64,000 nt of DNA from Chiloscyllium plagiosum. Lineage: Eukaryota. A program made the translations under genes and the position numbers. The notes under the pieces are model-generated. The model saw only the letters and a program-made list of their open reading frames with translations. It did not search any database and had not been told where the DNA came from. Positions 1 to 64,000 of this stretch are shown here, one piece after another (the stretch's first letter is position 1; each line of letters opens with the position of its first letter). The stretch lies in contig NC_057718.1 in assembly GCF_004010195.1 (NCBI RefSeq), positions 65,484,287-65,548,286 of the forward strand. The letters are read 5' to 3'.

Positions 1-213
1 GGTTTCCTCCAGGTGCTCTGGTTTCCTCCCACAGTCCAAAGATGTGCAGGTTAGGTGAATTGGTCATGCTAAATTGCCCATAGTGTTCAGGGATGTGTAG
101 GTTCGGTGCATTAGTCAGAGGTAAATATAGGGTAGGGCAATGGGTCTGGCTGGGTTACTGTCCAGACTTGTTGGGCCAAATGGTCTGTTTCCATACTGTA
201 GGGTATCTAATCT
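1..213 (+). mobile_element. HE1-type V-SINE, 3' part (cut by window edge)
   Basis: GGTTTCCTCC..GGTTTCCTCCCACAGTCCAAAGATGTGCAGG V-domain, CR1-like tail ending ATCTAATCTAA; matches 829-1139. Confidence 0.9.
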
Positions 214-229
214 AAAAAAAATCATATGA

Positions 230-1245
230 TAGAATTCTTCATTAACATGGAGTGAAGTAGTCACATCCAAAACTTAGGTCCTGGCAGGGCTCAAATTAAT
301 TGCCAAAGATGGACTGGAGAACTTTACTGAAAGGGCTGACAGTTCCTAGGCAATGGGTAACTTTTAAACAACAATTACAGTGACTATCCTGTCTGACACA
401 AAAATAAGGTGGTGCAAGCATGGCTTACAAAAGAAACAATGGACAGTATTAGATTCAAGCGGATAAATATAATTGCCAGAAAAAGCAGCGATCCTGAGGA
501 TTCACAGAATTTCAGAATTCAGCAAAAGAAGACAAAATGTTTCATCAAGATAGGAAAAGTACATGAGAGCAAAATTGCAGGAAACATAGAAATTGCCCAT
601 AAAAGATTCTATAAATATTGCTAATGACAAATGTAGGTCCCTTACAATCAGAAGGTAGGCAAATAATAGGGAACAAAGAAATAACAGAAGGATTGAACAC
701 CTACTTTGGTTTTATTTTCAATAAAGATGACACAAATAACTCCCCAGAGTGCTAGGGAATCAAGGGTCTAGTGAGAGGGCAGAACTAAAGGGAATCAATA
801 TTAGTAAGAAAATTGTGCAAAAGAAATTTGTGGGCGGCATGGTGGCACAGTGGTTAGCACTGTTGCTGCACAGCGCCAGAGACCCGGGTTCAAATCCCGC
901 CTCAGGTGACTGACTGTGTGGAGTTTGCACGTTCTCCCCGTGTCTGCGTGGGTTTCCTCCGGGTGCTCCGGTTTCCTCCCACAGCACCAAAAATGTGCAG
1001 GTCAGGTGAATTGGCCATGCTAAATTGCCCGTAGTGTTAGGTGCAAGGGTAAATGTAGGGGAATGGGTCTGGGTGGGTTGTGCTTCGGCGGGTCGGTGTG
1101 GACTTGTTGGGCCTGTTTCCACACTGTAAGTAATCTAATAAATTAATGGAATTAAAAGCTGACAAATCACCACAGCCTGATAGTCTACATGCTAGAGTAC
1201 AAAAGGAAGTAGACCTGAAAATATTGGATGTATTGGCAGTCATCA
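230..1245 (+). mobile_element. Old CR1 LINE ORF2 fragment interrupted by the SINE
   Basis: After 1140 it reads KLMELKADKSPQPDSLHARVQKEV, the CR1 ORF2 KSPGPDGLHPRVLKE motif. Confidence 0.75.
829..1139 (+). mobile_element. Full-length HE1-type tRNA-derived V-SINE nested in a CR1 fragment
   Basis: A-box TGGCACAGTGG, B-box GGTTCAAATCC, V-domain, LINE-like tail; AAATT at 824-828 and 1140-1144 as candidate TSD. Confidence 0.92.
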
Positions 1246-2709
1246 TAGTTTAGGAGATAATTCTTTGCCAGAGAATATATGATCCATGGAACAAGTTGAC
1301 ATTTTTTGTTGTAAAACCTAATTTGCTGAATTCCTTCAAGTTTGATCTGGATCTGTCCTTACTAGGGGGAAATTATGACCTCACACAAAATTTAGATCCA
1401 TGAGTAAATTCCTAGTTTTGATCACCTAAATGCGTCCAAAAGGAATTTTCCAAATTTCAAACTCACACTAACTGGCATACTTTATTTTTGATGTTTGCAC
1501 ACCAAGAGATAGTTTTGTGACAATGGGTTGCTTTCCATTTATTAATGTCCCTAACAGCAGTGCTACAGAAAAAAGATAAGGTCAAAAGTCCCACAACACT
1601 AGGTTATAGTCCTGGCTATAACAGGTTTATTTGAAATCATAAGCTTTCCTAATGCTGCCCTTTTGTCAGGTGAAGAGAGCATAATGGCACAGAACTTATA
1701 ATCAGAGAGATCAAACATTCATACAACTGGTCTGAGTGGAGTGTCAACAGGCTGAATAATAGGACTCTGCAGAGGACCAAGAGTGTCAGATGGTGTGAGT
1801 AAAATGTCAACAGCTGAATAACAAGTGAAAGGATGCGCATACACATTATCTGCACAGATGAGGAGGAATGCTATGGTCACCTAAAGATGCTGAAAGAGGC
1901 TCTCATAAGAATGGGATATGATGTTCAACCCACTGATTGCCAGTTCCAATGTGCCACAGCAAAAAACCTCAACAACTTCCTCAGAAGACAGACACAGGAT
2001 ACGACCGATAGAGTACCCTCCATCTTCTAGTACTTTGCTGGTGTGCAGAAACTGTGCCATGTTCTTCACAGCCTTCAACATGTCATTGATGATGACAAAC
2101 ATCTCGCCAAGATCATCCCTACATCTCCAGTTCTTGCCTTCAAATAACCGCCAAACCTTAAACAGACCATCGTTTGCAGCAAACCACACATCCATCAGGA
2201 CATTGACCACAACACCACACACCCTGCCATGGCAACATCTGCAAGACATGCCAGATCTTCAACATGGATACTACCATCACATGTGGGAACACCACCCACC
2301 ATGTACACAGCAGATACTATGTGACTCAGCCAATGTTGTCTACCTCATACCCTGCAGGCAAGGATGCCGCAAGGCATGGTATATTGGCAAGGCCGTGCAG
2401 ACACTAAGACAACAGATGAATGGACACCGCACAATGATCACTAGACAGGAATGTTCCCTTCCAGTTGGTCAAGGACATTCACCCTCCGATCTTCCGGTAA
2501 GTGTCCTCCAAGGCGGCCTTTGAGATCCACAACAATGCAGAATTGCCGAGCAGAAACTGATGGCCAAGTTCTATACGCATGAATTTGGTCTCAACCATGT
2601 TCTTGGGTTCACGTTGCGCTATGTGAACCCACCATACTGTTCTGTAAACTCTTCCTTACTGAGCTGTTTTGACACCATCACCTTGATAGCTTGTTATGAT
2701 CTGAAGAGA

Positions 2710-2948
2710 GCCTTCCCACCTATCCGCTCCAAGCTTCCCACTGACCAATCACAGCCACCTCCAACCTGCATGCACCTATAACCAATCCACCCCCTTTTCT
2801 CCCAAACTCACCCCTTCCATTTATTTTGTAGCCCCCTTCCCCTCCCCCAGTCCTGTTGAAAGGTTATGACCTGAAATGTTCACTACCCTCCTCCTCTGAT
2901 TATGCTTGACCTGCTGTGCTTTTTTCCAGCTCCACTGTTTATCCAACT
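2710..2948 (+). mobile_element. PLE family B 3' fragment nested in the family A element
   Basis: Similar to 45200-45440; decayed HHR CTGTTGAAAGGTTATGACCTGAAATGTT at ~2853-2880. Confidence 0.65.
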
Positions 2949-3364
2949 TGGTGTGATGTCTCTATCTAATTAGTTTGTACAGTTTTGGATTACTTGTTAC
3001 TTTGGTTAGACCCTCCGTATGCACCTCTTATACCAACCATATCATTCCAGCCATTTGGCCTGTCTCCAGCACCACCTTATTTTGAATTCTTTGTAAATAT
3101 CTTTTTGCCTCAATTAATCGGATTATAGAGCATTCCTTCACTTGTTATTCAGTTATTGACGCTTTACTCACACCGGTTGACAGTCTTGATCATCTGCAGA
3201 GACCTATTACTCAGCCTGTTGACACTCCACTCACACTATTTGCATGGTCTTTTGATCTCTCTGATTATAAATGCTGTGCCTGTGTGCTTCTCTTCCCTTC
3301 ACCTGATGAAGGGGCAGCCCTCCTAAAGCTTATGATTTCAAATAACCCTGTTGGACTAAAACCT

Positions 3365-3558
3365 AAAAATCACACAACACCAGGTTATAGTCCAACAGGT
3401 TTAATTGGAAGCACACTAGCTTTTGGAGCGTTGCTCCTTCATCAGGTGCGACGCTCCAAAAGCTAGTGCTTTCAATTAAACCTGTTGGACTATAACCTGG
3501 TGTTGTGTGATTTTTAACTTTGTACACCCCAGTCCAACACCGACATCTCCAAATCAGA
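3365..3558. mobile_element. Non-coding fold-back PLE family A mini-element inserted into the pLTR of the older element
   Basis: Inverted arms ~3365-3432 / ~3450-3516, ~40-nt tail to 3556; TSD ACTAAAA(C/T)CT at 3355-3364 and 3559-3568; near identical to 6003-6222. Confidence 0.88.
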
Positions 3559-3649
3559 ACTAAAATCTGGTGTTGTGTGACTTTTGAGTTGGCCCATCCC
3601 AGTCCAACAACGGCACCTCCACATCATGTAAATAAGGTAAAACTGTTCG

Positions 3650-3860
3650 TTCGCTCAGTTGGTTGGTGGATGCTGGTTTGCAATGCAGTATGATGTGAAC
3701 AGCATGGGTTCCAATTCTTTTTTGACTGAGGTTAGCAATGAAGGACTTTTCTCAACCTGTACCCTCACCTGCGGACCATCAGGTCAAACCACCACCGTCT
3801 CTCTCTCTCTCTCTCTGATACAGCAACTTCCTGTATTGTCCTACAGCGACTTTAGCTCTG
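3650..3860 (+). mobile_element. Degenerate tRNA-like SINE with (CT)n; related copy at ~37490-37700
   Basis: GCTCAGTTGG A-box-like and GGTTCCAATTC B-box-like motifs; shares GCTGGTTT..ATGCAG..AACAGCATGGGTT with 37490-37560. Confidence 0.55.
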
Positions 3861-4149
3861 CATAAATACAAATTTCTTTTTGTCAGAATTATTTCAAGCT
3901 TTTGATTTGAACCATAAAAGATCCACTATCACCATGTTGCAGTTTCTCCTTTTACTTAGCCTATAAAATTGTTTTGATCTAGTCTTTAACACTAACCTGT
4001 TGAAGCTAGAATACGCGTTAAGAAAGATTTACCGTTGTTTTCGGTTGTATCAATAGGTCCCACTGTGAAGTTCTATCTCTGTGTTGTGAATAATGTATAC
4101 TCATTGTAAATACACACAAAAGACATTCAAATTGATCTCTCCACTACCC

Positions 4150-5660
4150 CTTTAAATGAACTACCGCTCGGAGCTTGGCTTTGGTTTTTGGTCCGGACTT
4201 TATAAAAAGTAGGAACATCAACGCGAGATCCCCCTTCTTTTTTTTCTCTCTTGTAAAGTTATTGACGCATAAAGACAACAGGAATTTGTTTTCACGTCTG
4301 GCGCGCTCTTAAAGTCGGCATATACAAATAATAATAATCATCATAATAAGCAAAGCACGCTGGGTGGAGTGGTCCCTTCCCTTTAAGGAGTTTCGACGGA
4401 AGTGGTGGCGAATGCAACCTGATCCCTTGGTGAAATGCAGAGGTCCTGGAGCGGGAGGTTGTGTTTGCAGATACACACAGGAGGTGGAAAGCGGCCCGGA
4501 GCTGAGCCCAGCGCAAACAGCATGTGAGCACGGGAACACCGCAACAGTAATAGGGGCACTGAGTATCACCTCCACACACACACAGATACATCTGGATACA
4601 AACTTTCTATAATCTTCCCAACCTCTCAAACCAATGGAACCTATCACCAAGTGGACGCCGAAACAAGTGGTGGAGTGGATTAAAGGTAAATAACTTTGTG
4701 CTGTTTGTAACGGCGCACTTGACAACTCCTGGAGTGGCGGTCAGTCAGTATCTTACAACTTAAAGCAACATTGTTCTTCTGAGTCATTTCAAAAACTGAT
4801 GTGATTATGTGGAGCAGAGTTCGGATTCAACGAAACCTTAGTTTGGTGTTGTGGCTCCATTCAGGACTTGGATTTTTCTTCATTTTAATTATTAGTTCGG
4901 TGGGTTTCGTTTCCTTTCTCACGAGTGTTTATATAATTTAATTGCTACTTTTGTTGGAAAACCAAATGTATTTTCTTTGCCCCCGAACTTTAACTTGCTC
5001 GCCTCACCTTCTGTGGCTGTGGGGAAGGGGGAAAAAAAGTATCCCTGGTTGTCTGTGAATTAGGTTTTTTTCTTATCTGCCGGTGGTTGACCGACAACTC
5101 ACTGGCTCGGGAATCTCCCGGGGATCCCGGTTACTGCCGCTCTCGTTTGCAGGATGTCGGCGGCCTCTGCTGCAGTCCGGGCTCCGAGCACTGTTCGGTT
5201 TTCAGCGCTGTCACCGCTGTTTGAGCCGAACATTGAAGAATATCCAACCGATCCAACTTCTCCCGGTGGACCAGTTCACTTCGGCTGAAAGCGATGGGAC
5301 GTGCCCGCGAACTCTTTTTTTTAAAGTAAAGCTTTCAAATGTCAGAGTTTCTGTTCGACGTCGTTCGACAGAGCTCAATATTTATTTTAAAGGTTTTTTA
5401 AAACAAAAACAGTTCATATTCCATTGGAATACCAACTGGGGAAGGACAGAGGTGCTGAGTCAGCTAGTTTCTGACTGGAAAGGAAGCGGCCGCTTCTATT
5501 CGACTTTTGGCGAGGATTCGCCGTGCATCCAGTGTTTACTGTAAACTGGAGACTAATGCAAATATGTGGGCGCCCTCCTGGGATCGGGCTTGTTAACATG
5601 GTCTTGGTGAATAGTTCATTGAAATTTGGTGTTTGGCCTCGCACGTGATTGATGGCCATT
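4150..5660 (+). promoter_or_regulatory. CpG-rich promoter / 5' UTR / first-intron region of CNKSR3
   Basis: Visibly many CpGs compared with the CpG-depleted remainder; surrounds exon 1; TATAAAA at 4201, TGACGCA at 4263, ETS-like CGGAAGTG at 4397, CACGTG at 5642. The TSS cannot be determined. Confidence 0.7.
4634..4685 (+). CDS. CNKSR3: CNKSR3 coding exon 1 (start of SAM domain, MEPITKWTPKQVVEWIK/G)
   Basis: ATG at 4634; 52 nt ending AAG|GTAAAT donor (phase 1). Peptide resembles the CNKSR3 N-terminus as recalled (MEPVTKWSPKQVVDWTRG) and lacks the MALI extension of CNKSR2. Confidence 0.93.
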
Positions 5661-6095
5661 TGGGTGAGATGAAGACGCTGGAGCTGTGCTGAAGTGAACC
5701 ATTGCTGAACATTTTTTACAGTTCGGGCTGAAAAATCTCTTTTAGTTCTAATACCAGGAGCATAGAAAGACAGTGCAAAAAAGATGCCACGTAGGGCGAC
5801 TTATGTACAGAATGTGTTCTACCTTCTGGCAGCTTGGGGATTTTTGAGACCATAAAACATAGGAGCACAAGAAGGTCATTCCGTCCATCCAGCCCACTCC
5901 ACCACTCAATGAGATCATTGTTGATCTGATAATCTGTAACTCTCACTTTCCAGCCTTTTCTCCCCATACCCCTTGATTCTCTTAGTGATTTAAAAATATG
6001 GATCATGATTTGGAGATGCCGGTGTTGGACTGGGGTGTACAAAGTTAAAAATCACACAACACCAGGTTATAGTCCAACAGGTTTAATTGGAAGCA

Positions 6096-6130
6096 CACTA
6101 GCTTTCGGAGCGACGCTCCTTCATCAGGTG
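6096..6130 (-). ncRNA. Minimal type I hammerhead ribozyme motif (intact core, antisense copy)
   Basis: Exact reverse complement of 6140-6174. Confidence 0.82.
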
Positions 6131-6139
6131 AAGGACAAT

Positions 6140-6174
6140 CACCTGATGAAGGAGCGTCGCTCCGAAAGCTAGTG
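6140..6174 (+). ncRNA. Minimal type I hammerhead ribozyme motif (intact core)
   Basis: CAC-CUGAUGA-A-GGAGC-GUC-GCUCC-GAA-AG/CU-A^-GUG: stem I CAC/GUG, 5-bp stem II, palindromic AGCU stem III, CUA cleavage triplet. Confidence 0.82.
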
Positions 6175-6232
6175 CTTCCAATTAAACCTGTTGGACTATA
6201 ACCTGGCGTTGTGATTTTTAACTAAAAATATG

Positions 6233-6392
6233 GAGAAAGTGAGGATTGCAGATGCTATAGATCAGAGTCAAGTGCGTGTTGCTGGAAAAGCACAGCAGGT
6301 CAGGTAGCATCTGAGTAGCAGGAGAATTGCTGTTTCGGGCATAAGCCCTTCATCAATCAGATGGACTTTCCTGGTCAGCGTTCCTGACTCTG
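6233..6392 (-). mobile_element. PLE family B 3' fragment, truncated in the HHR core
   Basis: Reverse reads TGATGAAGGGCTTATGCCCGAAAC..GATGCTACCTGACCTGCTGTGCTTTTCCAGC; TTAAAAATATG recurs at 5990-6000 and 6396-6406. Confidence 0.8.
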
Positions 6393-6427
6393 ATTTTAAA
6401 AATATGTCCATTTCCACCTTTTTACAT

Positions 6428-7571
6428 ATAGGTGTTCAACAAGGTTCCCCATGGGAGACTGATTAGCAAGATTTGATCTCATGGAATACAGGGAGAACGA
6501 GCCATTTGGATACAGAACTAGCTCGAAGGACAGAGAGGGTGGTGGTGGATGGTTGTTTTTCAGACTGGAGGGCTATGACTAGTGGTGTGCCCCAAGAATC
6601 GATGCTGGATCTACTACTTTTTAATCAGTTATATAAATGATTTGGATGTGAGCTTTACAGGTATTGTTAGTAAGTTTGCAGATGACCCTAAAATTGAAGG
6701 TGTAGTGGACAGCGAAGGAGATTACCTCAGAATACAATGGGATCTTCATCAGATGGACTGATGAGTGGCAGATGGAGTTTAATTTAGATAAATGTGGGAA
6801 GCTACATTTTGGAAAGGCAAATCAAGGCAGGACTTATACCCTTAATGGTAAGGTCTTGGGGAGTGTTGCTAAACAAAGAGACCTTGGACTGCAGGTTCAT
6901 AGTTCCTTTGAAAGTAGAGTTGCAGGTTGATAGGATAGTGACAAAGGCATTTAGAATGCTTTCCTTTATAGGACTGAGTATTGAGTATAGAAGTTGGGAG
7001 GTCAGTTCAGCTGTACAGGATATTGGTTAGGCCCCTTTTGGAAAATTGTGTCCAATTCTGGTCTCCCTCCCATAGGAAGGATGTTGTGAAACTTGAAAGG
7101 GTTCAGAAAAGTTTTTTACAAGGATGTTACCAGGGTTGGAGGATTTGAGCTATAGGGAGATGTTGGATGGGCTGAGGCTGTTTTCCCGAAGCATTGGACG
7201 CTGAATGGTGACCGTATAGAGATTTATAAAATCATGAGAGGCACAGTTGAGTAAATAGACAGTCTTTTTCCCTGGGGTGGGGGAGTCCAGAACTAGAGGG
7301 TTTAGGGTGAGTGTGGAAAGATTTAAAAGGGATCAAGGGGGCAACTTTTTCATGCAGAGGGGTGGTGCGTGTATGGAATGAGTTACCAGAGGAAGTGGTG
7401 GAGGCTGGTAAAATTGTAACATTTAAAAGGCATCTGGATGGGTATATGAATAGGAATGGTTTAGAGGGATATGGGCCAAGTGCTGGCAAATGGGACTAGA
7501 TTAGGTTAGGATGTCTGGGCAGCATAGACGCATTGGACTGAAGGGTCTTTATCCGTGGTGTGCATCTCTAT
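6428..7571 (+). mobile_element. HER1/CR1 LINE 3' fragment (RT C-terminus and 3' UTR)
   Basis: KFADD, EFNLDKC, VRVWNELPEEVVEAG..FKRHLDGYM motifs with frameshifts. Confidence 0.92.
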
Positions 7572-8599
7572 ACTTAATGACACAATGGCACTCTTCACTG
7601 CAGATTCACCATCACCTTAAATGAGTGACCCTTTTTTTTCTGAGATTATACCCTTGTGGGACCTAGACTCTCCCACAAGGTGAAACAACCACTCTGCATC
7701 TAACCTATCAAGTCCCCTCTTAAGTCTTACATGATTCAGTAAGGTTGCTCTCATTCTCTTCATCGCCATCGATGAGAAGCCTAACCTACTTAGAAAACAA
7801 TTTTTAAAAATGCTGATCGAAAAAGGTTTGTATTTGGTGCTGTCCTCTTTCGTCTTGCATTGATATTCAGCAGCCAAAGTATGTTCACTGTGCACTTATC
7901 TGTTTCTGCAGAAAATACAGTCTAACTGATTACCTGTCCTTTTGAACTTTGACATATTTAGATAGCCTCACTATGTCAGCATATTTCTATCCACCAATAT
8001 TTTTTGGTATTCTATCTTGCATGGACTGTACGGTTTTACGAAGTCGGTCAGATCTGAGGACAACTTCATCCACTGGTAGAATAGACTGACAAGGATAAAC
8101 ATAGAAAATGTGAGGCGGAACATTTGATGGGAAGAAATGGTAGGTCACGTATTACTTGTAAGGTGCAAGTCTTGATGGAGTAGAGGAGCAAAGGGATTTT
8201 GGAGCACAAATTCACCATTCACTGAAAGTAGCACCACTGGTTAAGGTATAAAGCAAACTAAACACCACATTTTATTTACCTATTTACTTAATATTATTTA
8301 TTTAATAATTGAAATGTAGGGCACTTGTATTGAACTTACTGGGGAAAGGCATGACTAGAGGCCATCAGTATAAAATATTTACTGAGAAATTTTAATGGGG
8401 AATTCAGAAGTGACTACAGTGTACAGGTATTTGACAAATGGCAAAACATTGAATTTTACAACTTGTGACCACAGAGTTGTTGAAGTGAATATTGTGTATG
8501 CAATTGAGAGAGAACTGGACAAGCAAACGGAAGGAATAAAAACAATGTGCTTGAAATATTCAGCATGTTCAATGACTTCAGTGGAGAGAAACATAATGG

Positions 8600-8740
8600 T
8601 TCTGGTTGCTGACTGTTCTTTCCATTTCCTGATGAAAGGTCATCAACTTGAAATGTTAACTGTTTCCCTCCAGAGGTGCTGCCTGACTTGAAGGTTTACC
8701 CTTTTTGCTTCAGATTTTCAGCATCTGAAATATTTTTTGC
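8600..8740 (+). mobile_element. Old PLE pLTR fragment with decayed HHR
   Basis: CCTGATGAAAGGTCATCAACTTGAAATGTTAACT..TGCTGCCTGACTTG..CAGCATCTG. Confidence 0.6.
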
Positions 8741-9242
8741 TAAACATTTGAAGGGAATAAGGGTTAACAATAATAGGTTTAAAGTGGTGAGATGAGATTA
8801 AGCATTTGTGGACCGGCACAATAAGAGTCAGCATGAAAATATTGGTCTAATGTCCTGTTTCTGTCTTGTGTATTTCATGAAATATGACAGACCGCTTCAA
8901 ACATAATGTAACAAATATATATAAGAAGGATATTCAGACTTTTCTAATATATCTATTTGTCAAAGTCTTTAGAAGTTTGCAATCTACTGATGCATGATTG
9001 TGTAATAAAATCTGCAAAGAAACTAATCGTTTAAATTTAATTTTTTTTTTAAGAATTAATATCTGTAGGAGCCATTTTCCATTTATGTGTTGCTCAGCTG
9101 TTCTCCTTGATAAGGTGGCCCAGAGAAAGCAAACATAATCCTGCCTCCTCTTAAACCCAATGCCTTCTGCTGCAGCATATGCAGATGCAATTGTCATGCC
9201 GGAGATGGGACTCCTAAGCCACACCAGGCAATTATATTTGGG

Positions 9243-9640
9243 AGGTGAAAGTGGGTACTGCAGATGCTGGAGATTAGAGTAGTGCTGGAAAAGCACAGCA
9301 GATCAGGCAGCATCTGAGGAACAGAAATATAGATGTTTAGGGTAAAAGCCCTTCATCAGGAATGAGGCTGGGACCCTCTGGCTTTGCTAGTGCCAATTAT
9401 TGCATAAATGTTTTGCTAGGGATAGCAGTGTTCTACTTGGAGAATTGTGAAATTTTAGAGCCTGCCAGTGAAAATACAAAGATTTTGCTTAGCGTACTAA
9501 AAGCAAAATGCCACAAATGTTGGAAATTGAACCGAACACTCAAAATGCTGGAGAAACCCAGAAGACCTGTCAGCATCTGTGGAAACTAAAAAAAAAAGTA
9601 AATGATTTGAGTCTGAGATTCTTCTTCAGAACTCAAAATT
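9243..9640 (-). mobile_element. Two PLE pLTR fragments (family B at 9243-9385; family D-like at ~9500-9635)
   Basis: TGCTGGAAAAGCACAGCAGATCAGGCAGCATC..GCCCTTCATCAGGAATG and TGCTGGAGAAAC..CAGCATCTGTGG..TTCTTCAGAACT. Confidence 0.7.
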
Positions 9641-10823
9641 CCAGCTTCTGCTATGGTAGGATTTGAACCTAGATTACTAGTAGTGGGGGAATAGTATATT
9701 CTTGTTGGACAAACCACATTAGTAATTTAGCTCCTCTTCAAAATTTTCTACTATCTGTACATTTCTCAGACTTGTAGACATGTATGGCACAAAAGGAAGT
9801 CAGTTGGCCCATCATGCCTGTGCTGGTTGATAGAGATCTGACTACATTAATCCCATTTTCTAGCTTTTAGCCCATAGCCAGGAGGCTATTGTAATGCAAA
9901 TGAAAATATAAATACTGCGTAAATGTTTTGAAAGGTTCTGACTCCCTCATCCTTTGAAGCCGTGACTCTCCCCAACCTGTGAGTGAAAACAATTTCCACT
10001 CTTTCTTAGCCTCTACCTCTTAAATTCATGTTACCTGGTTATTAACCATTTTACTGACAGTGTCTTCCAATTAACCCTACTTGTGCCTCTTCATAATGTT
10101 ATCCATCTGCTATCAAGGCTCCTCTCAACCTTCCCTGCAAATCATGCTTCAAGGAAAGTAACCTTAGCCTTCAGATTTTCTTTGAGCTTAGATCTTCCAA
10201 GCCAGGCAGCATCCTGGTAAACCTCTTCTACACTGTTTCTATTTCACTTGCATCTTTCTAATGATGTGGTGATCAGGTGTTTGTGCATCACTCTACTGTA
10301 GTTGTGACCTAACCAGTGTTTTCTTCAGTTTCAGCATAATCTGCCTTTGCTAATAAATGTGAGCTGCCTTAATCATCTTTCATTACTTTGAGATCTGTGG
10401 ATATGCACACCAAGGTCCTTCTGATCTTCACTATTTTCTGGGATCCTAACCCATTAACAGTGTAATCACTTGCATTGTTAACTCTTCCACATGCATTACC
10501 TCTGTCCTTCCCGAATTAAATTCCATTTGCCACTGCTTTGCCCACCTGACCATTTTTTATTGATATGTTCCTCAGTATTTTGCACCTGACCAATTTCCCG
10601 TCATCTTAAACTTTTTGATCATACTCCTGACATTTTGAATTCAATCACTGACATACACCACAAACAGCACGTACCCCAGTTCCAAGGTTTGCAGAACTCC
10701 ACACAGGTTTTCGTTTGCAGAAATAAACATCTGCCATTACCTTTGCATCTTTCTTCAAAGCCAATTTTAAATCCAGTGTGTTACTTTGCTTTGCTTTGGT
10801 TACTATGACTGTGATTTCTTACC

Positions 10824-10907
10824 GGATGCTGCCTGAATTGCTGTGCTCTTCCAGCACCACTGATCCAGAATCTGGTTTCCAGCATCTGCAGTCATTGTTT
10901 TTACCTT
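10824..10907 (+). mobile_element. 84-bp PLE family B 3' terminal insertion
   Basis: GGATGCTGCCTGAATTGCTGTGCTCTTCCAGCAC..CCAGCATCTGCAGTC; perfect 14-bp TSD TGTGATTTCTTACC at 10810-10823 and 10908-10921. Confidence 0.85.
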
Positions 10908-10966
10908 TGTGATTTCTTACCTGTCTACTACAAAGGACCTCACCAAAAGCCTTGGTAAAATGCAAT

Positions 10967-11970
10967 TTTGGAGAAGATGTGTAGCTGAGGTTGTGGATCA
11001 GATTTAGGTTTGCTTGCTGAGCTGGTAGATTTGTTCTCGGATGTCTCATTACCATGCTAGGTAACATCATCAGTGAGCCTCCAATGAAGCGCTGGTGTTC
11101 TGTCCTGCTTGCTATTTATCTGTCTAGGTCTGTTGGGGTGGGTGATATCACTTCCGGTTCTGTTTCTGAGAGGTTGGTAAATGGGGTGCAAATCGATGTG
11201 TTTGTTAATAGAGTTCCGGTTTGAATGCCAACCTTCTTAAGACTTCCCATGTGTGTCTTTGTTTAGCCTGTCCCAGGATGGATGTATTGTCCCAGTTGAA
11301 TGTGTGTTGTGTGTGAGCCACTGATAGTTGGTCATGTCTTTTCGTGGCTAGTTGGTGCTTGTATATCCTGGTGACTGGTTTCCTGCCCGTCTGTCCAATG
11401 TAATGTTTGTCGCAGTCCTTGCAGGGTCTCTTATATATGACGTTCATTCTGCTCGTTATTAGTTCGGGATCCTTTAGATTCATCAGGAGCTGTTTAAGTG
11501 TGGTGGTACTTTTGTGGGTTACCATGATGCCTAGGGGCCAGACTAGTCTGGTCGTCATCTCTAAGATGTCTTTAGTGTATGGCAGGGTGGCTAGAGTTTC
11601 TGGGTGTGTTGTCATCTTGTTTAGGTCTATGGTGTAGGAATCAGCAGATTATGCTTATTGTGTATCTGTTCCTGAATGCTATACGTTGTATAGGTGTTTT
11701 TCCTTGGCTTCTTTTAGTTCCTGGGTGCTGCAGTGTGTTGTGGCTCATTTTAAATAATGTCCTGATGCATCTCTGTTTGTGGGTGTTGGGATGATTGCTC
11801 CTGTATTTGAGTATCTGGTTTCCTGTGAACTCTGGTCTGTAGCTGTCCACTGGCTTTGCGTTCTACCGTGACGTCTAGGAAAGGGAGTCTTGTTGTTCGC
11901 TTCCTCTTTGGTGAACTTTATACCGGTAAGGATGTTGCTTGTGTTTGTGACACCTTTTTTGTTATCACGA
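10967..11970 (-). mobile_element. Penelope-like element (family C-related), RT C-terminus, GIY-YIG and pLTR
   Basis: ORFs 11641-11850 (YRSNHPNTHK) and 11205-11615 (NVIYKRPCKDCDKHYIGQTGR); decayed HHR at 11036-11077. Confidence 0.92.
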
Positions 11971-12575
11971 AACCCAACAAATTAAAAGAAACCCGCAAAC
12001 CCGTTTAGAAATTTTATTCCTAGCCCATCTTTGTCTATTTGCGTGACCACCCTAAATCTCATTGAGTTATGGTCACTAACTCAAAAAATACTCCTGAACT
12101 CAAGTCTTCACTGGCCTGGACTGATTTACAATATTACATCCAGAATGGCCCACTTCCTTATTGGGATTTCGAGGTATTACCTAAAACAAAACATTCTCCT
12201 GAATAATTCAAGAATTTTACTCATTACCAATCCTGCACACTAAACCTGTCCCAGTTGATATTTGAGTAGTTAAAATCTCCTATTATTACTGCCTAATTAT
12301 TGTTGTATATCTCTGAAATTTGATCTTCTGCTTCTTTGCTTGCTTGGGGTCTCTAATAAACACTCAGTGTATTTGTGCCTTTGTTTTTTTTAACTTTTAT
12401 CCATATGACCTCATTCCAAGATATCATCCTTCCTAACTGCTGTAATTGATTTCTTCATCAATATTGCAACCCCCAACTTCTATCTACCTCTCTACCTTGT
12501 CAGAATTTCTTATAACTGACCAATGTTGAGCTATAAATCCTGCTCATCTTTCAGCCAAGGCGGTCATTTCCTGAT

Positions 12576-12937
12576 TGAAGTTAAAAATCTTGCAATACCA
12601 GGTTATAGTCCAACAGGTTTATTTGGAGGCAATAGCTTTCCAGGCACAGCTTCTTCAGGTGGTTGTGAAGCAGGACCATAAGACCCAGAATTTATAGCAA
12701 CAGATTAGTTTCGTGCAGTTGAAATGATATCTAGGTTTGTTCAATATAATCATTTCCCCTACTTGAGACTGTAATCTTTTGCTATAAATTCTGTGTCTTA
12801 AGGTCCTGCTTCACAACCACCTGATGAAGAAGCAGTGCCTCGAAAGCTAGTGCCTCCAAATAAACCTGTTGGACGATAACTTGAAGTTGTGATTTTTAAC
12901 TTTGTCTATCTCAGTCCAACACCGGCATCTCCAAATC
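12576..12937. mobile_element. Fold-back PLE family A mini-element (longer arms)
   Basis: Inverted arms ~12578-12730 / ~12745-12902 plus tail; TSD CATTTCCTGAT at 12565-12575 and 12938-12948. Confidence 0.88.
12818..12852 (+). ncRNA. Minimal hammerhead motif (core intact, one stem II mismatch)
   Basis: CAC-CTGATGA-A-GAAGC-AGT-GCCTC-GAAAGCTA-GTG. Confidence 0.7.
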
Positions 12938-13705
12938 CATTTCCTGATGAATTCCCCTTAATTTGGAAAAATTTCAGCAGTTGCTAATTTCATCGTATTT
13001 ATGAAAACATTATTTCCAAGTGGTTGTGGGATTCACAGTTTATGCAAAACTGGATTTGTGCTAGAATTCAGAATTGTAATGCAAACAGACTAATTTGATA
13101 CTAATTGGAAATTGCAGAAGATTGTCGTAGGTGTGGACCTATTTAACCTAAAGGTGAATTGTTGCTCATGTGGCAAGACCCCCATGCTAAGCTATGGAGA
13201 TACCTTTTAATAATTTAATAACCTTAAACACACTGCAGTTGGACATGGTATATGTGCAATTGAAAATTTCTCACTGTAAGACCTCCGAATACACTTACTG
13301 TTCTAAAGTGGAGCTTTTCCTTTTGCTGCATTAGCCAATTTTATGAGTCTCCAGAATGAAATGACCAAAATAATGCCAAATTAAAGCTTATGTTTTGCAA
13401 TAGAACTACCTAAGCAGCAGACTGATTCATGCCTGGATTTATCACCCAGTGGTGAAGAAGTCATTGGTCATCTTCATTCAGTTTCTACATCTGTAGGCAA
13501 ACATCTAAATTTGAGATGGAAGTTTAATACTTCAATCCAGAAGAAACTGGGATTGAAAATATTAAATAATACTGATGCAAAGCTGTCAAATATCTAATTT
13601 TTGAAAAGAAACAGGCTCTGCTGATACTATTGTAGACAACCAGTTTTGCACAAGATTTTATTTTAATATTCTACCTTCCACGCTAATTTAGCTGGCTAAA
13701 ATTAA

Positions 13706-14165
13706 AAATGAATGCTCAGTGAAGTTTCCACTGAAGATGAGCATCCAGGTGCATTAGGCAGTAAAGAAGGCAAATGATGTGTTGGTCTTAGAGTACATGA
13801 GCAGGGATGTTTTGTTGCAATGATACAGGGTCTTGGTGAGTTAATATGTAGAATATTGTGTGCAGTTTTGGCGTCCATCAGAGATGAAGTTGAGTTGTTT
13901 GTGATTATGCTGGCTGGAGTTTGGAAGTATGTTGGGGTGGAAAATTCATAGAAACCTATAAAATTAAACAAGACCAGATAGGGACTATACAGGAATGATG
14001 TCCTTGATGGCAGGGCAGTCCAGAACCAGGGGTCACAGTCTAAGGGGAAAGAATCAAATATAGCTTTTGGAGATAAGGAATCAAAGGAATTAGGGGAAAA
14101 GCAGGAACAGGCTATTAAACTGGATGATGAAACTGTCAAATGGCCTACTCCTGCTCCTATTCTGT
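13706..14165 (+). mobile_element. Old CR1 LINE 3' fragment
   Basis: EYCVQFW-like sequence (GAATATTGTGTGCAGTTTTGG) and 3' UTR AATGGCCTACTCCTGCTCCTAT. Confidence 0.7.
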
Positions 14166-16242
14166 GTTTATTTTTGTTTCTGTTTCCATTGTCTGATTGT
14201 GGGCAGTCAGAATATGTAACTTGCTGCATTAGTGTCACAGATTGCTTCAAGAAATAATGCACCATTATATCCCTTTCAGAAACTCTGGGTACTATTTACT
14301 TATTAGTAATAGTTTTTTTTTGTTAATGAATAAAACACTAACTTGATCATCATGAAGTGAAGTGAGCTATTCATGTGTACCACTGCATCTACTGCCACTT
14401 TTTAAATTTTCAGTTCTCTTTGAAGTTTGTTTTGGGGGGGCGGGGATGGACAGAGTGAAACATGAGTGCAAACAGCTGTTCACTGAATGTCATGGAACTG
14501 GGCCTAATATCAGGTTGAGGTCAGCATTCACAGATCATACTGGTTTCTTAAAATGCAAGAATGAAAGTGTCTGGTCACTAAAATTACAAAGTGTAATTTT
14601 GATGTCACCTTAATAACTAGAAATTAATGAAGGGCTGAACCTGAATCTTCCATTTTGGATATGCAGTGTGATTTATGGGCATACATTATCTTGGCAGCTG
14701 CATTTTGTTTTCGAAGCAAATTTGATAACTGAAAATAAACATGCTGTGATCTGCCTGAACGTCCAATTGTATGTTTATCAATGACAAATTGCCACAATAA
14801 TGTTTCTACCCTGAGCCACATAATTGATTTTTCAATGATGTTTCACATCTTGGAAAAAGAACAAAACAAACAGTCTTGAAACTCCTGACCTGGAAAAAGC
14901 AAAACATCTGTGTGTTAACTTGAGATTTCAAAATTACATTTAAAAATTAATTTTGTAACATTAATTGTTTGAATCTTTGTTCTACATGCTTTCAGACAAA
15001 ATAATGTACAGCACAGAATATTTCCTGAGCAATATGTTGTCTGGCATTTTCTTCCACAACAGGCTGTAGATGCTGCATGGATTGAAAATAACCAAAATGA
15101 TGTTGGCACCTTCTTACAGGGTATGGAATTAACATCTAAATCAGCCATGATCCGAGAACAGTTAGTCTATTCAGCCATATTCCTGGCTCTCACCAGGATT
15201 TGTATAATCACGAATTGTTTGTTTCGCAGATATTTTACTCCCTGGTGGTGCATTGAGTAATTTTTGCATTGTGATTAAATATAAATACCGAATGATAGTG
15301 TTGCACTTTCTAGAATTGCACAAATTGACTGGTACGTTGTGTTCATGCTCCTTGTTTTGGAAATGGCATTGCATTATGATGTAGAAATAACTGCTTGAAT
15401 TTGGAAAGTAGAAGGAAGCGTTCCTTTGGTTGGAATTGAAGATTTATTTTGAGAGGCATTTAATAAAACTAAATTTGTTTGCACGGCTCTGCTTGGTTTT
15501 GTGTTGGGAGAAGAAATCCCATTCTATAGTCTACCCTACCTGGAACGTTGGACCGTTTAACTCCATGAAGCCTGTTTGGTTCATTTTGATTATTGTTCAG
15601 TGCTGCAGATTATAAACACCTGAGGTCATACCTGACTGTGTGAAGCTGGGTTGTAATGCAAGATTAATTGAACATTGAGCTCATTGTCCTTTGGAAAGGA
15701 AGAGACTTTGAGCTGACTTAACTGAAGTTAATTGTTGTTTTCATATTGGTCTCCGAGGAATGCTTGAGCAGATGGCTCTCAATGCATGAAGCTGTCTCCA
15801 TGCAGCTGACTGCAACTTGAACGTAAATTTCCCAGATTTGTGAAGGCCAGTTGTTGTGAAGTCCAAAATGTGGGGAACTGGTGCTGAAAGTGTGTCGCTA
15901 ATGCCATTTTTAAATTGCATCTGGGAATATATATGTCACAGCATTTATTGTCCATCTCTGCTTGCCTTTTCGAGAAGGTCTTCAAGAGCTGCTGATTTTC
16001 TTCGTAACATTTGGATGCAATGGGGTGACTTGAGTGGATTGCAGAACTGAAGTTCAACATAGCTTCTATCCCTAAAGGGCATTATTGAATCAGTTTGGTT
16101 TTCATAGTTTGATAGCTTTGTGCTCAATTTTACTGATACTGGCTTTGTTTTCTAAAATAATAACAATCTTACTTTTAAAAACTGCTTTTTTAAAACAAGG
16201 GTATAGTTTGAATTTAGTTTTACAATCGTGGGACTTGCACAT

Positions 16243-17140
16243 GTCATAGATGTACAGCACGGAAACAGACTTGTCCATGCCGACCAGATATAACAACCAA
16301 ATCTAGTCCCACCTGCCAGCACCCGGCCCATGTCCCTCCAAACCTTTCCTATTCATCCTTGTAAATCTTTTCTGAACCCTTTCAAGTTTCACAACATCTG
16401 TCCGATAGGACGGAGGTCAGATTTGCAAGCAATATTCAAAAACTGGCCTAACCAATGTCCTGTACAGCCGCAACATGACCTCCCAACTCATATACTCAAT
16501 ATGCTGACCAGTAAAGGAAAGCATACCAAATGCCGCCTTCACTGTCCTATCTACCTGTGACTCTGCTTTCAAGGAGCTATGAACCTGCACTCCAAGGTCC
16601 CTTTGTTCAACAACACTCCCCAGGACCTTTTTTGCTTTTTCCAAAATGTAGCACCTCACATTTATCTAAATTAAACTCCATTTGCCACTCCTCAGCCCAT
16701 TGGCCCATCTGATCAAGATCCATTGTACACTGAGGTAACCTTCTTCACTGTTCACTACACCTTCAATTTTGGTGTCATCTGCAAACTTACCATCTCCTAT
16801 GCTCCCATCCAAATCATTTATATAAAATGATGCAAAGTAGTGGACCCAGCACTGATCCTTATGGCACTCCACTGGTCACAGGCCTCCAGTCTGAAAAACA
16901 ACCCTCCACCACCAACATCTGTCTTGTACCTTCAAGCCTGTTCTGTATCCAAATGGCTAGGTTTCCCTGTACTCCACGAGATCTAACCTTGCTCACCAGT
17001 CTCCCATGGGGAACCTTGTCGAACACTTTTTACTGAAGTCCATAGAGCACGCCTACTGCTCTGCCCTCATCAATCCTCTTTGTTACTACTTCAAAAAATT
17101 CAATCAAGCTTGATACATGATTTCCCATGCACAAAGCCAA
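16243..17140 (-). mobile_element. HER1/CR1 LINE 3' fragment with internal deletion
   Basis: ORFs 16417-16659 and 16666-16872 (KFADDTKI, DLGVQVH, LYRTLVRP); tail GTCATAGATGTACAGCACGGAAAC. Confidence 0.92.
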
Positions 17141-17989
17141 CGTGTTAAAGGGAGCTGATGGTTAAGAATTTGTAAATAAATCAAACCGTAAAACTTTGTG
17201 CATCTAGGTGCAAGTTTTCAAAATAGGATATTGGTTTGAAGGGAAATGATGCAACATACATTGACTTCTGGTATCTGTTTTTGGGAAGGCTGATGAAGCA
17301 GATGCCAGACTTGGATTTAAGAGTCTAGAGTCTGGGGATGAGGGGGAGAGGTGGAAAAACTGTCTTCACTCTTATCTAGAGTTTATATCTGTATTTGTGA
17401 CATGGAGATCAGAAGTAAACAAAATACTCCAGGTGAGATCAATCCTGTAGCAGAACAAGTAATGAGCTTCTACCACTGGCTTCCTGTGTATGTATACACG
17501 AAGATGTAATAACCTCCTTGCTAGATCTGCTAAGGCTTTTTTTCTGACCTATGTGAATGTGGCAAATTTATTTTGGGTTTGCTGCTGTTGAGAAGGGCAT
17601 ACATTGAAAATAGCAGCATAAAATGGCAAAGTAATTACCTGGAGGTTAGATGAGATAATTTATCTAAGTAAACACTGTGGATCTGTTTGTCTCTAACTGT
17701 AGCACAGATTTGGAGATGCTCACATAGGAGAATTGACCATTTGAAGTTTTAAACTTCTCAGACAATTCTCACACTGTTTTGTGCATCTGGGTTTTGTTTA
17801 TATCCAGGTTTTGGGTCTTCCACAAGACCAAAGGATTTTTATTTGCTTGTGTTCTTTTCACTTTTTGAACACTGTACAGCAATCCATATTGGTTGAAAAC
17901 GGTTTCTGGCAAATCACTGAAGTGCTGGTCATCTTTTTTAAAAAGATAAACTATATTCATTGTTTTAATCAGCATTGACTGGAAAACAC

Positions 17990-18352
17990 GGGTAACCAAT
18001 GAAGTATACTGGTATGGTTACTGTTGCATAGGGAAAATGGCAACCAACTTGTACATAGCTGTTTATTTGAATTACTATGATGACTTATGTTTTGGGAATG
18101 TTGATTTGAGGGATAACTCCCTTGTTTTTCTTTTGAGATAATGCCATGGAATATCTTAAATCCACCCACACAGGCTTGTGGCACCTTTTTTTGGTTGCAT
18201 GTCTTGTCACAGTAATGCCACCTTGAATGAAGCAGCACTCTGTTCATACTGTGCTGGAGTGTTGATGTAAATTTCTCTGCTCAGGCCATGGAGTTGGACC
18301 TGACTAAAACCTTGTGAATTGGGTAAAATGTGCTACCAATTGAACAACAGTT
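17990..18352 (-). mobile_element. Old Deu-domain (SacSINE1/AmnSINE-like) SINE; weaker copies near 26260-26560, 31085-31230, 32850-33150, 39930-40260
   Basis: GCAGCACTC..ATACTGTGCTGGAGTGT followed by a reverse tRNA-like head (TGCTACCAATTGAAC); family assignment is from memory. Confidence 0.55.
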
Positions 18353-18439
18353 AACACTTTTTTTTTGTTGCAAGGTAATCAGTTGGCCATAATTGGTGAA
18401 AAACTTAACAGCCTCATCTCTCTTTTTTTATTAAAACAT

Positions 18440-18900
18440 TTTTTCATCAGATGTGAGCATTGCTGGCAAGATTGACACCATATGCCCTTGGTGTGATAAT
18501 GAACCAGTTGTCTTGAACCAAAGCAGTCTATTTGGTGTAGCTGCAGCCATAGTGGTGGTCGAAAGGAAGATCAGGAATTTGAACCTGTGGCAGTGCAAGA
18601 ATATCAATGTAGTTTCGTATCTGAGTGTTGTTTGGCTGGTGGGGGAACCCAGCAAATAGTGATGTTCCTATGCATCTGTTGTCTTTATCCTTCTAGGTGG
18701 TTGGAGGTTGTGGGCTTGGAAGATGCTGTCCAAGGCATCTGTATGCATTTCTGCAGTGCATCCTGCAAATTCTACTCACGCCACTGTATCGATGGCAGAG
18801 GAAATGAACATTGAAGGCAGTGGAAAGGGTTCAGTCTAGCAGAGGGTTTCACAGCTGCTTGTGTTCTTGAGGTTGTATTCATCCCACAAAATGGGACGTT
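18440..18900 (-). mobile_element. Old L2/CR1-clade LINE 3' fragment (tail type shared with 21285-22400)
   Basis: GATGTGAGCATTGCTGGCAAG..TCTTGAACC..TTCTGCAGTGCATC shared with 21285-21600. Confidence 0.55.
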
Positions 18901-19757
18901 GTGATGTGCGGCATTCTGTCACATTCTGATTTTTGTCTTTTGATTTTGGCTAGTGTAGTTAGCCTGTCGTCAAAATTGGTATTCCTAAAATTGCTGAAAT
19001 TTTGTTTTGATTGCCTAGTTTTGTATTTTAGGGTCACTCAGAAAAAGTCATTTAAAAGCCCCATGCACAGTGCTGCATTCAGTCAGTACCAACTGAGGTG
19101 GCTGCATTTAATTGGTGTACTTTGTTTAACTTGCAATTTTTGACACCTCTGGAGAGGTGGGACATGAGCCCAAACCTTCTGGTTTAGAGGTAGGGAAGCT
19201 ACCACTGCACACAACAACTCTAGCCTTAAAACTGTACGTTGAAGAGACGAAGAAACTGACAATTTCTAATCTTGATGATCCAGTAACCAGTGCTGTAAGT
19301 ATGGCCCAAACCACCTGATCAGGGTTGGAATGACTATGCCTTACATTAATCAGACAGAAAACAGCTCATTGGGTAGAATATACCTCTTCTGTCCTAAAAT
19401 GCAGACTAATGTAATGTAGTATGTGAGACGCTGCTGTGATGATGATATGAAATGACATGTATAAACCTTTCAATAATCTAAGTTTCTGAGGGACTTTCCG
19501 CTAAACAGCTACTTTAGTTGATTGTGAACAGATCACTTATCGCATTGCACTTTTTTTCTTGTTTATTTTTCAAGACCCTGCTGGTGAGAGAACTTTTTTG
19601 TTAGGCGTGGCTAAATCCAAATTAAGTCTCAGCTTTCCCCCCCCCAATTTAAAGTAAAAGTACAGTTACAGACCACAAGTGTTGGTAAACTTGTGATCTC
19701 TGCATAAAGAGGATAGTATATTGTGAAATCAGAGCATTCTTATGACTTCTTTTCGAC

Positions 19758-20328
19758 TGTGAGGATCCACTTCTGTTGTCCTCTTTATCCCCCCTCAGTC
19801 AAAGCAGAATACTCAGAGACACAGTATACTTTTACGTCCTTTATTCCAGGCCCTGGAGAGAGGGAGAACGATCACCCATGTGCACAGAGACATGAGATCT
19901 CGGTCTTCTCTCTTGAACAACAGTTTCTTAATTAATTATATAGTCATTTTACAGAGAGGAGCATCCAGATAAGGCAATATACATATCATTTGCATAACCA
20001 TTACAATCAGTAAGTGTCAATAGCAAAGATTAAGCCATCTGCTGATATACAATGAATGTTCTTAATCTTAACTGGCTTCACACAATTCATAGTTTTCACC
20101 TGTTAAATAGCTCTACACAATGAATGCTTTTCCACCTTGTTAGTCCATTACCCTTGCCTCCAGCACCCTATTGTTGACTCTCTAAGTGCTTATCAGATCT
20201 GAGTCATGCTTAGCGGAACCTCTTGTTTCACAAACTCAGAGCTTAACTCTTTGCCTGCTTGCCTGCCTGCTTATATCCTATATGCAAATATATAGGTGTG
20301 AGGGTTCTGTAAAAACTACTTCTCCACA
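19758..20328 (-). mobile_element. Probable LTR (3' LTR, 571 bp) with adjoining polypurine tract
   Basis: Minus strand TGTG...CACA termini; TATATAA then AATAAA in U3-R-U5 order; purine tract AAAAAAAAGTGAGGAAGAAGAGA directly 5' (20329-20351). Confidence 0.65.
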
Positions 20329-20479
20329 TCTCTTCTTCCTCACTTTTTTTTGTCAGCACTGACAACTTTGCCAGTATTTATTCCCGGGCAGTTTATGAGC
20401 AGATGCAACTAGGTTTAATAGTTTACCCAACCCTTTTCTCCCTTTCTACCTGATTTGTCTATTTGTCATAGTCGTACAG

Positions 20480-20845
20480 CATGGAAAGCAGAAAAGATTT
20501 ATAAGGATGTTACTGTGACTGGGGGAGTTTGAGTTATAAGGACAGGTTGGGACTTATTCCCCTGATGCGTAGGAGATCTCAAAGATCATGAGCATAGGTT
20601 GAATAGTCAAGGTCTTTCTGCAGAGAGTTGAAAGCTAGAGGGCATACGCTTAAGGTGAGAGAGGGGAAGGATATAAAAGGGATCTGAGGGGCAACCGTTT
20701 CACACAGGGTTGTGTGTTAATGAAACAAGCTGCCAGACGAGTGGTTGAGGTGGGGACAATTACAACAATTAAAATACATTTGCATAGGTACTAGAGGAAA
20801 GGTTTAGAGGGATATGGGGCAAATGGGACTAGTTCAGTTTAGGAA
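20480..20845 (+). mobile_element. CR1 LINE 3' fragment
   Basis: AGAAAAGATTTATAAGGATGTT..GAGGGCATACGCTTAAGGTGAG..GGTTTAGAGGGATATGGG. Confidence 0.8.
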
Positions 20846-21284
20846 ACCTTTTGTTATAATTAATGTGTCCAATTGTGTTCCAATGGTGCCCCCTCACATT
20901 TCTTATACTGATAGCCATCCAATTTTTGAAAGGCCAAATCTCCTCCGCTGAAAGGCTATCTCCTCTTAATCTCCTGCTAAGTTAGGCAACTTAATACTGG
21001 GCAATGCAGACTGGATTGACTTACAGTAAAACGATTTTTTAGAATGATTAGCTTTAAAGTCCTATTTGGTAGCTAATTTTATTTGCATTTTATCCCCCTG
21101 TTTTAATATTCAATGCAGTTCTGTTGTGATTTATTTCTGTGCCATTTGAATGTAGTATTAAATGTATTTGCCAAATCTAGCTTTCCAAAATAAGTGAAAT
21201 AACTGTAGGCAGGGTATAAGGGGAAATGTGATAATGCTTCAATCATGTTAGTTTAATTAATTTGTCAAAAGTTATTATTGAGTA

Positions 21285-22400
21285 TGTTCATGACTAGGCC
21301 AGCATTTGTTGTTCTCTAGTTCCTCTGGAGAAGGTGGTGAGGGGCTGCCTTGAATTACTGCAGCCTATGTGTTGTAGGGACACCCACAGTGCTTCAAGAG
21401 GGGAGGGAGCTCCAGGGTTTTTGACCCAGTGACACTGAAGGAGCAGTGATATATTTCCAAATCAGGAACGTGAGTAGCTTGGAGGGAAATTTGGCCGCCC
21501 TTGTCCTGTGATAGGGCCCACAGGTGCTGTCTCAGGAGACTTGGTGAGTTTCTGCAGTGCATCTTGAAGTAGTATGCCCTGTTGCCATGAGCAACTGGTG
21601 TAGTCCATCGTTGATTTATTGTAACATCCAGGATATAATGGTGTATTCAGTGTTGGTAATGTCACTGCATGTCTAAGGGTGATAGTTGATTATGTCTCAC
21701 TGAAGATGATAATTGCCCAGCACACTTGTGCTTCACTGTTACTGTAACTCAGCAAGACCTGGTGTTGACTCCAGAAAGACTGTTTTAGTATTTGGGGAGT
21801 TTTGAATGGTGCTGAACATCATCCACAAATGTCAGCTTTTGACCATACGGTAAAGGAAAGGCCATTGATAAACCAACTAAATATGATTCAGCTTGGGGCA
21901 TTACCTGGAGAAACACCTGTTGACATCCTGTGGTGGTGATGACTTGCCTCCAACAATAATCATTATCTTATGCTCAGTAAGACTTTGGAGAGTTCTTGCC
22001 CTGATTTCCATTGACCCCAGTTTTGCTAGAGTTCTTTGATGCCATACTTAGTCAATTGTAGCCTTAATTGCAAGACCAGTCACGCTTGCCTTGATTTGAG
22101 CTCATTTGTCCATTTGGACCAGGGCTGTAATGTGGTCATGAGCAGAATGGCCCTATCAGGACCCTGAGTGAGTGAGTATTCATTCTTGTTGTACAAGTAA
22201 CACTTGATAGCTCAGTGGTTGATCCCTTCATTTCTTTGGAGGATAGACTAAGTGTGCAATAACTTGTACTTTTTTATGCATTAGTCATAACTAGACAATT
22301 TTCCACATTGCCAGGTAGGTGCTAGTGTAGTAGCTGTACCAGATCAGCTTTTGCTAGAGAGGCAACCAATTTGGGAGCAAATGTCTTTAGTAGTATTGCT
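21285..22400 (-). mobile_element. Old L2/CR1-clade LINE (RT remnant and 3' tail); related pieces at 28920-29345 (-) and 57225-57362 (+)
   Basis: Reverse of the AAGGCAGC(T)CACCACCTTCTC..AAATGCTGGCC tail; AMWKI-like sequence at ~22300. Confidence 0.65.
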
Positions 22401-22914
22401 GGGAGATCTACCTCAATACTTGAGTTGCTCCATCATCTATACTACTTTATTTATATTCTACATCTATTTATTTCTTTGACTCTGCCTAATAGCCTTTAAG
22501 CATAAACTTGAGCAGGAAATAGTTTTTGCTCCCCTACTACTTTTTTCTAATGAATCTGCTGTTATTACACTGTTCGAGCCGGTGGGGCTTAAACCTGGGC
22601 CCTAAACTGGAGTATGACTAGTGTACTACAAGCACCCCTTGCCACCTCGCGCACACCTTTTGCATACCCATGTATCAGGAGTGCAGTTGGAGGTCTTCTG
22701 TGTGTATACAGGTTTTTGAGGCAAGAGATGTTGCTTGAATCTGTCTACCTGGATGTTTTTAAGTTTTTTTCATTTAATCCAGTAGAACTTGGGCCAGTTT
22801 TCCCTGGTGACTTAAATACATGCAGATCAAAGCTACAGCTTTCTTTATTTGCTTTATCTTAACTGACACCAACTGATCACAAGCTGGAGTTAGACTTCAA
22901 TTCTAATACTATTG

Positions 22915-23060
22915 AATGCAAGTTTGTTCGCTGAGCTGGAAGGTTCGTTTTCAGACGATTCATCACCATACTAGGTAACATCATCGGTGAAGCACTGGAC
23001 TAAGTATTTGTGATTAGGTTTCCTTAGGTGGTTGATGTCATTTCCTGTGGTGATGCTATT
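22915..23060 (-). mobile_element. PLE family C-related pLTR fragment with decayed HHR
   Basis: Matches 11008-11150; reverse TTCA-CCGATGA-T-GTTACC-TAGTAT-GGTGAT-GAATCGTC-TGAA. Confidence 0.75.
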
Positions 23061-23489
23061 ATTTTTTTCCCTACCCAAAAGTATGCATCCAATGTTAAAG
23101 TTCATGTACTTCTGCATTTTAAATTTTATATTGCTTTCTATTGCCAGCGTATGGCTAAGAAAGCTTTCGAGCAGCTCTTTTCCATGAGTCAACAAATAAT
23201 TCAAGGTTAATCATGTACAGAGACTTCTTGCTCCATGAAGCTAACCGCCTTGAAATATTTCCACTGAAGATTTGGCTAAGATCAAGTTTTTCGAATTGTA
23301 AATATGAACTATTATTCTATAATAGTATTTGATCACCGGTATTGGGATTTTTTTGTTGAGCTCATACTAATTGTCTAAATTTTAAACTGTAATTTTCAAT
23401 TAAGAACCGAATGCTTAAGACAAACATATTCATGAATACGTTATTTGGGGAAAAAAAAAATCGCATTTTGTGAACTAAAATTGTAACTA

Positions 23490-23777
23490 CCCTGTATTCC
23501 AATGGGAAATTTGGGACTTTGGGCAAGAGTTGAAAGATGCTATAGGAAACATGGATGTGTTTGATATGACTGAGTAGTTGGTCTGGGTGTCGCCAAGGGG
23601 TTGGTCTCTTGAGAATGCTGAAAGGAAGGGAAAAATGTATTTCATGCTGTCATGGGGGGGATGGAAAATAATGGCAGGTGATTTGTTGTAACGGAATGGG
23701 TGGATGTTGAGGACGTGAGGAAATCCATCATGGCTTTGGTAGGTAGAAGTGAGAGCAAAATGGTATGAGAACAGCAA
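23490..23777 (-). mobile_element. Old PLE ORF fragment
   Basis: KYIFPFLSAFSRDQPLGD resembles the PLE linker also seen near 43110-43150. Confidence 0.5.
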
Positions 23778-25584
23778 TACTTTTACACTATTTTAGTCAT
23801 GCTGTAAGTACCTGTAAGTACCATTGGATTAGCTTAAGAACTTTGAGTTTTTAAGCGAGACAGTTATGGACTAATTTTTTTAAATTTTTGTTTCATAGTT
23901 TTTTTTTATTTTGTTTTCAGTCCGTCTATTTGGGTGTGTTGTGTGCACTTCTGTGAATCTTGACTCCTACCCGAGGTAGGGACAGTACCACTGCATCATG
24001 AGACCCATTTGTGAATTATTTTTAATGCTTTTGTGAAATATTAATTTAGCCTTTTTTGGTGACTCTGAATTCATCACTTGGACCTTGGGTACTAGTCTGC
24101 GATAATGATTTGTTTGTTGTGGTTAGGGCAATAACTGACCTGAAGATAGATTTTTTTCAAGGACAAAACCGGGAGGGAGGTTTCTTGTCAGCTGTGTTGT
24201 GCTTTTCCTGGGAATAAGTTTTGCATATGCTCGAGCCTGGCTTCTTCACTGAGTCTTCCCCTCAATGTTTTCTTGGGTATGCTGAGGTACTATTTGGCCA
24301 TTGATACTTATTCAGCATTGGGTTTATTTTTCTGAAACAGTCAAGATCTTAAGAAATCTGGTAAAGAGTAGATAATGTAACTAATGAAATTCTTCAACTC
24401 AGTGGTAAAATTTTCTCCTTTTAACTCAAAAAAAAAGTTGTTGAACAATGAAGAAAGGGAAGTCTGGCACTGAGTCCTTTAGCATGTGTACAGAGAATAA
24501 CTTGACTTTGTAGTTCCAATATTGGAATTTAAGGTGATGCAACTCTTCAATTGCCCATCTCAAAGATTGATGTCCATTGGTAAAACTTAACCTTTTCATT
24601 TTCGAGGAAATATTGACTGGTCATGAGCTGTTGACTTTCAACTGATCAGTTCAACAAAGTTAAATTCCAAATAAAGTCCTATTCTTGGTTTTACTAACCT
24701 TTTAATCTAACTTAAAACCCAGATACATGTGGATTTTGTGCTTCTTCCACTTGCACAATCTGGTGACCATAATAGGCAGAGATATAAAACTGGATGTCGA
24801 GGTTTTCAGTCTTTCAGGGGTTTTTTTTAATCTAACAAATAGAAAGGAAGATTGTTATATTCAGACTGTTCATTTAATCGTTAATTATTGTGCCTCTAAG
24901 GTGTTTTTTAGTGGAGATTCTTTCTGTTCAGGAACTCCATATGTGCTGCTTTTAACCTTTTTTTCCTAATGTGATAACCCTGTTGTGTGTCTTGTTCATT
25001 CTTATTTTCTTCATTCCATTACACAACACTTCATGCATGATTTTAGTGGACATTTGTGCCTCTGCCTGATGCCAACACCCGTATTTCATGTTGCTGCTTT
25101 CATCTACTGCACTGACAAGTCAATGCATTCAAGGGGCCATCTCAGTAGGCATCTCATGTCCTCTCTCCTGCATTTTTCAGCATGACTGACTGATTAGAAG
25201 TGGGCATTCCAGTTTTCACCTCAGGCCATGGTTGCAAAGTCTGAGGCCCAAATTCTGTCTGAGCTGAGATTAACCTGCTTGGCAGCAGCAAGAATTAAAT
25301 CTAGGCACCATTTATGCCACACAGTGGTGACCCTCTTGTGGATGTATGTTATGTCACGTTTTTTTTTCCAGTTATAGCTAGAATAGGGGAGAGAACAATT
25401 TGCATTTTTGATTTGTAGCTCATGTTCTTTAAAGATTTGATTAACAGCTGACAACGTCTGGATGTAAATTGAAGTCGCTATATTTTTAAACTTCACTTGA
25501 ATTCTTCCTGTTAGCTATTTCTGGCTTCTAAAATTTTATATGGGTATTTAAGAACTAAACTTTCCGTTGCATGGCTTTGTTGTA

Positions 25585-25690
25585 AATATTTTCTAATCAA
25601 CCTGTTCAGAGATGTTGTTGCACACCTCTGGAATAAGTGGGACTTGGGCCTTCTGGAACAAAGGCAGGGGCAGCACCATTGCACTATTAC
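25585..25690 (-). mobile_element. Short (~110-130 bp) tRNA-like SINE family; copies near 19135-19225, 22545-22640, 23960-24010, 27445-27555, 61400-61520
   Basis: Shared GTGCAGTGGTAGTGTCCCT..GGTTCAAGTCCCAC..CCAGAGGTGTG..ATCTCTGAACAGGTTGATTAGAAAA-like consensus across copies. Confidence 0.6.
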
Positions 25691-27994
25691 ACTATCAGCA
25701 TCTACTTCAAACAAATATTTCAGATTCTGTTGACTCCACTTTGTAAATCCATATGTACAATCAGTTTCTGGGTGCCTTATTACTTTGGATGGATTTGTGC
25801 CCAAAGATGAAAAGGGGAAATTATAGTATTTCCGGCTTTTTAAGGTCTGTTGTAGTGGTTTGACAATATTATTGAATATCTGAACAGTGAATGTTGATTT
25901 TAGAAGTTAAACCCATACTCAAACCTGCAACATTTGGAAAGAGAAGAATGTTAGACATTTTACATACAACCAAATATGTGACAGATGTAGTTGCGCAGCT
26001 TCGTTTTTCTTTTGCTCCATTTATCATTCCTGGGCATGAGCTAGCACTTGGAACTAAATACTGGGTGACCTACTGCTCTTCATTATGAAGAATCATTTGG
26101 TTTCCACTCCTTTTGGTTACTGGAATTGTAAGACATTTTTTAAAAAAAAAGGTCTTTGATTCTAATTTGTTTTGCTTCCACACTGTTGGAAAGGCACAAA
26201 TTGGTTGGTTTGTTTATTTCAAAAACATGACCTAAGTTTTTGGGTTAAAGTTTTAAGTACTGAGGGACCACTGCAGTCTTGAAGGTGCCATATTTCAGAA
26301 TAGTCTAAAATCATGTCTCAACTCCCTTTTCAGGCGGGTGTAAAATACTCCATAATATTATTTTGGAAAAAAGTAGTTATCCCCTATTTTGCCCAATATT
26401 TATCCCTCTCATATCATCTAGGTCACTGTTGTATTGCTATTTGTAGGAGTTTGCTGTGCCCAAATTGGCTGTTGCAATTCCTAAATTAGAATAGTACTAA
26501 CAATTAAGTACTTCTGAAGTGTAGTCAAAGTGCTTTGGGACGTTCTGTGATCATAGAAAATAATCATTTATCATACTTGTGTCTTCTATTTAAAATAGCT
26601 AGCATCTTAATAGTCAGTAAAAAATTCCAAAGTAAATTAACTTTACAAGGCAGGGTGTTGGATAAATAGATGAAGTTGAGTTAGTTGTAGATGTAATTCA
26701 ATATTTGCTAGTATTATTAATCAATAGAAGAGATTGTCTGAAATCTTAGGTTATTACATTCTTGATAACACAAATGGAGGGAGGTGTCTGGGAAGGGCAA
26801 TTGTAAAGGATGAGCTGTTTTCACGTGCATGGCTTGTCTTTAAAATTACTAGTACTGTTCGTTTTGAAGGCAAAGCTTGGAGCCAACCAGATTGCTTTTA
26901 AAAACTGAACTTAGCTGACGGTCATCTTTACAAACAAAATTACACTGAAATGTATTGGTGTTTTATTCTACCTCTCCATCACCTGTGGTGTAGCTAAGAA
27001 TTGACGCATGGTTATTCTGGAACGTGCGTTTAATGAGCTCAGTTTAATTGTGTGGAATATTAATATTTTTGCTGAGGTGAGTCCATTCTGGATTTATGTA
27101 ATTAAAGTAGCCTAAAAATAAGTTCCCATCCTAGTTCTTAAATTCTGTAAGCAGCTTGGAACCTGAATTTACAGTATCTATCTGGGGAAGGTGAAGACTG
27201 CTTTTTTAAGAAATGACCAGAATTGTATGTTTTCTCCAGTCAGTTGCAAGAGGTTCTGAAAACATGAAAGCTGATACTTTTTATTGTTGACGCAATCGTG
27301 TTGTTGTGGCTTCCTGTACAAATCATTCTCTGAAAACTTAAAGTTAATTTCCAATATTTCGGTCAGATATAATGGTACGTCTTCATCCTCATTTAAAGCA
27401 ATAGCTGTTTATTGATTCGGGAAAGTCATCGTTTTGCTGTGTGACGGGACACTGCCACTGCACAAGAACCTATCTCTGGACCTGGAGAGCTATGTTCAAG
27501 TCCCACTTGCTCCAGACACCTGCAATATCATCTCTGAGCAGGTTGTTTTTTAAAAATAAAACTATTGGGTAAGGTTCTATCTGTTAAAATACCTGAATGT
27601 AATGATTTGTGTTGCGGTGTGAAGGCTGTTGGTAATGTCCTTCCCTCTAGACAGACTGAAACTAAACAAAGGCTCTTGCTATCCTCTACTTTTCTTCTAA
27701 ACTGTTTTTGGTGAGACTTTTATATTTGCATAATTGTTTTAGGTCATGTCATTTCTCTCACGTGATTTTCTTTAAATTACACTGTCCCTATTTGAAAAAA
27801 TTGCAAAGTTATGGAGTAAGGTAAGGTAATAAGAAAAACAAACATTTTTGTTTCATGATTTTAGTTTTTACACTGACCCAGCTGGTACTTTGATTATTGC
27901 CAGTTGAAGCTGGTATTTTCCAGGGACATTCTTGCATGAAATTGTCGTAAACTTTTGTCTTGGCAATGTATGTTGTCCACTCAGAGTTATGCAA

Positions 27995-28535
27995 CTATGC
28001 ATCAGTAGAGTTGCAGGTCGACAGGGTGGTGAAGAAGGTGTCTGACATGCTTGCCTCCATTTGGTCAGTGCGTTGAGGAAAGGAGTCGACATGTCATGTA
28101 CAGGACATTGGTACGGCCACTTTTGGAATACTAAATTCAATTCTGATCTCCCTGCTATAGAAAAGATATTGTGAAACTTGTAAGGGTTCAGAAAAAAGAT
28201 TTTCAAGGATGCTGTTGGGTTTGGAGGGTTTGAGCTATAGGGAGAGAGCTGAATAGGTTGGAGCTTTTTTCTCCTGGACTGTAGGAGGCTGAGGAGTGAC
28301 CTTAGAAGTTTATAAAATCATGAGGGGCGTGTATGGGTAGGGTGAATGGATTCGATCTTTTCCCTAGGGTGGGGGAATCCAAAACTAGAGGGCATAGCTT
28401 TAAGGTGAGAAGGAAGACCTAAAAGGGACTGGAGGGTCAACTTTTTCATGCAGATGGTGGAGCGTGAATATAATGAGCTGCCAGAGGAAGTGGTAGAGGC
28501 AGGTACATTTGTGACATATTTAAGGCATCTGGGTG
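27995..28535 (+). mobile_element. HER1/CR1 LINE fragment
   Basis: GTAGAGTTGCAGGTCGACAGGGTGGTGAAGAAGG..GAGCTGCCAGAGGAAGTGG. Confidence 0.88.
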
Positions 28536-29356
28536 ACCTCTGAGAAGTGCAGCCCTCTCGGAACTCTGCGTACATTGCGCATTCCTTTTTTTTTAATCTT
28601 TCTCTGTTTCTTTAATCATGTTGGCAGCTATGCTTTTAGCTACCTGTTTCTGAAGTTTTGAATAGTTTTTCCTAAATCCCTGTGTCCTACCTGTTTTGCA
28701 AAGCATTTGGTGTCCTGTCTGAAAAGTAGCATGGTATCAAGGTTTCTTGTTTGTTGATCATTGGCCTGAAACATTGTGGAATATGCTGTCAAGGATACGA
28801 GGTGATTGCATATGGTGGTTGCTAATGACCAGATAACTTGTGATTTTTGAGGAATAAATATTGACCAGAAATGCCTGACTATTGTTGTTAAGAGAACTGA
28901 GGTTTATTTCTATTAATTCGTAGGATGTATAGATAACTAGCACTGCGAGAATTTGTTGCTCATCCCTAATTTTTCTTTGACAGTGGTGATCAAAATGGAG
29001 GGAGTTCATCGATTTTTGAAAATCTTAAGTCCAGACCATGTGTAGCTTGAATAATCTCTTCAAGGTGATGCTGATTCTTTGTGCTGGTGTTTGGTCTTTG
29101 TGGTTTGTGAATATTGTATGTTTGGGAGGTATTGTTAAAACTGTTAGAAGTTGTTGCAGTGCAACTTCTGGATTGGGAGCAATTCTGCCAGGGTTTGTTG
29201 ATGGTTGAAGGAATGTATGCCTGAGATGGTGGATGAGATATGAATAAACTGGGTTGGTTCATGCTTTGTGGTGGTAGTGCTATAGTCTGAGGATCAGGGT
29301 CTATTAAGACACTTGAGCCTGTTTCATCATTCACTCGAAATGTGACTTACTCTGCT

Positions 29357-30610
29357 ATAGAACATTACAGGGCAGTACAGGCCCTTTGGCCCTCAATGTT
29401 GCACCAACCTGTGGAACCATGCTGAAGCCTGTCTTTCCTACACTATTGCGTTTTCATCCATATGTTTATCAATGATCATTTAAATGCCCTTAAAGAGGGT
29501 GAGTCTACTATTGTTACAGGCAGTGCGTTTTACGCCCCTACTACTCTGAGTAAAGAAACTACCTCTGACATCCGTCCTATATCTATCACCCCTCAATTTA
29601 AAGCTATGTTCCCATGTGTTAGCCATCACCATCCGAGGAAACAGGTTCTCACTGTCCACCCTATCTAACCCTCTGATTATCTTGTATGTCTCTATTAAGT
29701 CATCTCTCAACCTTCTTTCTAATGAAAACAGCCTTAAGTCTCTCAGCCTTTCCTCAGAAGACCTTCCTTTCATACCAGGCAACATCCTAGTAAATCTCCT
29801 CGGCACCCTTTTCAAAGTTTCCACATCTTTCCTATAATGCCGTGACCAGAACTGTACCCAGTACTCCAAGTGTGGCTGCACCAGAGTTTTGTAAAGCTGC
29901 AATTGGACCTCATAGCTCCGAAACTCAATCCCTCTACCAATAAAAGCTAACACACCTACTTAACAACCCTATAAACCTGGGTGGTAATGTTCAGGGATGT
30001 ATGCACATGGACACCGAGATCTCTCTGTTCGTCTACACTACCAAGAATCTTATCATTAGCCCAGTATTCTTTATTCCTGTTGTTCCTTCCAAAGTGAATC
30101 ACCTCCTTTTTCTGCATTAAACTTCATTTGCCACACCTCAGCCCAGCTCTGCAGCTTATCTATGTCCCTCTGTCACTTGCAATATCCTTTGGCACTATCC
30201 ATAACTCCACTGACCTTAGTGTCATCTGCAAATATACTAACCCATCCTTCTAAGGCCTCATCCAGGTCACTTCTAGAAATGACCAACAGCAACGACCCCA
30301 AAACAGATCCTTGCAGTACACCAGGAGTAACTGAACTCCAGGATGAACATTTCCCATCAACCACCACCCTCTGTCGTCTTTCAGCTAGCTAACTTCTAAT
30401 CCAAACTGCTAAATCACCCTCAATCCCATGCCTCCGTATTTTGTGCAATAGCCTACTGTGGGGAACCTTATCAAATGCCTTACTGAAATCCATATATACT
30501 ACATCAATCGCTTTACCCTCATCCACCTTCTCAAAGAACTCAATAAAGTTTGTGAGGCATGACCTACCCTTCATAAAACTGTTGACTATCCATCATCAAC
30601 TTATTCCTTT
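29357..30610 (-). mobile_element. CR1 LINE RT and 3' UTR
   Basis: ORFs 30389-30574 (GRSCLTN..YMDFSKAFDKVPH), 30173-30367 (QGSVLG, FADDTK) and 29480-29953. Confidence 0.95.
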
Positions 30611-33600
30611 GTGTCCCAGCCTTTTTTTTTCGCATCTTCCTGTTGTAACTCTCTAGTAAGCAACAATGGATCTGTCTTGGACTTCAAAGCAACAATTGAT
30701 CTTGCATCAGTTGCTATTTACAAAGTTTTTTGTTTCTTTTTGTGTGCATAGAAGTGTTTTCTGATTTCTTTTCTCGAAGTTCCAAGTCTAAATTTTCGTC
30801 TCTGCACCCAGTGTCAGAGCACATTGATATAATTGAGATCTTAAGAGGGCTTCTAAATTGTTTCTAAATAGCTATAATTCTGCTTATGTCTCTGAATACA
30901 GGTTGGCAAGACTATGTCGGGGAATGTTTTTTCTAAAAGCCCCACTTCTCTGTCTTTGTGGTTATATTTTCTTTTCCTTTTATTGTTGTTGGAGACCATC
31001 ATTACCCAGCATTTGGGAAGTCAGAATGATGTTCTATTTAACATAAAACTTTTATATTTTGCTTTGTTTAGTATCTAATCCAAAGCATGACCCCTCTTCT
31101 ATCGTGTTGTACCAATACTACAATTCTGTGCTTGGATGATCAGCCCAGACTTTGACAGTTCAAGTAGCACTTGGAGACAATCTTCTGACATAAGATGCTG
31201 CCTGTTATACACTGAATCATAGTTAAGTTTCAGGAAATTGTTTTAAAGCATTTTAACCAGAAAACAAGTGTAACAAGTCTGTTGCCCACAATATCTGGCC
31301 AAAGGTTTGATCACCTTTCAACTGGCTCAGTAGATAGATTCATACTACTGTTGGGTAGTCAGTTTGTCCATTTTGTATTAATTAGTTTAATATCAATGAG
31401 GGTGGCAGGATGAAATCCATGCTGGTATATGTTTTATCTGTGGCTAAGGGTGGAAAGAGGGGCAATAAAGTAATTTAGTGAGCAACTTTACAGTTGATTA
31501 TTGAACAATGCTTATTAACTTCCAACTGAGGCAAGTGACAATTGTTTGAAGCTTTAGTGTAGCTGATTGGCGATTGCTGCTACCTATTGTTCAGGTCCTT
31601 TTAATAAAGGCTTCAAGGACTGCTGCTGCTAGTGAAATTTGACACTCCTTTTCAATGCTATCCTTTCACTGTTTTTAAAACTAATCAATGAAGTGTTTAA
31701 ACTTGACAGCGTCTCAAATGTTACTTTTAAAAACACCTGATCTCTCCACCCTCAAGAGCTTTCAAACATCTTGTGCCAGTTCTTCCATTTCGCACTTTGA
31801 CCTCAGTTGATGTTGGTTGTCAAAGTAGAAAGATGACTTTTCTCACACTTCACGTGCCACTACTTCCTTCCAACTGCAACTTTGTGAACACAAATATCTG
31901 TCAAAAAATACCTGATGGAGGCTGACTAAAATACAATTCTTGTTTTTTGTCTCCAGCTCCAGGCAAGTTCCAACTCTACTGCAGTTTACAGAAATGCATC
32001 AAACTAGTTTACCCTACTTTTATGAAGAATTGTGTTCTTGAAAAGAATGTTATTCTGAGTGATATGGTATGATTTTACTTACAAGTTCATGTGCCAACTT
32101 GAAAAGATGCATTATTTCCCAATATTCTATGTGCCTCATTGACATTTGTGTGGTGAAATTTTGACTAAGTTTATAACTTCAACTGTGTGGAGTGGTGGAA
32201 TGATAGGTGTAATAGGTCCAGTTTGTTTGTTTATAAAGCTTTCCAGTTTGGGTGGAAGCTTTTTCATAGCTTGAATAGAAGATGTATAATAAAGAAATGA
32301 AGGATTTTCCTGCATCACTGGCCTTCCTGCCATGTCCTATGCTCCAACTAAATGTTATCACTTAATTTGTATCTTTTTTCCATTTCTTCATTATAACAAT
32401 TGCATAATCTTAAAATATTTAACACTTCTAAAACACAGTAAACCTTAATTTTAGTCCATTCACAAAATCAAATTTCCCTTTTTTTTCATTAAAAGCATTG
32501 CTTGATGGTGTGCCTTATTCTTTGCCATAATGATACTTTGAAAGGAGACTTGTAAAACAGGGTGAGATCTATTTTGTGAAATGTCAGCAACTAGAGATGG
32601 CTGAAAAAATTTTGATAAATCTTGTCTTGTTAATGAAAAATTTTCTGAGATGAGAGATCCCTGATGTGTGTATTTAACATGGGATTCTGCATATCTTAGG
32701 GAACTTCTAAAATGAGTGAAGTTGATTTTCCATTCAACTATCAACCATTTTAATCATTGTGGGTTCTTGTTTTCAATACGTGTCCTACGAAGCAAATGTG
32801 TCACAAGACATCCTAAAGAGCTTTTGTTCACCATTATTGGCATTAGTTAAGTGGTAACATACTTCTGTGCTATTCTATATTTCAGCAACTTGAGGGCACA
32901 ACCTTGGATGGAACTGTTGTGTAATACTTGCAAGAGTACTGCATTTGAGGTGCTTTTTTTTGGATGAGACATTACAGTGAGGCCCCACTAGGTGGATGTA
33001 AAATATTTATTTTGTCAAACAGATTATCTCACCACTAGTCTTATTGTTGTTTAAAGAACATTGTCACGTGCAAATTGACTACCTCATTTCTCTATTGCAA
33101 CTGTAACGACACCCCTAGAGTACTACATTGTGTCTGTCATAATCTCCACATTCTATAGCACATTGCAGATAATATGTAAATGCTTTTTTTTTGCAAAAAA
33201 AACACTTAGATCTTTCTCTTTTTATAATGGCCACATTCATAATGCTTCAGAATGTAGTCAGTTGTATCGGTAAACATGGCAACGGCAAGATTCACCAAAC
33301 CCCATAGGTATGCAGGTAGTCTGAGGGAGTGATATTGATTTTGATCTGCTCATGAGAATTCCCTGCTGTGTTTCAGTGGACTAGTGTCTTTTTTTTAGAA
33401 AGACTACCTTTCAAGTGAGACAACGTCAGTTGTTTCTCCCCACATAGTCAAGGGAGTTCACTCTTTTTCGATACCAATTGTATAAAAAGATGGGTTATAC
33501 CTGGCCTCTGCTGGAAGTAGCATAACATGACTATTCAATATTCAGTTTTAGGCGAGAGAATCAATTAATTATCATTCTCTCAATTTTTCCCTTAACCACA

Positions 33601-34129
33601 TGAATGCCCACAATTGTCTATAACCAAATGACATAATTGGTAAATCACTTGGATATTTGCATACCTAAATTAAGAACTTCTGTCAGCTTATCAATTATAC
33701 TTGGGCAAATTTTTTATATGCAACAGGCATATGTGATTTTATAATTGTTGTCAATTCTTCTAAGAATATCCAGTTTAATCATATTCCCCCAGAGGCTGCA
33801 TATAGTAACTTGTGGAATGTAGCCCCTTCTGCCAATCTAAAATGAATTCTGCAAACCTCAGCAGAACATATTGAAGATATTTGAACCTACAGTGATCTGC
33901 AAACTTCATTTTGAAAGAGTTGTATACAGACATTACACTAACTTTGTTATGATATTCTTTAATTGTTTTATCATGATTTAAGTTTACTTTTTCAATATTT
34001 CTATGATAAATTTAATTAACTACATTAATGTTGGACACTTCTCCAATCAATATATGGGGGAACTGATGATTTATATCTCAGGAAAACAGTTTTTTGTTGC
34101 TTCTAAAGCAGTGGTTGTATTTTGCCAGC

Positions 34130-35072
34130 ATGTCAAGAGTCCGTGCCAACCAGCTATCCTAATCTCGTCTAAACCTTTCCTCTCTATATATCCATCTGGA
34201 CGCCTTTTAAATATTCTAATTGTACTAGCCTGTACCACTTAGAGTCATAGAGATGTACAGCATGAAAACAGACCCTTCAGTCCACTCGTTATGCCGACCC
34301 AGATATCCCAACCCAATCTAATCCCACCTGCTAGCACCTGGCCCATATCCCTCCAAACCCTTCCTATTCATATACCCATCCAGATGCCTTTTAAATGTTG
34401 CAATTGTCCCAGCCTCCTCCACATCCTCTGGCAGCTCATTCCATACATGTACCACCATCTGCATGAAAAATTTGCCCCTTAGGGTCTCTTTTATCTCTTT
34501 TGCCTCTCACCCTAAACCTATGCCCTCTAGTTCTGGACTTCCCGACCCCAGGGGAAAGATTTTGTGTATTTATCCTATCCATGCCTCTCATGATTTTATA
34601 AACCTCTATAAGGTCACCCCTCAGCCTCCTACGCTCCAGGGAAAACAGCCCCAGCCTGTTCAGCCTCTCCCTATAGCTCAAATCCTCCAACCCTGGCAAC
34701 ATCCTTATAAATCTTTTCTGAACCCTTTCAAGTTTCACACCCCCTTTCTGATTGGAAGGAGACCCGAACTGCACGCAATATTCCAACAGTGGCCTAACCA
34801 AATGTCCTGCTTAGTCGCAACATGACGTCCCAACTCCTGTACTCAATACTCTGACCAATAAAAGAAAGCATGCCAAATGCCGCCTTCACTATCCTACCTA
34901 CCTGCGACTCCACTTTCAAGGAGCTATGAACCTGCACTCCAAGGTCTGTTTGTTCAGCAACACTCTGTAGGACCTTACCATTAAGTGTATAAGTTGTGCG
35001 AAGATTTGCTTTCCCAAAAGGCAGCACCTCACATTTATCTAAATTAAACTCCATCTGCAACGTCTCAGCCCA
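34130..35072 (-). mobile_element. HER1/CR1 LINE 3' fragment (34241-35072) abutting an older tail piece
   Basis: ORFs 34794-35060 and 34436-34801 (RPLLEYCVQF..RRLRGDLIEVYKIM). Confidence 0.93.
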
Positions 35073-35311
35073 AACTTAGTGCTAAAGATTATCTGTGGAT
35101 CTTACCCACCTGTATCATTATACCTCCGATCTGCATAACTTAATGTCACAGTAGTTTAAAAGAAATCCAAGGGATAGACCTTCAGTAAGCTACATACTGA
35201 AGATCCATTTTTGGCTAGAAGAATTGACAAGTTGCTTTCAGCGAATGGGAGTATTGTTTTTTCCAATTTTTTTAAATAAACTGTAGAAATAATAAGTAAG
35301 GTGCAGTTTTT

Positions 35312-35521
35312 ATCATAGGAATGGAAGCAGCCATTTCGCCCATTGGATCCACATCTTCTGAAGAGCATCCCACCCAGACCAACCCCCCTACTTTTATCCC
35401 TGTAACTCTGCATTTCCCATGGCTAATCTATCTAGTGTATACATCCCTGGACATTGAGCAATTTAGCATGGCCAAGCCACCTAACCTGCACATATTTGGA
35501 CTGAGGGGAAACCGGAGTGCC
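35312..35521 (-). mobile_element. HE1-type SINE, partial
   Basis: GCAATTTAGCATGGCCAAGCCACCTAACCTGCACAT is the reverse of the SINE body. Confidence 0.85.
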
Positions 35522-35889
35522 TGTTTTAGTAAGCTTTGTTATTGAAAAATAGTTGCATTGTGACATGTTACATTACAGAAGAGATGTCTGTGTACCCAGT
35601 GTGTGGGAGAAATTTAGTGCTCAGTTCTTGTCTTGGAATGTTTCCTTTGCGAGTAGACAATGGTAATCTGGAAGACCATTTGTGTATTTTCCAGGATTCT
35701 CTTTTTCCCCCCCATTTTTGTTCTTTTTCACAAATTGTGGGTGAAGGTTAGGCATGCACTTTTATGCCTTGGTTTGAATTTTGTTAGGACTGTGGCTGGA
35801 ATGATAAAGAAGTTGAGAATTATATAAGGTTAGAAGAAAGAGTCTACGAAGTTGCCAGAAACACAAGAATTGGGAGGGTTTTAGAATAC

Positions 35890-36745
35890 AGCGCAAGACG
35901 ACCAAGAAACTAATAGAGATAAAGAATTCAATGTGAATGTAAATTAGCAAAAATCATAAACAGTCTGTAAAAGTTTATATAGTTATGCAAGAGTAAATAT
36001 TTGCCAAAATACATGTGGATCAATTACAGGCAGAGTCACGAGAATTTATACAGCCGACTAGAAAAATGGCAGAGAAGCAAAATGATTACTCTGCCTCTGT
36101 TTTCACTGAGGAAGATATTAGAAATTTCCCACAACTAGAGATCCAAATGGATTGTCAGAATGAAGAGTTGAAGAAAATTTTTAGCTTTTTATAAGAAGAT
36201 TGTACTGGCAAAATTAATGAGGCTGAAAGTTGATAATTCCCCAAGAATTAGTGATAATTCAAGAGTGAAGGTGATGGCTGTAGAGGTACTGGATGCATTA
36301 ATGATCATCGTCCAAAATTTTACAGACTCTGGAATGATTTCTGTGGGTTAGAAGTACTAAGTGTTAGCCACTATTTAAGATGGAAGTGAGAAAAAAAAAC
36401 GAATTACTGACCTATTAGCTTTGCATGTTGCAAACTTGGTAGAGTTATTTGACAGTGTTGCTAACAAAACCAACTATACTAAGTGTCCTTGGATTTACAA
36501 AACATCAAAAGGTTAGTTAACAAAATTTAAGCACATAAAGTAGTAAGTAACATACTGACATGGATTAAGGATTGGTGAATAGGCAGAAAGTAGGAATAAG
36601 TGGGTCATATTCATGTTGGTAGACTGACTAGTTGGAGGACCGCAAAGATAAGTACTTGGGGCACCAGCTGTGCAGGATGTATATCAATCATTTGGATGTG
36701 GGAACCAAATATAATAATTTCTAGATGACACAAAAAACTGGCAAA
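35890..36745 (+). mobile_element. Old CR1 ORF2 fragment
   Basis: ASVFTEED and LKVDNSP-like motifs; heavily decayed. Confidence 0.65.
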
Positions 36746-36808
36746 GAGAGAGAAAAAATGAGGGAAGAGAGAGAGAGGAAGAAAGTCAAAAAGAGAGAGA
36801 GAGAGAGC
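36745..36808 (+). repeat. GA-rich low-complexity microsatellite
   Basis: Interrupted (GA)n runs. Confidence 0.8.
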
Positions 36809-38821
36809 CAGGATTCTTCTTAATTAGGAGATCTGACTGTATCACCAACGGACAGATGGTTTGTCTCGAGACCAAGTTATTATGCAAACACAAGACCTTG
36901 TCTGTAATGTGTAGTGTTACAGAATTGTACATTTGCACCATTAATGATATTTATCTAAAGCAGCATGTTGCTCACATAATTTACAAGCCCAGGATTCCCA
37001 TTTATTTGGAATGGGATTTGCTCGTTGGAGGTACATCAAACTCGGCAATGCACAATGTAAAACAATAGATCCATCTCATTATGCCACAAACTGATGTGTT
37101 TTCCAGTAAGTAAGCACACCATTTTCCTGATGCTGAGAGCAGTCCATATGGTTTAAAGGATATTGCAGGTCAGGATACAAAACATTGTTTTATTTTGAAA
37201 TTACAGCCCAGAAACAGAAGGTACTCAAATCCACTAAAAATCTGGGAGAGAATTCTTTACTGAGAAAATGTTTAATATATGGAACTTGCCACCATAAAAA
37301 AACTGGTAAGGATAATAGCAAAGATGCATTTTGGGAGAAACTAATTATGTACACCGGTAGAAAGGAAAAGAAGGATAGTTGCTTGGGCTGAATCAATAGG
37401 GTTGGGAAAAGGTTCATGTGGAGCACCAACAGTGGATAGGACCTTGAACCCAATGATTTCTTTCTGTGGTATGTGTAGTTTAACAGATGATCAGCTCATT
37501 TGGCCTAATGGCTGGTTTATGATGCAGAGTTAACTCAACAGCATGGGTTGGATTCCTACACTGACTGGGGTTACCATGAGGTGGTGACCCTGAGCTCCTT
37601 TTCAAGTTGTAATTTTTAAAAACCGTTATTGCCCTCACTTTCAGTTGGCTGTCTCGAATGCCCTCTGCTTCTCAGGGACTATAGTGGCTTCACCTTTACC
37701 TAGCATACATGGATGCATACGCTAGCCAGAAATGCAAACACAAAGCACAAATACAGACTCAAAGTAAGGACCATAAATGTTTAGTTCAAACAGAATAGGG
37801 ATGCAAAAAGAATCACAGTAGATAGAAGAATAAAGAAAAGCAACCTCAGTACTAGAAAGAGGAAGCTGTGTGCAGTTCAAGGTAGTAAAAAAGCTGCAGG
37901 AATCCAACATCATACTTGAACTGATAGAGAAAGCTGTATCTAAGGAGAATGCATTAAGAGTATATGAATCCAGCTGGTGTGGGATAGTTTTACTGCATCT
38001 CAAAAAAGGAGACAGCAGAGATGATGTCTTGAGGGAACTTTTCACAAATGGGTCAATGACAAAGTTTAATGCCTCCTTCAGTGGGTGCTAAAGCCTGCAC
38101 CTTCCCATTGGAAGCTGTGATCTACGTGGGCATTTCTCACTGTTCATCATGTGAAGTGTATTGGCAAAAAAAAAACAGAAGCTGCAGAAAGTTCCATGAA
38201 GAATTAATTTACAGCATCTCAAGCATTTGGAAATTGTAGGTCAATGGTGTAAACTTAGTGGGTTAAAAGGAACCAGGTCAAATTAATGTCAAGAGATCAT
38301 CTGACACACAAACTCACAGACGTTTTAAAAGGACATGATTGCGTAGCTTAGACTACAGTGCCTTGAGCCAGTTAGTGAACTGACTGATTTATTCTGTGGT
38401 CTGAGGTGCTGGGGATGCGAAGTAGTGACAAATGGACAACACTGAACAATAGCTGAGTCAGGTGACCAGTCTTGCACATTGTGAGCCAGTGTACACGAAA
38501 TAGAGCATCACATCATCAAAATCACTAACCTCAACCCTGTCTGTTTTTTCTGACTGTTCTAAACCTGCCACTTGATTCCACTTATTTAGTCAAAGGCACT
38601 ATATATTATTAGCACAGTGAGGTATTATTCCCGCAGACTGTTCCTCGTTGACTTGGTTCTGAAAGCATCTGGAGATTTAGATTACAATATTGCACACCAT
38701 CTACTCACCTGCATTCTACACCAACCATGTCCAATGTTAGCGTTGAGGCCTTTATTTCTGGCATGTCATGGTACTTATCTGACTTGTAAGTAACTTTACT
38801 TATGCCTGACTGAATGATGTT

Positions 38822-39422
38822 CATCTGGCAGCTTATTCCACACATGCACCAACCTTTGCTTGAAAAAGTTGTCCTTTGGATCCCTTTTTAAATCTTTCCC
38901 CTCTTAAACCTATGTCCTCTAGTTTTGGACCACCCACACCCTGGGGAATAAACCTTGTCTATTTAGCCTATCCATGCTCCTCATAATTTTATAAACTTCT
39001 ATAAGGTCACTCCTCAGCCTTCGACACTCCAGGGAAAATAGCTCTGGCCTATTCAGCCTCGCCCTATAGCTCAAATCCGCCAACTCTGGCAACAAACTTT
39101 TATCTTTTCCTGAACCCTTTCAAGTTTCACAACATCCTTCCTGTAGCAGGGAGTCCAGAATTGAACACAGTATTCTGAAAGTGGCCTAACCAATGTCTTG
39201 TACAGCTGCAACATTACCTCCCAACTCCTGTACTCAATGCACTGCCCAATAAAGGCAAGCAAACCAAATGTCCTCTTCACTACCTCGTCTACTTGCAACT
39301 CCACTTTCAAGAAACTATGAAACTGCACTCCAAGATCACATTGTTTAGCAGCACTCCCCAGGATCATTAAAGTGTATAAGTCCTGTCCTGATTTGCCTTT
39401 CCAAAATGCAGCACCTCACATT
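38822..39422 (-). mobile_element. HER1/CR1 LINE fragment
   Basis: ORF 39071-39367 (DLGVQFH..EYCVQFW). Confidence 0.92.
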
Positions 39423-42400
39423 TTAACCCAAATCATGATGGAAGCTAATTTAGATATGAGATTAACCCTGTTGGTTGTTTGGATCCATAATGCAGATGAT
39501 TTGGAGGAAGTAATTATATTGTTTATATATTGAGTGTACTTTGGTGTATTTTCAACAGATTTGTGCAGCAGCTGTAATAGACATTCCTTATTAAAGCAAC
39601 AGGTTGGACCAGTTTTGTACTTTAATTGTGTGCTCAGTATCAATTGCAAAGGCACAGACAAGAAACTCGGGTTGAATTTATGTGTGGGGGCACTTGTCAA
39701 ACATGAAACTCGTCTCAACTTGAAAACTATGAAATGTCAGCTATTTTTCTAAAGAAAAATATGCTTCTAATGTTTACCCCACCTCAAGTGCAAGGAATAA
39801 ATCTTCAAGATCATGCAATGTTTGGATATTTGCTTGTAGAAAAAAAATCCTTCTGCCAACACTAAATGGCCTGATTGAGGAACCTTACTTTTGGTGATAG
39901 TACTGTAAACTGTACTGAGAAATGTTTGAAAAAGCTTGGCATTTATATAACGCCACCTTTTTAACTACCTCTGAATATTGCAAAGCCCTTTTTGCAGCCA
40001 CTATTGTGGTGTTGGGGATGCAACAGGTGAGTTACACACCAGAAGATGCTGGAAGTCAAAGTTGAGGGAGAAATATTTGTTGAAACCTGCTGCTCCATAA
40101 TGTAATGTAGAGTCTACTTGAGTGTGCAAACAAAGCATCAGTTTTTAATGCCTTATTCAGCAAAAAGAAATGTGCCTCCACCCTGCGCTGGAGTTATTTA
40201 GCTCTGGTTTGTTGTTCATGTCTCTGTCAGGGGACTTCCCTCTAAGTTAGGCAATGGTTAGCACTTTGGGTTTATGTTTCTTCTTTACTGTGCATTTTTT
40301 TTTAAATCTATGAATTATTATTTTACAGCACAGTCATTTTGGTGCTTCACTGAATTTTATTTGCAGTTTTAGTTGGTAAAGATTTTTCAGAAAAACGTAG
40401 ACACTTGCAACCTGTGAACTAACGTGTCAAAGTTCTTCCATTTTAGATGTAAATGTATTAATTTTTAAATGGTCTAAACTTTAAAAATGTAGTCTTGAAA
40501 TGATTTGTTGGAGAAGAGTTTCCAAAGAATGTATGGTTTTGCATTTGGCTATTTCTTATTCATTAAATTTAATTGTGTAGGATATGCAGAGCTGATTTTA
40601 AAAAGTGCTAAGCCAGCACTTATTGCCCATTCCCAAATTGCCCAGAACGCAGTTAACCACACTGCTGAGAAGCTGGAATCATATGTAGGCCAGACCAGTT
40701 AAGGATGGCAGTTTCTTGATAGGTTTTTCCAACATCGCCATTAGACTCTTAATCCCTGATTTTTTTTTTTTAAATCTGCCATCTGCCATGGCAGAATTTG
40801 ATCCCAGATTCACAGAATGCAACCTGGGTCTCTGGATTAACAAGGCCAGCGATTTAATACCACTAGGCCATCACCTCCCAGCAGTGGGATATCCCTTTTT
40901 TATATTAAGCTGACGTGAGTCTATGAAAGTGATACATGTCTAAATTCCCCAACCGGAGCTCCATCACCTGGAGACACTCCTAATCAGAATTCAAAACAAT
41001 TGTCTGTGCAACATATTCCAGGCTTTGACCTTTTTTATTCATGGACTCTGGACTCAGGTAGCAAGAGATTGGACAGCGATTTGAATTATTCAGACGTTCA
41101 GCAATTGAACATGTAAATGTTAGGCTAGGATCAGATTTGACAAAGATGCAAGAACGCCACTGAAATAATTTGTCACATGAAGATCAGGCTGTAAATAATT
41201 CAAAAGAATCAAATGTCTCCATGGTGGTAGTAGCATTGCAAGAGATTTGTGGTTTTTGGAGCCATCAATTTGCTCCAGTTCTTTGCTGTATTAGTCACTC
41301 AGGGAAGAAACGTGGAATCAATTGTCTTGAGCTGCCTCAACACTAACCAGTGCTGAATACCCCAGCCCCTCTTTAGTTCGCAACATTAGCTGAGAACCTT
41401 CATGTGACCTACAGCATTCCTGATAAGAGGCACATCACTTTTTATTTTCCCTAGGAGAACTCAACAATAAATGTTGACCCTACCACAGATTCTCTCATCT
41501 GTAGAATACATACCCTTAGAAACAAACATTAGTTTTTTTTTATATTGACCTTTAGAACTGCAATTTTATATCATTTGTGTCTGGAAATAGTGCAGAGTTG
41601 GTTAACATTTGCTGTGGTGATTAAAGTCAATTGAATAATATTTGAGATATGTATATTTTAGTGTGTACTGCACAAATTGGTTACATTATCACAATTGAGG
41701 ATTTTATAGTTGATTCCAAGAAAGACTCAAAAGATGATCCAAAGTGGATTGAGCCTTAACATTCATTTCACAGGTTTAGCTTTTTCTTAAATACAAGTAC
41801 CAAATGTCAACATGCTGAAGGGAATGAAGGTTTTGTGTTCCACTCCAGAATTCAAGCCTAAAAGTCAGGATTAATACCTCACAGTACAACACTGGGCGTA
41901 TTTCAGAGAAAATCAGTGGAGTAACCCTTGCCATGTTGGCTTTTTTTTTTTGTCCCTCGATCAGCACTATAAATTTAAGATTATCTTTATCTGATTGTCG
42001 TACTATACTTTGTGGGAGTTTGCAGACAAATTGGCTACTTCATTTTGTGCATTATAACAGTGACTGTACTTCAAAATTGTTTACTGTTCAGAAAACAGTT
42101 TGTTCTGTGTTTAAGATATTATATTAATGCTCCTCCACCTCTCCAATACTCCCTGTCAGTTAGAATGCATTGTTCATTTCTAGTAGCAAAATATTTCTGT
42201 AGGTTTTTAACGTTATATTCTTGGCTTTTATACATTAAAATTCCTTGATATAGACTTCTTGTAGCAAATAAGGAAGACTACAAATAGCAGGTTGCAGATT
42301 GTTGTTGCAAGATAGTATTTTTGTACTATTATGTGAGGCTGTCTTTCCTGATTAGAATTTGAAATTAGTATCTAGTATGCACTTATGTAGCAACTAAACT

Positions 42401-42854
42401 CACACTAATGTGAAAGCCTATAAGAGTACCTATCTAATAATCTATTTTAACATGTATTTTGTGGTTTTAAGGGCTGACGAGGCATTAATCCGATGAAAGA
42501 ACTATGCATACTAGGCTCCAAAGTTAAAAATAATTTTTCAGTTTACAGTGCATGAAGTTTATTTTCAGCATGTCTGGATTTCCTATGGAGCTAAAACTGT
42601 CTTTATGTGCCTTTTTGGTTTGTGTTTTTGAATGTGGATTGAAATGGGGAAAGAAGGATTTTAAAACCAAGGATTCCTGAAGGAGAACTCCATGTTTTGA
42701 AAGCAAGTAACCTGATCTCTATTGTAAGTACCGTTTACCCAGCTTCTGGTTCAAGCAATCGTAGGAAAACGTATAGATGAGCTGGATGCATACAAATGGA
42801 GAGTCAGTTGGCAACAGGTAATTGATTGGTCGGTGAACTAGTGACCAGTTTTCG

Positions 42855-43930
42855 ATGACAAACTTTGACAAGACAGCCTCTGAAATGTCCACCTTCTTCC
42901 ACAACAAAGGATTCCCCAACACCGTTGTCAACAAGGCCCTCAACTGGATCGAGCCATGACGTGCATTTCTGCCCTCGCACCCTCTCCTCTCTCCCACAAC
43001 AGCAATAGAGTTCCCCATGTCCTTACCTACCATCCCAGCAGCATCCACATCCAGAGGATCATCAGCCACCATTTCTGCCATCTCCAGTGACATGCCTCCA
43101 CCGGACACACATTCCCCTCCCCGTATTTGTCAGCAGGGACCCTCTGGAACACCCTGGTCCACTCTTGCTTCACTCTGAACCCTCCCCAACCCCCCACCCC
43201 CCATTTACCACCTCCTCCTTCAATATCCAAGGCCCCAAACATACCTTCCAGCTGAAGCAGCATTTTACCTACACCTTTCACAATCTAGTTTACTGCATTT
43301 GCTGCTCAGTGTGATCTCCTCTAGGTTGGGGAAATGAAGCTTAGACTGGGTGACTGCTTCACAGAAGTTTACATTCTGTCTGCAAAAAAGACCTTGAGCT
43401 TCCAGTTCCCTGCTACTTCAATGGACCATCCTGTTCCCTGGCCAACATCTGTGTCTCTGGTTTGCTGCAGTGCTTCAGCGAAGCTCAGTGCAAGTTGGAA
43501 GCACAACACCTCATTTTCCGCTTGGGGACCCTGCAGCCCTCTGGATTCTATCGAGTTCAATAATTTTAGAACATGGAAATGTCCCATGTCCTCGCCACCT
43601 ACCCCACACACACTGCCTTGTTATCACAGTCTGCGATTAAACATTATCTTTTGTTAACTAGTAATAGTCTCCATTAACAGCTATCCGAAGCAATCCTAGC
43701 CAAAGCGTTATTAACTCCTTTATCGGTCCAACTGCTTTTCTCTCTCTTTGGGTTCTATTCCCACCTATTGTTTACTCCTTATCACCTCTCCCCACCTCTC
43801 CTCTGCATATAAACCAACATTTTCCATCATTTCTGAAGAAGGATCACTGGACCCAAAACATTAACTCTAATTTCTCTTCAGATGCTGCCAGACCTTCTGA
43901 GCTTTTCCAGCAACTTCTGTTTTTTGTTTC
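42855..43930 (+). mobile_element. Penelope-like element (family D), decayed ORF with GIY-YIG and pLTR
   Basis: FFHNKGFP..LTYHP..HFTYTFHNLVYCICC motifs; decayed HHR CTGAAGAAGGATCACTGGACCCAAAACATT at ~43833-43862. Confidence 0.85.
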
Positions 43931-44597
43931 TATGACGACAAAGGTTTTCTACCAGCCAACAACAATGATTGGTGTTCTTGTAGCTGAACAGTTTTGGGGC
44001 TGTGAGCAAGATGGGGAGAAGTCAGCTCCTGGGCTGGTGGAGACAAGATGTCTGTGGTCTCTTCAGTAAAAGCGGCTTTAATTCTGAAGAAGAACAATTT
44101 ATTTTCTAGTTACTGTCAACTGTGACTTTTAATACACCAGAGATTTATTTTACATATAACTGAACATGCCGCCCTGTACTTCCTGCAAACCAGTCATAGC
44201 ATCTGGAGAAGAAAGACATGAGAAGTAGCATTCTGACCAACAGAAGAACCATCTCCAGCAGATCCTGCAACATTCGACTGCTTTCCCAGTATTTCCCTTC
44301 ATCCACACAATCTATTTTTCCCCTTTCTTTCTTTCTGTTTGTTTGTATGTATTATATATTGACAGTTCAAAATTATTGTAGCTAGCAACTAGTTATTTGT
44401 AATAAATATTAATTATGATGTACAGCAACCTTTCCATGCTTTCTGTCAAACTGGGCCTGAAAGACAGTTAAAGTGAGGAATTTCACATACTTTAAAAAAT
44501 CATTAATTTTTGTGATGGCTCCTGGAATAGCAGGACTAGATTTTCAGTGGGCTATCCCCAGTGAGGTATGGTGGTGATTCGTGAGGCTTTAACAACT

Positions 44598-45470
44598 TCA
44601 GAGTTGAAAAGGGAAGCAGGTCAGGCAGCATCCAAGGAGGAGGAGAGTCGATGTTTTGGACATAATCCCTTCATCAGGAATGTTGGGGAGGGGGGAAAAG
44701 GGGCTGAAAGATAAATGGGAGGGTGGGAGTAGGGTAGCTGCAAAGGCAATAGGTAGATGCAGATGGGGGGTGATTTGTGATAGGTTGGTGGGCAAGGTAG
44801 AATGGACAGGTGGGAAGGAAAGTGAACAAGTTGGGTGGATGGGTTGGAGGGTTGGATCTGGAATGAGGTGGTTGGAGGGGAGATTTGGAAATGGATGAAG
44901 TCGATTATTGATGCAGTGTGATTGAGCACTAAGCAACCCCACCATTCTGTGGCCGACGACTTCAACTCCCCCTTCCACTCCGCCAAGGACATGTAAGTCC
45001 TGTGCCGCCTCCAACACCAAATCCAAGTCACCCAACGAGTGGTGGAAGAACGCCTCATCTTCAGCCTTGAGGCTCTTCAGTCACATGGCATCAACATCGA
45101 TTTCACCAGTTTCCAAATCTCCCCTCCATCACCTCATCCCAGATCCAATCCTCCAACTCGGCACCACCCTCTTCAACTGTCCTACCTGTCTATCTTCCTT
45201 CCCACATATCTGCTCCACCCTTCCCTCCAAACTATTATCATCATCCCCCACCTGCATCTACCTGTCACCTTCCAACCTATCTCCCCAGCTCCCCACTCCT
45301 ATTAATCTCTCAGCCCCCTTTTCCAACCCACCTCCTACTTTCCTGGTGAAGGACGTACGCCCAAAACGTCAACTGTCCTGCTCCTCGAATGCTGCCTGAC
45401 CTGCTGTGAGTTTTCCAGCACCACCCTTTTCGATTCTGATCTCCAGCATCAGCGGTCCCCACTTTCTCCT
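44598..45470. mobile_element. Fold-back PLE family B element
   Basis: 44598-44915 (-) is inverted against ~45090-45440 (+); middle encodes EERLIFSLEALQSHGINIDF (PLE C-terminus); decayed HHR in each arm. Confidence 0.85.
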
Positions 45471-45519
45471 TTCAACAAATGTGATGCCCTTTATTGTTTG
45501 GCTATTCAGTCCATTGTTT

Positions 45520-46250
45520 CCAATTTATAATAATATGCAAGGCCAAACAAAGCAAGGGAATGCACAATGAACAGGAGTTAGTGAGAAGGATGGAGGAAAT
45601 GAGGGACCTAGGAATGCATGCCTGTGAGTCCCTGAAGAAGGCAGGACAGGTAGGTAAGGTAGCAAAGGAGAAAGCGTATGGAATATGCTTCCCTTTTGTT
45701 GGTTAAAATATTGGATGCAAAAGGGGTCTTTATGGTGAAGATGTAGACGACCTTTGGTGAGGCCACAGCTGGAGCTGCAGTTCTGGTCACGTCATTAGAG
45801 GAAGGACATAATTGCTCAAGAGAAAATAGAGGAGTTTTAGAAGAAATTTACCATGGCTTAAAAATTGCAGGCCTGAAGAAAGATTGCATAAGCTGACATT
45901 TGTTTTCTTTAGGACTGAAGAGACTAAGGGTACTTAGCTGAAGTGTAGAATATAATGGTGGGACTTGGAGAAAGGTTATAGTAAAGACCTGCTGTCCCCT
46001 AGCAGGAGTGTATATTTAATGTGATTGATGATTAAAGGGTTAGAAGTGGCATGAGGAAAAATGTGTTCACTCAGGATGGTGGGGCTGGAACTCAGTGTCC
46101 AGTTTCATGTTTGAGGCAGAAATTCTCTAAAAGAAATATAGACCTGTACCTGAATTGCTGTGGACCAAGTTGAAAATTAGGATTACTATGGATGGCGAGG
46201 TTGTTTCTGCATCCACTCAATGGGCTGAATGGCCTCTTTTCTGTGCCATA
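45520..46250 (+). mobile_element. Old CR1 LINE 3' fragment
   Basis: RDLGMH, LVRPQLE and QFWS-like motifs; tail ATGGGCTGAATGGCCTCTTTTCTGTG. Confidence 0.7.
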
Positions 46251-46904
46251 ACTTGCTTTTTACTGATCCTGTAAGTGGTCAGAGCTATTTCCTGGATTAT
46301 TCACTTAGAAAATTTGAAACACAGCCTGCAAATCAATCTATTTTTAGACTTAGTAACATTCTTAAATATCGTGAACAAACACATTGCAGGATCTGCACAG
46401 TAAATTCTTAGACATAGGTTTATATCATCTAAATCCCATTAGTTTTCCAAACGTTGTACAATTACTCCTTTGACTCATCTGAATGAAGGGAAACCCCAGT
46501 TGAAAGCTTGTTATTGAACACAGGCTAGAATGTCTATCGCTTGTAAATACCCAGATTTAATTGTGGCAAGTTTTTATAATACAAGATGAAAAAGTATTTT
46601 GTTGTTGTTTCTTATCATCTATATGTTCAGTACTTTATATATGTTCAAAGTTAATTGTAGAAACCTAAGAGTGCAGCTATTTCAGTCTTTGGCTCAGTTT
46701 TATTGTTATATTGTTCGTTGGGGATCATCACCTGATTTTCCTTTGTCACACAAATTGTTTGGTAATGGTACCCTGTTAGGTTCTTGTGAACTCCAGATTG
46801 GGGCTTAAAAATAATTTCAAGATTAACAGATCTCCCAAATGCAGGGATGGACTTTGCTGGTTCCAGTTGAGCACAAGTAGAATTGTTTATTGTGGACTTT
46901 TTTA

Positions 46905-46996
46905 CTCCGACAGTGCGGCGCTCCCTCAGCACTGAACCTCCGACAGTGCCCAATCCCTCAGCACTGACGCTCCGACAGTGCGGCACTCCCTCAGTA
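46905..46996 (+). repeat. Minisatellite, ~33-bp unit x2.8 (CTCCGACAGTGCGGCRCTCCCTCAGCACTGA..)
   Basis: Units start at 46905, 46938 and 46970. Confidence 0.9.
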
Positions 46997-48054
46997 TCAC
47001 CGTTTTTATTCGCTGCCCCACAATTCAGAACTAAAAGATAGTTTTGCTGATATGAATGTGCTTTGACCTTCACAGAATCATCATGGTGATAGCATCCACC
47101 ATTCAGCTTGACAAGCATACAGTGGCTCTCCAATGGAACACTTTATCTAATGCCACTCGCTGTAGCTCTGCACATGCAATGTTTCAGATGGTAATCTAAT
47201 TCCTCCTTTAAATAATCAATTGAATCTATTTACTTCTACCACACTCTGGCACTCCATCCTAAATCCCAAATGCTCCTTGCATGAAACATTTTTTCTTTGT
47301 CTCCATTGTTTTTGCCATTTTGGTTAAAACTGTGCCCTGACTGATTCTGCAAACCATGCTGTTGATGCTCCTGTAGCTAACTATCATGTCTGTATGAATC
47401 TTATGTAAAAATTGTTGAATAGATGAACAGGTTTCTTGCTCTCTATACAGCGGATGTGGAGGGCGAGAATGTAGACTAGGAGAGGGAGCACTGCTTTAAA
47501 AGTAAAGGATCATCTATTTCGGACAAATGAATTCCTTTTTCCAATGAGAAGCATCGGAAGCAGAAGCTCTGCATGTTTTTAAAGAGGTGATTGCTGTAAG
47601 TAAGGGCATGGAAAGGTAATCAGGTGTAGACAAATTTTGGGCTACAAACAGATCAGCCATGATGTTCTTAAATGGCAGAGCAGGCACAAGGGGCCAAACT
47701 GCCAATTCCTGCTCCTGTCAACATAGGGGTCAACTCCTGCTCCTATCAACATCGGGTCAAGTGCAATTTGCCTTTCGTGGGTGAAGTATGCCTGAAAGAG
47801 TAGTGTAAGATGAGGGATTCCCTTTAACAAGGTGGCTGTACTGGGATGGGAACCTTGTCCTATCGGGGATAAATAGGGTAGTCAGAAAGACTGAACTTAC
47901 AAATTGTTAGAATTGTTGGGTTGATGGCAGAAATGAAGAACTTGGACAAAAAGGTAATATAGATAATAGTTCAAACAATTCAAAGTTTGGGTGAAGATTT
48001 GTAGCTCAGGTGCTCGTTATTGTGGTTCTGTTCGCCGAGCTGGAAATGTTTGTT

Positions 48055-48094
48055 GCAAACGTTTCGTCCCCTGTCTAGGTGACATCCTCAGTGC
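48055..48094 (-). ncRNA. Minimal type I hammerhead ribozyme motif (intact)
   Basis: GCA-CUGAGGA-U-GUC(ACCUAGACAGGG)GAC-GAA-AC/GU-U^-UGC; palindromic ACGU stem III. Confidence 0.82.
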
Positions 48095-49346
48095 TTGGGA
48101 GCCTCCTGTGAAGCGCTTCTGTGGTGTTTCCTCCGGCATTTATAGTGGCCTGTCCCTGCCGCTTCCGGTTGTCAGTTTCAGCTGTCCGCTGTAGTGGCCG
48201 GTATATTGGGTCCAGGTCGATGTGTTTGTTGATGGAGTTTGTGGATGAGTGCCATGCTTCTAGGAATTCCCTGGCTGTTCTCTGTTTGGCTTGTCCTATA
48301 ATGGTAGTGTTGTCCCAGTCGAATTCATGTTGCTTGTCGTTTGCGTGTGTGGCTACGATCAGCTATCCTTAGTAAACGCCACGACCAGCTATCCTTAGCC
48401 ACTCACGCAGACGACGAGCAACATGAATTCGACTGAGACAACACTACCATTATAGGGCAAGCCAAACAAAGAACAGCCAGGGAATTCCTAGAAGCATGGC
48501 ACTCATCCACAAACTCCATCAACAAACACATCGACCTGGACCCAATATACCGGCCACTACAGCGGACAGCTGAAATATACAGGAAAGCCACACACACACA
48601 CCAAGTCCAGAATTATGAAAGCAACCACCCCAACACACACAAACGAAGTTGCATCAAGACACTATTCAAAAGGGCCACAACACACTGCAGTACACCAGAA
48701 CTGCAAAAAGAGGAAGAGGAACACCTGTACAAGGTATTCGCCAAAAACGGATACCCGCGCAATTTCATCAACAGATGCCTAAGAGAAAGACAACGGAACG
48801 AGGACATGCCACAACCCAAAGGACTAGCCACACTACCATACATCAGGAGCATTTCAGAACTGACAGCCAGATTACTGCGATCACTAGGACTTATAACAGC
48901 ACACAAACCAACAGCTACTCTCAGACAACAACTCACCAGAACGAAGGACCCGATACCCAGCATGAGCAAAACTAATGTAGTGTACAAAGTCCCATGCAAG
49001 GACTGCACAAAACACTATAGGTCAAACAGGAAGACAGCTAATGATCCGCATCCATGAACATCAACTAGCCACGAAACGCCACGACCAGCCACACACGCAG
49101 ACGACAAGCAACATGAATTCGACTGGGACAACACTACCATTATAGGGCAAGCCAAACAAAGAACAGCCAGGGAATTCCTAGAAGCATAGCACTCATCCAC
49201 AAACTCCATCAACAAACACATCGACCTGGACCCAATATACCGGCCACTACAGCGGACAGCTGAAACTGACAACCGGAAGCGGCAGGGACAGGCCACTATA
49301 AATGCCGGAGGAAACACCACAGAAGCGCTTCACAGGAGGCTCCCAA

Positions 49347-49386
49347 GCACTGAGGATGTCACCTAGACAGGGGACAAAACGTTTGC
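49347..49386 (+). ncRNA. Hammerhead motif with G12>A substitution (predicted inactive)
   Basis: Identical to the reverse complement of 48055-48094 except GACAAAAC instead of GACGAAAC at 49376. Confidence 0.75.
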
Positions 49387-49566
49387 AACAAAACTTTCCA
49401 GCTCGGCGAACACAACCACAACAGTTCAAACAATAAAGGTATTTGAGCATTTTAAAATTGTGCTTTATGTGCAACAGATGGAGGCAACTAACAGTAGTTT
49501 AATGTAATTAAACTAGGAGAGAAAAATAAGATGAACAGAGTAAAATTTAGAGCAAAAGTACATGTT

Positions 49567-49865
49567 TAGATTAAATTCCTTTATAGTGTGGAAACCGGCC
49601 ATTTGGCCCAACCAGTCCACACCGACCCTCCAAAGAGTAACTCGTCCAGGCCCATTCCCCTACATTTACCCCTGACTAATGCTCCCAACAATATGGACAA
49701 TTTAGTATGGTCAAAGTCACCTGACCTGCACATTTTTGGATTGTGGGAGGAAACCAGAACACTCAAACTGGGAGAATGTGCAAACTCCACACATACAGCC
49801 ATCTGAGGTGGGAATTGAACCCAGGTCCCTGGCAGCAGTGCTAACCACTAAGCCACAAGTGCCGC
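49567..49865 (-). mobile_element. HE1-type V-SINE
   Basis: Reverse complement of the 829-1139 family including A and B boxes. Confidence 0.9.
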
Positions 49866-49965
49866 AGTTGTGGAGATGTGCCCTAAATAAACTTGCTGTA
49901 TCAGGAACAAGGTAAATGAACTGTGCGCTCAAATGCAACATGTGGGGAATAAGATGGTAGACATT

Positions 49966-50540
49966 AATGGTCATGTTGCAGCTATACATGTTAGGCCACT
50001 TTTGGAATACTGCATGCAGTTCTGGCTTCTCTGCTTTGGGAAAGATGTTGTGAAAGTTGTAAGGGTTCAATAAAGATCTACAAGGATGTTGCCAGGGTTG
50101 GAGGATTTGAGCTATAGGGCGAGGCTGAATAGGCTAGGAGTATTTTTACCTGGAGCGTCGGAGGCTGAGGGTGACCTTTTATCGAGGTTTTAAAAATCAT
50201 GAGGGGCATGGATAGGGTAAACAGACAAGGTCTTTACCTCTGGGGGAATCCAGAGCTCGAGGGCATAGATTTAAGGTGAAAGGGGAAAGATAGAAAAAGG
50301 ACCTAAGGGGTAACGTTTTCACGCAGAGAGTGGTACTTGTATGGAATGAGCTGCAAGAGGAAGTAGTGGAGGCTGGTACAATTACAATGTTTGTAAAAGG
50401 CATATGAATAGGAAAGGCTTAAAAGGATATAGGCCCAATGCTGGCAAATAGGAGTAAAGTAATTTAGCACGTTTGTTTGGCATGGATGAGTTGGACTAGA
50501 GGGTCTGTTTCCATGCTGTACAGCTGACTCAATGACTCAG
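49966..50540 (+). mobile_element. HER1/CR1 LINE 3' fragment
   Basis: Matches 55830-56420; ends CTGTTTCCATGCTGTACAGCTGACTC. Confidence 0.9.
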
Positions 50541-50590
50541 CTCTGTGACACACGTTAGCAAAGTGAATTAAACTAGGAGCTTAACACACT

Positions 50591-51300
50591 AGTCATAGAT
50601 ATGTACAGCACGGAAACAGAATGCACAGTCCAATTCATCCAGATATCCTAATCTAGTCCCATTTACCAGCATTTGGCCCATATCCCTCCTAAACCCTGTT
50701 CACATACCCATGCAAACACCTTTTTAAATGCTGTAATTGTACCAGCCTCCATCATTTTCTCTGACAGCCTATTCCATACACTGAACACCCTCTGTCTGAA
50801 AAAGTTGCCCCTTGGGTACCTTTTTATATCTTTTCCCTCTCGCCCTAAACCTTTGCCGCCTTGTTCTGGACTCCCCCACCCCCAGGGAGAAGACTTTACC
50901 TATTTATCCTACCCATGCCCCACATGATTTCATAAACTTCTATCGGGTCACCCCTCAGCCTCTGACACTCCAGGGAAAACAGCCCCAACCTATTCAACCT
51001 GTCCCTTTTTAGCTCTAATCCTCTAACCCTAGCAACAGCCTTTACTCAGCCCTTTCAAGTTTCACAAAATCCTTCTGATAGGAGGGAGACCAGAATTGCA
51101 TGCATTATGCCAAAAGTGGCCTAACCAATGCCCTGTACAGCTGCAACATGACCTCCCAACTCCTGTACTCTTTACTCTGACCAATAAAGGAAAGCATACT
51201 GCCTTCGCTATCCTATTTTCCTGCAACTCTATTTTCAAGGATCTATGAACCTGCACTCCAATGTCTTTTTGTTTGGCAGCATTCCCCAGGACTTTATCAA
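50591..51300 (-). mobile_element. HER1/CR1 LINE 3' fragment, tail-to-tail with the preceding copy
   Basis: Starts AGTCATAGATATGTACAGCACGGAAAC; same region as 34241-34980. Confidence 0.9.
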
Positions 51301-52789
51301 ACTCCTATTGACATTTGCCTTTGTGTATATGTCAGCTGATATGTAGCATTGCAATTTTGATGGGAACTTTTAATTTTTTTTATTTGTGGTTTGCAACGCG
51401 TCTGAATACATGCCTTGAAAGGGATGAATTTGCTGTGTCTGGAAGATTTTCTGCAGCAACACATCCTCGAGCCAAATTTAGTCAATAGCTGAATGGAGCA
51501 GGAACATTTACCTGATAATTATAAGGATATGATTAAACAAGACAATTGACCTGCCTCCGTCTTGTTCTGTGTACTTTCCTTTATTTGCTGGGTTGATCTT
51601 TCTGCCTTCCATTTGTTTCTGCATGTTGCATTTGAATAGTGTGAATTAAGTAATTCACATTAAGCAATTTGCACCTGACTTGGGCACAACCCTTGTTTCT
51701 TCACTGCCCATACTAATGTTTAGCTGTTTCATTGTGAAAACTTCTGTTATTTTAATTTACCCTGGCCTCTACTTTGGCACATTTTCTACTTTTGTTCTTT
51801 TTGTGCTCTCTCCTCCACTACTGCCTTAAATCTTGAATTTGTATTTCTGTTCATTTCTGATGAAAGACCATTAATCTGAACTCTGCAGAGAAACAGATTC
51901 TAGTTGATCTGAATTTTCCCACCCTTTAGTTGTTTGGAAGCAGGAAGCATGAAACAATGACTAAGATTCCTGATTTAAGTAAAGCTAACTTTGGTGGGAT
52001 GAAAGAAGTCCTGTCTGCAGTAAAGTGGGCAACACTTACTGGTAGTGATGTTAAATAATGGGAAGTGTTCTAAAGAAAATTTTAGTATTAGTAAAAATTC
52101 ACTACCCTTGAGTGCAAACACCTGTCAAAAAGATAGCCACAGCAAGTCAGAATAAAACTTCAAATTACAACTGTAGAAATGCAACAGCACAGATACTCAA
52201 AGATACAAAGAATTGCCAAGGTGACAAAATAAATTCAGCTCCACAAAGAGATTTGCACTGAATATTGGAATTATTATACCCAAATGGAATACTCCTCTTT
52301 TCATGGAGAGAACTGGAATTCCAGTGGAGGTAAAATGTCATGCTTCAATAGTACAAAACTCTGGTTAACACCTACATCAGGTATTCAGAGCACTGCTGAG
52401 CACTACACCTTAAAACGGATGTATTGGCCTTAAATGGAGTGCAACATTTATTTAGCCAAATGATGCCTAGATTGCTAGGGTTAAATTGAGAAGGCAAAGT
52501 TGGTTGTAGATAAGATAAAGAGGTAAATTGACTCAATCTTGCAGAATATTAAGGGGAGCAGAACAGAGAATTTGGGACAAAGTCTTTCTGTTGGTTAAGG
52601 AGTCTTGAACTACAGCATACTGTCTGAGGACTAGAACCAAGCCTTTCAAGAGTAAAGTTAAGAAATACAATTGCACACAGAACCTTTTCACGTATCGAAC
52701 ACCCTTCCAGTAATGGCAGGATCTAAAAGTTGAAGTTCTGAATTGGAGGAAGGCTAATTTTGACTGTATTAGGCAAGAGCTTTCAAAAG

Positions 52790-52952
52790 GAGAAAGTGAG
52801 GGCTGCAGATGCTAAAGATCAGAGTCAAGAGTGTGGTGCTGGAAAAGCGCAGCAGGTCAGGCAGCATCCAAGGAGCAGGAGAAAAGATGTTTCAGGCATA
52901 AACCTCATGAAGGGCTTATGTCTGAAATGTCAATTCTCCTGCTCCTTGATGT
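52790..52952. mobile_element. Fold-back PLE family B mini-insertion in the CR1
   Basis: CATCCAAGGAGCAGGAGAA..(center)..TTCTCCTGCTCCTTGATG; TSD AAGA(G/A)CTTTCAAAAG at 52775-52789 and 52953-52967. Confidence 0.88.
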
Positions 52953-53746
52953 AAGAACTTTCAAAAGTTAATTGGGGGCAGATGTTCACAGATAAAGGAA
53001 CGGCTATAAAATGGGAAGCCTTCAGAAATGAGATAACGAGCATCCCCAGAGACAGTATATTCTTGTTTGGGTGAAAGGAGAGGCTGGTAGGTGCAGGGAA
53101 TGCTGGATGACCAGAGATGTTAGGTTTTAGTCAAGGAAAAGAAGGAAGCATATATCAGGTATAGACAGGATAGATTGAGTGAATCTTTAGAGTGTAAAGG
53201 CAGTAGGATTATACTGAAGAGGGAAATCAGGAGGGCAAAAAGGGGACATGAGATAGCTTTGGCAAATAGGGTTAAGGAGAATCCAAAGAGATTTTATAAA
53301 CACATTTTAAGGACAAGAGGGCAACTATGGGTAGAATAGGGTCCCTCAAAGATCAGTAAGGCAGCCTATGTGTGGAGCCACAGGAGATGGGGGAGATACG
53401 AAACTAGTATTTTGTATCCATGTTTACTGAGCAAGATATAGAATGTGGAGAAATAGATGGTGACATCTTGAAAAATGTCCATATTACAGAGGAGGATGTG
53501 CTGGATGTCTTGAAATGCATAGACATGGATAAATCCCCAGGACCTGATCAGATGTACACTAGAACTCTGGGAAGCTAACGAAGTGACTGCTGGGTCCCTT
53601 GCTGAGATAGTTGTATCATCGATAGTCACAGATGAGGTGCCAGAAAACTGAAGGTTAGCTAACATGGTGCCATTATTTAAGAAAGATGTTAAAGAAAAGC
53701 CAGGGAACTATAGACAGGTGAGCCTGATGTCAGTGGTGGACAAGTA

Positions 53747-53857
53747 CGGGGAGAATGCGGGTAAGTGGAGTTGAGATGCCCATCAGCCATGATTGAATGG
53801 CGGAGTGGACTCAATGGGCCGAATGGCTTTACTTCCGCTCCTATGGCTTATGGTCTT
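53747..53857 (+). mobile_element. 111-bp CR1 3' tail of another subfamily nested in the HER1 RT
   Basis: ATCAGCCATGATTGAATGG..CTCCTATGGCTTATGGTCTT; AAGTA flanks both sides; the host frame VVDK/LEGIL is interrupted. Confidence 0.8.
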
Positions 53858-55802
53858 AAGTAGTTGGAGGGAATCCTGAGGGACAGGAATTACATGTATT
53901 TGGAAAGGCAAGGATTGATTAGGGATAGGCAATATGGTTTTGTGCATGGAAAATCATGCCTCACAAACTTGATTGGGTTTTTTGAAGAAGCAACAAAGGA
54001 TTGATGAGGGTAGAGTGGTGGACGTGATCTATATGTACTTCAGTAGGGCATTCGACAAGGTTCCCCGTGGGAGACTGATATTAGCAAGGTTAGATCACAT
54101 GGAATACAGGGAAACCTAGCCATTTCGATACTGAACAGATTGAAGGTAGAAGACAGAGGATGGTGTTGGAGGGTTGCTTTTCAGACTGGAGGCCTGTGAC
54201 CAGTGGAGTGCCACAAGGATCACTGCTGGGTCCACTACTTTTCATCATTTTATATAAATGATTTGGATGTGAGCATAAGAGGTTATAGTTGGTAAGTTTG
54301 CAGATGACACCAAAATTGGAAATGTAGTGGACAGTGAAGAAGGTTACCTCAGATTACAATGGGATCTTGATCAGGTGGACCAATTGGTTGAGGAGTGGCA
54401 GATGGAGTTTAATTTCGATAAATGTGAGGTGCTGCATTTTGGAAAAATCAAATCTTAGCAGGACTTATACACTTAATGGTAAGGTCCTGGGGAGTGTTGT
54501 TGAACAAAGAGACCTTGGAGTGCAGGTTCATAATTCCTTGAAAGTAGAGTCACAGCTAGACAGGACAGTGAAGAAGGCGTTTGGTATGCTTTCCTTTATT
54601 GATTAGAGTATTGAGTACATGAGTTGGGAGGTCATGTTGCGGCTGTACAGGGACATTGGTTAGGCCACTTTTGGAATATTGCATGTGAATCTGGTCTCCA
54701 TCCAATTGGACAGATGTTGTAAAACATGAAAGGGTTCAGAAAAGGTTTACAAAGATGTTGCCAGGGTTGGAGGGATATGAGCTATAGGGAGAGGCTCAAT
54801 AGGCCAGGGCTGTTCTGCCTGGAGTGTCGGAAGCTGAGGGGTGACCTTTTACAATGGTTGATAAAGTCATGTGGGGGCATTGATAGGATAAATAGACAGT
54901 CTTTTTCCTGCGGTGGTTGAGTCCAGAACTGGAAGGCATAGGTTTAGGTGAGAGGGAAAAAATTTAAAAGGGACCTAAGTGGCAACATTCTCACAGAGGG
55001 TGATGTCTGTACGGAATGAGCTGTCAGAGGAAGTGGTGGAGGCTGGTACAATTGCAACATTTAAAAGGCATCTGGATGGGTATATGAATAGGAAGGGTTT
55101 GGAGCAATATGGGCCAAGTGCTGGAAAATGGAGTAGATTAGGTTAGGATATCTGATCGGCATAGACGAGTTGGTCCGAAGGGTCTGTTTTCGTGCTGTAC
55201 ATCTGACTCTAAATTAGTGATGAATTAATTTAAAATTGAGATGGATATTAAAGGATATGGGGAAAGGTGATATATGGAGTAGTGATGCAGTCATCAAAAC
55301 AGGATCTTCTGTCCACCAAGACTATGTCGACCCAGAAGCACCAAACTCTGTTAATCCAATTTACCTATACTTGGTACATAGCCTTCTACGCCTGGGCATT
55401 TTCAGTACTCCTCCAGCTGCTGCTTTAATGTTGCAGGAGTACCTGCCTCCACCCTCTCAGGCAACATGTTCCATATCTGCCGCACTCTGGTTGGAAAAAC
55501 AATTGTTCGGATCTCCCCAAACCACTTGCTCCTTGCCTTTTTAAACTTTGCCTTCTGGTCTTGCACATGTCTGCCGTGGGGAAGATTAACTCCTGTCTAT
55601 GCTTATAATTTTCTATACCTCCATCAAGTTCCACCCCCACTTCCCCAACCTCCTCAACATTTTCTGCTCCAACGAAAAGAAACACAGCCTATCCAGTCTC
55701 CTCCTCCCGTGTTAACACTTTTTATCCCAGGCAACGTTCTAGTGAATCTACGCTGCACCCTCTAATACAATGACATTCTTCTGATAGCATGGGAACCAGA
55801 AC

Positions 55803-56420
55803 TTTTGTTGGTCAGAGTATTGAGTACATGAGTTGGGAGGTCATGTTGCGGCTGTACAGGACTTTGGTTAGGCCACTGTTGGAATATTGCAAGCAATTCT
55901 GGTCTCCTTCCTATCGGAAGGATGTTGTGAAACTTGAAAGGGCTCAGAAAAGATTTACGAGGATGTTGCCAGGGTTGGAGGATTTGAGCTATAGGGAGAG
56001 GCTGAACAGGCTGGGGCTGTTTTCCCTGGTACGTCGGAGGCTGAGGGGTGACCTCTATAGGGGTTTACAAAATTGAGGGGCATGGATAGGGTAAATAGGA
56101 AAAGTCTTTTCCCTGGGGTCGGGTAGTCCAGAACTAGAGGGCATAGGTTTAGGGTGAGAGGGGAAAGATCTAAAAGAGACCTAAGGGGCAACTTTTTCAT
56201 GCAGAGTGTGGTATGAGTATGGGATGAGCTGCCAGAGGAAGTGGTGGAGGCTAGTACAATTGCAGCATTTAAGAGGGATTTGGATGGGTATATGAATGGG
56301 AAGGGTTTGGAGGGATATGGGCTGGCAGGTGGGGCTAGATAGGGTCGAGCTACCTGGTCGGCGTGGACGAGTTGGACTGAAGGGTTTGTTTCCATGCTGT
56401 ACATCTCTATGATTCTATGA
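55803..56420 (+). mobile_element. Young HER1/CR1 LINE 3' fragment
   Basis: ORF 55789-56076; tail CATCTCTATGATTCTATGACT. Confidence 0.93.
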
Positions 56421-56702
56421 CTTCCTTGCTTCTATATTCAGTGTCCTGGCTAATGAAGTGCATCTTCTTGTATGATCCCTTCACTCTGGTTAATTGTGCT
56501 GATACCTTCAGGGATCTATGGACTTGTACACCAAGGTCCCTCTGTTCCTCAGTACTTCCTCGGGACCTACACTTCATTGTGTATATCTTTCCTTTATTAG
56601 ATGTCCCAAAATGCATCACTCCTCTCTTATCCGGATTAAATTCAATCTGACATTGCTTTGCCCAATTTACCAGCTGTTCAATATCTGACTGGAGCCTGAG
56701 AC

Positions 56703-57139
56703 TCAAAGAACTGTGGATGTAGGAAATGAGAAACAAAAACAAATTAGTGGAAAGTTCCAGCAGGTCTGGCAGCATCTGTGAAGAGATGTCTAAGTTTACA
56801 TTTCAGGTTGAGTTACACTTCCTCAGAACTCTAGGTATGAACACCTTTGAAGTGCTGCTCCTCTCTCTGACCGGATTTCTCTTCCAATCATTTTCCTTGT
56901 CCACCGTCCTTAATTTCATTATTGTTCCTGGTGTTCAACCAAGGTATTTGATAAAACTCTCTTCCACAGCCCATATTGCATTCCTCAGTTATTGTCTCCA
57001 CCTCAGATTCATCCCATATAGTTTACAACTTCAGTTTCACAAAGTTCTGAGGAAGTCAGTTGACCTGAAACATTAACTCTGATTTTTCAACATAGCTGCT
57101 GCCAGATCTGCTGAGTTTTTCTATCAATTTTATTTTTGT
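56703..57139. mobile_element. Fold-back PLE family D insertion
   Basis: 56730-56830 is inverted against 57043-57139; perfect TSD AGCCTGAGAC at 56693-56702 and 57140-57149; decayed HHR CTGAGGAAGTCAGTTGACCTGAAACATT. Confidence 0.85.
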
Positions 57140-58269
57140 AGCCTGAGACCATTCTCTTCACTCCACTTCAGTTTTCATGCCATCTGCCAACTTATAATTA
57201 CACTTTCCACATTCAAATTCCTGGAATTCCAATCTGCAAGGAATTGTGGGTCAACCTACAGCGTGTGGACTGCAGTGGTTCAAGAAGGCAGCTCACCACC
57301 ATCACCACCTTAAGGCACCTAAGGACAGGCAGTAAATGCTGGCCAGCCAATACTGACCATCCTGATCAATTCCTTTCCAAGCATTGATGAATTCTTCTTT
57401 GAGAAATTTTTCCAATAATTTCCCTACCATTGACGTCAGACTAGGTAGTCTGTGTAATTACCTGGCCTGTCCCTGTTTTCTTTTTTGAACAAAGGATGAA
57501 TGACCCCTAGACTGCTAACTGTTTTGATCCTGTTAGCCGTGATCTTAACCAGGCTCAGGAGGTGGCTAACCAGGAGTGGTCTTGTGTTTCTACATACTTG
57601 ATTCCAATTATGAACATGCATCACTGTGTTTCCTTTTTTTTAAGTTGTATACTTCGAGGAAATGTTGCTGGAGCCTTTGCTTTTGAACTGGGGTCATTTT
57701 ATATTTCTCATTCAAGGTCTCTGTATTGATTGAGGTTAATTATAATTTGTTTTCAGGGCCAAGCACTTGTTGAGACAGTTTTTTTTTTCTTGCCATTTTT
57801 TTTTTCTCTTTTAGGTGCTGAATATTAACAGGTATATCAACAGCACTCCAGTACTTTTCCCAGATGGTCATTTAACTTGTCACAAGTGCCCAACATTGAA
57901 TACCTGTTGGATGATTTGTGTAGCCATCACAGTCACTTGATCCTGAGTATTCACTTGCACACCTTTCAATGTTCTGCTGGCATGTGATGGAAATTGAAAA
58001 TGTTACATTGCTTTGCCTACCTTCTGGCCTTTTTCTAGTTCAAAGGAGTCCTACTTGACCTACTTTTACTGCTTCAGCTGCTTATCACTTTTTATATTGC
58101 TTATTGTGAAATATAGTTTGCCCATGCTTCTGTGAAGCATCTATGTTTGACTGTTAAAGTTGCTCTACAAATACAAGTTGTTGCTTGTTTATGTCCATGT
58201 CATTAAACTGTTTTGAAAACTGAGCTTTGCATCATCAAGTCAGCATGAATCATGTACTTTTGAAGGTAA

Positions 58270-58587
<318 letters not shown>

Positions 58588-59569
58588 TGAGAGTAACCAT
58601 ATCTTTTTAATGTATTATTTGTTGTTTTATCTATATGATTAAACATTTGATACAAAAGATTTCCATGACACAGGTTTGTTTTTCATTACTTATGGAGCAC
58701 CAATAAAATCATCATGTCTGATGATTTTATTGGAATAACTTCTAGACTAGATTCTCCAAAGGCTTGTGGATCTCCAGAGTACCAACAATTTATAAAGGTG
58801 ATTTGGACTGAACCTTTTATCTTCGGAAGGAGAAAGCTGTGGAGAAACGTGATAGATATCTTTAAAATCAGAAAGGGTTTTAGAGTATAAACCTAGAGGT
58901 GTTTTCATTTGCAGGGTTGTCCAAAAACTAGAGGCTCTGAATATAAAATAATCACGAGTGAATTCAATATGGAATTCTGGAGAAACAGTGGCAAGAATGT
59001 AAGGGTTTGCTACCACAAGGAATGTTCGAGGTGGATAGCATTCATGCACTTAGTTGTAAACATGGATCATGAATGTCGATGAATTGTTTTCTTTCAACTT
59101 TTTTTTATTATTTTGAGGACATGAAGGTTTGGGTACATCAGTTCTCTTGTTGACTTGCTCTTTTTAGTGTCACAGGGTCATTTCCACTTTCCTTTCAGTA
59201 AGGGAGAGCAGTTTACGAAGGAAGGCTGAATCAGAACTCTTACCGGGAGATTTTCTTTTTGTTACTTCACCATACAGGAGGGATGTAGAAATTTAAGGAT
59301 TTTTAAACTCGTTTGCAGACTGATGTTTCTTAATTTGCTACATAAACAGTTCAGCCATTTTGTCTACCGTGCCGCCCCCACTGCTTGAATAAGACAACAT
59401 TGTGGATGCAATTCACAATGAGTCATCCACAGCTCTTGGTTGAAAGCTGTGTCTTTTCCTAAGTGGTCTTTTATTTGAATGAAGGCTTAGGATTGAGTTT
59501 GGCATTCTCGTGCCTCCTCTCTGCTGCATACCCCGTTCGCCTGGCTCAGTTTCATCCTGGTAAATAGAA

Positions 59570-60673
59570 TAGATAATAGACAATAGGTGCAGGAGTAGGT
59601 CATTCAGCCCTTCAAGCCTGCACCACCATTCAATATGATCATGGCTGATCATCCTTAATCAGTATCCTGTTCCTGCCTTATCTCCATAACCCTTGATTCC
59701 ACTATCCTTGAGAGCTCTATCCAACTCTTAAATGAACCCAAAGGGCAGAGCATTCCACACAGCCACCCCTCTCTGGCTGAAGAAGTTTCTCCTCATCTCT
59801 GTCCTAAATGATCTACCCTGTATTTTTAAGCTGTGTCCCCTGGTTCGGCACTGACCCATCAGCAGAAACATGTTTCCTGCCTCCAGAGTGTCCAATCCTT
59901 GAGACATAAGATTATTAAATCAGATCCCCTCTCAGTCTTCTAAACTCAAGGGTATACAAGCCCAGTCGCTCCAGTCTTTCAGCGTAAGGTAGTCCCACCA
60001 TTCCAGGAATTGACCTCGTGAACCTACACTGCACTCCCTCAATAGCCAGAATGTCTTTCCTCAAATTTGGAGACCAGAACTGCACACCGTATTCCAGGTG
60101 TGGTCTCGCCAGGGCCCTGTACAGTTGCAGAAGAACCTCTTTGCTTCTATACTCAATCCCTCTTGTTGTGAAGGCCAGCATGCTATTAGCCGCCTTCACT
60201 ACCTGCTGTACCTGCATGCTTACCTTCATTGACTGGTGTACAAGAACACCCAGAACTCTCTGTACTGCCCCTTTACCTAAATTGATTCCACTTAGGTGGT
60301 AATCTGCCTTCCTGTCCTTGCCACCAAAGTGGATAAGGATCCATTTATCCACGTGAAAGTGCATCTGCCATGCATCTGAGCACTCACCTAACTTGTCCAG
60401 GTCACCCTGTAATCTCCTAACATCCTCCTCACGTTTCACCCTGCCACCCAGCTTAGTAAAATCAGCAAATTTGCTAATGTTATTACTAATACCATCTTCT
60501 ATATCATTAACATATATTATAAAAAGCTGTGGTCCCAGCACTGATCCCTGCGGTACCCCACTGGTCAGTGCCTGCCATTCGAAATGGAGCCGTTTATCAC
60601 TACTCTTTGTTTCCTATCAGCCAACCAACTTTCAATCCAAGTTAGTACCTTGCCCCCAACACCATGCGCCCTA
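59570..60673 (-). mobile_element. CR1 LINE RT and 3' UTR (distinct subfamily)
   Basis: 208-aa ORF 59915-60541 (LGPQLFIIYVND..KFADFTK..RPHLEYGVQFWSP..RRLRGDLI). Confidence 0.95.
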
Positions 60674-61760
60674 ATCGGCTTTGAGAACAGCTCGTAACTA
60701 CGATTGGTTCCTGGGTGAATGTGATAAGGAGGTCCATTTGAGGTGTGGTAGTTATACGAGCATCTTGGCGGAAAGCTTGTAAGTATTGCTGCCACGCACT
60801 TCAGGTGAAACTTGGCTGGGTGAGTCTGTTATTTACTTCTCTGGCAGTTAAATCTCTATGCTCCCATGACACATCAAGTTTCTCTTTGGCGGTTGTAAGA
60901 TGCTCTCCATCTCTCTCGCAACAGCTTCAGTCCCCTCTTCAGTGCCTTGTGCTGGGCACAGCAGGATATGACAATTTTCGAACCTCTTCCAAAGTCGTAT
61001 TGATGAACATCTCTGAATCTATCTAGACAGCGGGGCCTCAGCTTAATCAGTGCATTGGTTTGCTCCATTGATGATGCTGTAGTGATTTGGTTCCTGTTGT
61101 ATCTCTATATACTTTTGAGTTCCTCACTGCGTCAGCAGTCATTGGCCATCCTCTGCTTTCTAGGGTCCTGCCATTGAGGCTACTTGATAGAGAGAACATC
61201 TATAGATTCTAATGTTGGATAAAACAATCATGGTAGCACCCTTGATATCTGATGCAGACCTATGTATGATGCTCTTGTGGTGGCCACAGACCATCTGCAC
61301 ATAAACACGTTTGAAGCCTTTTCAGTTAACAAAGACAAATGACTCATCAGATAGTGATTGCTTAAAATCAAGGCACCCTTGGACTAATGGAAATTAAGTG
61401 AGACCCTCTTGTGGAGCAGCAGTAGTGTCCCTACACCTGAACTTGTGGAGGCCTGAGTTGAAGAAATTTGCTCAGAAATGTGTAATAATATCTCTGTTTA
61501 GATTTATTAGAAAAAATAGGTTAAATTTTTTTAAAAAGGGAAATTTATGTGAAGTTACCAGCTTTCTGGGTCCAACTGCCCTCATTCATGTCAAAGCCAA
61601 TATCACTGGAAACCTTAAAGCATAAGATACTGGTGTTTTGAGTCACTTATTGTACATGACGCATGTGGGCTACAACTCCCTTGTTCCACTGCTGGATCTG
61701 ACACCTCCCTATACCATCAAAGTGTCTGCCGCTGATGCCTGGAACTTTACTTTCAGAATA

Positions 61761-62341
61761 CAGGGGAACCTCTATTTATCCGAACTTGATGGGCGGGCAC
61801 TCTTTCGTTCGGTTAACCGATTAAATGCATTCCTCTGGGGCTTGGAGCTTTTAAAGTCTGCTCCTTGTTCAGGAGACTGCAGCGGCCCAGCCCCCAACCC
61901 TGTGCAATACCTCCCCCTGCCCGCAACATCTACCCCCACCCCCTCTCCGGGGCAGCTGGACTGGACACCAACAACAAGTCTGCTGCAGTTGCCTTTGTGG
62001 AGAAAGTCTCCATATAGTGCGTGTGCACACAGCCACACAACTTTTTTACTGCAACTTTTTGACAGGTTCCACCTTTGCCCTGTACAGGACAACGTTGGAG
62101 AGATTATCTGGGGAAGGAGGCTTTAGGGTACACCCCTTTGTAGAACTCCAGGGAAAGTGTGAGGAGAGAGAGAGGGCAGGCAGGCTGTCATTTGGAGACG
62201 GTGCCTGTTTAATCACTGTAAACAAAAGATGTGATCACTGTTGGAAACCATGTCTTTGTAATGTTTCCATCGGAACTCGAGATCTCCTTCGTGTAATCCA
62301 ATTTTCGGATAATTGGTATTCGGATAATCGAGGTTCCTCTG
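61761..62341. mobile_element. Non-autonomous Tc1/mariner-superfamily (pogo/Tigger-like) DNA transposon, 581 bp
   Basis: TA|CAGGGGAACCTCTATTTATCCGAA ... TTCGGATAATCGAGGTTCCTCTG|TA terminal inverted repeats with TA TSD; subterminal TTCGGATAAT repeat; no transposase. Confidence 0.88.
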
Positions 62342-64000
62342 TACAGCAGCAGACTACTATGGAAAATAAATGATTTGCTTTCTCATGGCTTTTCTATTCT
62401 ACAAGGGATCTATCACAATGTTGTTTGGCTCTGCATTTATGAAGGAGCCCTGATTGGAGTCTCCTGTTAGAAATGCGGAGCTCCGTATGTCTTTATTTAA
62501 AAAATGTGAGTCGGCATGACATTATCCTCTTCAGAAATCCCATTCCTTTGCCTTCATTTGAATTGCAACTCTGTGTACGGCTGCATGCAACTATTATAAA
62601 GTCCAATGCTGTTAAAGTTGCTGTTCCTGTTACTGTGGCTACTGGATTGCAGCAAACTGCATTTCCTTCTTAGTGTGTTCAAACGATAGTGAAATAAGTA
62701 GTTCCCATTTTGATCACAAATACTTGTAGACAAGATGTTGAAGTGGAGCACAGAGAACTTGGGCACTTGGTATTTGTGAACAAAGTTGCTGTTCTTAGAA
62801 AATCATGCGTTCACGCAAATGTAATAAATCCAGAAAATACTAGCGTTTCATTGTGGCTTTCCACAAGCTTACTAATTTCAGCCTTCATACTGTTGCTAGC
62901 AGGTCAGTTCTCATTGATCAATAACTTCCCGCTGTGCACTTGTCTCCTTCACCCTGACAAGATTTTAAAAATATCTTGGAACTATGCATTGCTTGCAAAG
63001 TCAAAATGCAGAGTTAAATAAACTTCTTAATTGTCTTAATTGCTTTCCCATCAGAATGAAGTGAGTCTAATGATGAACTGTGAATCAAGCCCAGCATTGT
63101 CTTTCAGGAATTGACTCCTTGTATGCAAACATGCCCATGTTTGGCAGGGAAAGTTCAACCCCAGTGTATGTGGGGATAAAAGGAGATTTGCATTTCTTTC
63201 TATTTTACAGGTCCATTGAACGTTGTCCATTTTATTATGCATGTGGCAGCTCATTGCTAAGATTGTCCCAGAGTAATGCTACAACCTCCTGGGCTCTCCT
63301 GAAACCTGTCTTCCTTTATTTATCCAGTTTTTGCTTTTAAAAGATGCAGTAATCTTTGCCTCAAGAGTTCTTTGTGACACCATGTACCATTTTCCAGTAA
63401 TTGTTTATTTAAAATAAAAATGTTCTTAGTATCTCCTACTTTTAATGAAAACAATAAATTGTTAATTCAATCCTCACTGAATCTCCAAAGGACATAATCT
63501 TCTATGCATATTCACAACATTTTAAGACACCTTTTTTTAAAAAAGGTTAATTTACTTCAGTTAAGGAACAGGGTCTACTTCACTGAAACTTTAGTTACCT
63601 CCCCTTGGCAACATTCTGATGAATTGTTATACTTTAACATTAAATTTCTTCAGATATTAGCATAAGTGTACATTTTGTTCAAATTTGCCATTGGTACTTG
63701 GATCTTGTACTCTGTGCCCATATATATCTCTTCAATGATGCAGTCCTCTTTTCCATGAATACGTTTAACTTGCATGGTATTCATTTTTCATTAAGAATAT
63801 CTAACTTGTAATGTATTTATACCCAACTGATTTTCCTTGATGAAAAATGAGCTCTAATTTTACAAAATAAAAATGTTCTAGGAATGCTGTTATAGTAGGT
63901 CCTAGTTATTAATGGCTTTGAGTTCTATGGTCAAGTCAGTAACTTTGGAGGGTTGTACAAAGTTATGTTCTTGGCATAAGTTCTGACATAATGTTTGAGA

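Follow-up and report, generated by a model that had tools for sequence, protein, structure and literature searches.

Two-armed Penelope-like insertions in a shark genome and their possible origin by priming from two nicks

Introduction

How is the second strand of a Penelope-like element (PLE) made during insertion, and why does a short tail sit on one side only? These questions are raised by a 64,000-nucleotide stretch of the genome of the shark Chiloscyllium plagiosum (NC_057718.1, positions 65,484,287 to 65,548,286; hereafter the window). The canonical insertion unit of endonuclease-bearing (EN+) PLEs consists of an inverted pLTR, a one-sided tail and a target-site duplication (TSD) of 8-10 bp (PMC3846280, PMC8557442). 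In Adineta Pen2a, Pen2 and Pen3a (PMC3846280), and in the elements of PMC8557442 and PMC8969392, an inverted 5'-truncated copy lies beside the pLTR and a 30-40 bp tail is often single-ended; pLTR and tail cover the first ORF codons, and some junctions are palindromic. Metazoan PLE pLTRs carry minimal hammerhead motifs, found as opposite-strand pairs 100-700 bp apart (PMC4209133). For PAc, a Poseidon element of Anolis carolinensis, a 2024 study describes nicking and extension of both strands in vitro, with the tail lying between two internal RT start sites, and reports no start-site difference between strands (PMC11167929).

Results

Eight insertions in the window had been proposed, from sequence alone, to possess two oppositely oriented 3' ends, and all eight are present, each with two opposed arms whose 3' ends face outward (Table 1). 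A census using profiles made from the window's own arms yielded 18 Penelope-like insertions: nine two-armed (the eight predicted loci and 8538-8742), one doubtful (6232-6396) and eight single-armed. The architecture ascribed to each insertion is therefore a property of the chosen loci, with 8/18 insertions in the window departing from it. In all nine two-armed copies the arms are head-to-head and belong to the same family or to related E-type families. Most arms are tiny (45-850 nt), and divergence between partners ranges from 1 to 26%. When the decayed ninth copy was compared with other arms, shuffling gave p values of 0.003-0.004 for two arms, 0/1000 for a third and 0.34 for a fourth. The copies at 9243 and 10824 face each other and were considered as a single insertion, a reading rejected because the latter has its own TSD.

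Table 1. Penelope-like insertions in the window. TSD p values at the eight predicted loci are relative to 1500 random position pairs.
Feature	Position	Arms or strand	TSD	Remarks
Composite fold-back, A-related family	1583..3631	short 1583-1840 (-); tailed 1824-3631 (+)	1576-1582 / 3632-3638; 7 exact, or 10/11 when overlapping arm end (p 0.007)	Neptune/Nematis-type linker; RT thumb and GIY-YIG remains in tailed arm; two nested insertions inside
B-like single-armed copy, nested	2703..2946	+	decayed, not significant	ends near short site
Family A fold-back	3365..3557	short 3365-3448 (-); tailed 3449-3557 (+)	3354-3364 / 3558-3568; 7 exact, 9/11 over full length (p 0.02)	nested in pLTR of composite
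Family A fold-back	6003..6222	tailed 6003-6136 (-); short 6139-6222 (+)	5991-6002 / 6223-6234; 12/12 (p 0.0007)	predicted hammerhead core in both arms
Family B copy	6232..6396	tailed 6232-6355 (-)	6223-6232 / 6397-6406; 10/10	further 41 nt with terminal 10-nt match to B short end (doubtful second arm); left TSD is landing site of 6003 copy
Decayed fold-back, E-related family	8538..8742	short 8538-8606 (-); tailed 8622-8742 (+)	not recoverable	ninth two-armed copy
B-type single-armed copy	9243..9362	tailed (-)	none significant
E-related single-armed copy	9500..9633	tailed (-)	borderline (p 0.06)
B-type single-armed copy	10824..10907	tailed (+)	10810-10823 / 10908-10921; perfect, 14 bp
C-related single-armed copy	10963..11951	tailed (-)	none significant	thumb and GIY-YIG remains
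Older family A fold-back	12576..12937	short 12578-12728 (-); tailed 12749-12937 (+)	12565-12575 / 12938-12948; 11/11 (p 0.0013)
C-related single-armed copy	22915..23055	-		ends at short site
E single-armed copy	42850..43932	+		ends near short site
Family B fold-back	44598..45470	short 44598-44925 (-); tailed about 44930-45470 (+)	candidate, 8/10, not significant (p 0.18)	near-end internal deletion in short arm
Young family C insertion (Penelope/Poseidon-type)	47980..49422	tailed 47980-48356 (-); short 48576-49422 (+)	47968-47979 / 49423-49434; 12/12 (p 0.0007)	third, internal sense segment 48358-48575 between arms
Family C tail	47980..48019	-		encodes residues 42-54 of database protein P0009
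Very decayed single-armed copy	51852-51922
Family B fold-back within CR1 ORF	52790..52952	tailed 52790-52908 (-); short 52909-52952 (+)	52775-52789 / 52953-52967; 14/15 (p 0.0007)	palindromic junction at predicted hammerhead core
Family E fold-back within CR1 RT	56703..57139	tailed 56703-56830 (-); short 57041-57139 (+)	56693-56702 / 57140-57149; 10/10 (p 0.002)	210-nt filler 56831-57040

These insertions are dead, 5'-truncated copies of EN+ PLEs. No intact ORF exists among the window copies, every one of which has lost the RT core or carries it in broken form; Pfam alone returned a single weak GIY-YIG match (E 0.027) in one of nine fragments. The remains nonetheless fit the pattern of RT with a GIY-YIG domain at the C-terminus of one ORF, as in EN+ elements. 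Shark proteins that carry RVT_1 and PF26215 share 91-92% identity with the family C fragment, protein P0001 aligns with this fragment across thumb and endonuclease to its end, and the composite insertion matches P0010 at E 2e-94. A further EN+ feature, defined in PMC8557442, is present in family C (VVYKVPCKDC), the C-related copy (VIYKRPCKDCDKHYIG) and the composite (VVYLIPCRQGCRKAWYIG). A CX2-5CxxC finger is absent from the RT-EN linker in both the C copy and P0001, which fits the Penelope/Poseidon clade; the composite has such a finger upstream of GIY-YIG (PCHGNICKTC at 2222-2251, the same in P0010), as predicted of a Neptune or Nematis element. Short A copies are tied to the composite solely by 72-83% pLTR identity. 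The broken frames of B and E resemble an endonuclease C-terminus by eye, with no Pfam hit and no tblastn hit with four proteins, and the PLE status of these families rests on hammerhead, tail and architecture.

A script located a predicted hammerhead core with stem II in A, B, C, C-related and E-related arms. These CUGAnGA / stem II / GAAA cores resemble the motifs of PMC4209133, but most of those in the window are decayed, and none of the nine Rfam matches, all below gathering score, is a hammerhead. Translation of pLTR plus tail gives the N-terminus of P0009, so that a minimal-hammerhead pLTR overlaps the ORF start. With an inverted 5'-truncated partner, a one-sided tail of 29-44 nt and a short, variable TSD, the insertions are like the published EN+ unit (PMC3846280, PMC8557442, PMC8969392); they differ from it in their usually tiny arms, in slightly longer TSDs, mostly 10-14 bp, and in carrying one tail per insertion in 9/9 cases.

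TSDs had been put at 7-15 bp where visible, and at the eight predicted loci six exceed chance, one is borderline and one is not significant. The six best gave p values of 0.007-0.015 against 272 swapped-flank pairs. One TSD encloses both arms at 6-7 of the eight loci, and none lies between the arms. Host reading frames provide independent support at two sites, since the CR1 frame at 52790 ends in ..RQELSK on the left and resumes with ELSKVNW.. on the right, and the flanks at 56703 encode a consecutive CR1 RT peptide.

The tail is present on one arm and absent from its partner at all eight predicted loci and, with the ninth copy, in 9/9 clear cases; two-tailed and untailed copies both number zero. 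Were each arm to pick either site with equal chance, eight one-tailed copies would arise with a probability of 0.004. The expected excess of about 40 nt in families A and C was recovered (35-44 and 39-40 nt); individual tails measure 35-41 nt in A, about 42-44 nt in the composite, 31 nt in B and 29 nt in E (56703). A defined short-arm endpoint was recovered in part. In two of three family A copies the short end lies at ..GATTTTTAAC(T), but in the third, at 3365, it comes 2-3 nt earlier; in family B, the short arm at 52790 breaks off 44 nt before where the other copy has its short end.

In family C, the tailed arm corresponds through its final base to residues 1-54 of P0009, and the match of the short arm goes no further than residue 41. 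The N-terminal sequence of P0009 continues into RT, making the tail codons 42-54 of the element's own ORF, and both ends are therefore internal. Folding scores of the stem-loop around the near site are weak (z < -2 in two of nine arms); 62/70 cells of the stem around the short end are paired, a covariation signal not above shuffles.

Ends are discrete beyond this window too. Our survey of reads and contigs covered the best six loose ends per run (7106 more were present) and 15 of 3341 joints. Among these loose ends, the long end of family A, with unlike AT-rich flanks, falls at 6003/6005/6006 in one relative (556/814/465 contigs) and at 6003/6005 in another (660/926 contigs), and the long end of family B at 6232 appears in 10,705 and 10,482 reads with the same species label; a large signal for B, at 6276, is a mixture. 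The A short end, at 3519-3521, accounts for 4 of the 15 joints (6 and 30 contigs, 1 read).

Partner arms also differ in allele. Over 65-84 nt the two arms of the 6003 copy are separated by just one substitution, and so are those of the 3365 copy; even so, partners carry different forms of a 2-nt indel for which reads are dimorphic (left out in 4172/19,852 and 1155/2845 reads). At a second dimorphic indel the arms differ in 6003 and 12576, so that all three family A fold-backs are discordant at one or both sites. These differences, which comprise three insertions and TG-repeat indels, favour two separate copying passes over snap-back copying. Two other indications were rejected. Old copies pair divergent arms with TSDs that are almost perfect, a contrast that might mean the arms were unlike at the outset; this was set aside because TSDs were chosen for likeness and palindromes decay faster. 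A difference in upstream sequence between the two arms at 6003 was discarded, as it involves 2 nt.

Discussion

We consider it probable (about 0.7) that two-armed copies form when each nick primes one DNA copy, with synthesis starting at two fixed positions inside the RNA. In this model, the element's protein would nick both target strands 10-14 bp apart, and each nick would prime one DNA copy. The two start sites would lie 29-44 nt apart near the ORF start, with the near site inside a stem-loop whose 3' strand falls in the tail. The near site would serve one nick and yield the short arm, and the far site would serve the other and yield the tailed arm, probably in a dimer. The copies would be separate passes over RNA, probably on two RNA molecules. 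Where their free ends stop would vary, in many cases lying just upstream of the hammerhead core, and host end-joining would link them, now and then with filler or templated pieces included. Survival of one copy only would leave a single arm, tailed or not.

The original prediction had likewise invoked double priming, once from each of two staggered GIY-YIG nicks and at two defined RNA positions, with the cDNAs meeting at variable points between. The anatomy, the internal family C tail, the discordant A alleles and the lizard in vitro data agree with this; the pairing of site with strand does not follow from those data, in which no start-site difference between strands was seen (PMC11167929). 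Also counting against double priming are the eight single-armed insertions, the early stops at 52790 and 3365, and the weak folding scores of the stem-loop, whose covariation does not exceed shuffles. The single-armed copy at 10824, with its perfect TSD, indicates that two lasting copies are not required.

Tentatively, and at somewhat less than even odds, we speculate that insertion proceeds via an obligately asymmetric dimer holding two different RNAs, with near and far sites on separate subunits. Each two-armed copy would then be a mosaic of two transcripts, and the rule would apply in both Poseidon-type and Neptune-type families.

The main alternative, which we regard as unlikely, is self-priming, in which a single cDNA, or an antisense RNA, would snap back on itself and serve as template. 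The tail would then remain on one side because the endonuclease recognises a fixed site at which the second arm is cut or stops. Snap-back of antisense RNA was proposed for rotifer Penelope (PMC3846280), and endonuclease resolution as the source of the tail in PMC8557442. One tail per insertion follows without an extra rule, and the palindromic junction at 52790 and the 189-nt hairpin inside the C copy (junction at 48176-48575) are what self-priming predicts and count against double priming. The discordant family A arms oppose it, as do three partnerless single arms at the short site and the appearance of both start sites as RT initiation in vitro (PMC11167929). The internal segment of the C copy, moreover, shares three variants with the far arm and one with the arm that it would have copied. 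If the one-short/one-long rule is strict and the templates differ, double priming on two RNAs becomes separable from self-priming.

A slightly less likely alternative is that both nicks prime on one RNA, a partial-tandem transcript with two pLTRs, one running into the ORF (the tail) and one to the short site. Active PLEs are partial tandems, and such a template would explain both the single tail and the allele differences. However, at 6003 it is the tailed arm that has the longer form of the first indel, and at 3365 it is the short arm, which argues against a constant association of allele with tail unless there are several differing source copies. In the PAc study, both start sites are used in vitro on a template with one pLTR-ORF junction. 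That the pairs are independent insertions at a preferred AT-rich site, or later rearrangements, is very improbable and already largely refuted: nesting is real here (3365 lies in the pLTR of the composite, and 6003 in a TSD belonging to 6232), but the shared outer TSD, the head-to-head arrangement within related families and the exactly one tail per copy do not fit two events.

Double priming has a parallel in LINE-1 twin priming, where two nicks and two priming events produce an inversion within one TSD. There, the twin-primed pieces copy different parts of one RNA and a poly(A) end is present; in the window, by contrast, both arms derive from one and the same 3' region, and their ends fall at fixed internal sites.

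Shared with PAc (PMC11167929) are a hammerhead where the ORF begins, a tail bounded by two internal ends, an AT-rich target and use of both strands, and the near site is AC-rich, as in family C. The two-armed product is not mapped in that study, nor is the start site linked to strand, and the window shows the same pattern in a family with a Neptune/Nematis linker, whose near site is U-rich. The fold-back architecture is already published for this class (PMC3846280, PMC8557442), and the two-priming mechanism, although it appears right, is not new, having been largely shown in vitro in 2024 (PMC11167929). Small additions from the window are the one-short/one-long pattern in 9/9 copies, the identity of the C tail as ORF codons and the dimorphic arm alleles.

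Searches with a 23-nt family A pattern gave no matches in metagenome, viral and genome contigs, and 17 metagenome loci matching a 20-nt family B pattern were all attributed to chance (no match beyond 30 nt). No insertion was spanned, as an empty orthologous site, by any listed contig. Junctions of A next to B recur in contigs, and a rough hand estimate from copy numbers gives a similar count by chance, so we do not regard them as enriched. Arms number in the tens of thousands genome-wide, with a read depth of about 15,700 compared with about 0.5 in unique DNA; if the asymmetric dimer exists, these shark copies would form a fossil record for testing it. The joint at 2702-2967, belonging to the nested 2703 copy, was found in 48 and 62 reads and in 16 and 13 contigs, and the right end of the composite insertion also occurs in one relative (X5).

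Paired arms of unequal reach

The eight insertions cited in the original prediction (starting at 1583, 3365, 6003, 12576, 44598, 47980, 52790 and 56703) belong to or are related to the Penelope-like element (PLE) families A, B, C and E. As claimed, each carries two oppositely oriented 3' ends, its arms lying head to head with the 3' ends outward, and in all eight one arm (tailed) reaches further than the other (short). The offset of about 40 nt put forward for A and C was borne out, with tails of 35-41 nt in A and 39-40 nt in C; tails measure about 42-44 nt in the A-related composite at 1583-3631, 31 nt in B and 29 nt in E. A fixed short end in family A held for two of three short arms, which end at the quoted motif, but the third is 2-3 nt shorter. 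Within B, the short arm of 52790 ends 44 nt before that of 44598.

A census using BLAST and profiles made from the window's own arms yielded 18 insertions in the window: nine two-armed, one doubtful and eight single-armed (four tailed, three at the short end and one too decayed to call). All nine two-armed copies pair one short with one long arm, and none has two tails or no tail. If each arm chose freely at 50:50, eight one-tailed copies would have P=0.004, a value calculated on the eight picked in the original prediction; the census yielded no contrary pair.

Additional arms and other features of the window
Feature	Position	Remarks
Ninth two-armed copy	8538-8742	Decayed
Doubtful two-armed copy	6232-6396	
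Lone tailed arm	10824	Perfect 14-bp target-site duplication
E-related arm	51852-51922	Strongly decayed; profile E 0.16, shuffle p 0.001 against one arm
Short SINE family, four copies	1-216, 834-1139, 35438-35523, 49565-49865	Presumably tRNA-headed
Pair of CR1-like 3' fragments	49969-51299	Arranged tail to tail as an inverted repeat of 1.2 kb, 70% identity
Exon	4625-4687	Led by ATG, GT at end; translation MEPITKWTPKQVVEWIK

This architecture is known. PMC3846280 describes inverted PLE terminal repeats (pLTRs), an optional tail of 31 bp lying among the first codons of the ORF and target-site duplications (TSDs) of 8-10 bp; PMC4209133 reports hammerheads paired on opposite strands at a distance of 100-700 bp; and PMC8969392 lists inverted pLTRs with short extensions as routine. 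The passages covered from PMC9977147, PMC3681739 and bioRxiv 10.64898/2026.07.22.740005 contribute nothing further. Neither a strict pairing rule nor two-template arms are stated in the literature covered, which was open-access and, for PMC11167929, did not extend to Fig. S2.

Identity of the elements and position of the ends

The arms contain a minimal hammerhead core with stem II; an Rfam search detected no hammerhead in them. Family C (copy at 47980-49422) encodes a reverse transcriptase (RT) thumb and a GIY-YIG domain that has two inner cysteines; its linker lacks the finger. This is the Penelope/Poseidon layout. The composite has a CX4CxxC linker, as in Neptune/Nematis. Protein comparison gave no placement of B and E among PLE clades. 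The tailed C arm aligns with residues 1-54 of P0009, a database protein that runs on into RT, down to the arm's last base; the short arm aligns with residues 1-41 only. Both ends therefore fall within the start of the ORF on the template RNA, not at the RNA's termini.

Probable separate passes over RNA

According to PMC11167929, a lizard Poseidon protein cleaves and extends both target strands, with internal RT initiation at two sites that bound the tail; a dimer is predicted, and the strands showed no difference in start site. The two priming events proposed originally were a correct reading that extends this result to a two-armed product. The observation is real and rightly interpreted, with the mechanism mostly published.

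Two observations bear on the open steps: the one-short/one-long rule and allele discordance. In both 6003 and 3365 the arms differ by one substitution and also at a 2-nt indel for which the reads show two alleles (the 2 nt absent from 4172/19,852 and 1155/2845 reads in read set X19; X20 similar), and the longer allele lies in the tailed arm of one copy and the short arm of the other. At a second dimorphic indel (392/3382 reads), the arms are discordant in 6003 and in 12576. Since a snap-back copy should match its template, discordant alleles favour two separate passes over RNA, on the basis of three insertions and slip-prone TG steps. We give a more specific, asymmetric reading, in which the arms of a two-armed insertion come from two RNA molecules, a probability of roughly 0.4. 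The family A 2-nt dimorphism, at 6094 and 3412, sits immediately 3' of where the core motif would place the hammerhead cut site.

Self-priming, put forward in PMC3846280, would account for the single tail and the palindromic junctions, but it leaves the discordant arms and the lone short-ended copies unexplained, and we consider it unlikely. Twin priming on one tandem RNA, which would account for both the single tail and the discordance, predicts a linkage between allele and tail that two copies break, and we consider it rather improbable. Independent co-insertion of the arms is effectively excluded because there is one outer TSD.

Target sites

TSDs were assessed by a scored search for direct repeats in the flanks against 1500 random position pairs. 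The claimed duplications of 7-15 bp were significant at six of the eight insertions (p 0.0007-0.007) and borderline at 3365 (p 0.02), but not significant at 44598 (p 0.18); lengths range from 7 to 15, mostly 10-14. Host LINEs support two of them: at 52790 the left flank translates as ..RQELSK and the right begins ELSKVNW, and at 56703 both flanks form consecutive RT peptide. Two A copies are nested, one (3354-3568) in a related element's terminal repeat and one in the TSD of a B copy (5991-6406 for the two together), the latter landing giving three copies of one 10-nt target. That B copy sits in what we take to be a CR1 3' end.

Junctions and predicted folds

Junctions between arms vary, with about 2 nt shared in 6003, a 6-nt palindrome in 52790, about 20 nt unmatched in 12576, a 210-nt filler (56831-57040, with no second copy in the window) in the E insertion at 56703, and, in the C copy, a third segment of 218 nt that contains short templated repeats. 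This variety fits repair-type joining, by which we infer the cDNA arms were joined. The C third segment (48357-48575), whose templated repeats lie at its start, pairs with the tailed arm in a 189-nt hairpin and has more variants in common with the far arm than the near arm.

The start of many arms lies 0-10 nt upstream of the hammerhead core (3448, 6136/6139, 6355, 9633, 52908, 56830), and B fold-backs in reads turn at or just beyond 6355 (126 and 171 reads), which hints that cDNA synthesis preferentially stops at the ribozyme 5' edge. Predicted folds of most A, B and C arms place the short end within a stem-loop, with the 3' strand of the stem in the tail, as in the lizard element, whose stem-loop is AC-rich. 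Folding z falls below -2 in two of nine arms; among eight B/E arms, 62/70 cells are paired in the stem around the short end, and covariation there was not above shuffles. Together these point weakly to a stem-loop enclosing the short end.

Ends and abundance beyond the window

Two raw-read runs labelled as the same species, together with contigs from two relatives, were aligned to 1500-6430; the best 6 loose ends of each run and 15 out of 3341 joints were considered. The families are present in very high numbers, with a depth of about 15,700 over A vs about 0.5 in unique DNA. Among the ends listed, long ends are sharp. That of A falls at 6003/6005/6006 in one relative (556/814/465 contigs) and at 6003/6005 in the other (660/926 contigs), with AT-rich, mutually unlike flanks (agreement 0.35-0.36); that of B, at 6232, appears in 10,705 and 10,482 reads of the two runs. 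The A short end is visible via joints alone, 4 of the 15 listed exiting A at 3519-3521 (6 and 30 contigs, 1 read). Among the B loose ends listed, the strongest, 6276 (40,551 reads, agreement 0.48), is a mixture of short ends and other subfamilies. A joint at 2702-2967, in 48 and 62 reads, confirms that the composite contains another nested insertion. Scanning three public collections by pattern found no additional copies.

Genomic setting

The window consists of AT-rich vertebrate DNA packed with LINE pieces that, from their peptide motifs, we take to be CR1-like. The exon at 4625-4687 lies in GC-rich surroundings that look like a promoter region, and presumably resembles exon 1 of a CNKSR-family gene. 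Proteins named from Chiloscyllium punctatum and Hemiscyllium ocellatum share 91-92% identity with the C coding fragment, which places the host among the sharks of this group. Two database proteins annotated as shark MAP3K7 and septin 5a isoforms (P0007 and P0011) also contain parts of the retroelement ORFs, probably through misannotation or exonisation.

Follow-up and report, generated by a model that had tools for sequence, protein, structure and literature searches.

The 64,000-nt window analysed here, a stretch of Chiloscyllium plagiosum contig NC_057718.1, contains at 6003–6222 an insertion in which two copies of the end of a pseudo-LTR (pLTR) stand head to head, each with an exact minimal type I hammerhead motif, between the two halves of a 12-bp target-site duplication (TSD). 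Positions within the pLTR are numbered from the first C of hammerhead stem I (position 0; window 6140, plus strand); on this scale the predicted cut falls before +32, the pLTR ends at +86/87 and the ATG of the element ORF is at +124. The features of this locus and of two related copies are as follows.

5991–6002: left TSD, 12 bp, identical to 6223–6234
6003–6043 (-): 41-nt unpaired, one-sided "tail"; the tail end includes the ATG of the element's ORF (6006–6004)
6044–6131 (-): tail-bearing pLTR arm, from -1 to the pLTR end; 97.7% to long copy L267 over -1 to +127
6096–6130 (-): minimal type I hammerhead, exact motif; predicted to be sequestered in the hairpin RNA
6132–6133 (+): 2-nt junction filler, non-pLTR at that position; junction unique in the genome
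6134 (+): untemplated G, likely a reverse-transcribed cap; C in 69/74 long copies, G in 27/29 arms ending at -5
6135–6222 (+): pLTR arm lacking the tail; begins at the A (6135, -5) where transcription is inferred to start and runs to the pLTR end; 93.5% to L267 over -5 to +87
6140–6174 (+): minimal type I hammerhead, exact motif; cut predicted after 6171
6181–6186 (+): likely polyadenylation hexamer ATTAAA (AATAAA in another subfamily); the T/A subfamily site at +44 keeps a valid hexamer
6223–6234: right TSD, 12 bp, exact direct repeat of 5991–6002
3364–3562 (+): further hairpin copy whose arms begin at 0 and, within the hammerhead, at +10; the duplication is a 7-nt candidate only
12576–12937 (+): older, longer hairpin copy with arms reaching -80 and -70 and the TATA motif retained; 11-bp duplication (12565/12938)

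Alignment of the arms (6044–6131 against 6139–6222) gives 83 matches in 88 columns, the remainder being one substitution and two 2-nt indels, and leaves a loop of 7 nt (6132–6138), and the two hammerheads lie on opposite strands, 44 nt apart from start to start. The flanking direct repeat fits only at 12 bp when lengths of 5 to 24 are tried, and the duplicated 12-mer occurs just twice in the window. The initial annotation had described inverted arms around a 7-nt spacer within a 12-bp TSD, and this picture stands; the one-sided 41-nt unpaired extension at 6003–6043 had been overlooked, and only AG(G) at 6132–6134 of the spacer is foreign, 6135–6138 being pLTR sequence. The filler at 6132–6133 may be a short patch copied from the hammerhead. 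The 35-nt motif is exact where it had been placed on either strand, with the cut after 6171 by hammerhead numbering, and the early description of it as a minimal type I hammerhead, in which position 9 is followed by an extra base and stem III is self-complementary, agrees with the accessible text of PMC4209133. Relatives noted near 3365–3558 and 12576–12937 proved to be the two further hairpins listed above. Older fragments of the same pLTR lie at 3299–3364, 3559–3628 and 1578–1648, and the position of the 3364–3562 hairpin inside or beside an older pLTR fragment suggests insertion into an older copy.

The arms at 6003–6222 are the pLTR of a Penelope-like element (PLE) encoding reverse transcriptase (RT) and a GIY-YIG domain, the origin that had also been proposed at first inspection. 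In long copy L061, which is frameshifted, one frame matches the RT domain PF00078 (Pfam, E 1.9e-8) and another resembles GIY-YIG, matching the GIY-YIG region of P0015 (33% over 76 aa, E 1e-10) but giving no direct Pfam match. The coding region of this copy is flanked by 630-bp inverted repeats ending in the same pLTR as the hairpin, and the closest named relatives of its protein are uncharacterised shark proteins (all of the top 5 of 15 matches). Between the RT and GIY-YIG frames lie a CKTC linker and a further Cys region, a zinc-finger-like motif of the kind that the accessible portions of PMC8557442 describe as common to Neptune and Nematis; at the level of sequence, the CxxC linker suggests that the parent belongs to one of these two groups. 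Copies that include the ORF start run from the pLTR through the tail directly into the ATG (MTTIDT...), which identifies the 41-nt extension as the PLE tail, and 5 of 19 such loci are preceded by a TATA-bearing pLTR, giving the partial-tandem layout usual for PLEs. In 101 of 161 tails the six bases that finish with the AT of the ATG are the same, after which the sequences diverge, and a 46-nt word spanning the pLTR end and the extension has 5,988 copies in the genome. An intact full-length parent was not found among 12 long stretches, which were truncated, frameshifted or interrupted by runs of N. The locus and its parent together show the features of EN+ PLEs, namely an RT plus GIY-YIG parent, partial-tandem or inverted pLTRs, a one-sided tail, a TSD and a hammerhead in the pLTR. 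At 2078–2701, within an inverted arm of L061, there is also a tandem array of about 26 units with a 24-nt period.

Several other repeats occur in the window. A 1.4-kb inverted-repeat insertion at 48020–49421 has 335-nt arms (98%), a 12-bp flank duplication (47968/49423) and, at 48091 (-), a different hammerhead-like core; it is likely another PLE family with the same head-to-head layout. A second repeat family, starting at the right duplication of the hairpin (6232–6347, minus strand; relatives at 9235, 44606 and 52789), contains a decayed hammerhead-like core and is likely the pLTR and tail of yet another PLE family. Hammerhead-core-like motifs with different stem II sequences occur at 8629 (+), 57047 (+) and 56826 (-), the last two, separated by about 220 nt, making an opposite-strand pair. 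Large interspersed repeat families, which are probably LINE 3′ ends, are represented by many decayed copies, at 6965–7571, 16354–17026, 34298–35072, 54140–56664 and elsewhere.

The exact 35-nt motif occurs 5,931 times in the 3.56-Gb genome and its reversed control not once, which is well outside what chance would give. A scan of 6003–6222 against Rfam returned no hammerhead family at E≤1, the only matches being sub-threshold miRNA hairpins. These miRNA matches lie far below threshold and are artefacts of the hairpin. Structure prediction indicates that in hairpin RNA of either polarity the hammerhead would be paired with the antisense arm, with a stem II probability of about 1e-18, and that forcing the hammerhead fold would cost about 55 kcal/mol. 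A double-hammerhead fold is computed at -17.3 kcal/mol versus -32.7 for the best dimer. On these predictions neither polarity has the foldable ribozyme that would be expected in each polarity of a viroid-like unit. Related motifs cleave weakly or require protein, according to the accessible text of PMC4209133 and PMC11167929.

These predictions bear on whether such hairpins copy themselves. The initial annotation raised the possibility of a self-propagating, non-autonomous, retrozyme- or viroid-like ambisense unit, with a working hammerhead in each polarity and possibly spreading via circular RNA. Intact motifs on both strands fit that idea, as does sheer abundance, hammerhead starts standing head to head within 30 nt at 1,471 places in the genome and one arm starting inside the hammerhead at 1,769. 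Genome-wide comparison of junctions, named in advance as the refuting test, gave a different picture: the exact junction of 6003–6222 occurs once in the genome, and junctions were distinct in 41 of the first 50 of the 1,471 places. Six short junctions do recur among the 50, the commonest in 4 and another in 3, but these are blunt or microhomology joins of the kind expected from a fixed end. One 10-nt filler is present at two loci with different flanks (L184 and L185), which could speak for re-copying of a finished hairpin; the two carry the tail on opposite arms, so we rejected this as proof, and the shared filler fits convergence. A flank word of at least 8 nt was shared in 44 of the 50 sampled hairpins, with a mode of 12, compared with 5 of 50 mismatched-flank controls, indicating that the sampled hairpins are separate insertions. 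The locus is moreover a single head-to-head insertion with no head-to-tail tandem, the TATA motif is lost, the hammerheads are predicted to be buried, and ends are not piled up at the predicted cut, with 5 of 90 tail arms in +29 to +39 at a density no higher than that of neighbouring bins. In sum, 6003–6222 is almost certainly an independently formed PLE stub rather than a replicon, and the self-propagating unit, which we regard as highly improbable, is largely refuted. The other early suggestion, independent truncation of every copy, was right about separate formation; "random extreme truncation" is too weak a description, given that the ends pile up and are accompanied by an untemplated G.

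The distribution of arm ends was obtained from 90 of the first 91 listed tail-anchored copies. All samples consist of the first listed places, nearly all on one chromosome, and the alignment walk misplaces some ends as judged by eye (e.g. L080, L094, L096, L103 and L140). A first, likeness-based genome search favours junctions resembling the query and was left out of the end statistics. Among the 90 tail arms, 37 end in -10 to +5, one in -40 to -11, 15 further upstream and 37 downstream of +5; the imbalance between the first two intervals has p 3e-16 against a uniform distribution over the 46 nt. End density is about 3 per nt at -6 to +5 and 0.03–0.05 upstream, a fall of about 60-fold across -10. 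An inverted partner lies within 60 nt in 47 of the 90, and the partners end in the same place (26 of 47 in -10 to +5, none in -40 to -11). The absence of a pile-up at the predicted cut was also seen by eye in the genome set with one arm starting inside the hammerhead, where 4 of the first 100 matches ended there; the lack of a pile-up at this site implies that the RT template was mostly uncut RNA, and uncut hammerhead RNA serves as a template in vitro for the anole PLE described in the accessible text of PMC11167929. In L088, L106 and L091 the tail arm is cut back to +43 to +72 and the partner ends near -6, which reads as uneven trimming before joining.

Of the 100 arms that meet at the 50 junctions, 29 have their stop at -5, and in 27 of these 29 the next base is G; a further 23 of 100 extend to -6 to -9, so the end is not one single base. 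The partner arm can itself supply a G, and the comparison was for this reason restricted to junctions with at least two filler bases, where G follows 12 of 14 stops at -5 versus 15 of 42 other stops (p 0.0013); microhomology between partner arms can account for some of the G excess. A genome-wide count of arms with G, A or T at -6 gave 2,744 with G versus 1,227 for A or T together, and long copies have C at -6 in 69 of 74. Measured upstream from the A at -5, the distance to the first T of the TATA motif is 30 nt in 54 of 74 long copies and 32 nt in 17 of 74. The bases around this A fit the initiator consensus. The hairpin at 6003–6222 itself has G at 6134 and A at 6135. An extra untemplated G at the fixed 5′ end of L1 and SVA has been attributed to copying of the cap in the accessible text of PMC3287187. 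Taken together, the pile-up, the G and the TATA spacing lead us to read the stop as run-off at a capped start site, and the sequence evidence makes it likely that the arm stop marks the RNA start of the PLE. Promoters described in other PLEs differ in this regard, the accessible parts of the literature reporting a TATA-less internal promoter in D. virilis Penelope (PMC2377424) and a putative TATA plus initiator in a rotifer pLTR (PMC3846280).

The pile-up at -5 could instead reflect stalling or RNA breakage at the base of the hammerhead, or trimming of longer inverted copies back to that point after insertion, with the G contributed by end joining or terminal transferase. Consistent with such an origin, no site where many molecules begin was seen in poly(A) reads of a related organism, a weak test of RNA 5′ ends, and contigs X1 and X2 gave no starts; G is also frequent at other stops, and longer hairpins such as 12576–12937 exist. 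Copies running into the ORF likewise do not start with G at -5 (none of 17 distinct copies, with 4 starting in -13 to +5, 6 further upstream and 7 downstream), although one of the 17 has a partner arm ending at -5 plus G. Against this, the stop lies 30 nt below a TATA motif, the density of ends falls about 60-fold across -10 and, by our own reasoning, a structural stall would be expected on the 3′ side of the stem and not after it. We accordingly consider stalling or trimming quite unlikely as the source of the fixed end. A 3′ splice site was considered as well, the accessible text of PMC4209133 reporting for D. virilis an intron end at helix I that suggested such a reading, and was rejected for lack of an upstream AG. 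In relatives, four RNA reads and one contig connect the ORF back to the -5 A with a G preceding it (L267 1554/1558 to 1341); these could be genomic head-to-tail joins or circles.

A separate question is whether the two arms of a hairpin derive from one RNA or two. Four subfamily markers, the bases at -1, +17 and +44 and a GT indel beyond the cut site, show linkage within single arms, and partner arms were compared at these sites in 118 pairs, after 28 that had been picked by likeness to 6003–6222 were dropped. Partner arms were discordant at +17 in 9 of 70 pairs (background 0.8%) and at -1, a site close to the junction, in 9 of 21 (background 2.1%), about 16–20 times background at these two substitution sites; at the GT indel they differed in 25 of 112, versus 7 of 113 for a control indel (3.6-fold), and at +44 in 3 of 118 (background 0.4%). 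The arms of 6003–6222 themselves differ at the GT indel. Double discordance in phase is weak (6 in phase versus 3 out of phase across site pairs). Folding back of a single molecule gives identical arms, and the alleles thus make it likely that at least a good fraction of hairpins was made from two RNA templates.

Fold-back or self-priming, in which one cDNA (or antisense RNA) folds near the hammerhead and copies itself and the arms come to differ by later mutation or by gene conversion templated by the numerous other copies, was proposed for head-to-head PLE structures in the accessible text of PMC3846280. Some junctions are perfect palindromes, as this would predict, and most arm pairs are concordant, more so than under random pairing (27 discordant versus 57 expected at the GT indel). 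However, we infer that majority concordance would also be expected if the subfamilies were active at different times, and partner arms differ at the subfamily sites well above background, to which later gene conversion may have contributed. L166 and L202, moreover, have filler between two arms that each stop at -5 and carry the G, and self-priming does not account for the two different termini, the pLTR end in one arm and the tail end in its partner. A single self-copied molecule is for these reasons an unlikely general source of the hairpins, and joining of two cDNAs is the reading that we carry forward.

Position of the polyadenylation site is relevant to what an ordinary transcript could template. 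In raw single-cell poly(A) reads from a related organism (run X21, of which about 2% was read, giving 2,465 matching reads from one sample), an A-run follows L267 1406 and 1409 (+60 and +63, equivalent to window 6198 and 6201) in 339 and 400 reads, where the DNA has no A-run. Both sites lie 12–15 nt after ATTAAA and before a GT-rich tract, and the +44 subfamily change toggles the hexamer between ATTAAA and AATAAA. The reads may come from host transcripts that end in pLTR copies. If the site also holds for element mRNA, both RT start sites lie downstream of it, and the mRNA carries them only near its 5′ end.

The observations can be accommodated by a mechanism in which 6003–6222 consists of head-to-head pLTR ends laid down in one insertion event from two short cDNAs whose synthesis finished by run-off at the RNA's capped 5′ end, an account that we consider probable. 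Pol II would start at the A at -5 and the RNA would be capped. The endonuclease would nick both target strands about 12 bp apart, and RT would start internally, at the pLTR end and at the tail end, on the two nicked strands and often on different RNA molecules. Both cDNAs (about 90 and 130 nt) would pass through the uncut hammerhead to the cap, which would be copied as an extra base, and their 3′ ends would then be cut back and connected through microhomology or short patches copied from a template. Such an insertion, with its TATA box lost and neither hammerhead predicted to fold, would be a dead end. Were polyadenylation to take place in the pLTR, ahead of the two RT start sites, ordinary mRNA would give short hairpins by default, and full-length copies would require read-through RNA. 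The in vitro behaviour of the anole PLE is compatible with the early steps, the accessible text of PMC11167929 describing two RT start sites flanking the tail, extension on both strands, an uncut RNA substrate and a predicted protein dimer.

A broader reading, to which we give somewhat less than even weight, is that the hairpins constitute a fossil record of PLE insertion as a whole. It would involve a protein dimer, two capped RNAs, two internal start sites and cap run-off, acting on a pLTR with an LTR-like layout (TATA upstream, start at -5, hammerhead inside, poly(A) at +60) in which RT starts lie past the poly(A) site, such that ordinary mRNA yields promoterless hairpins only and master copies need read-through tandem RNA. 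If true, one account would cover why copies are inverted, why they carry a tail and why tandems are needed. For the origin of inverted copies in PLEs, self-priming has been proposed (PMC3846280), and two internal RT starts have been seen in vitro (PMC11167929), the later steps of which are unexplained in the accessible text; a direct test between these models is offered by thousands of hairpins in which arms of mixed subfamilies stop at a fixed end with a cap-like G. The same population maps a likely start site without RNA data, and suggests why PLEs need tandem copies.

The layout of an inverted pLTR with a tail has been published, and 6003–6222 is an ordinary kind of PLE insertion. The accessible portions of PMC8557442 and PMC3846280 describe complex EN+ PLE insertions with inverted 5′-truncated pLTRs, a one-sided 30–40-bp tail and a TSD; head-to-head pLTRs, the pLTR hammerhead and full-length copies in partial tandem are likewise shared with the present element. 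The insert here differs in consisting of two pLTR ends only, with a fixed stop and an extra G, whereas those papers describe variable truncation and suggest self-priming. In the open-access literature we found no paper on PLEs that deals with a cap G, a run-off end at a fixed position, polyadenylation within the pLTR or the joining of two templates; within that literature, the fixed end with a cap-like G, the evidence for two templates and the pLTR poly(A) site are new here. Anole Poseidon PAc resembles this element in having two RT start sites that bound the tail, extension of both target strands and an uncut hammerhead template, and differs in that its ORF starts inside the hammerhead rather than at the tail end (PMC11167929, accessible text); the CxxC linker found here is typical of Neptune and Nematis, not Poseidon. 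The accessible text of the PAc paper offers no explanation of inverted copies or of a fixed 5′ run-off. An extra G at a fixed 5′ end of reverse-transcribed Pol II RNA is shared with L1 and SVA as described in the accessible text of PMC3287187, except that here the G lies mid-hairpin between two cDNA ends and not beside the TSD.

The hammerhead itself resembles the minimal PLE hammerheads in the accessible text of PMC4209133, with an extra base after position 9, a palindromic stem III and a short stem I. That 2014 study tied opposite-strand hammerhead pairs 100–700 bp apart to truncated PLEs; the two motifs here lie nearer to each other (44 nt) and are complementary from end to end, the motif itself being no difference. 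Non-LTR retrozymes, as presented in the accessible portions of PMC7229834 and bioRxiv 10.64898/2026.07.22.740005, share a non-coding nature, a type I hammerhead and kinship to PLE pLTRs. They are organised as head-to-tail tandems with two same-strand ribozymes from which circles are released, whereas the copies described here are dispersed and head to head with one sense ribozyme per strand, and 6003–6222, a single insertion, has neither a tandem same-strand pair nor a shared internal junction. Opposite-strand hammerhead pairs in genomes need not, then, be viroid-like.
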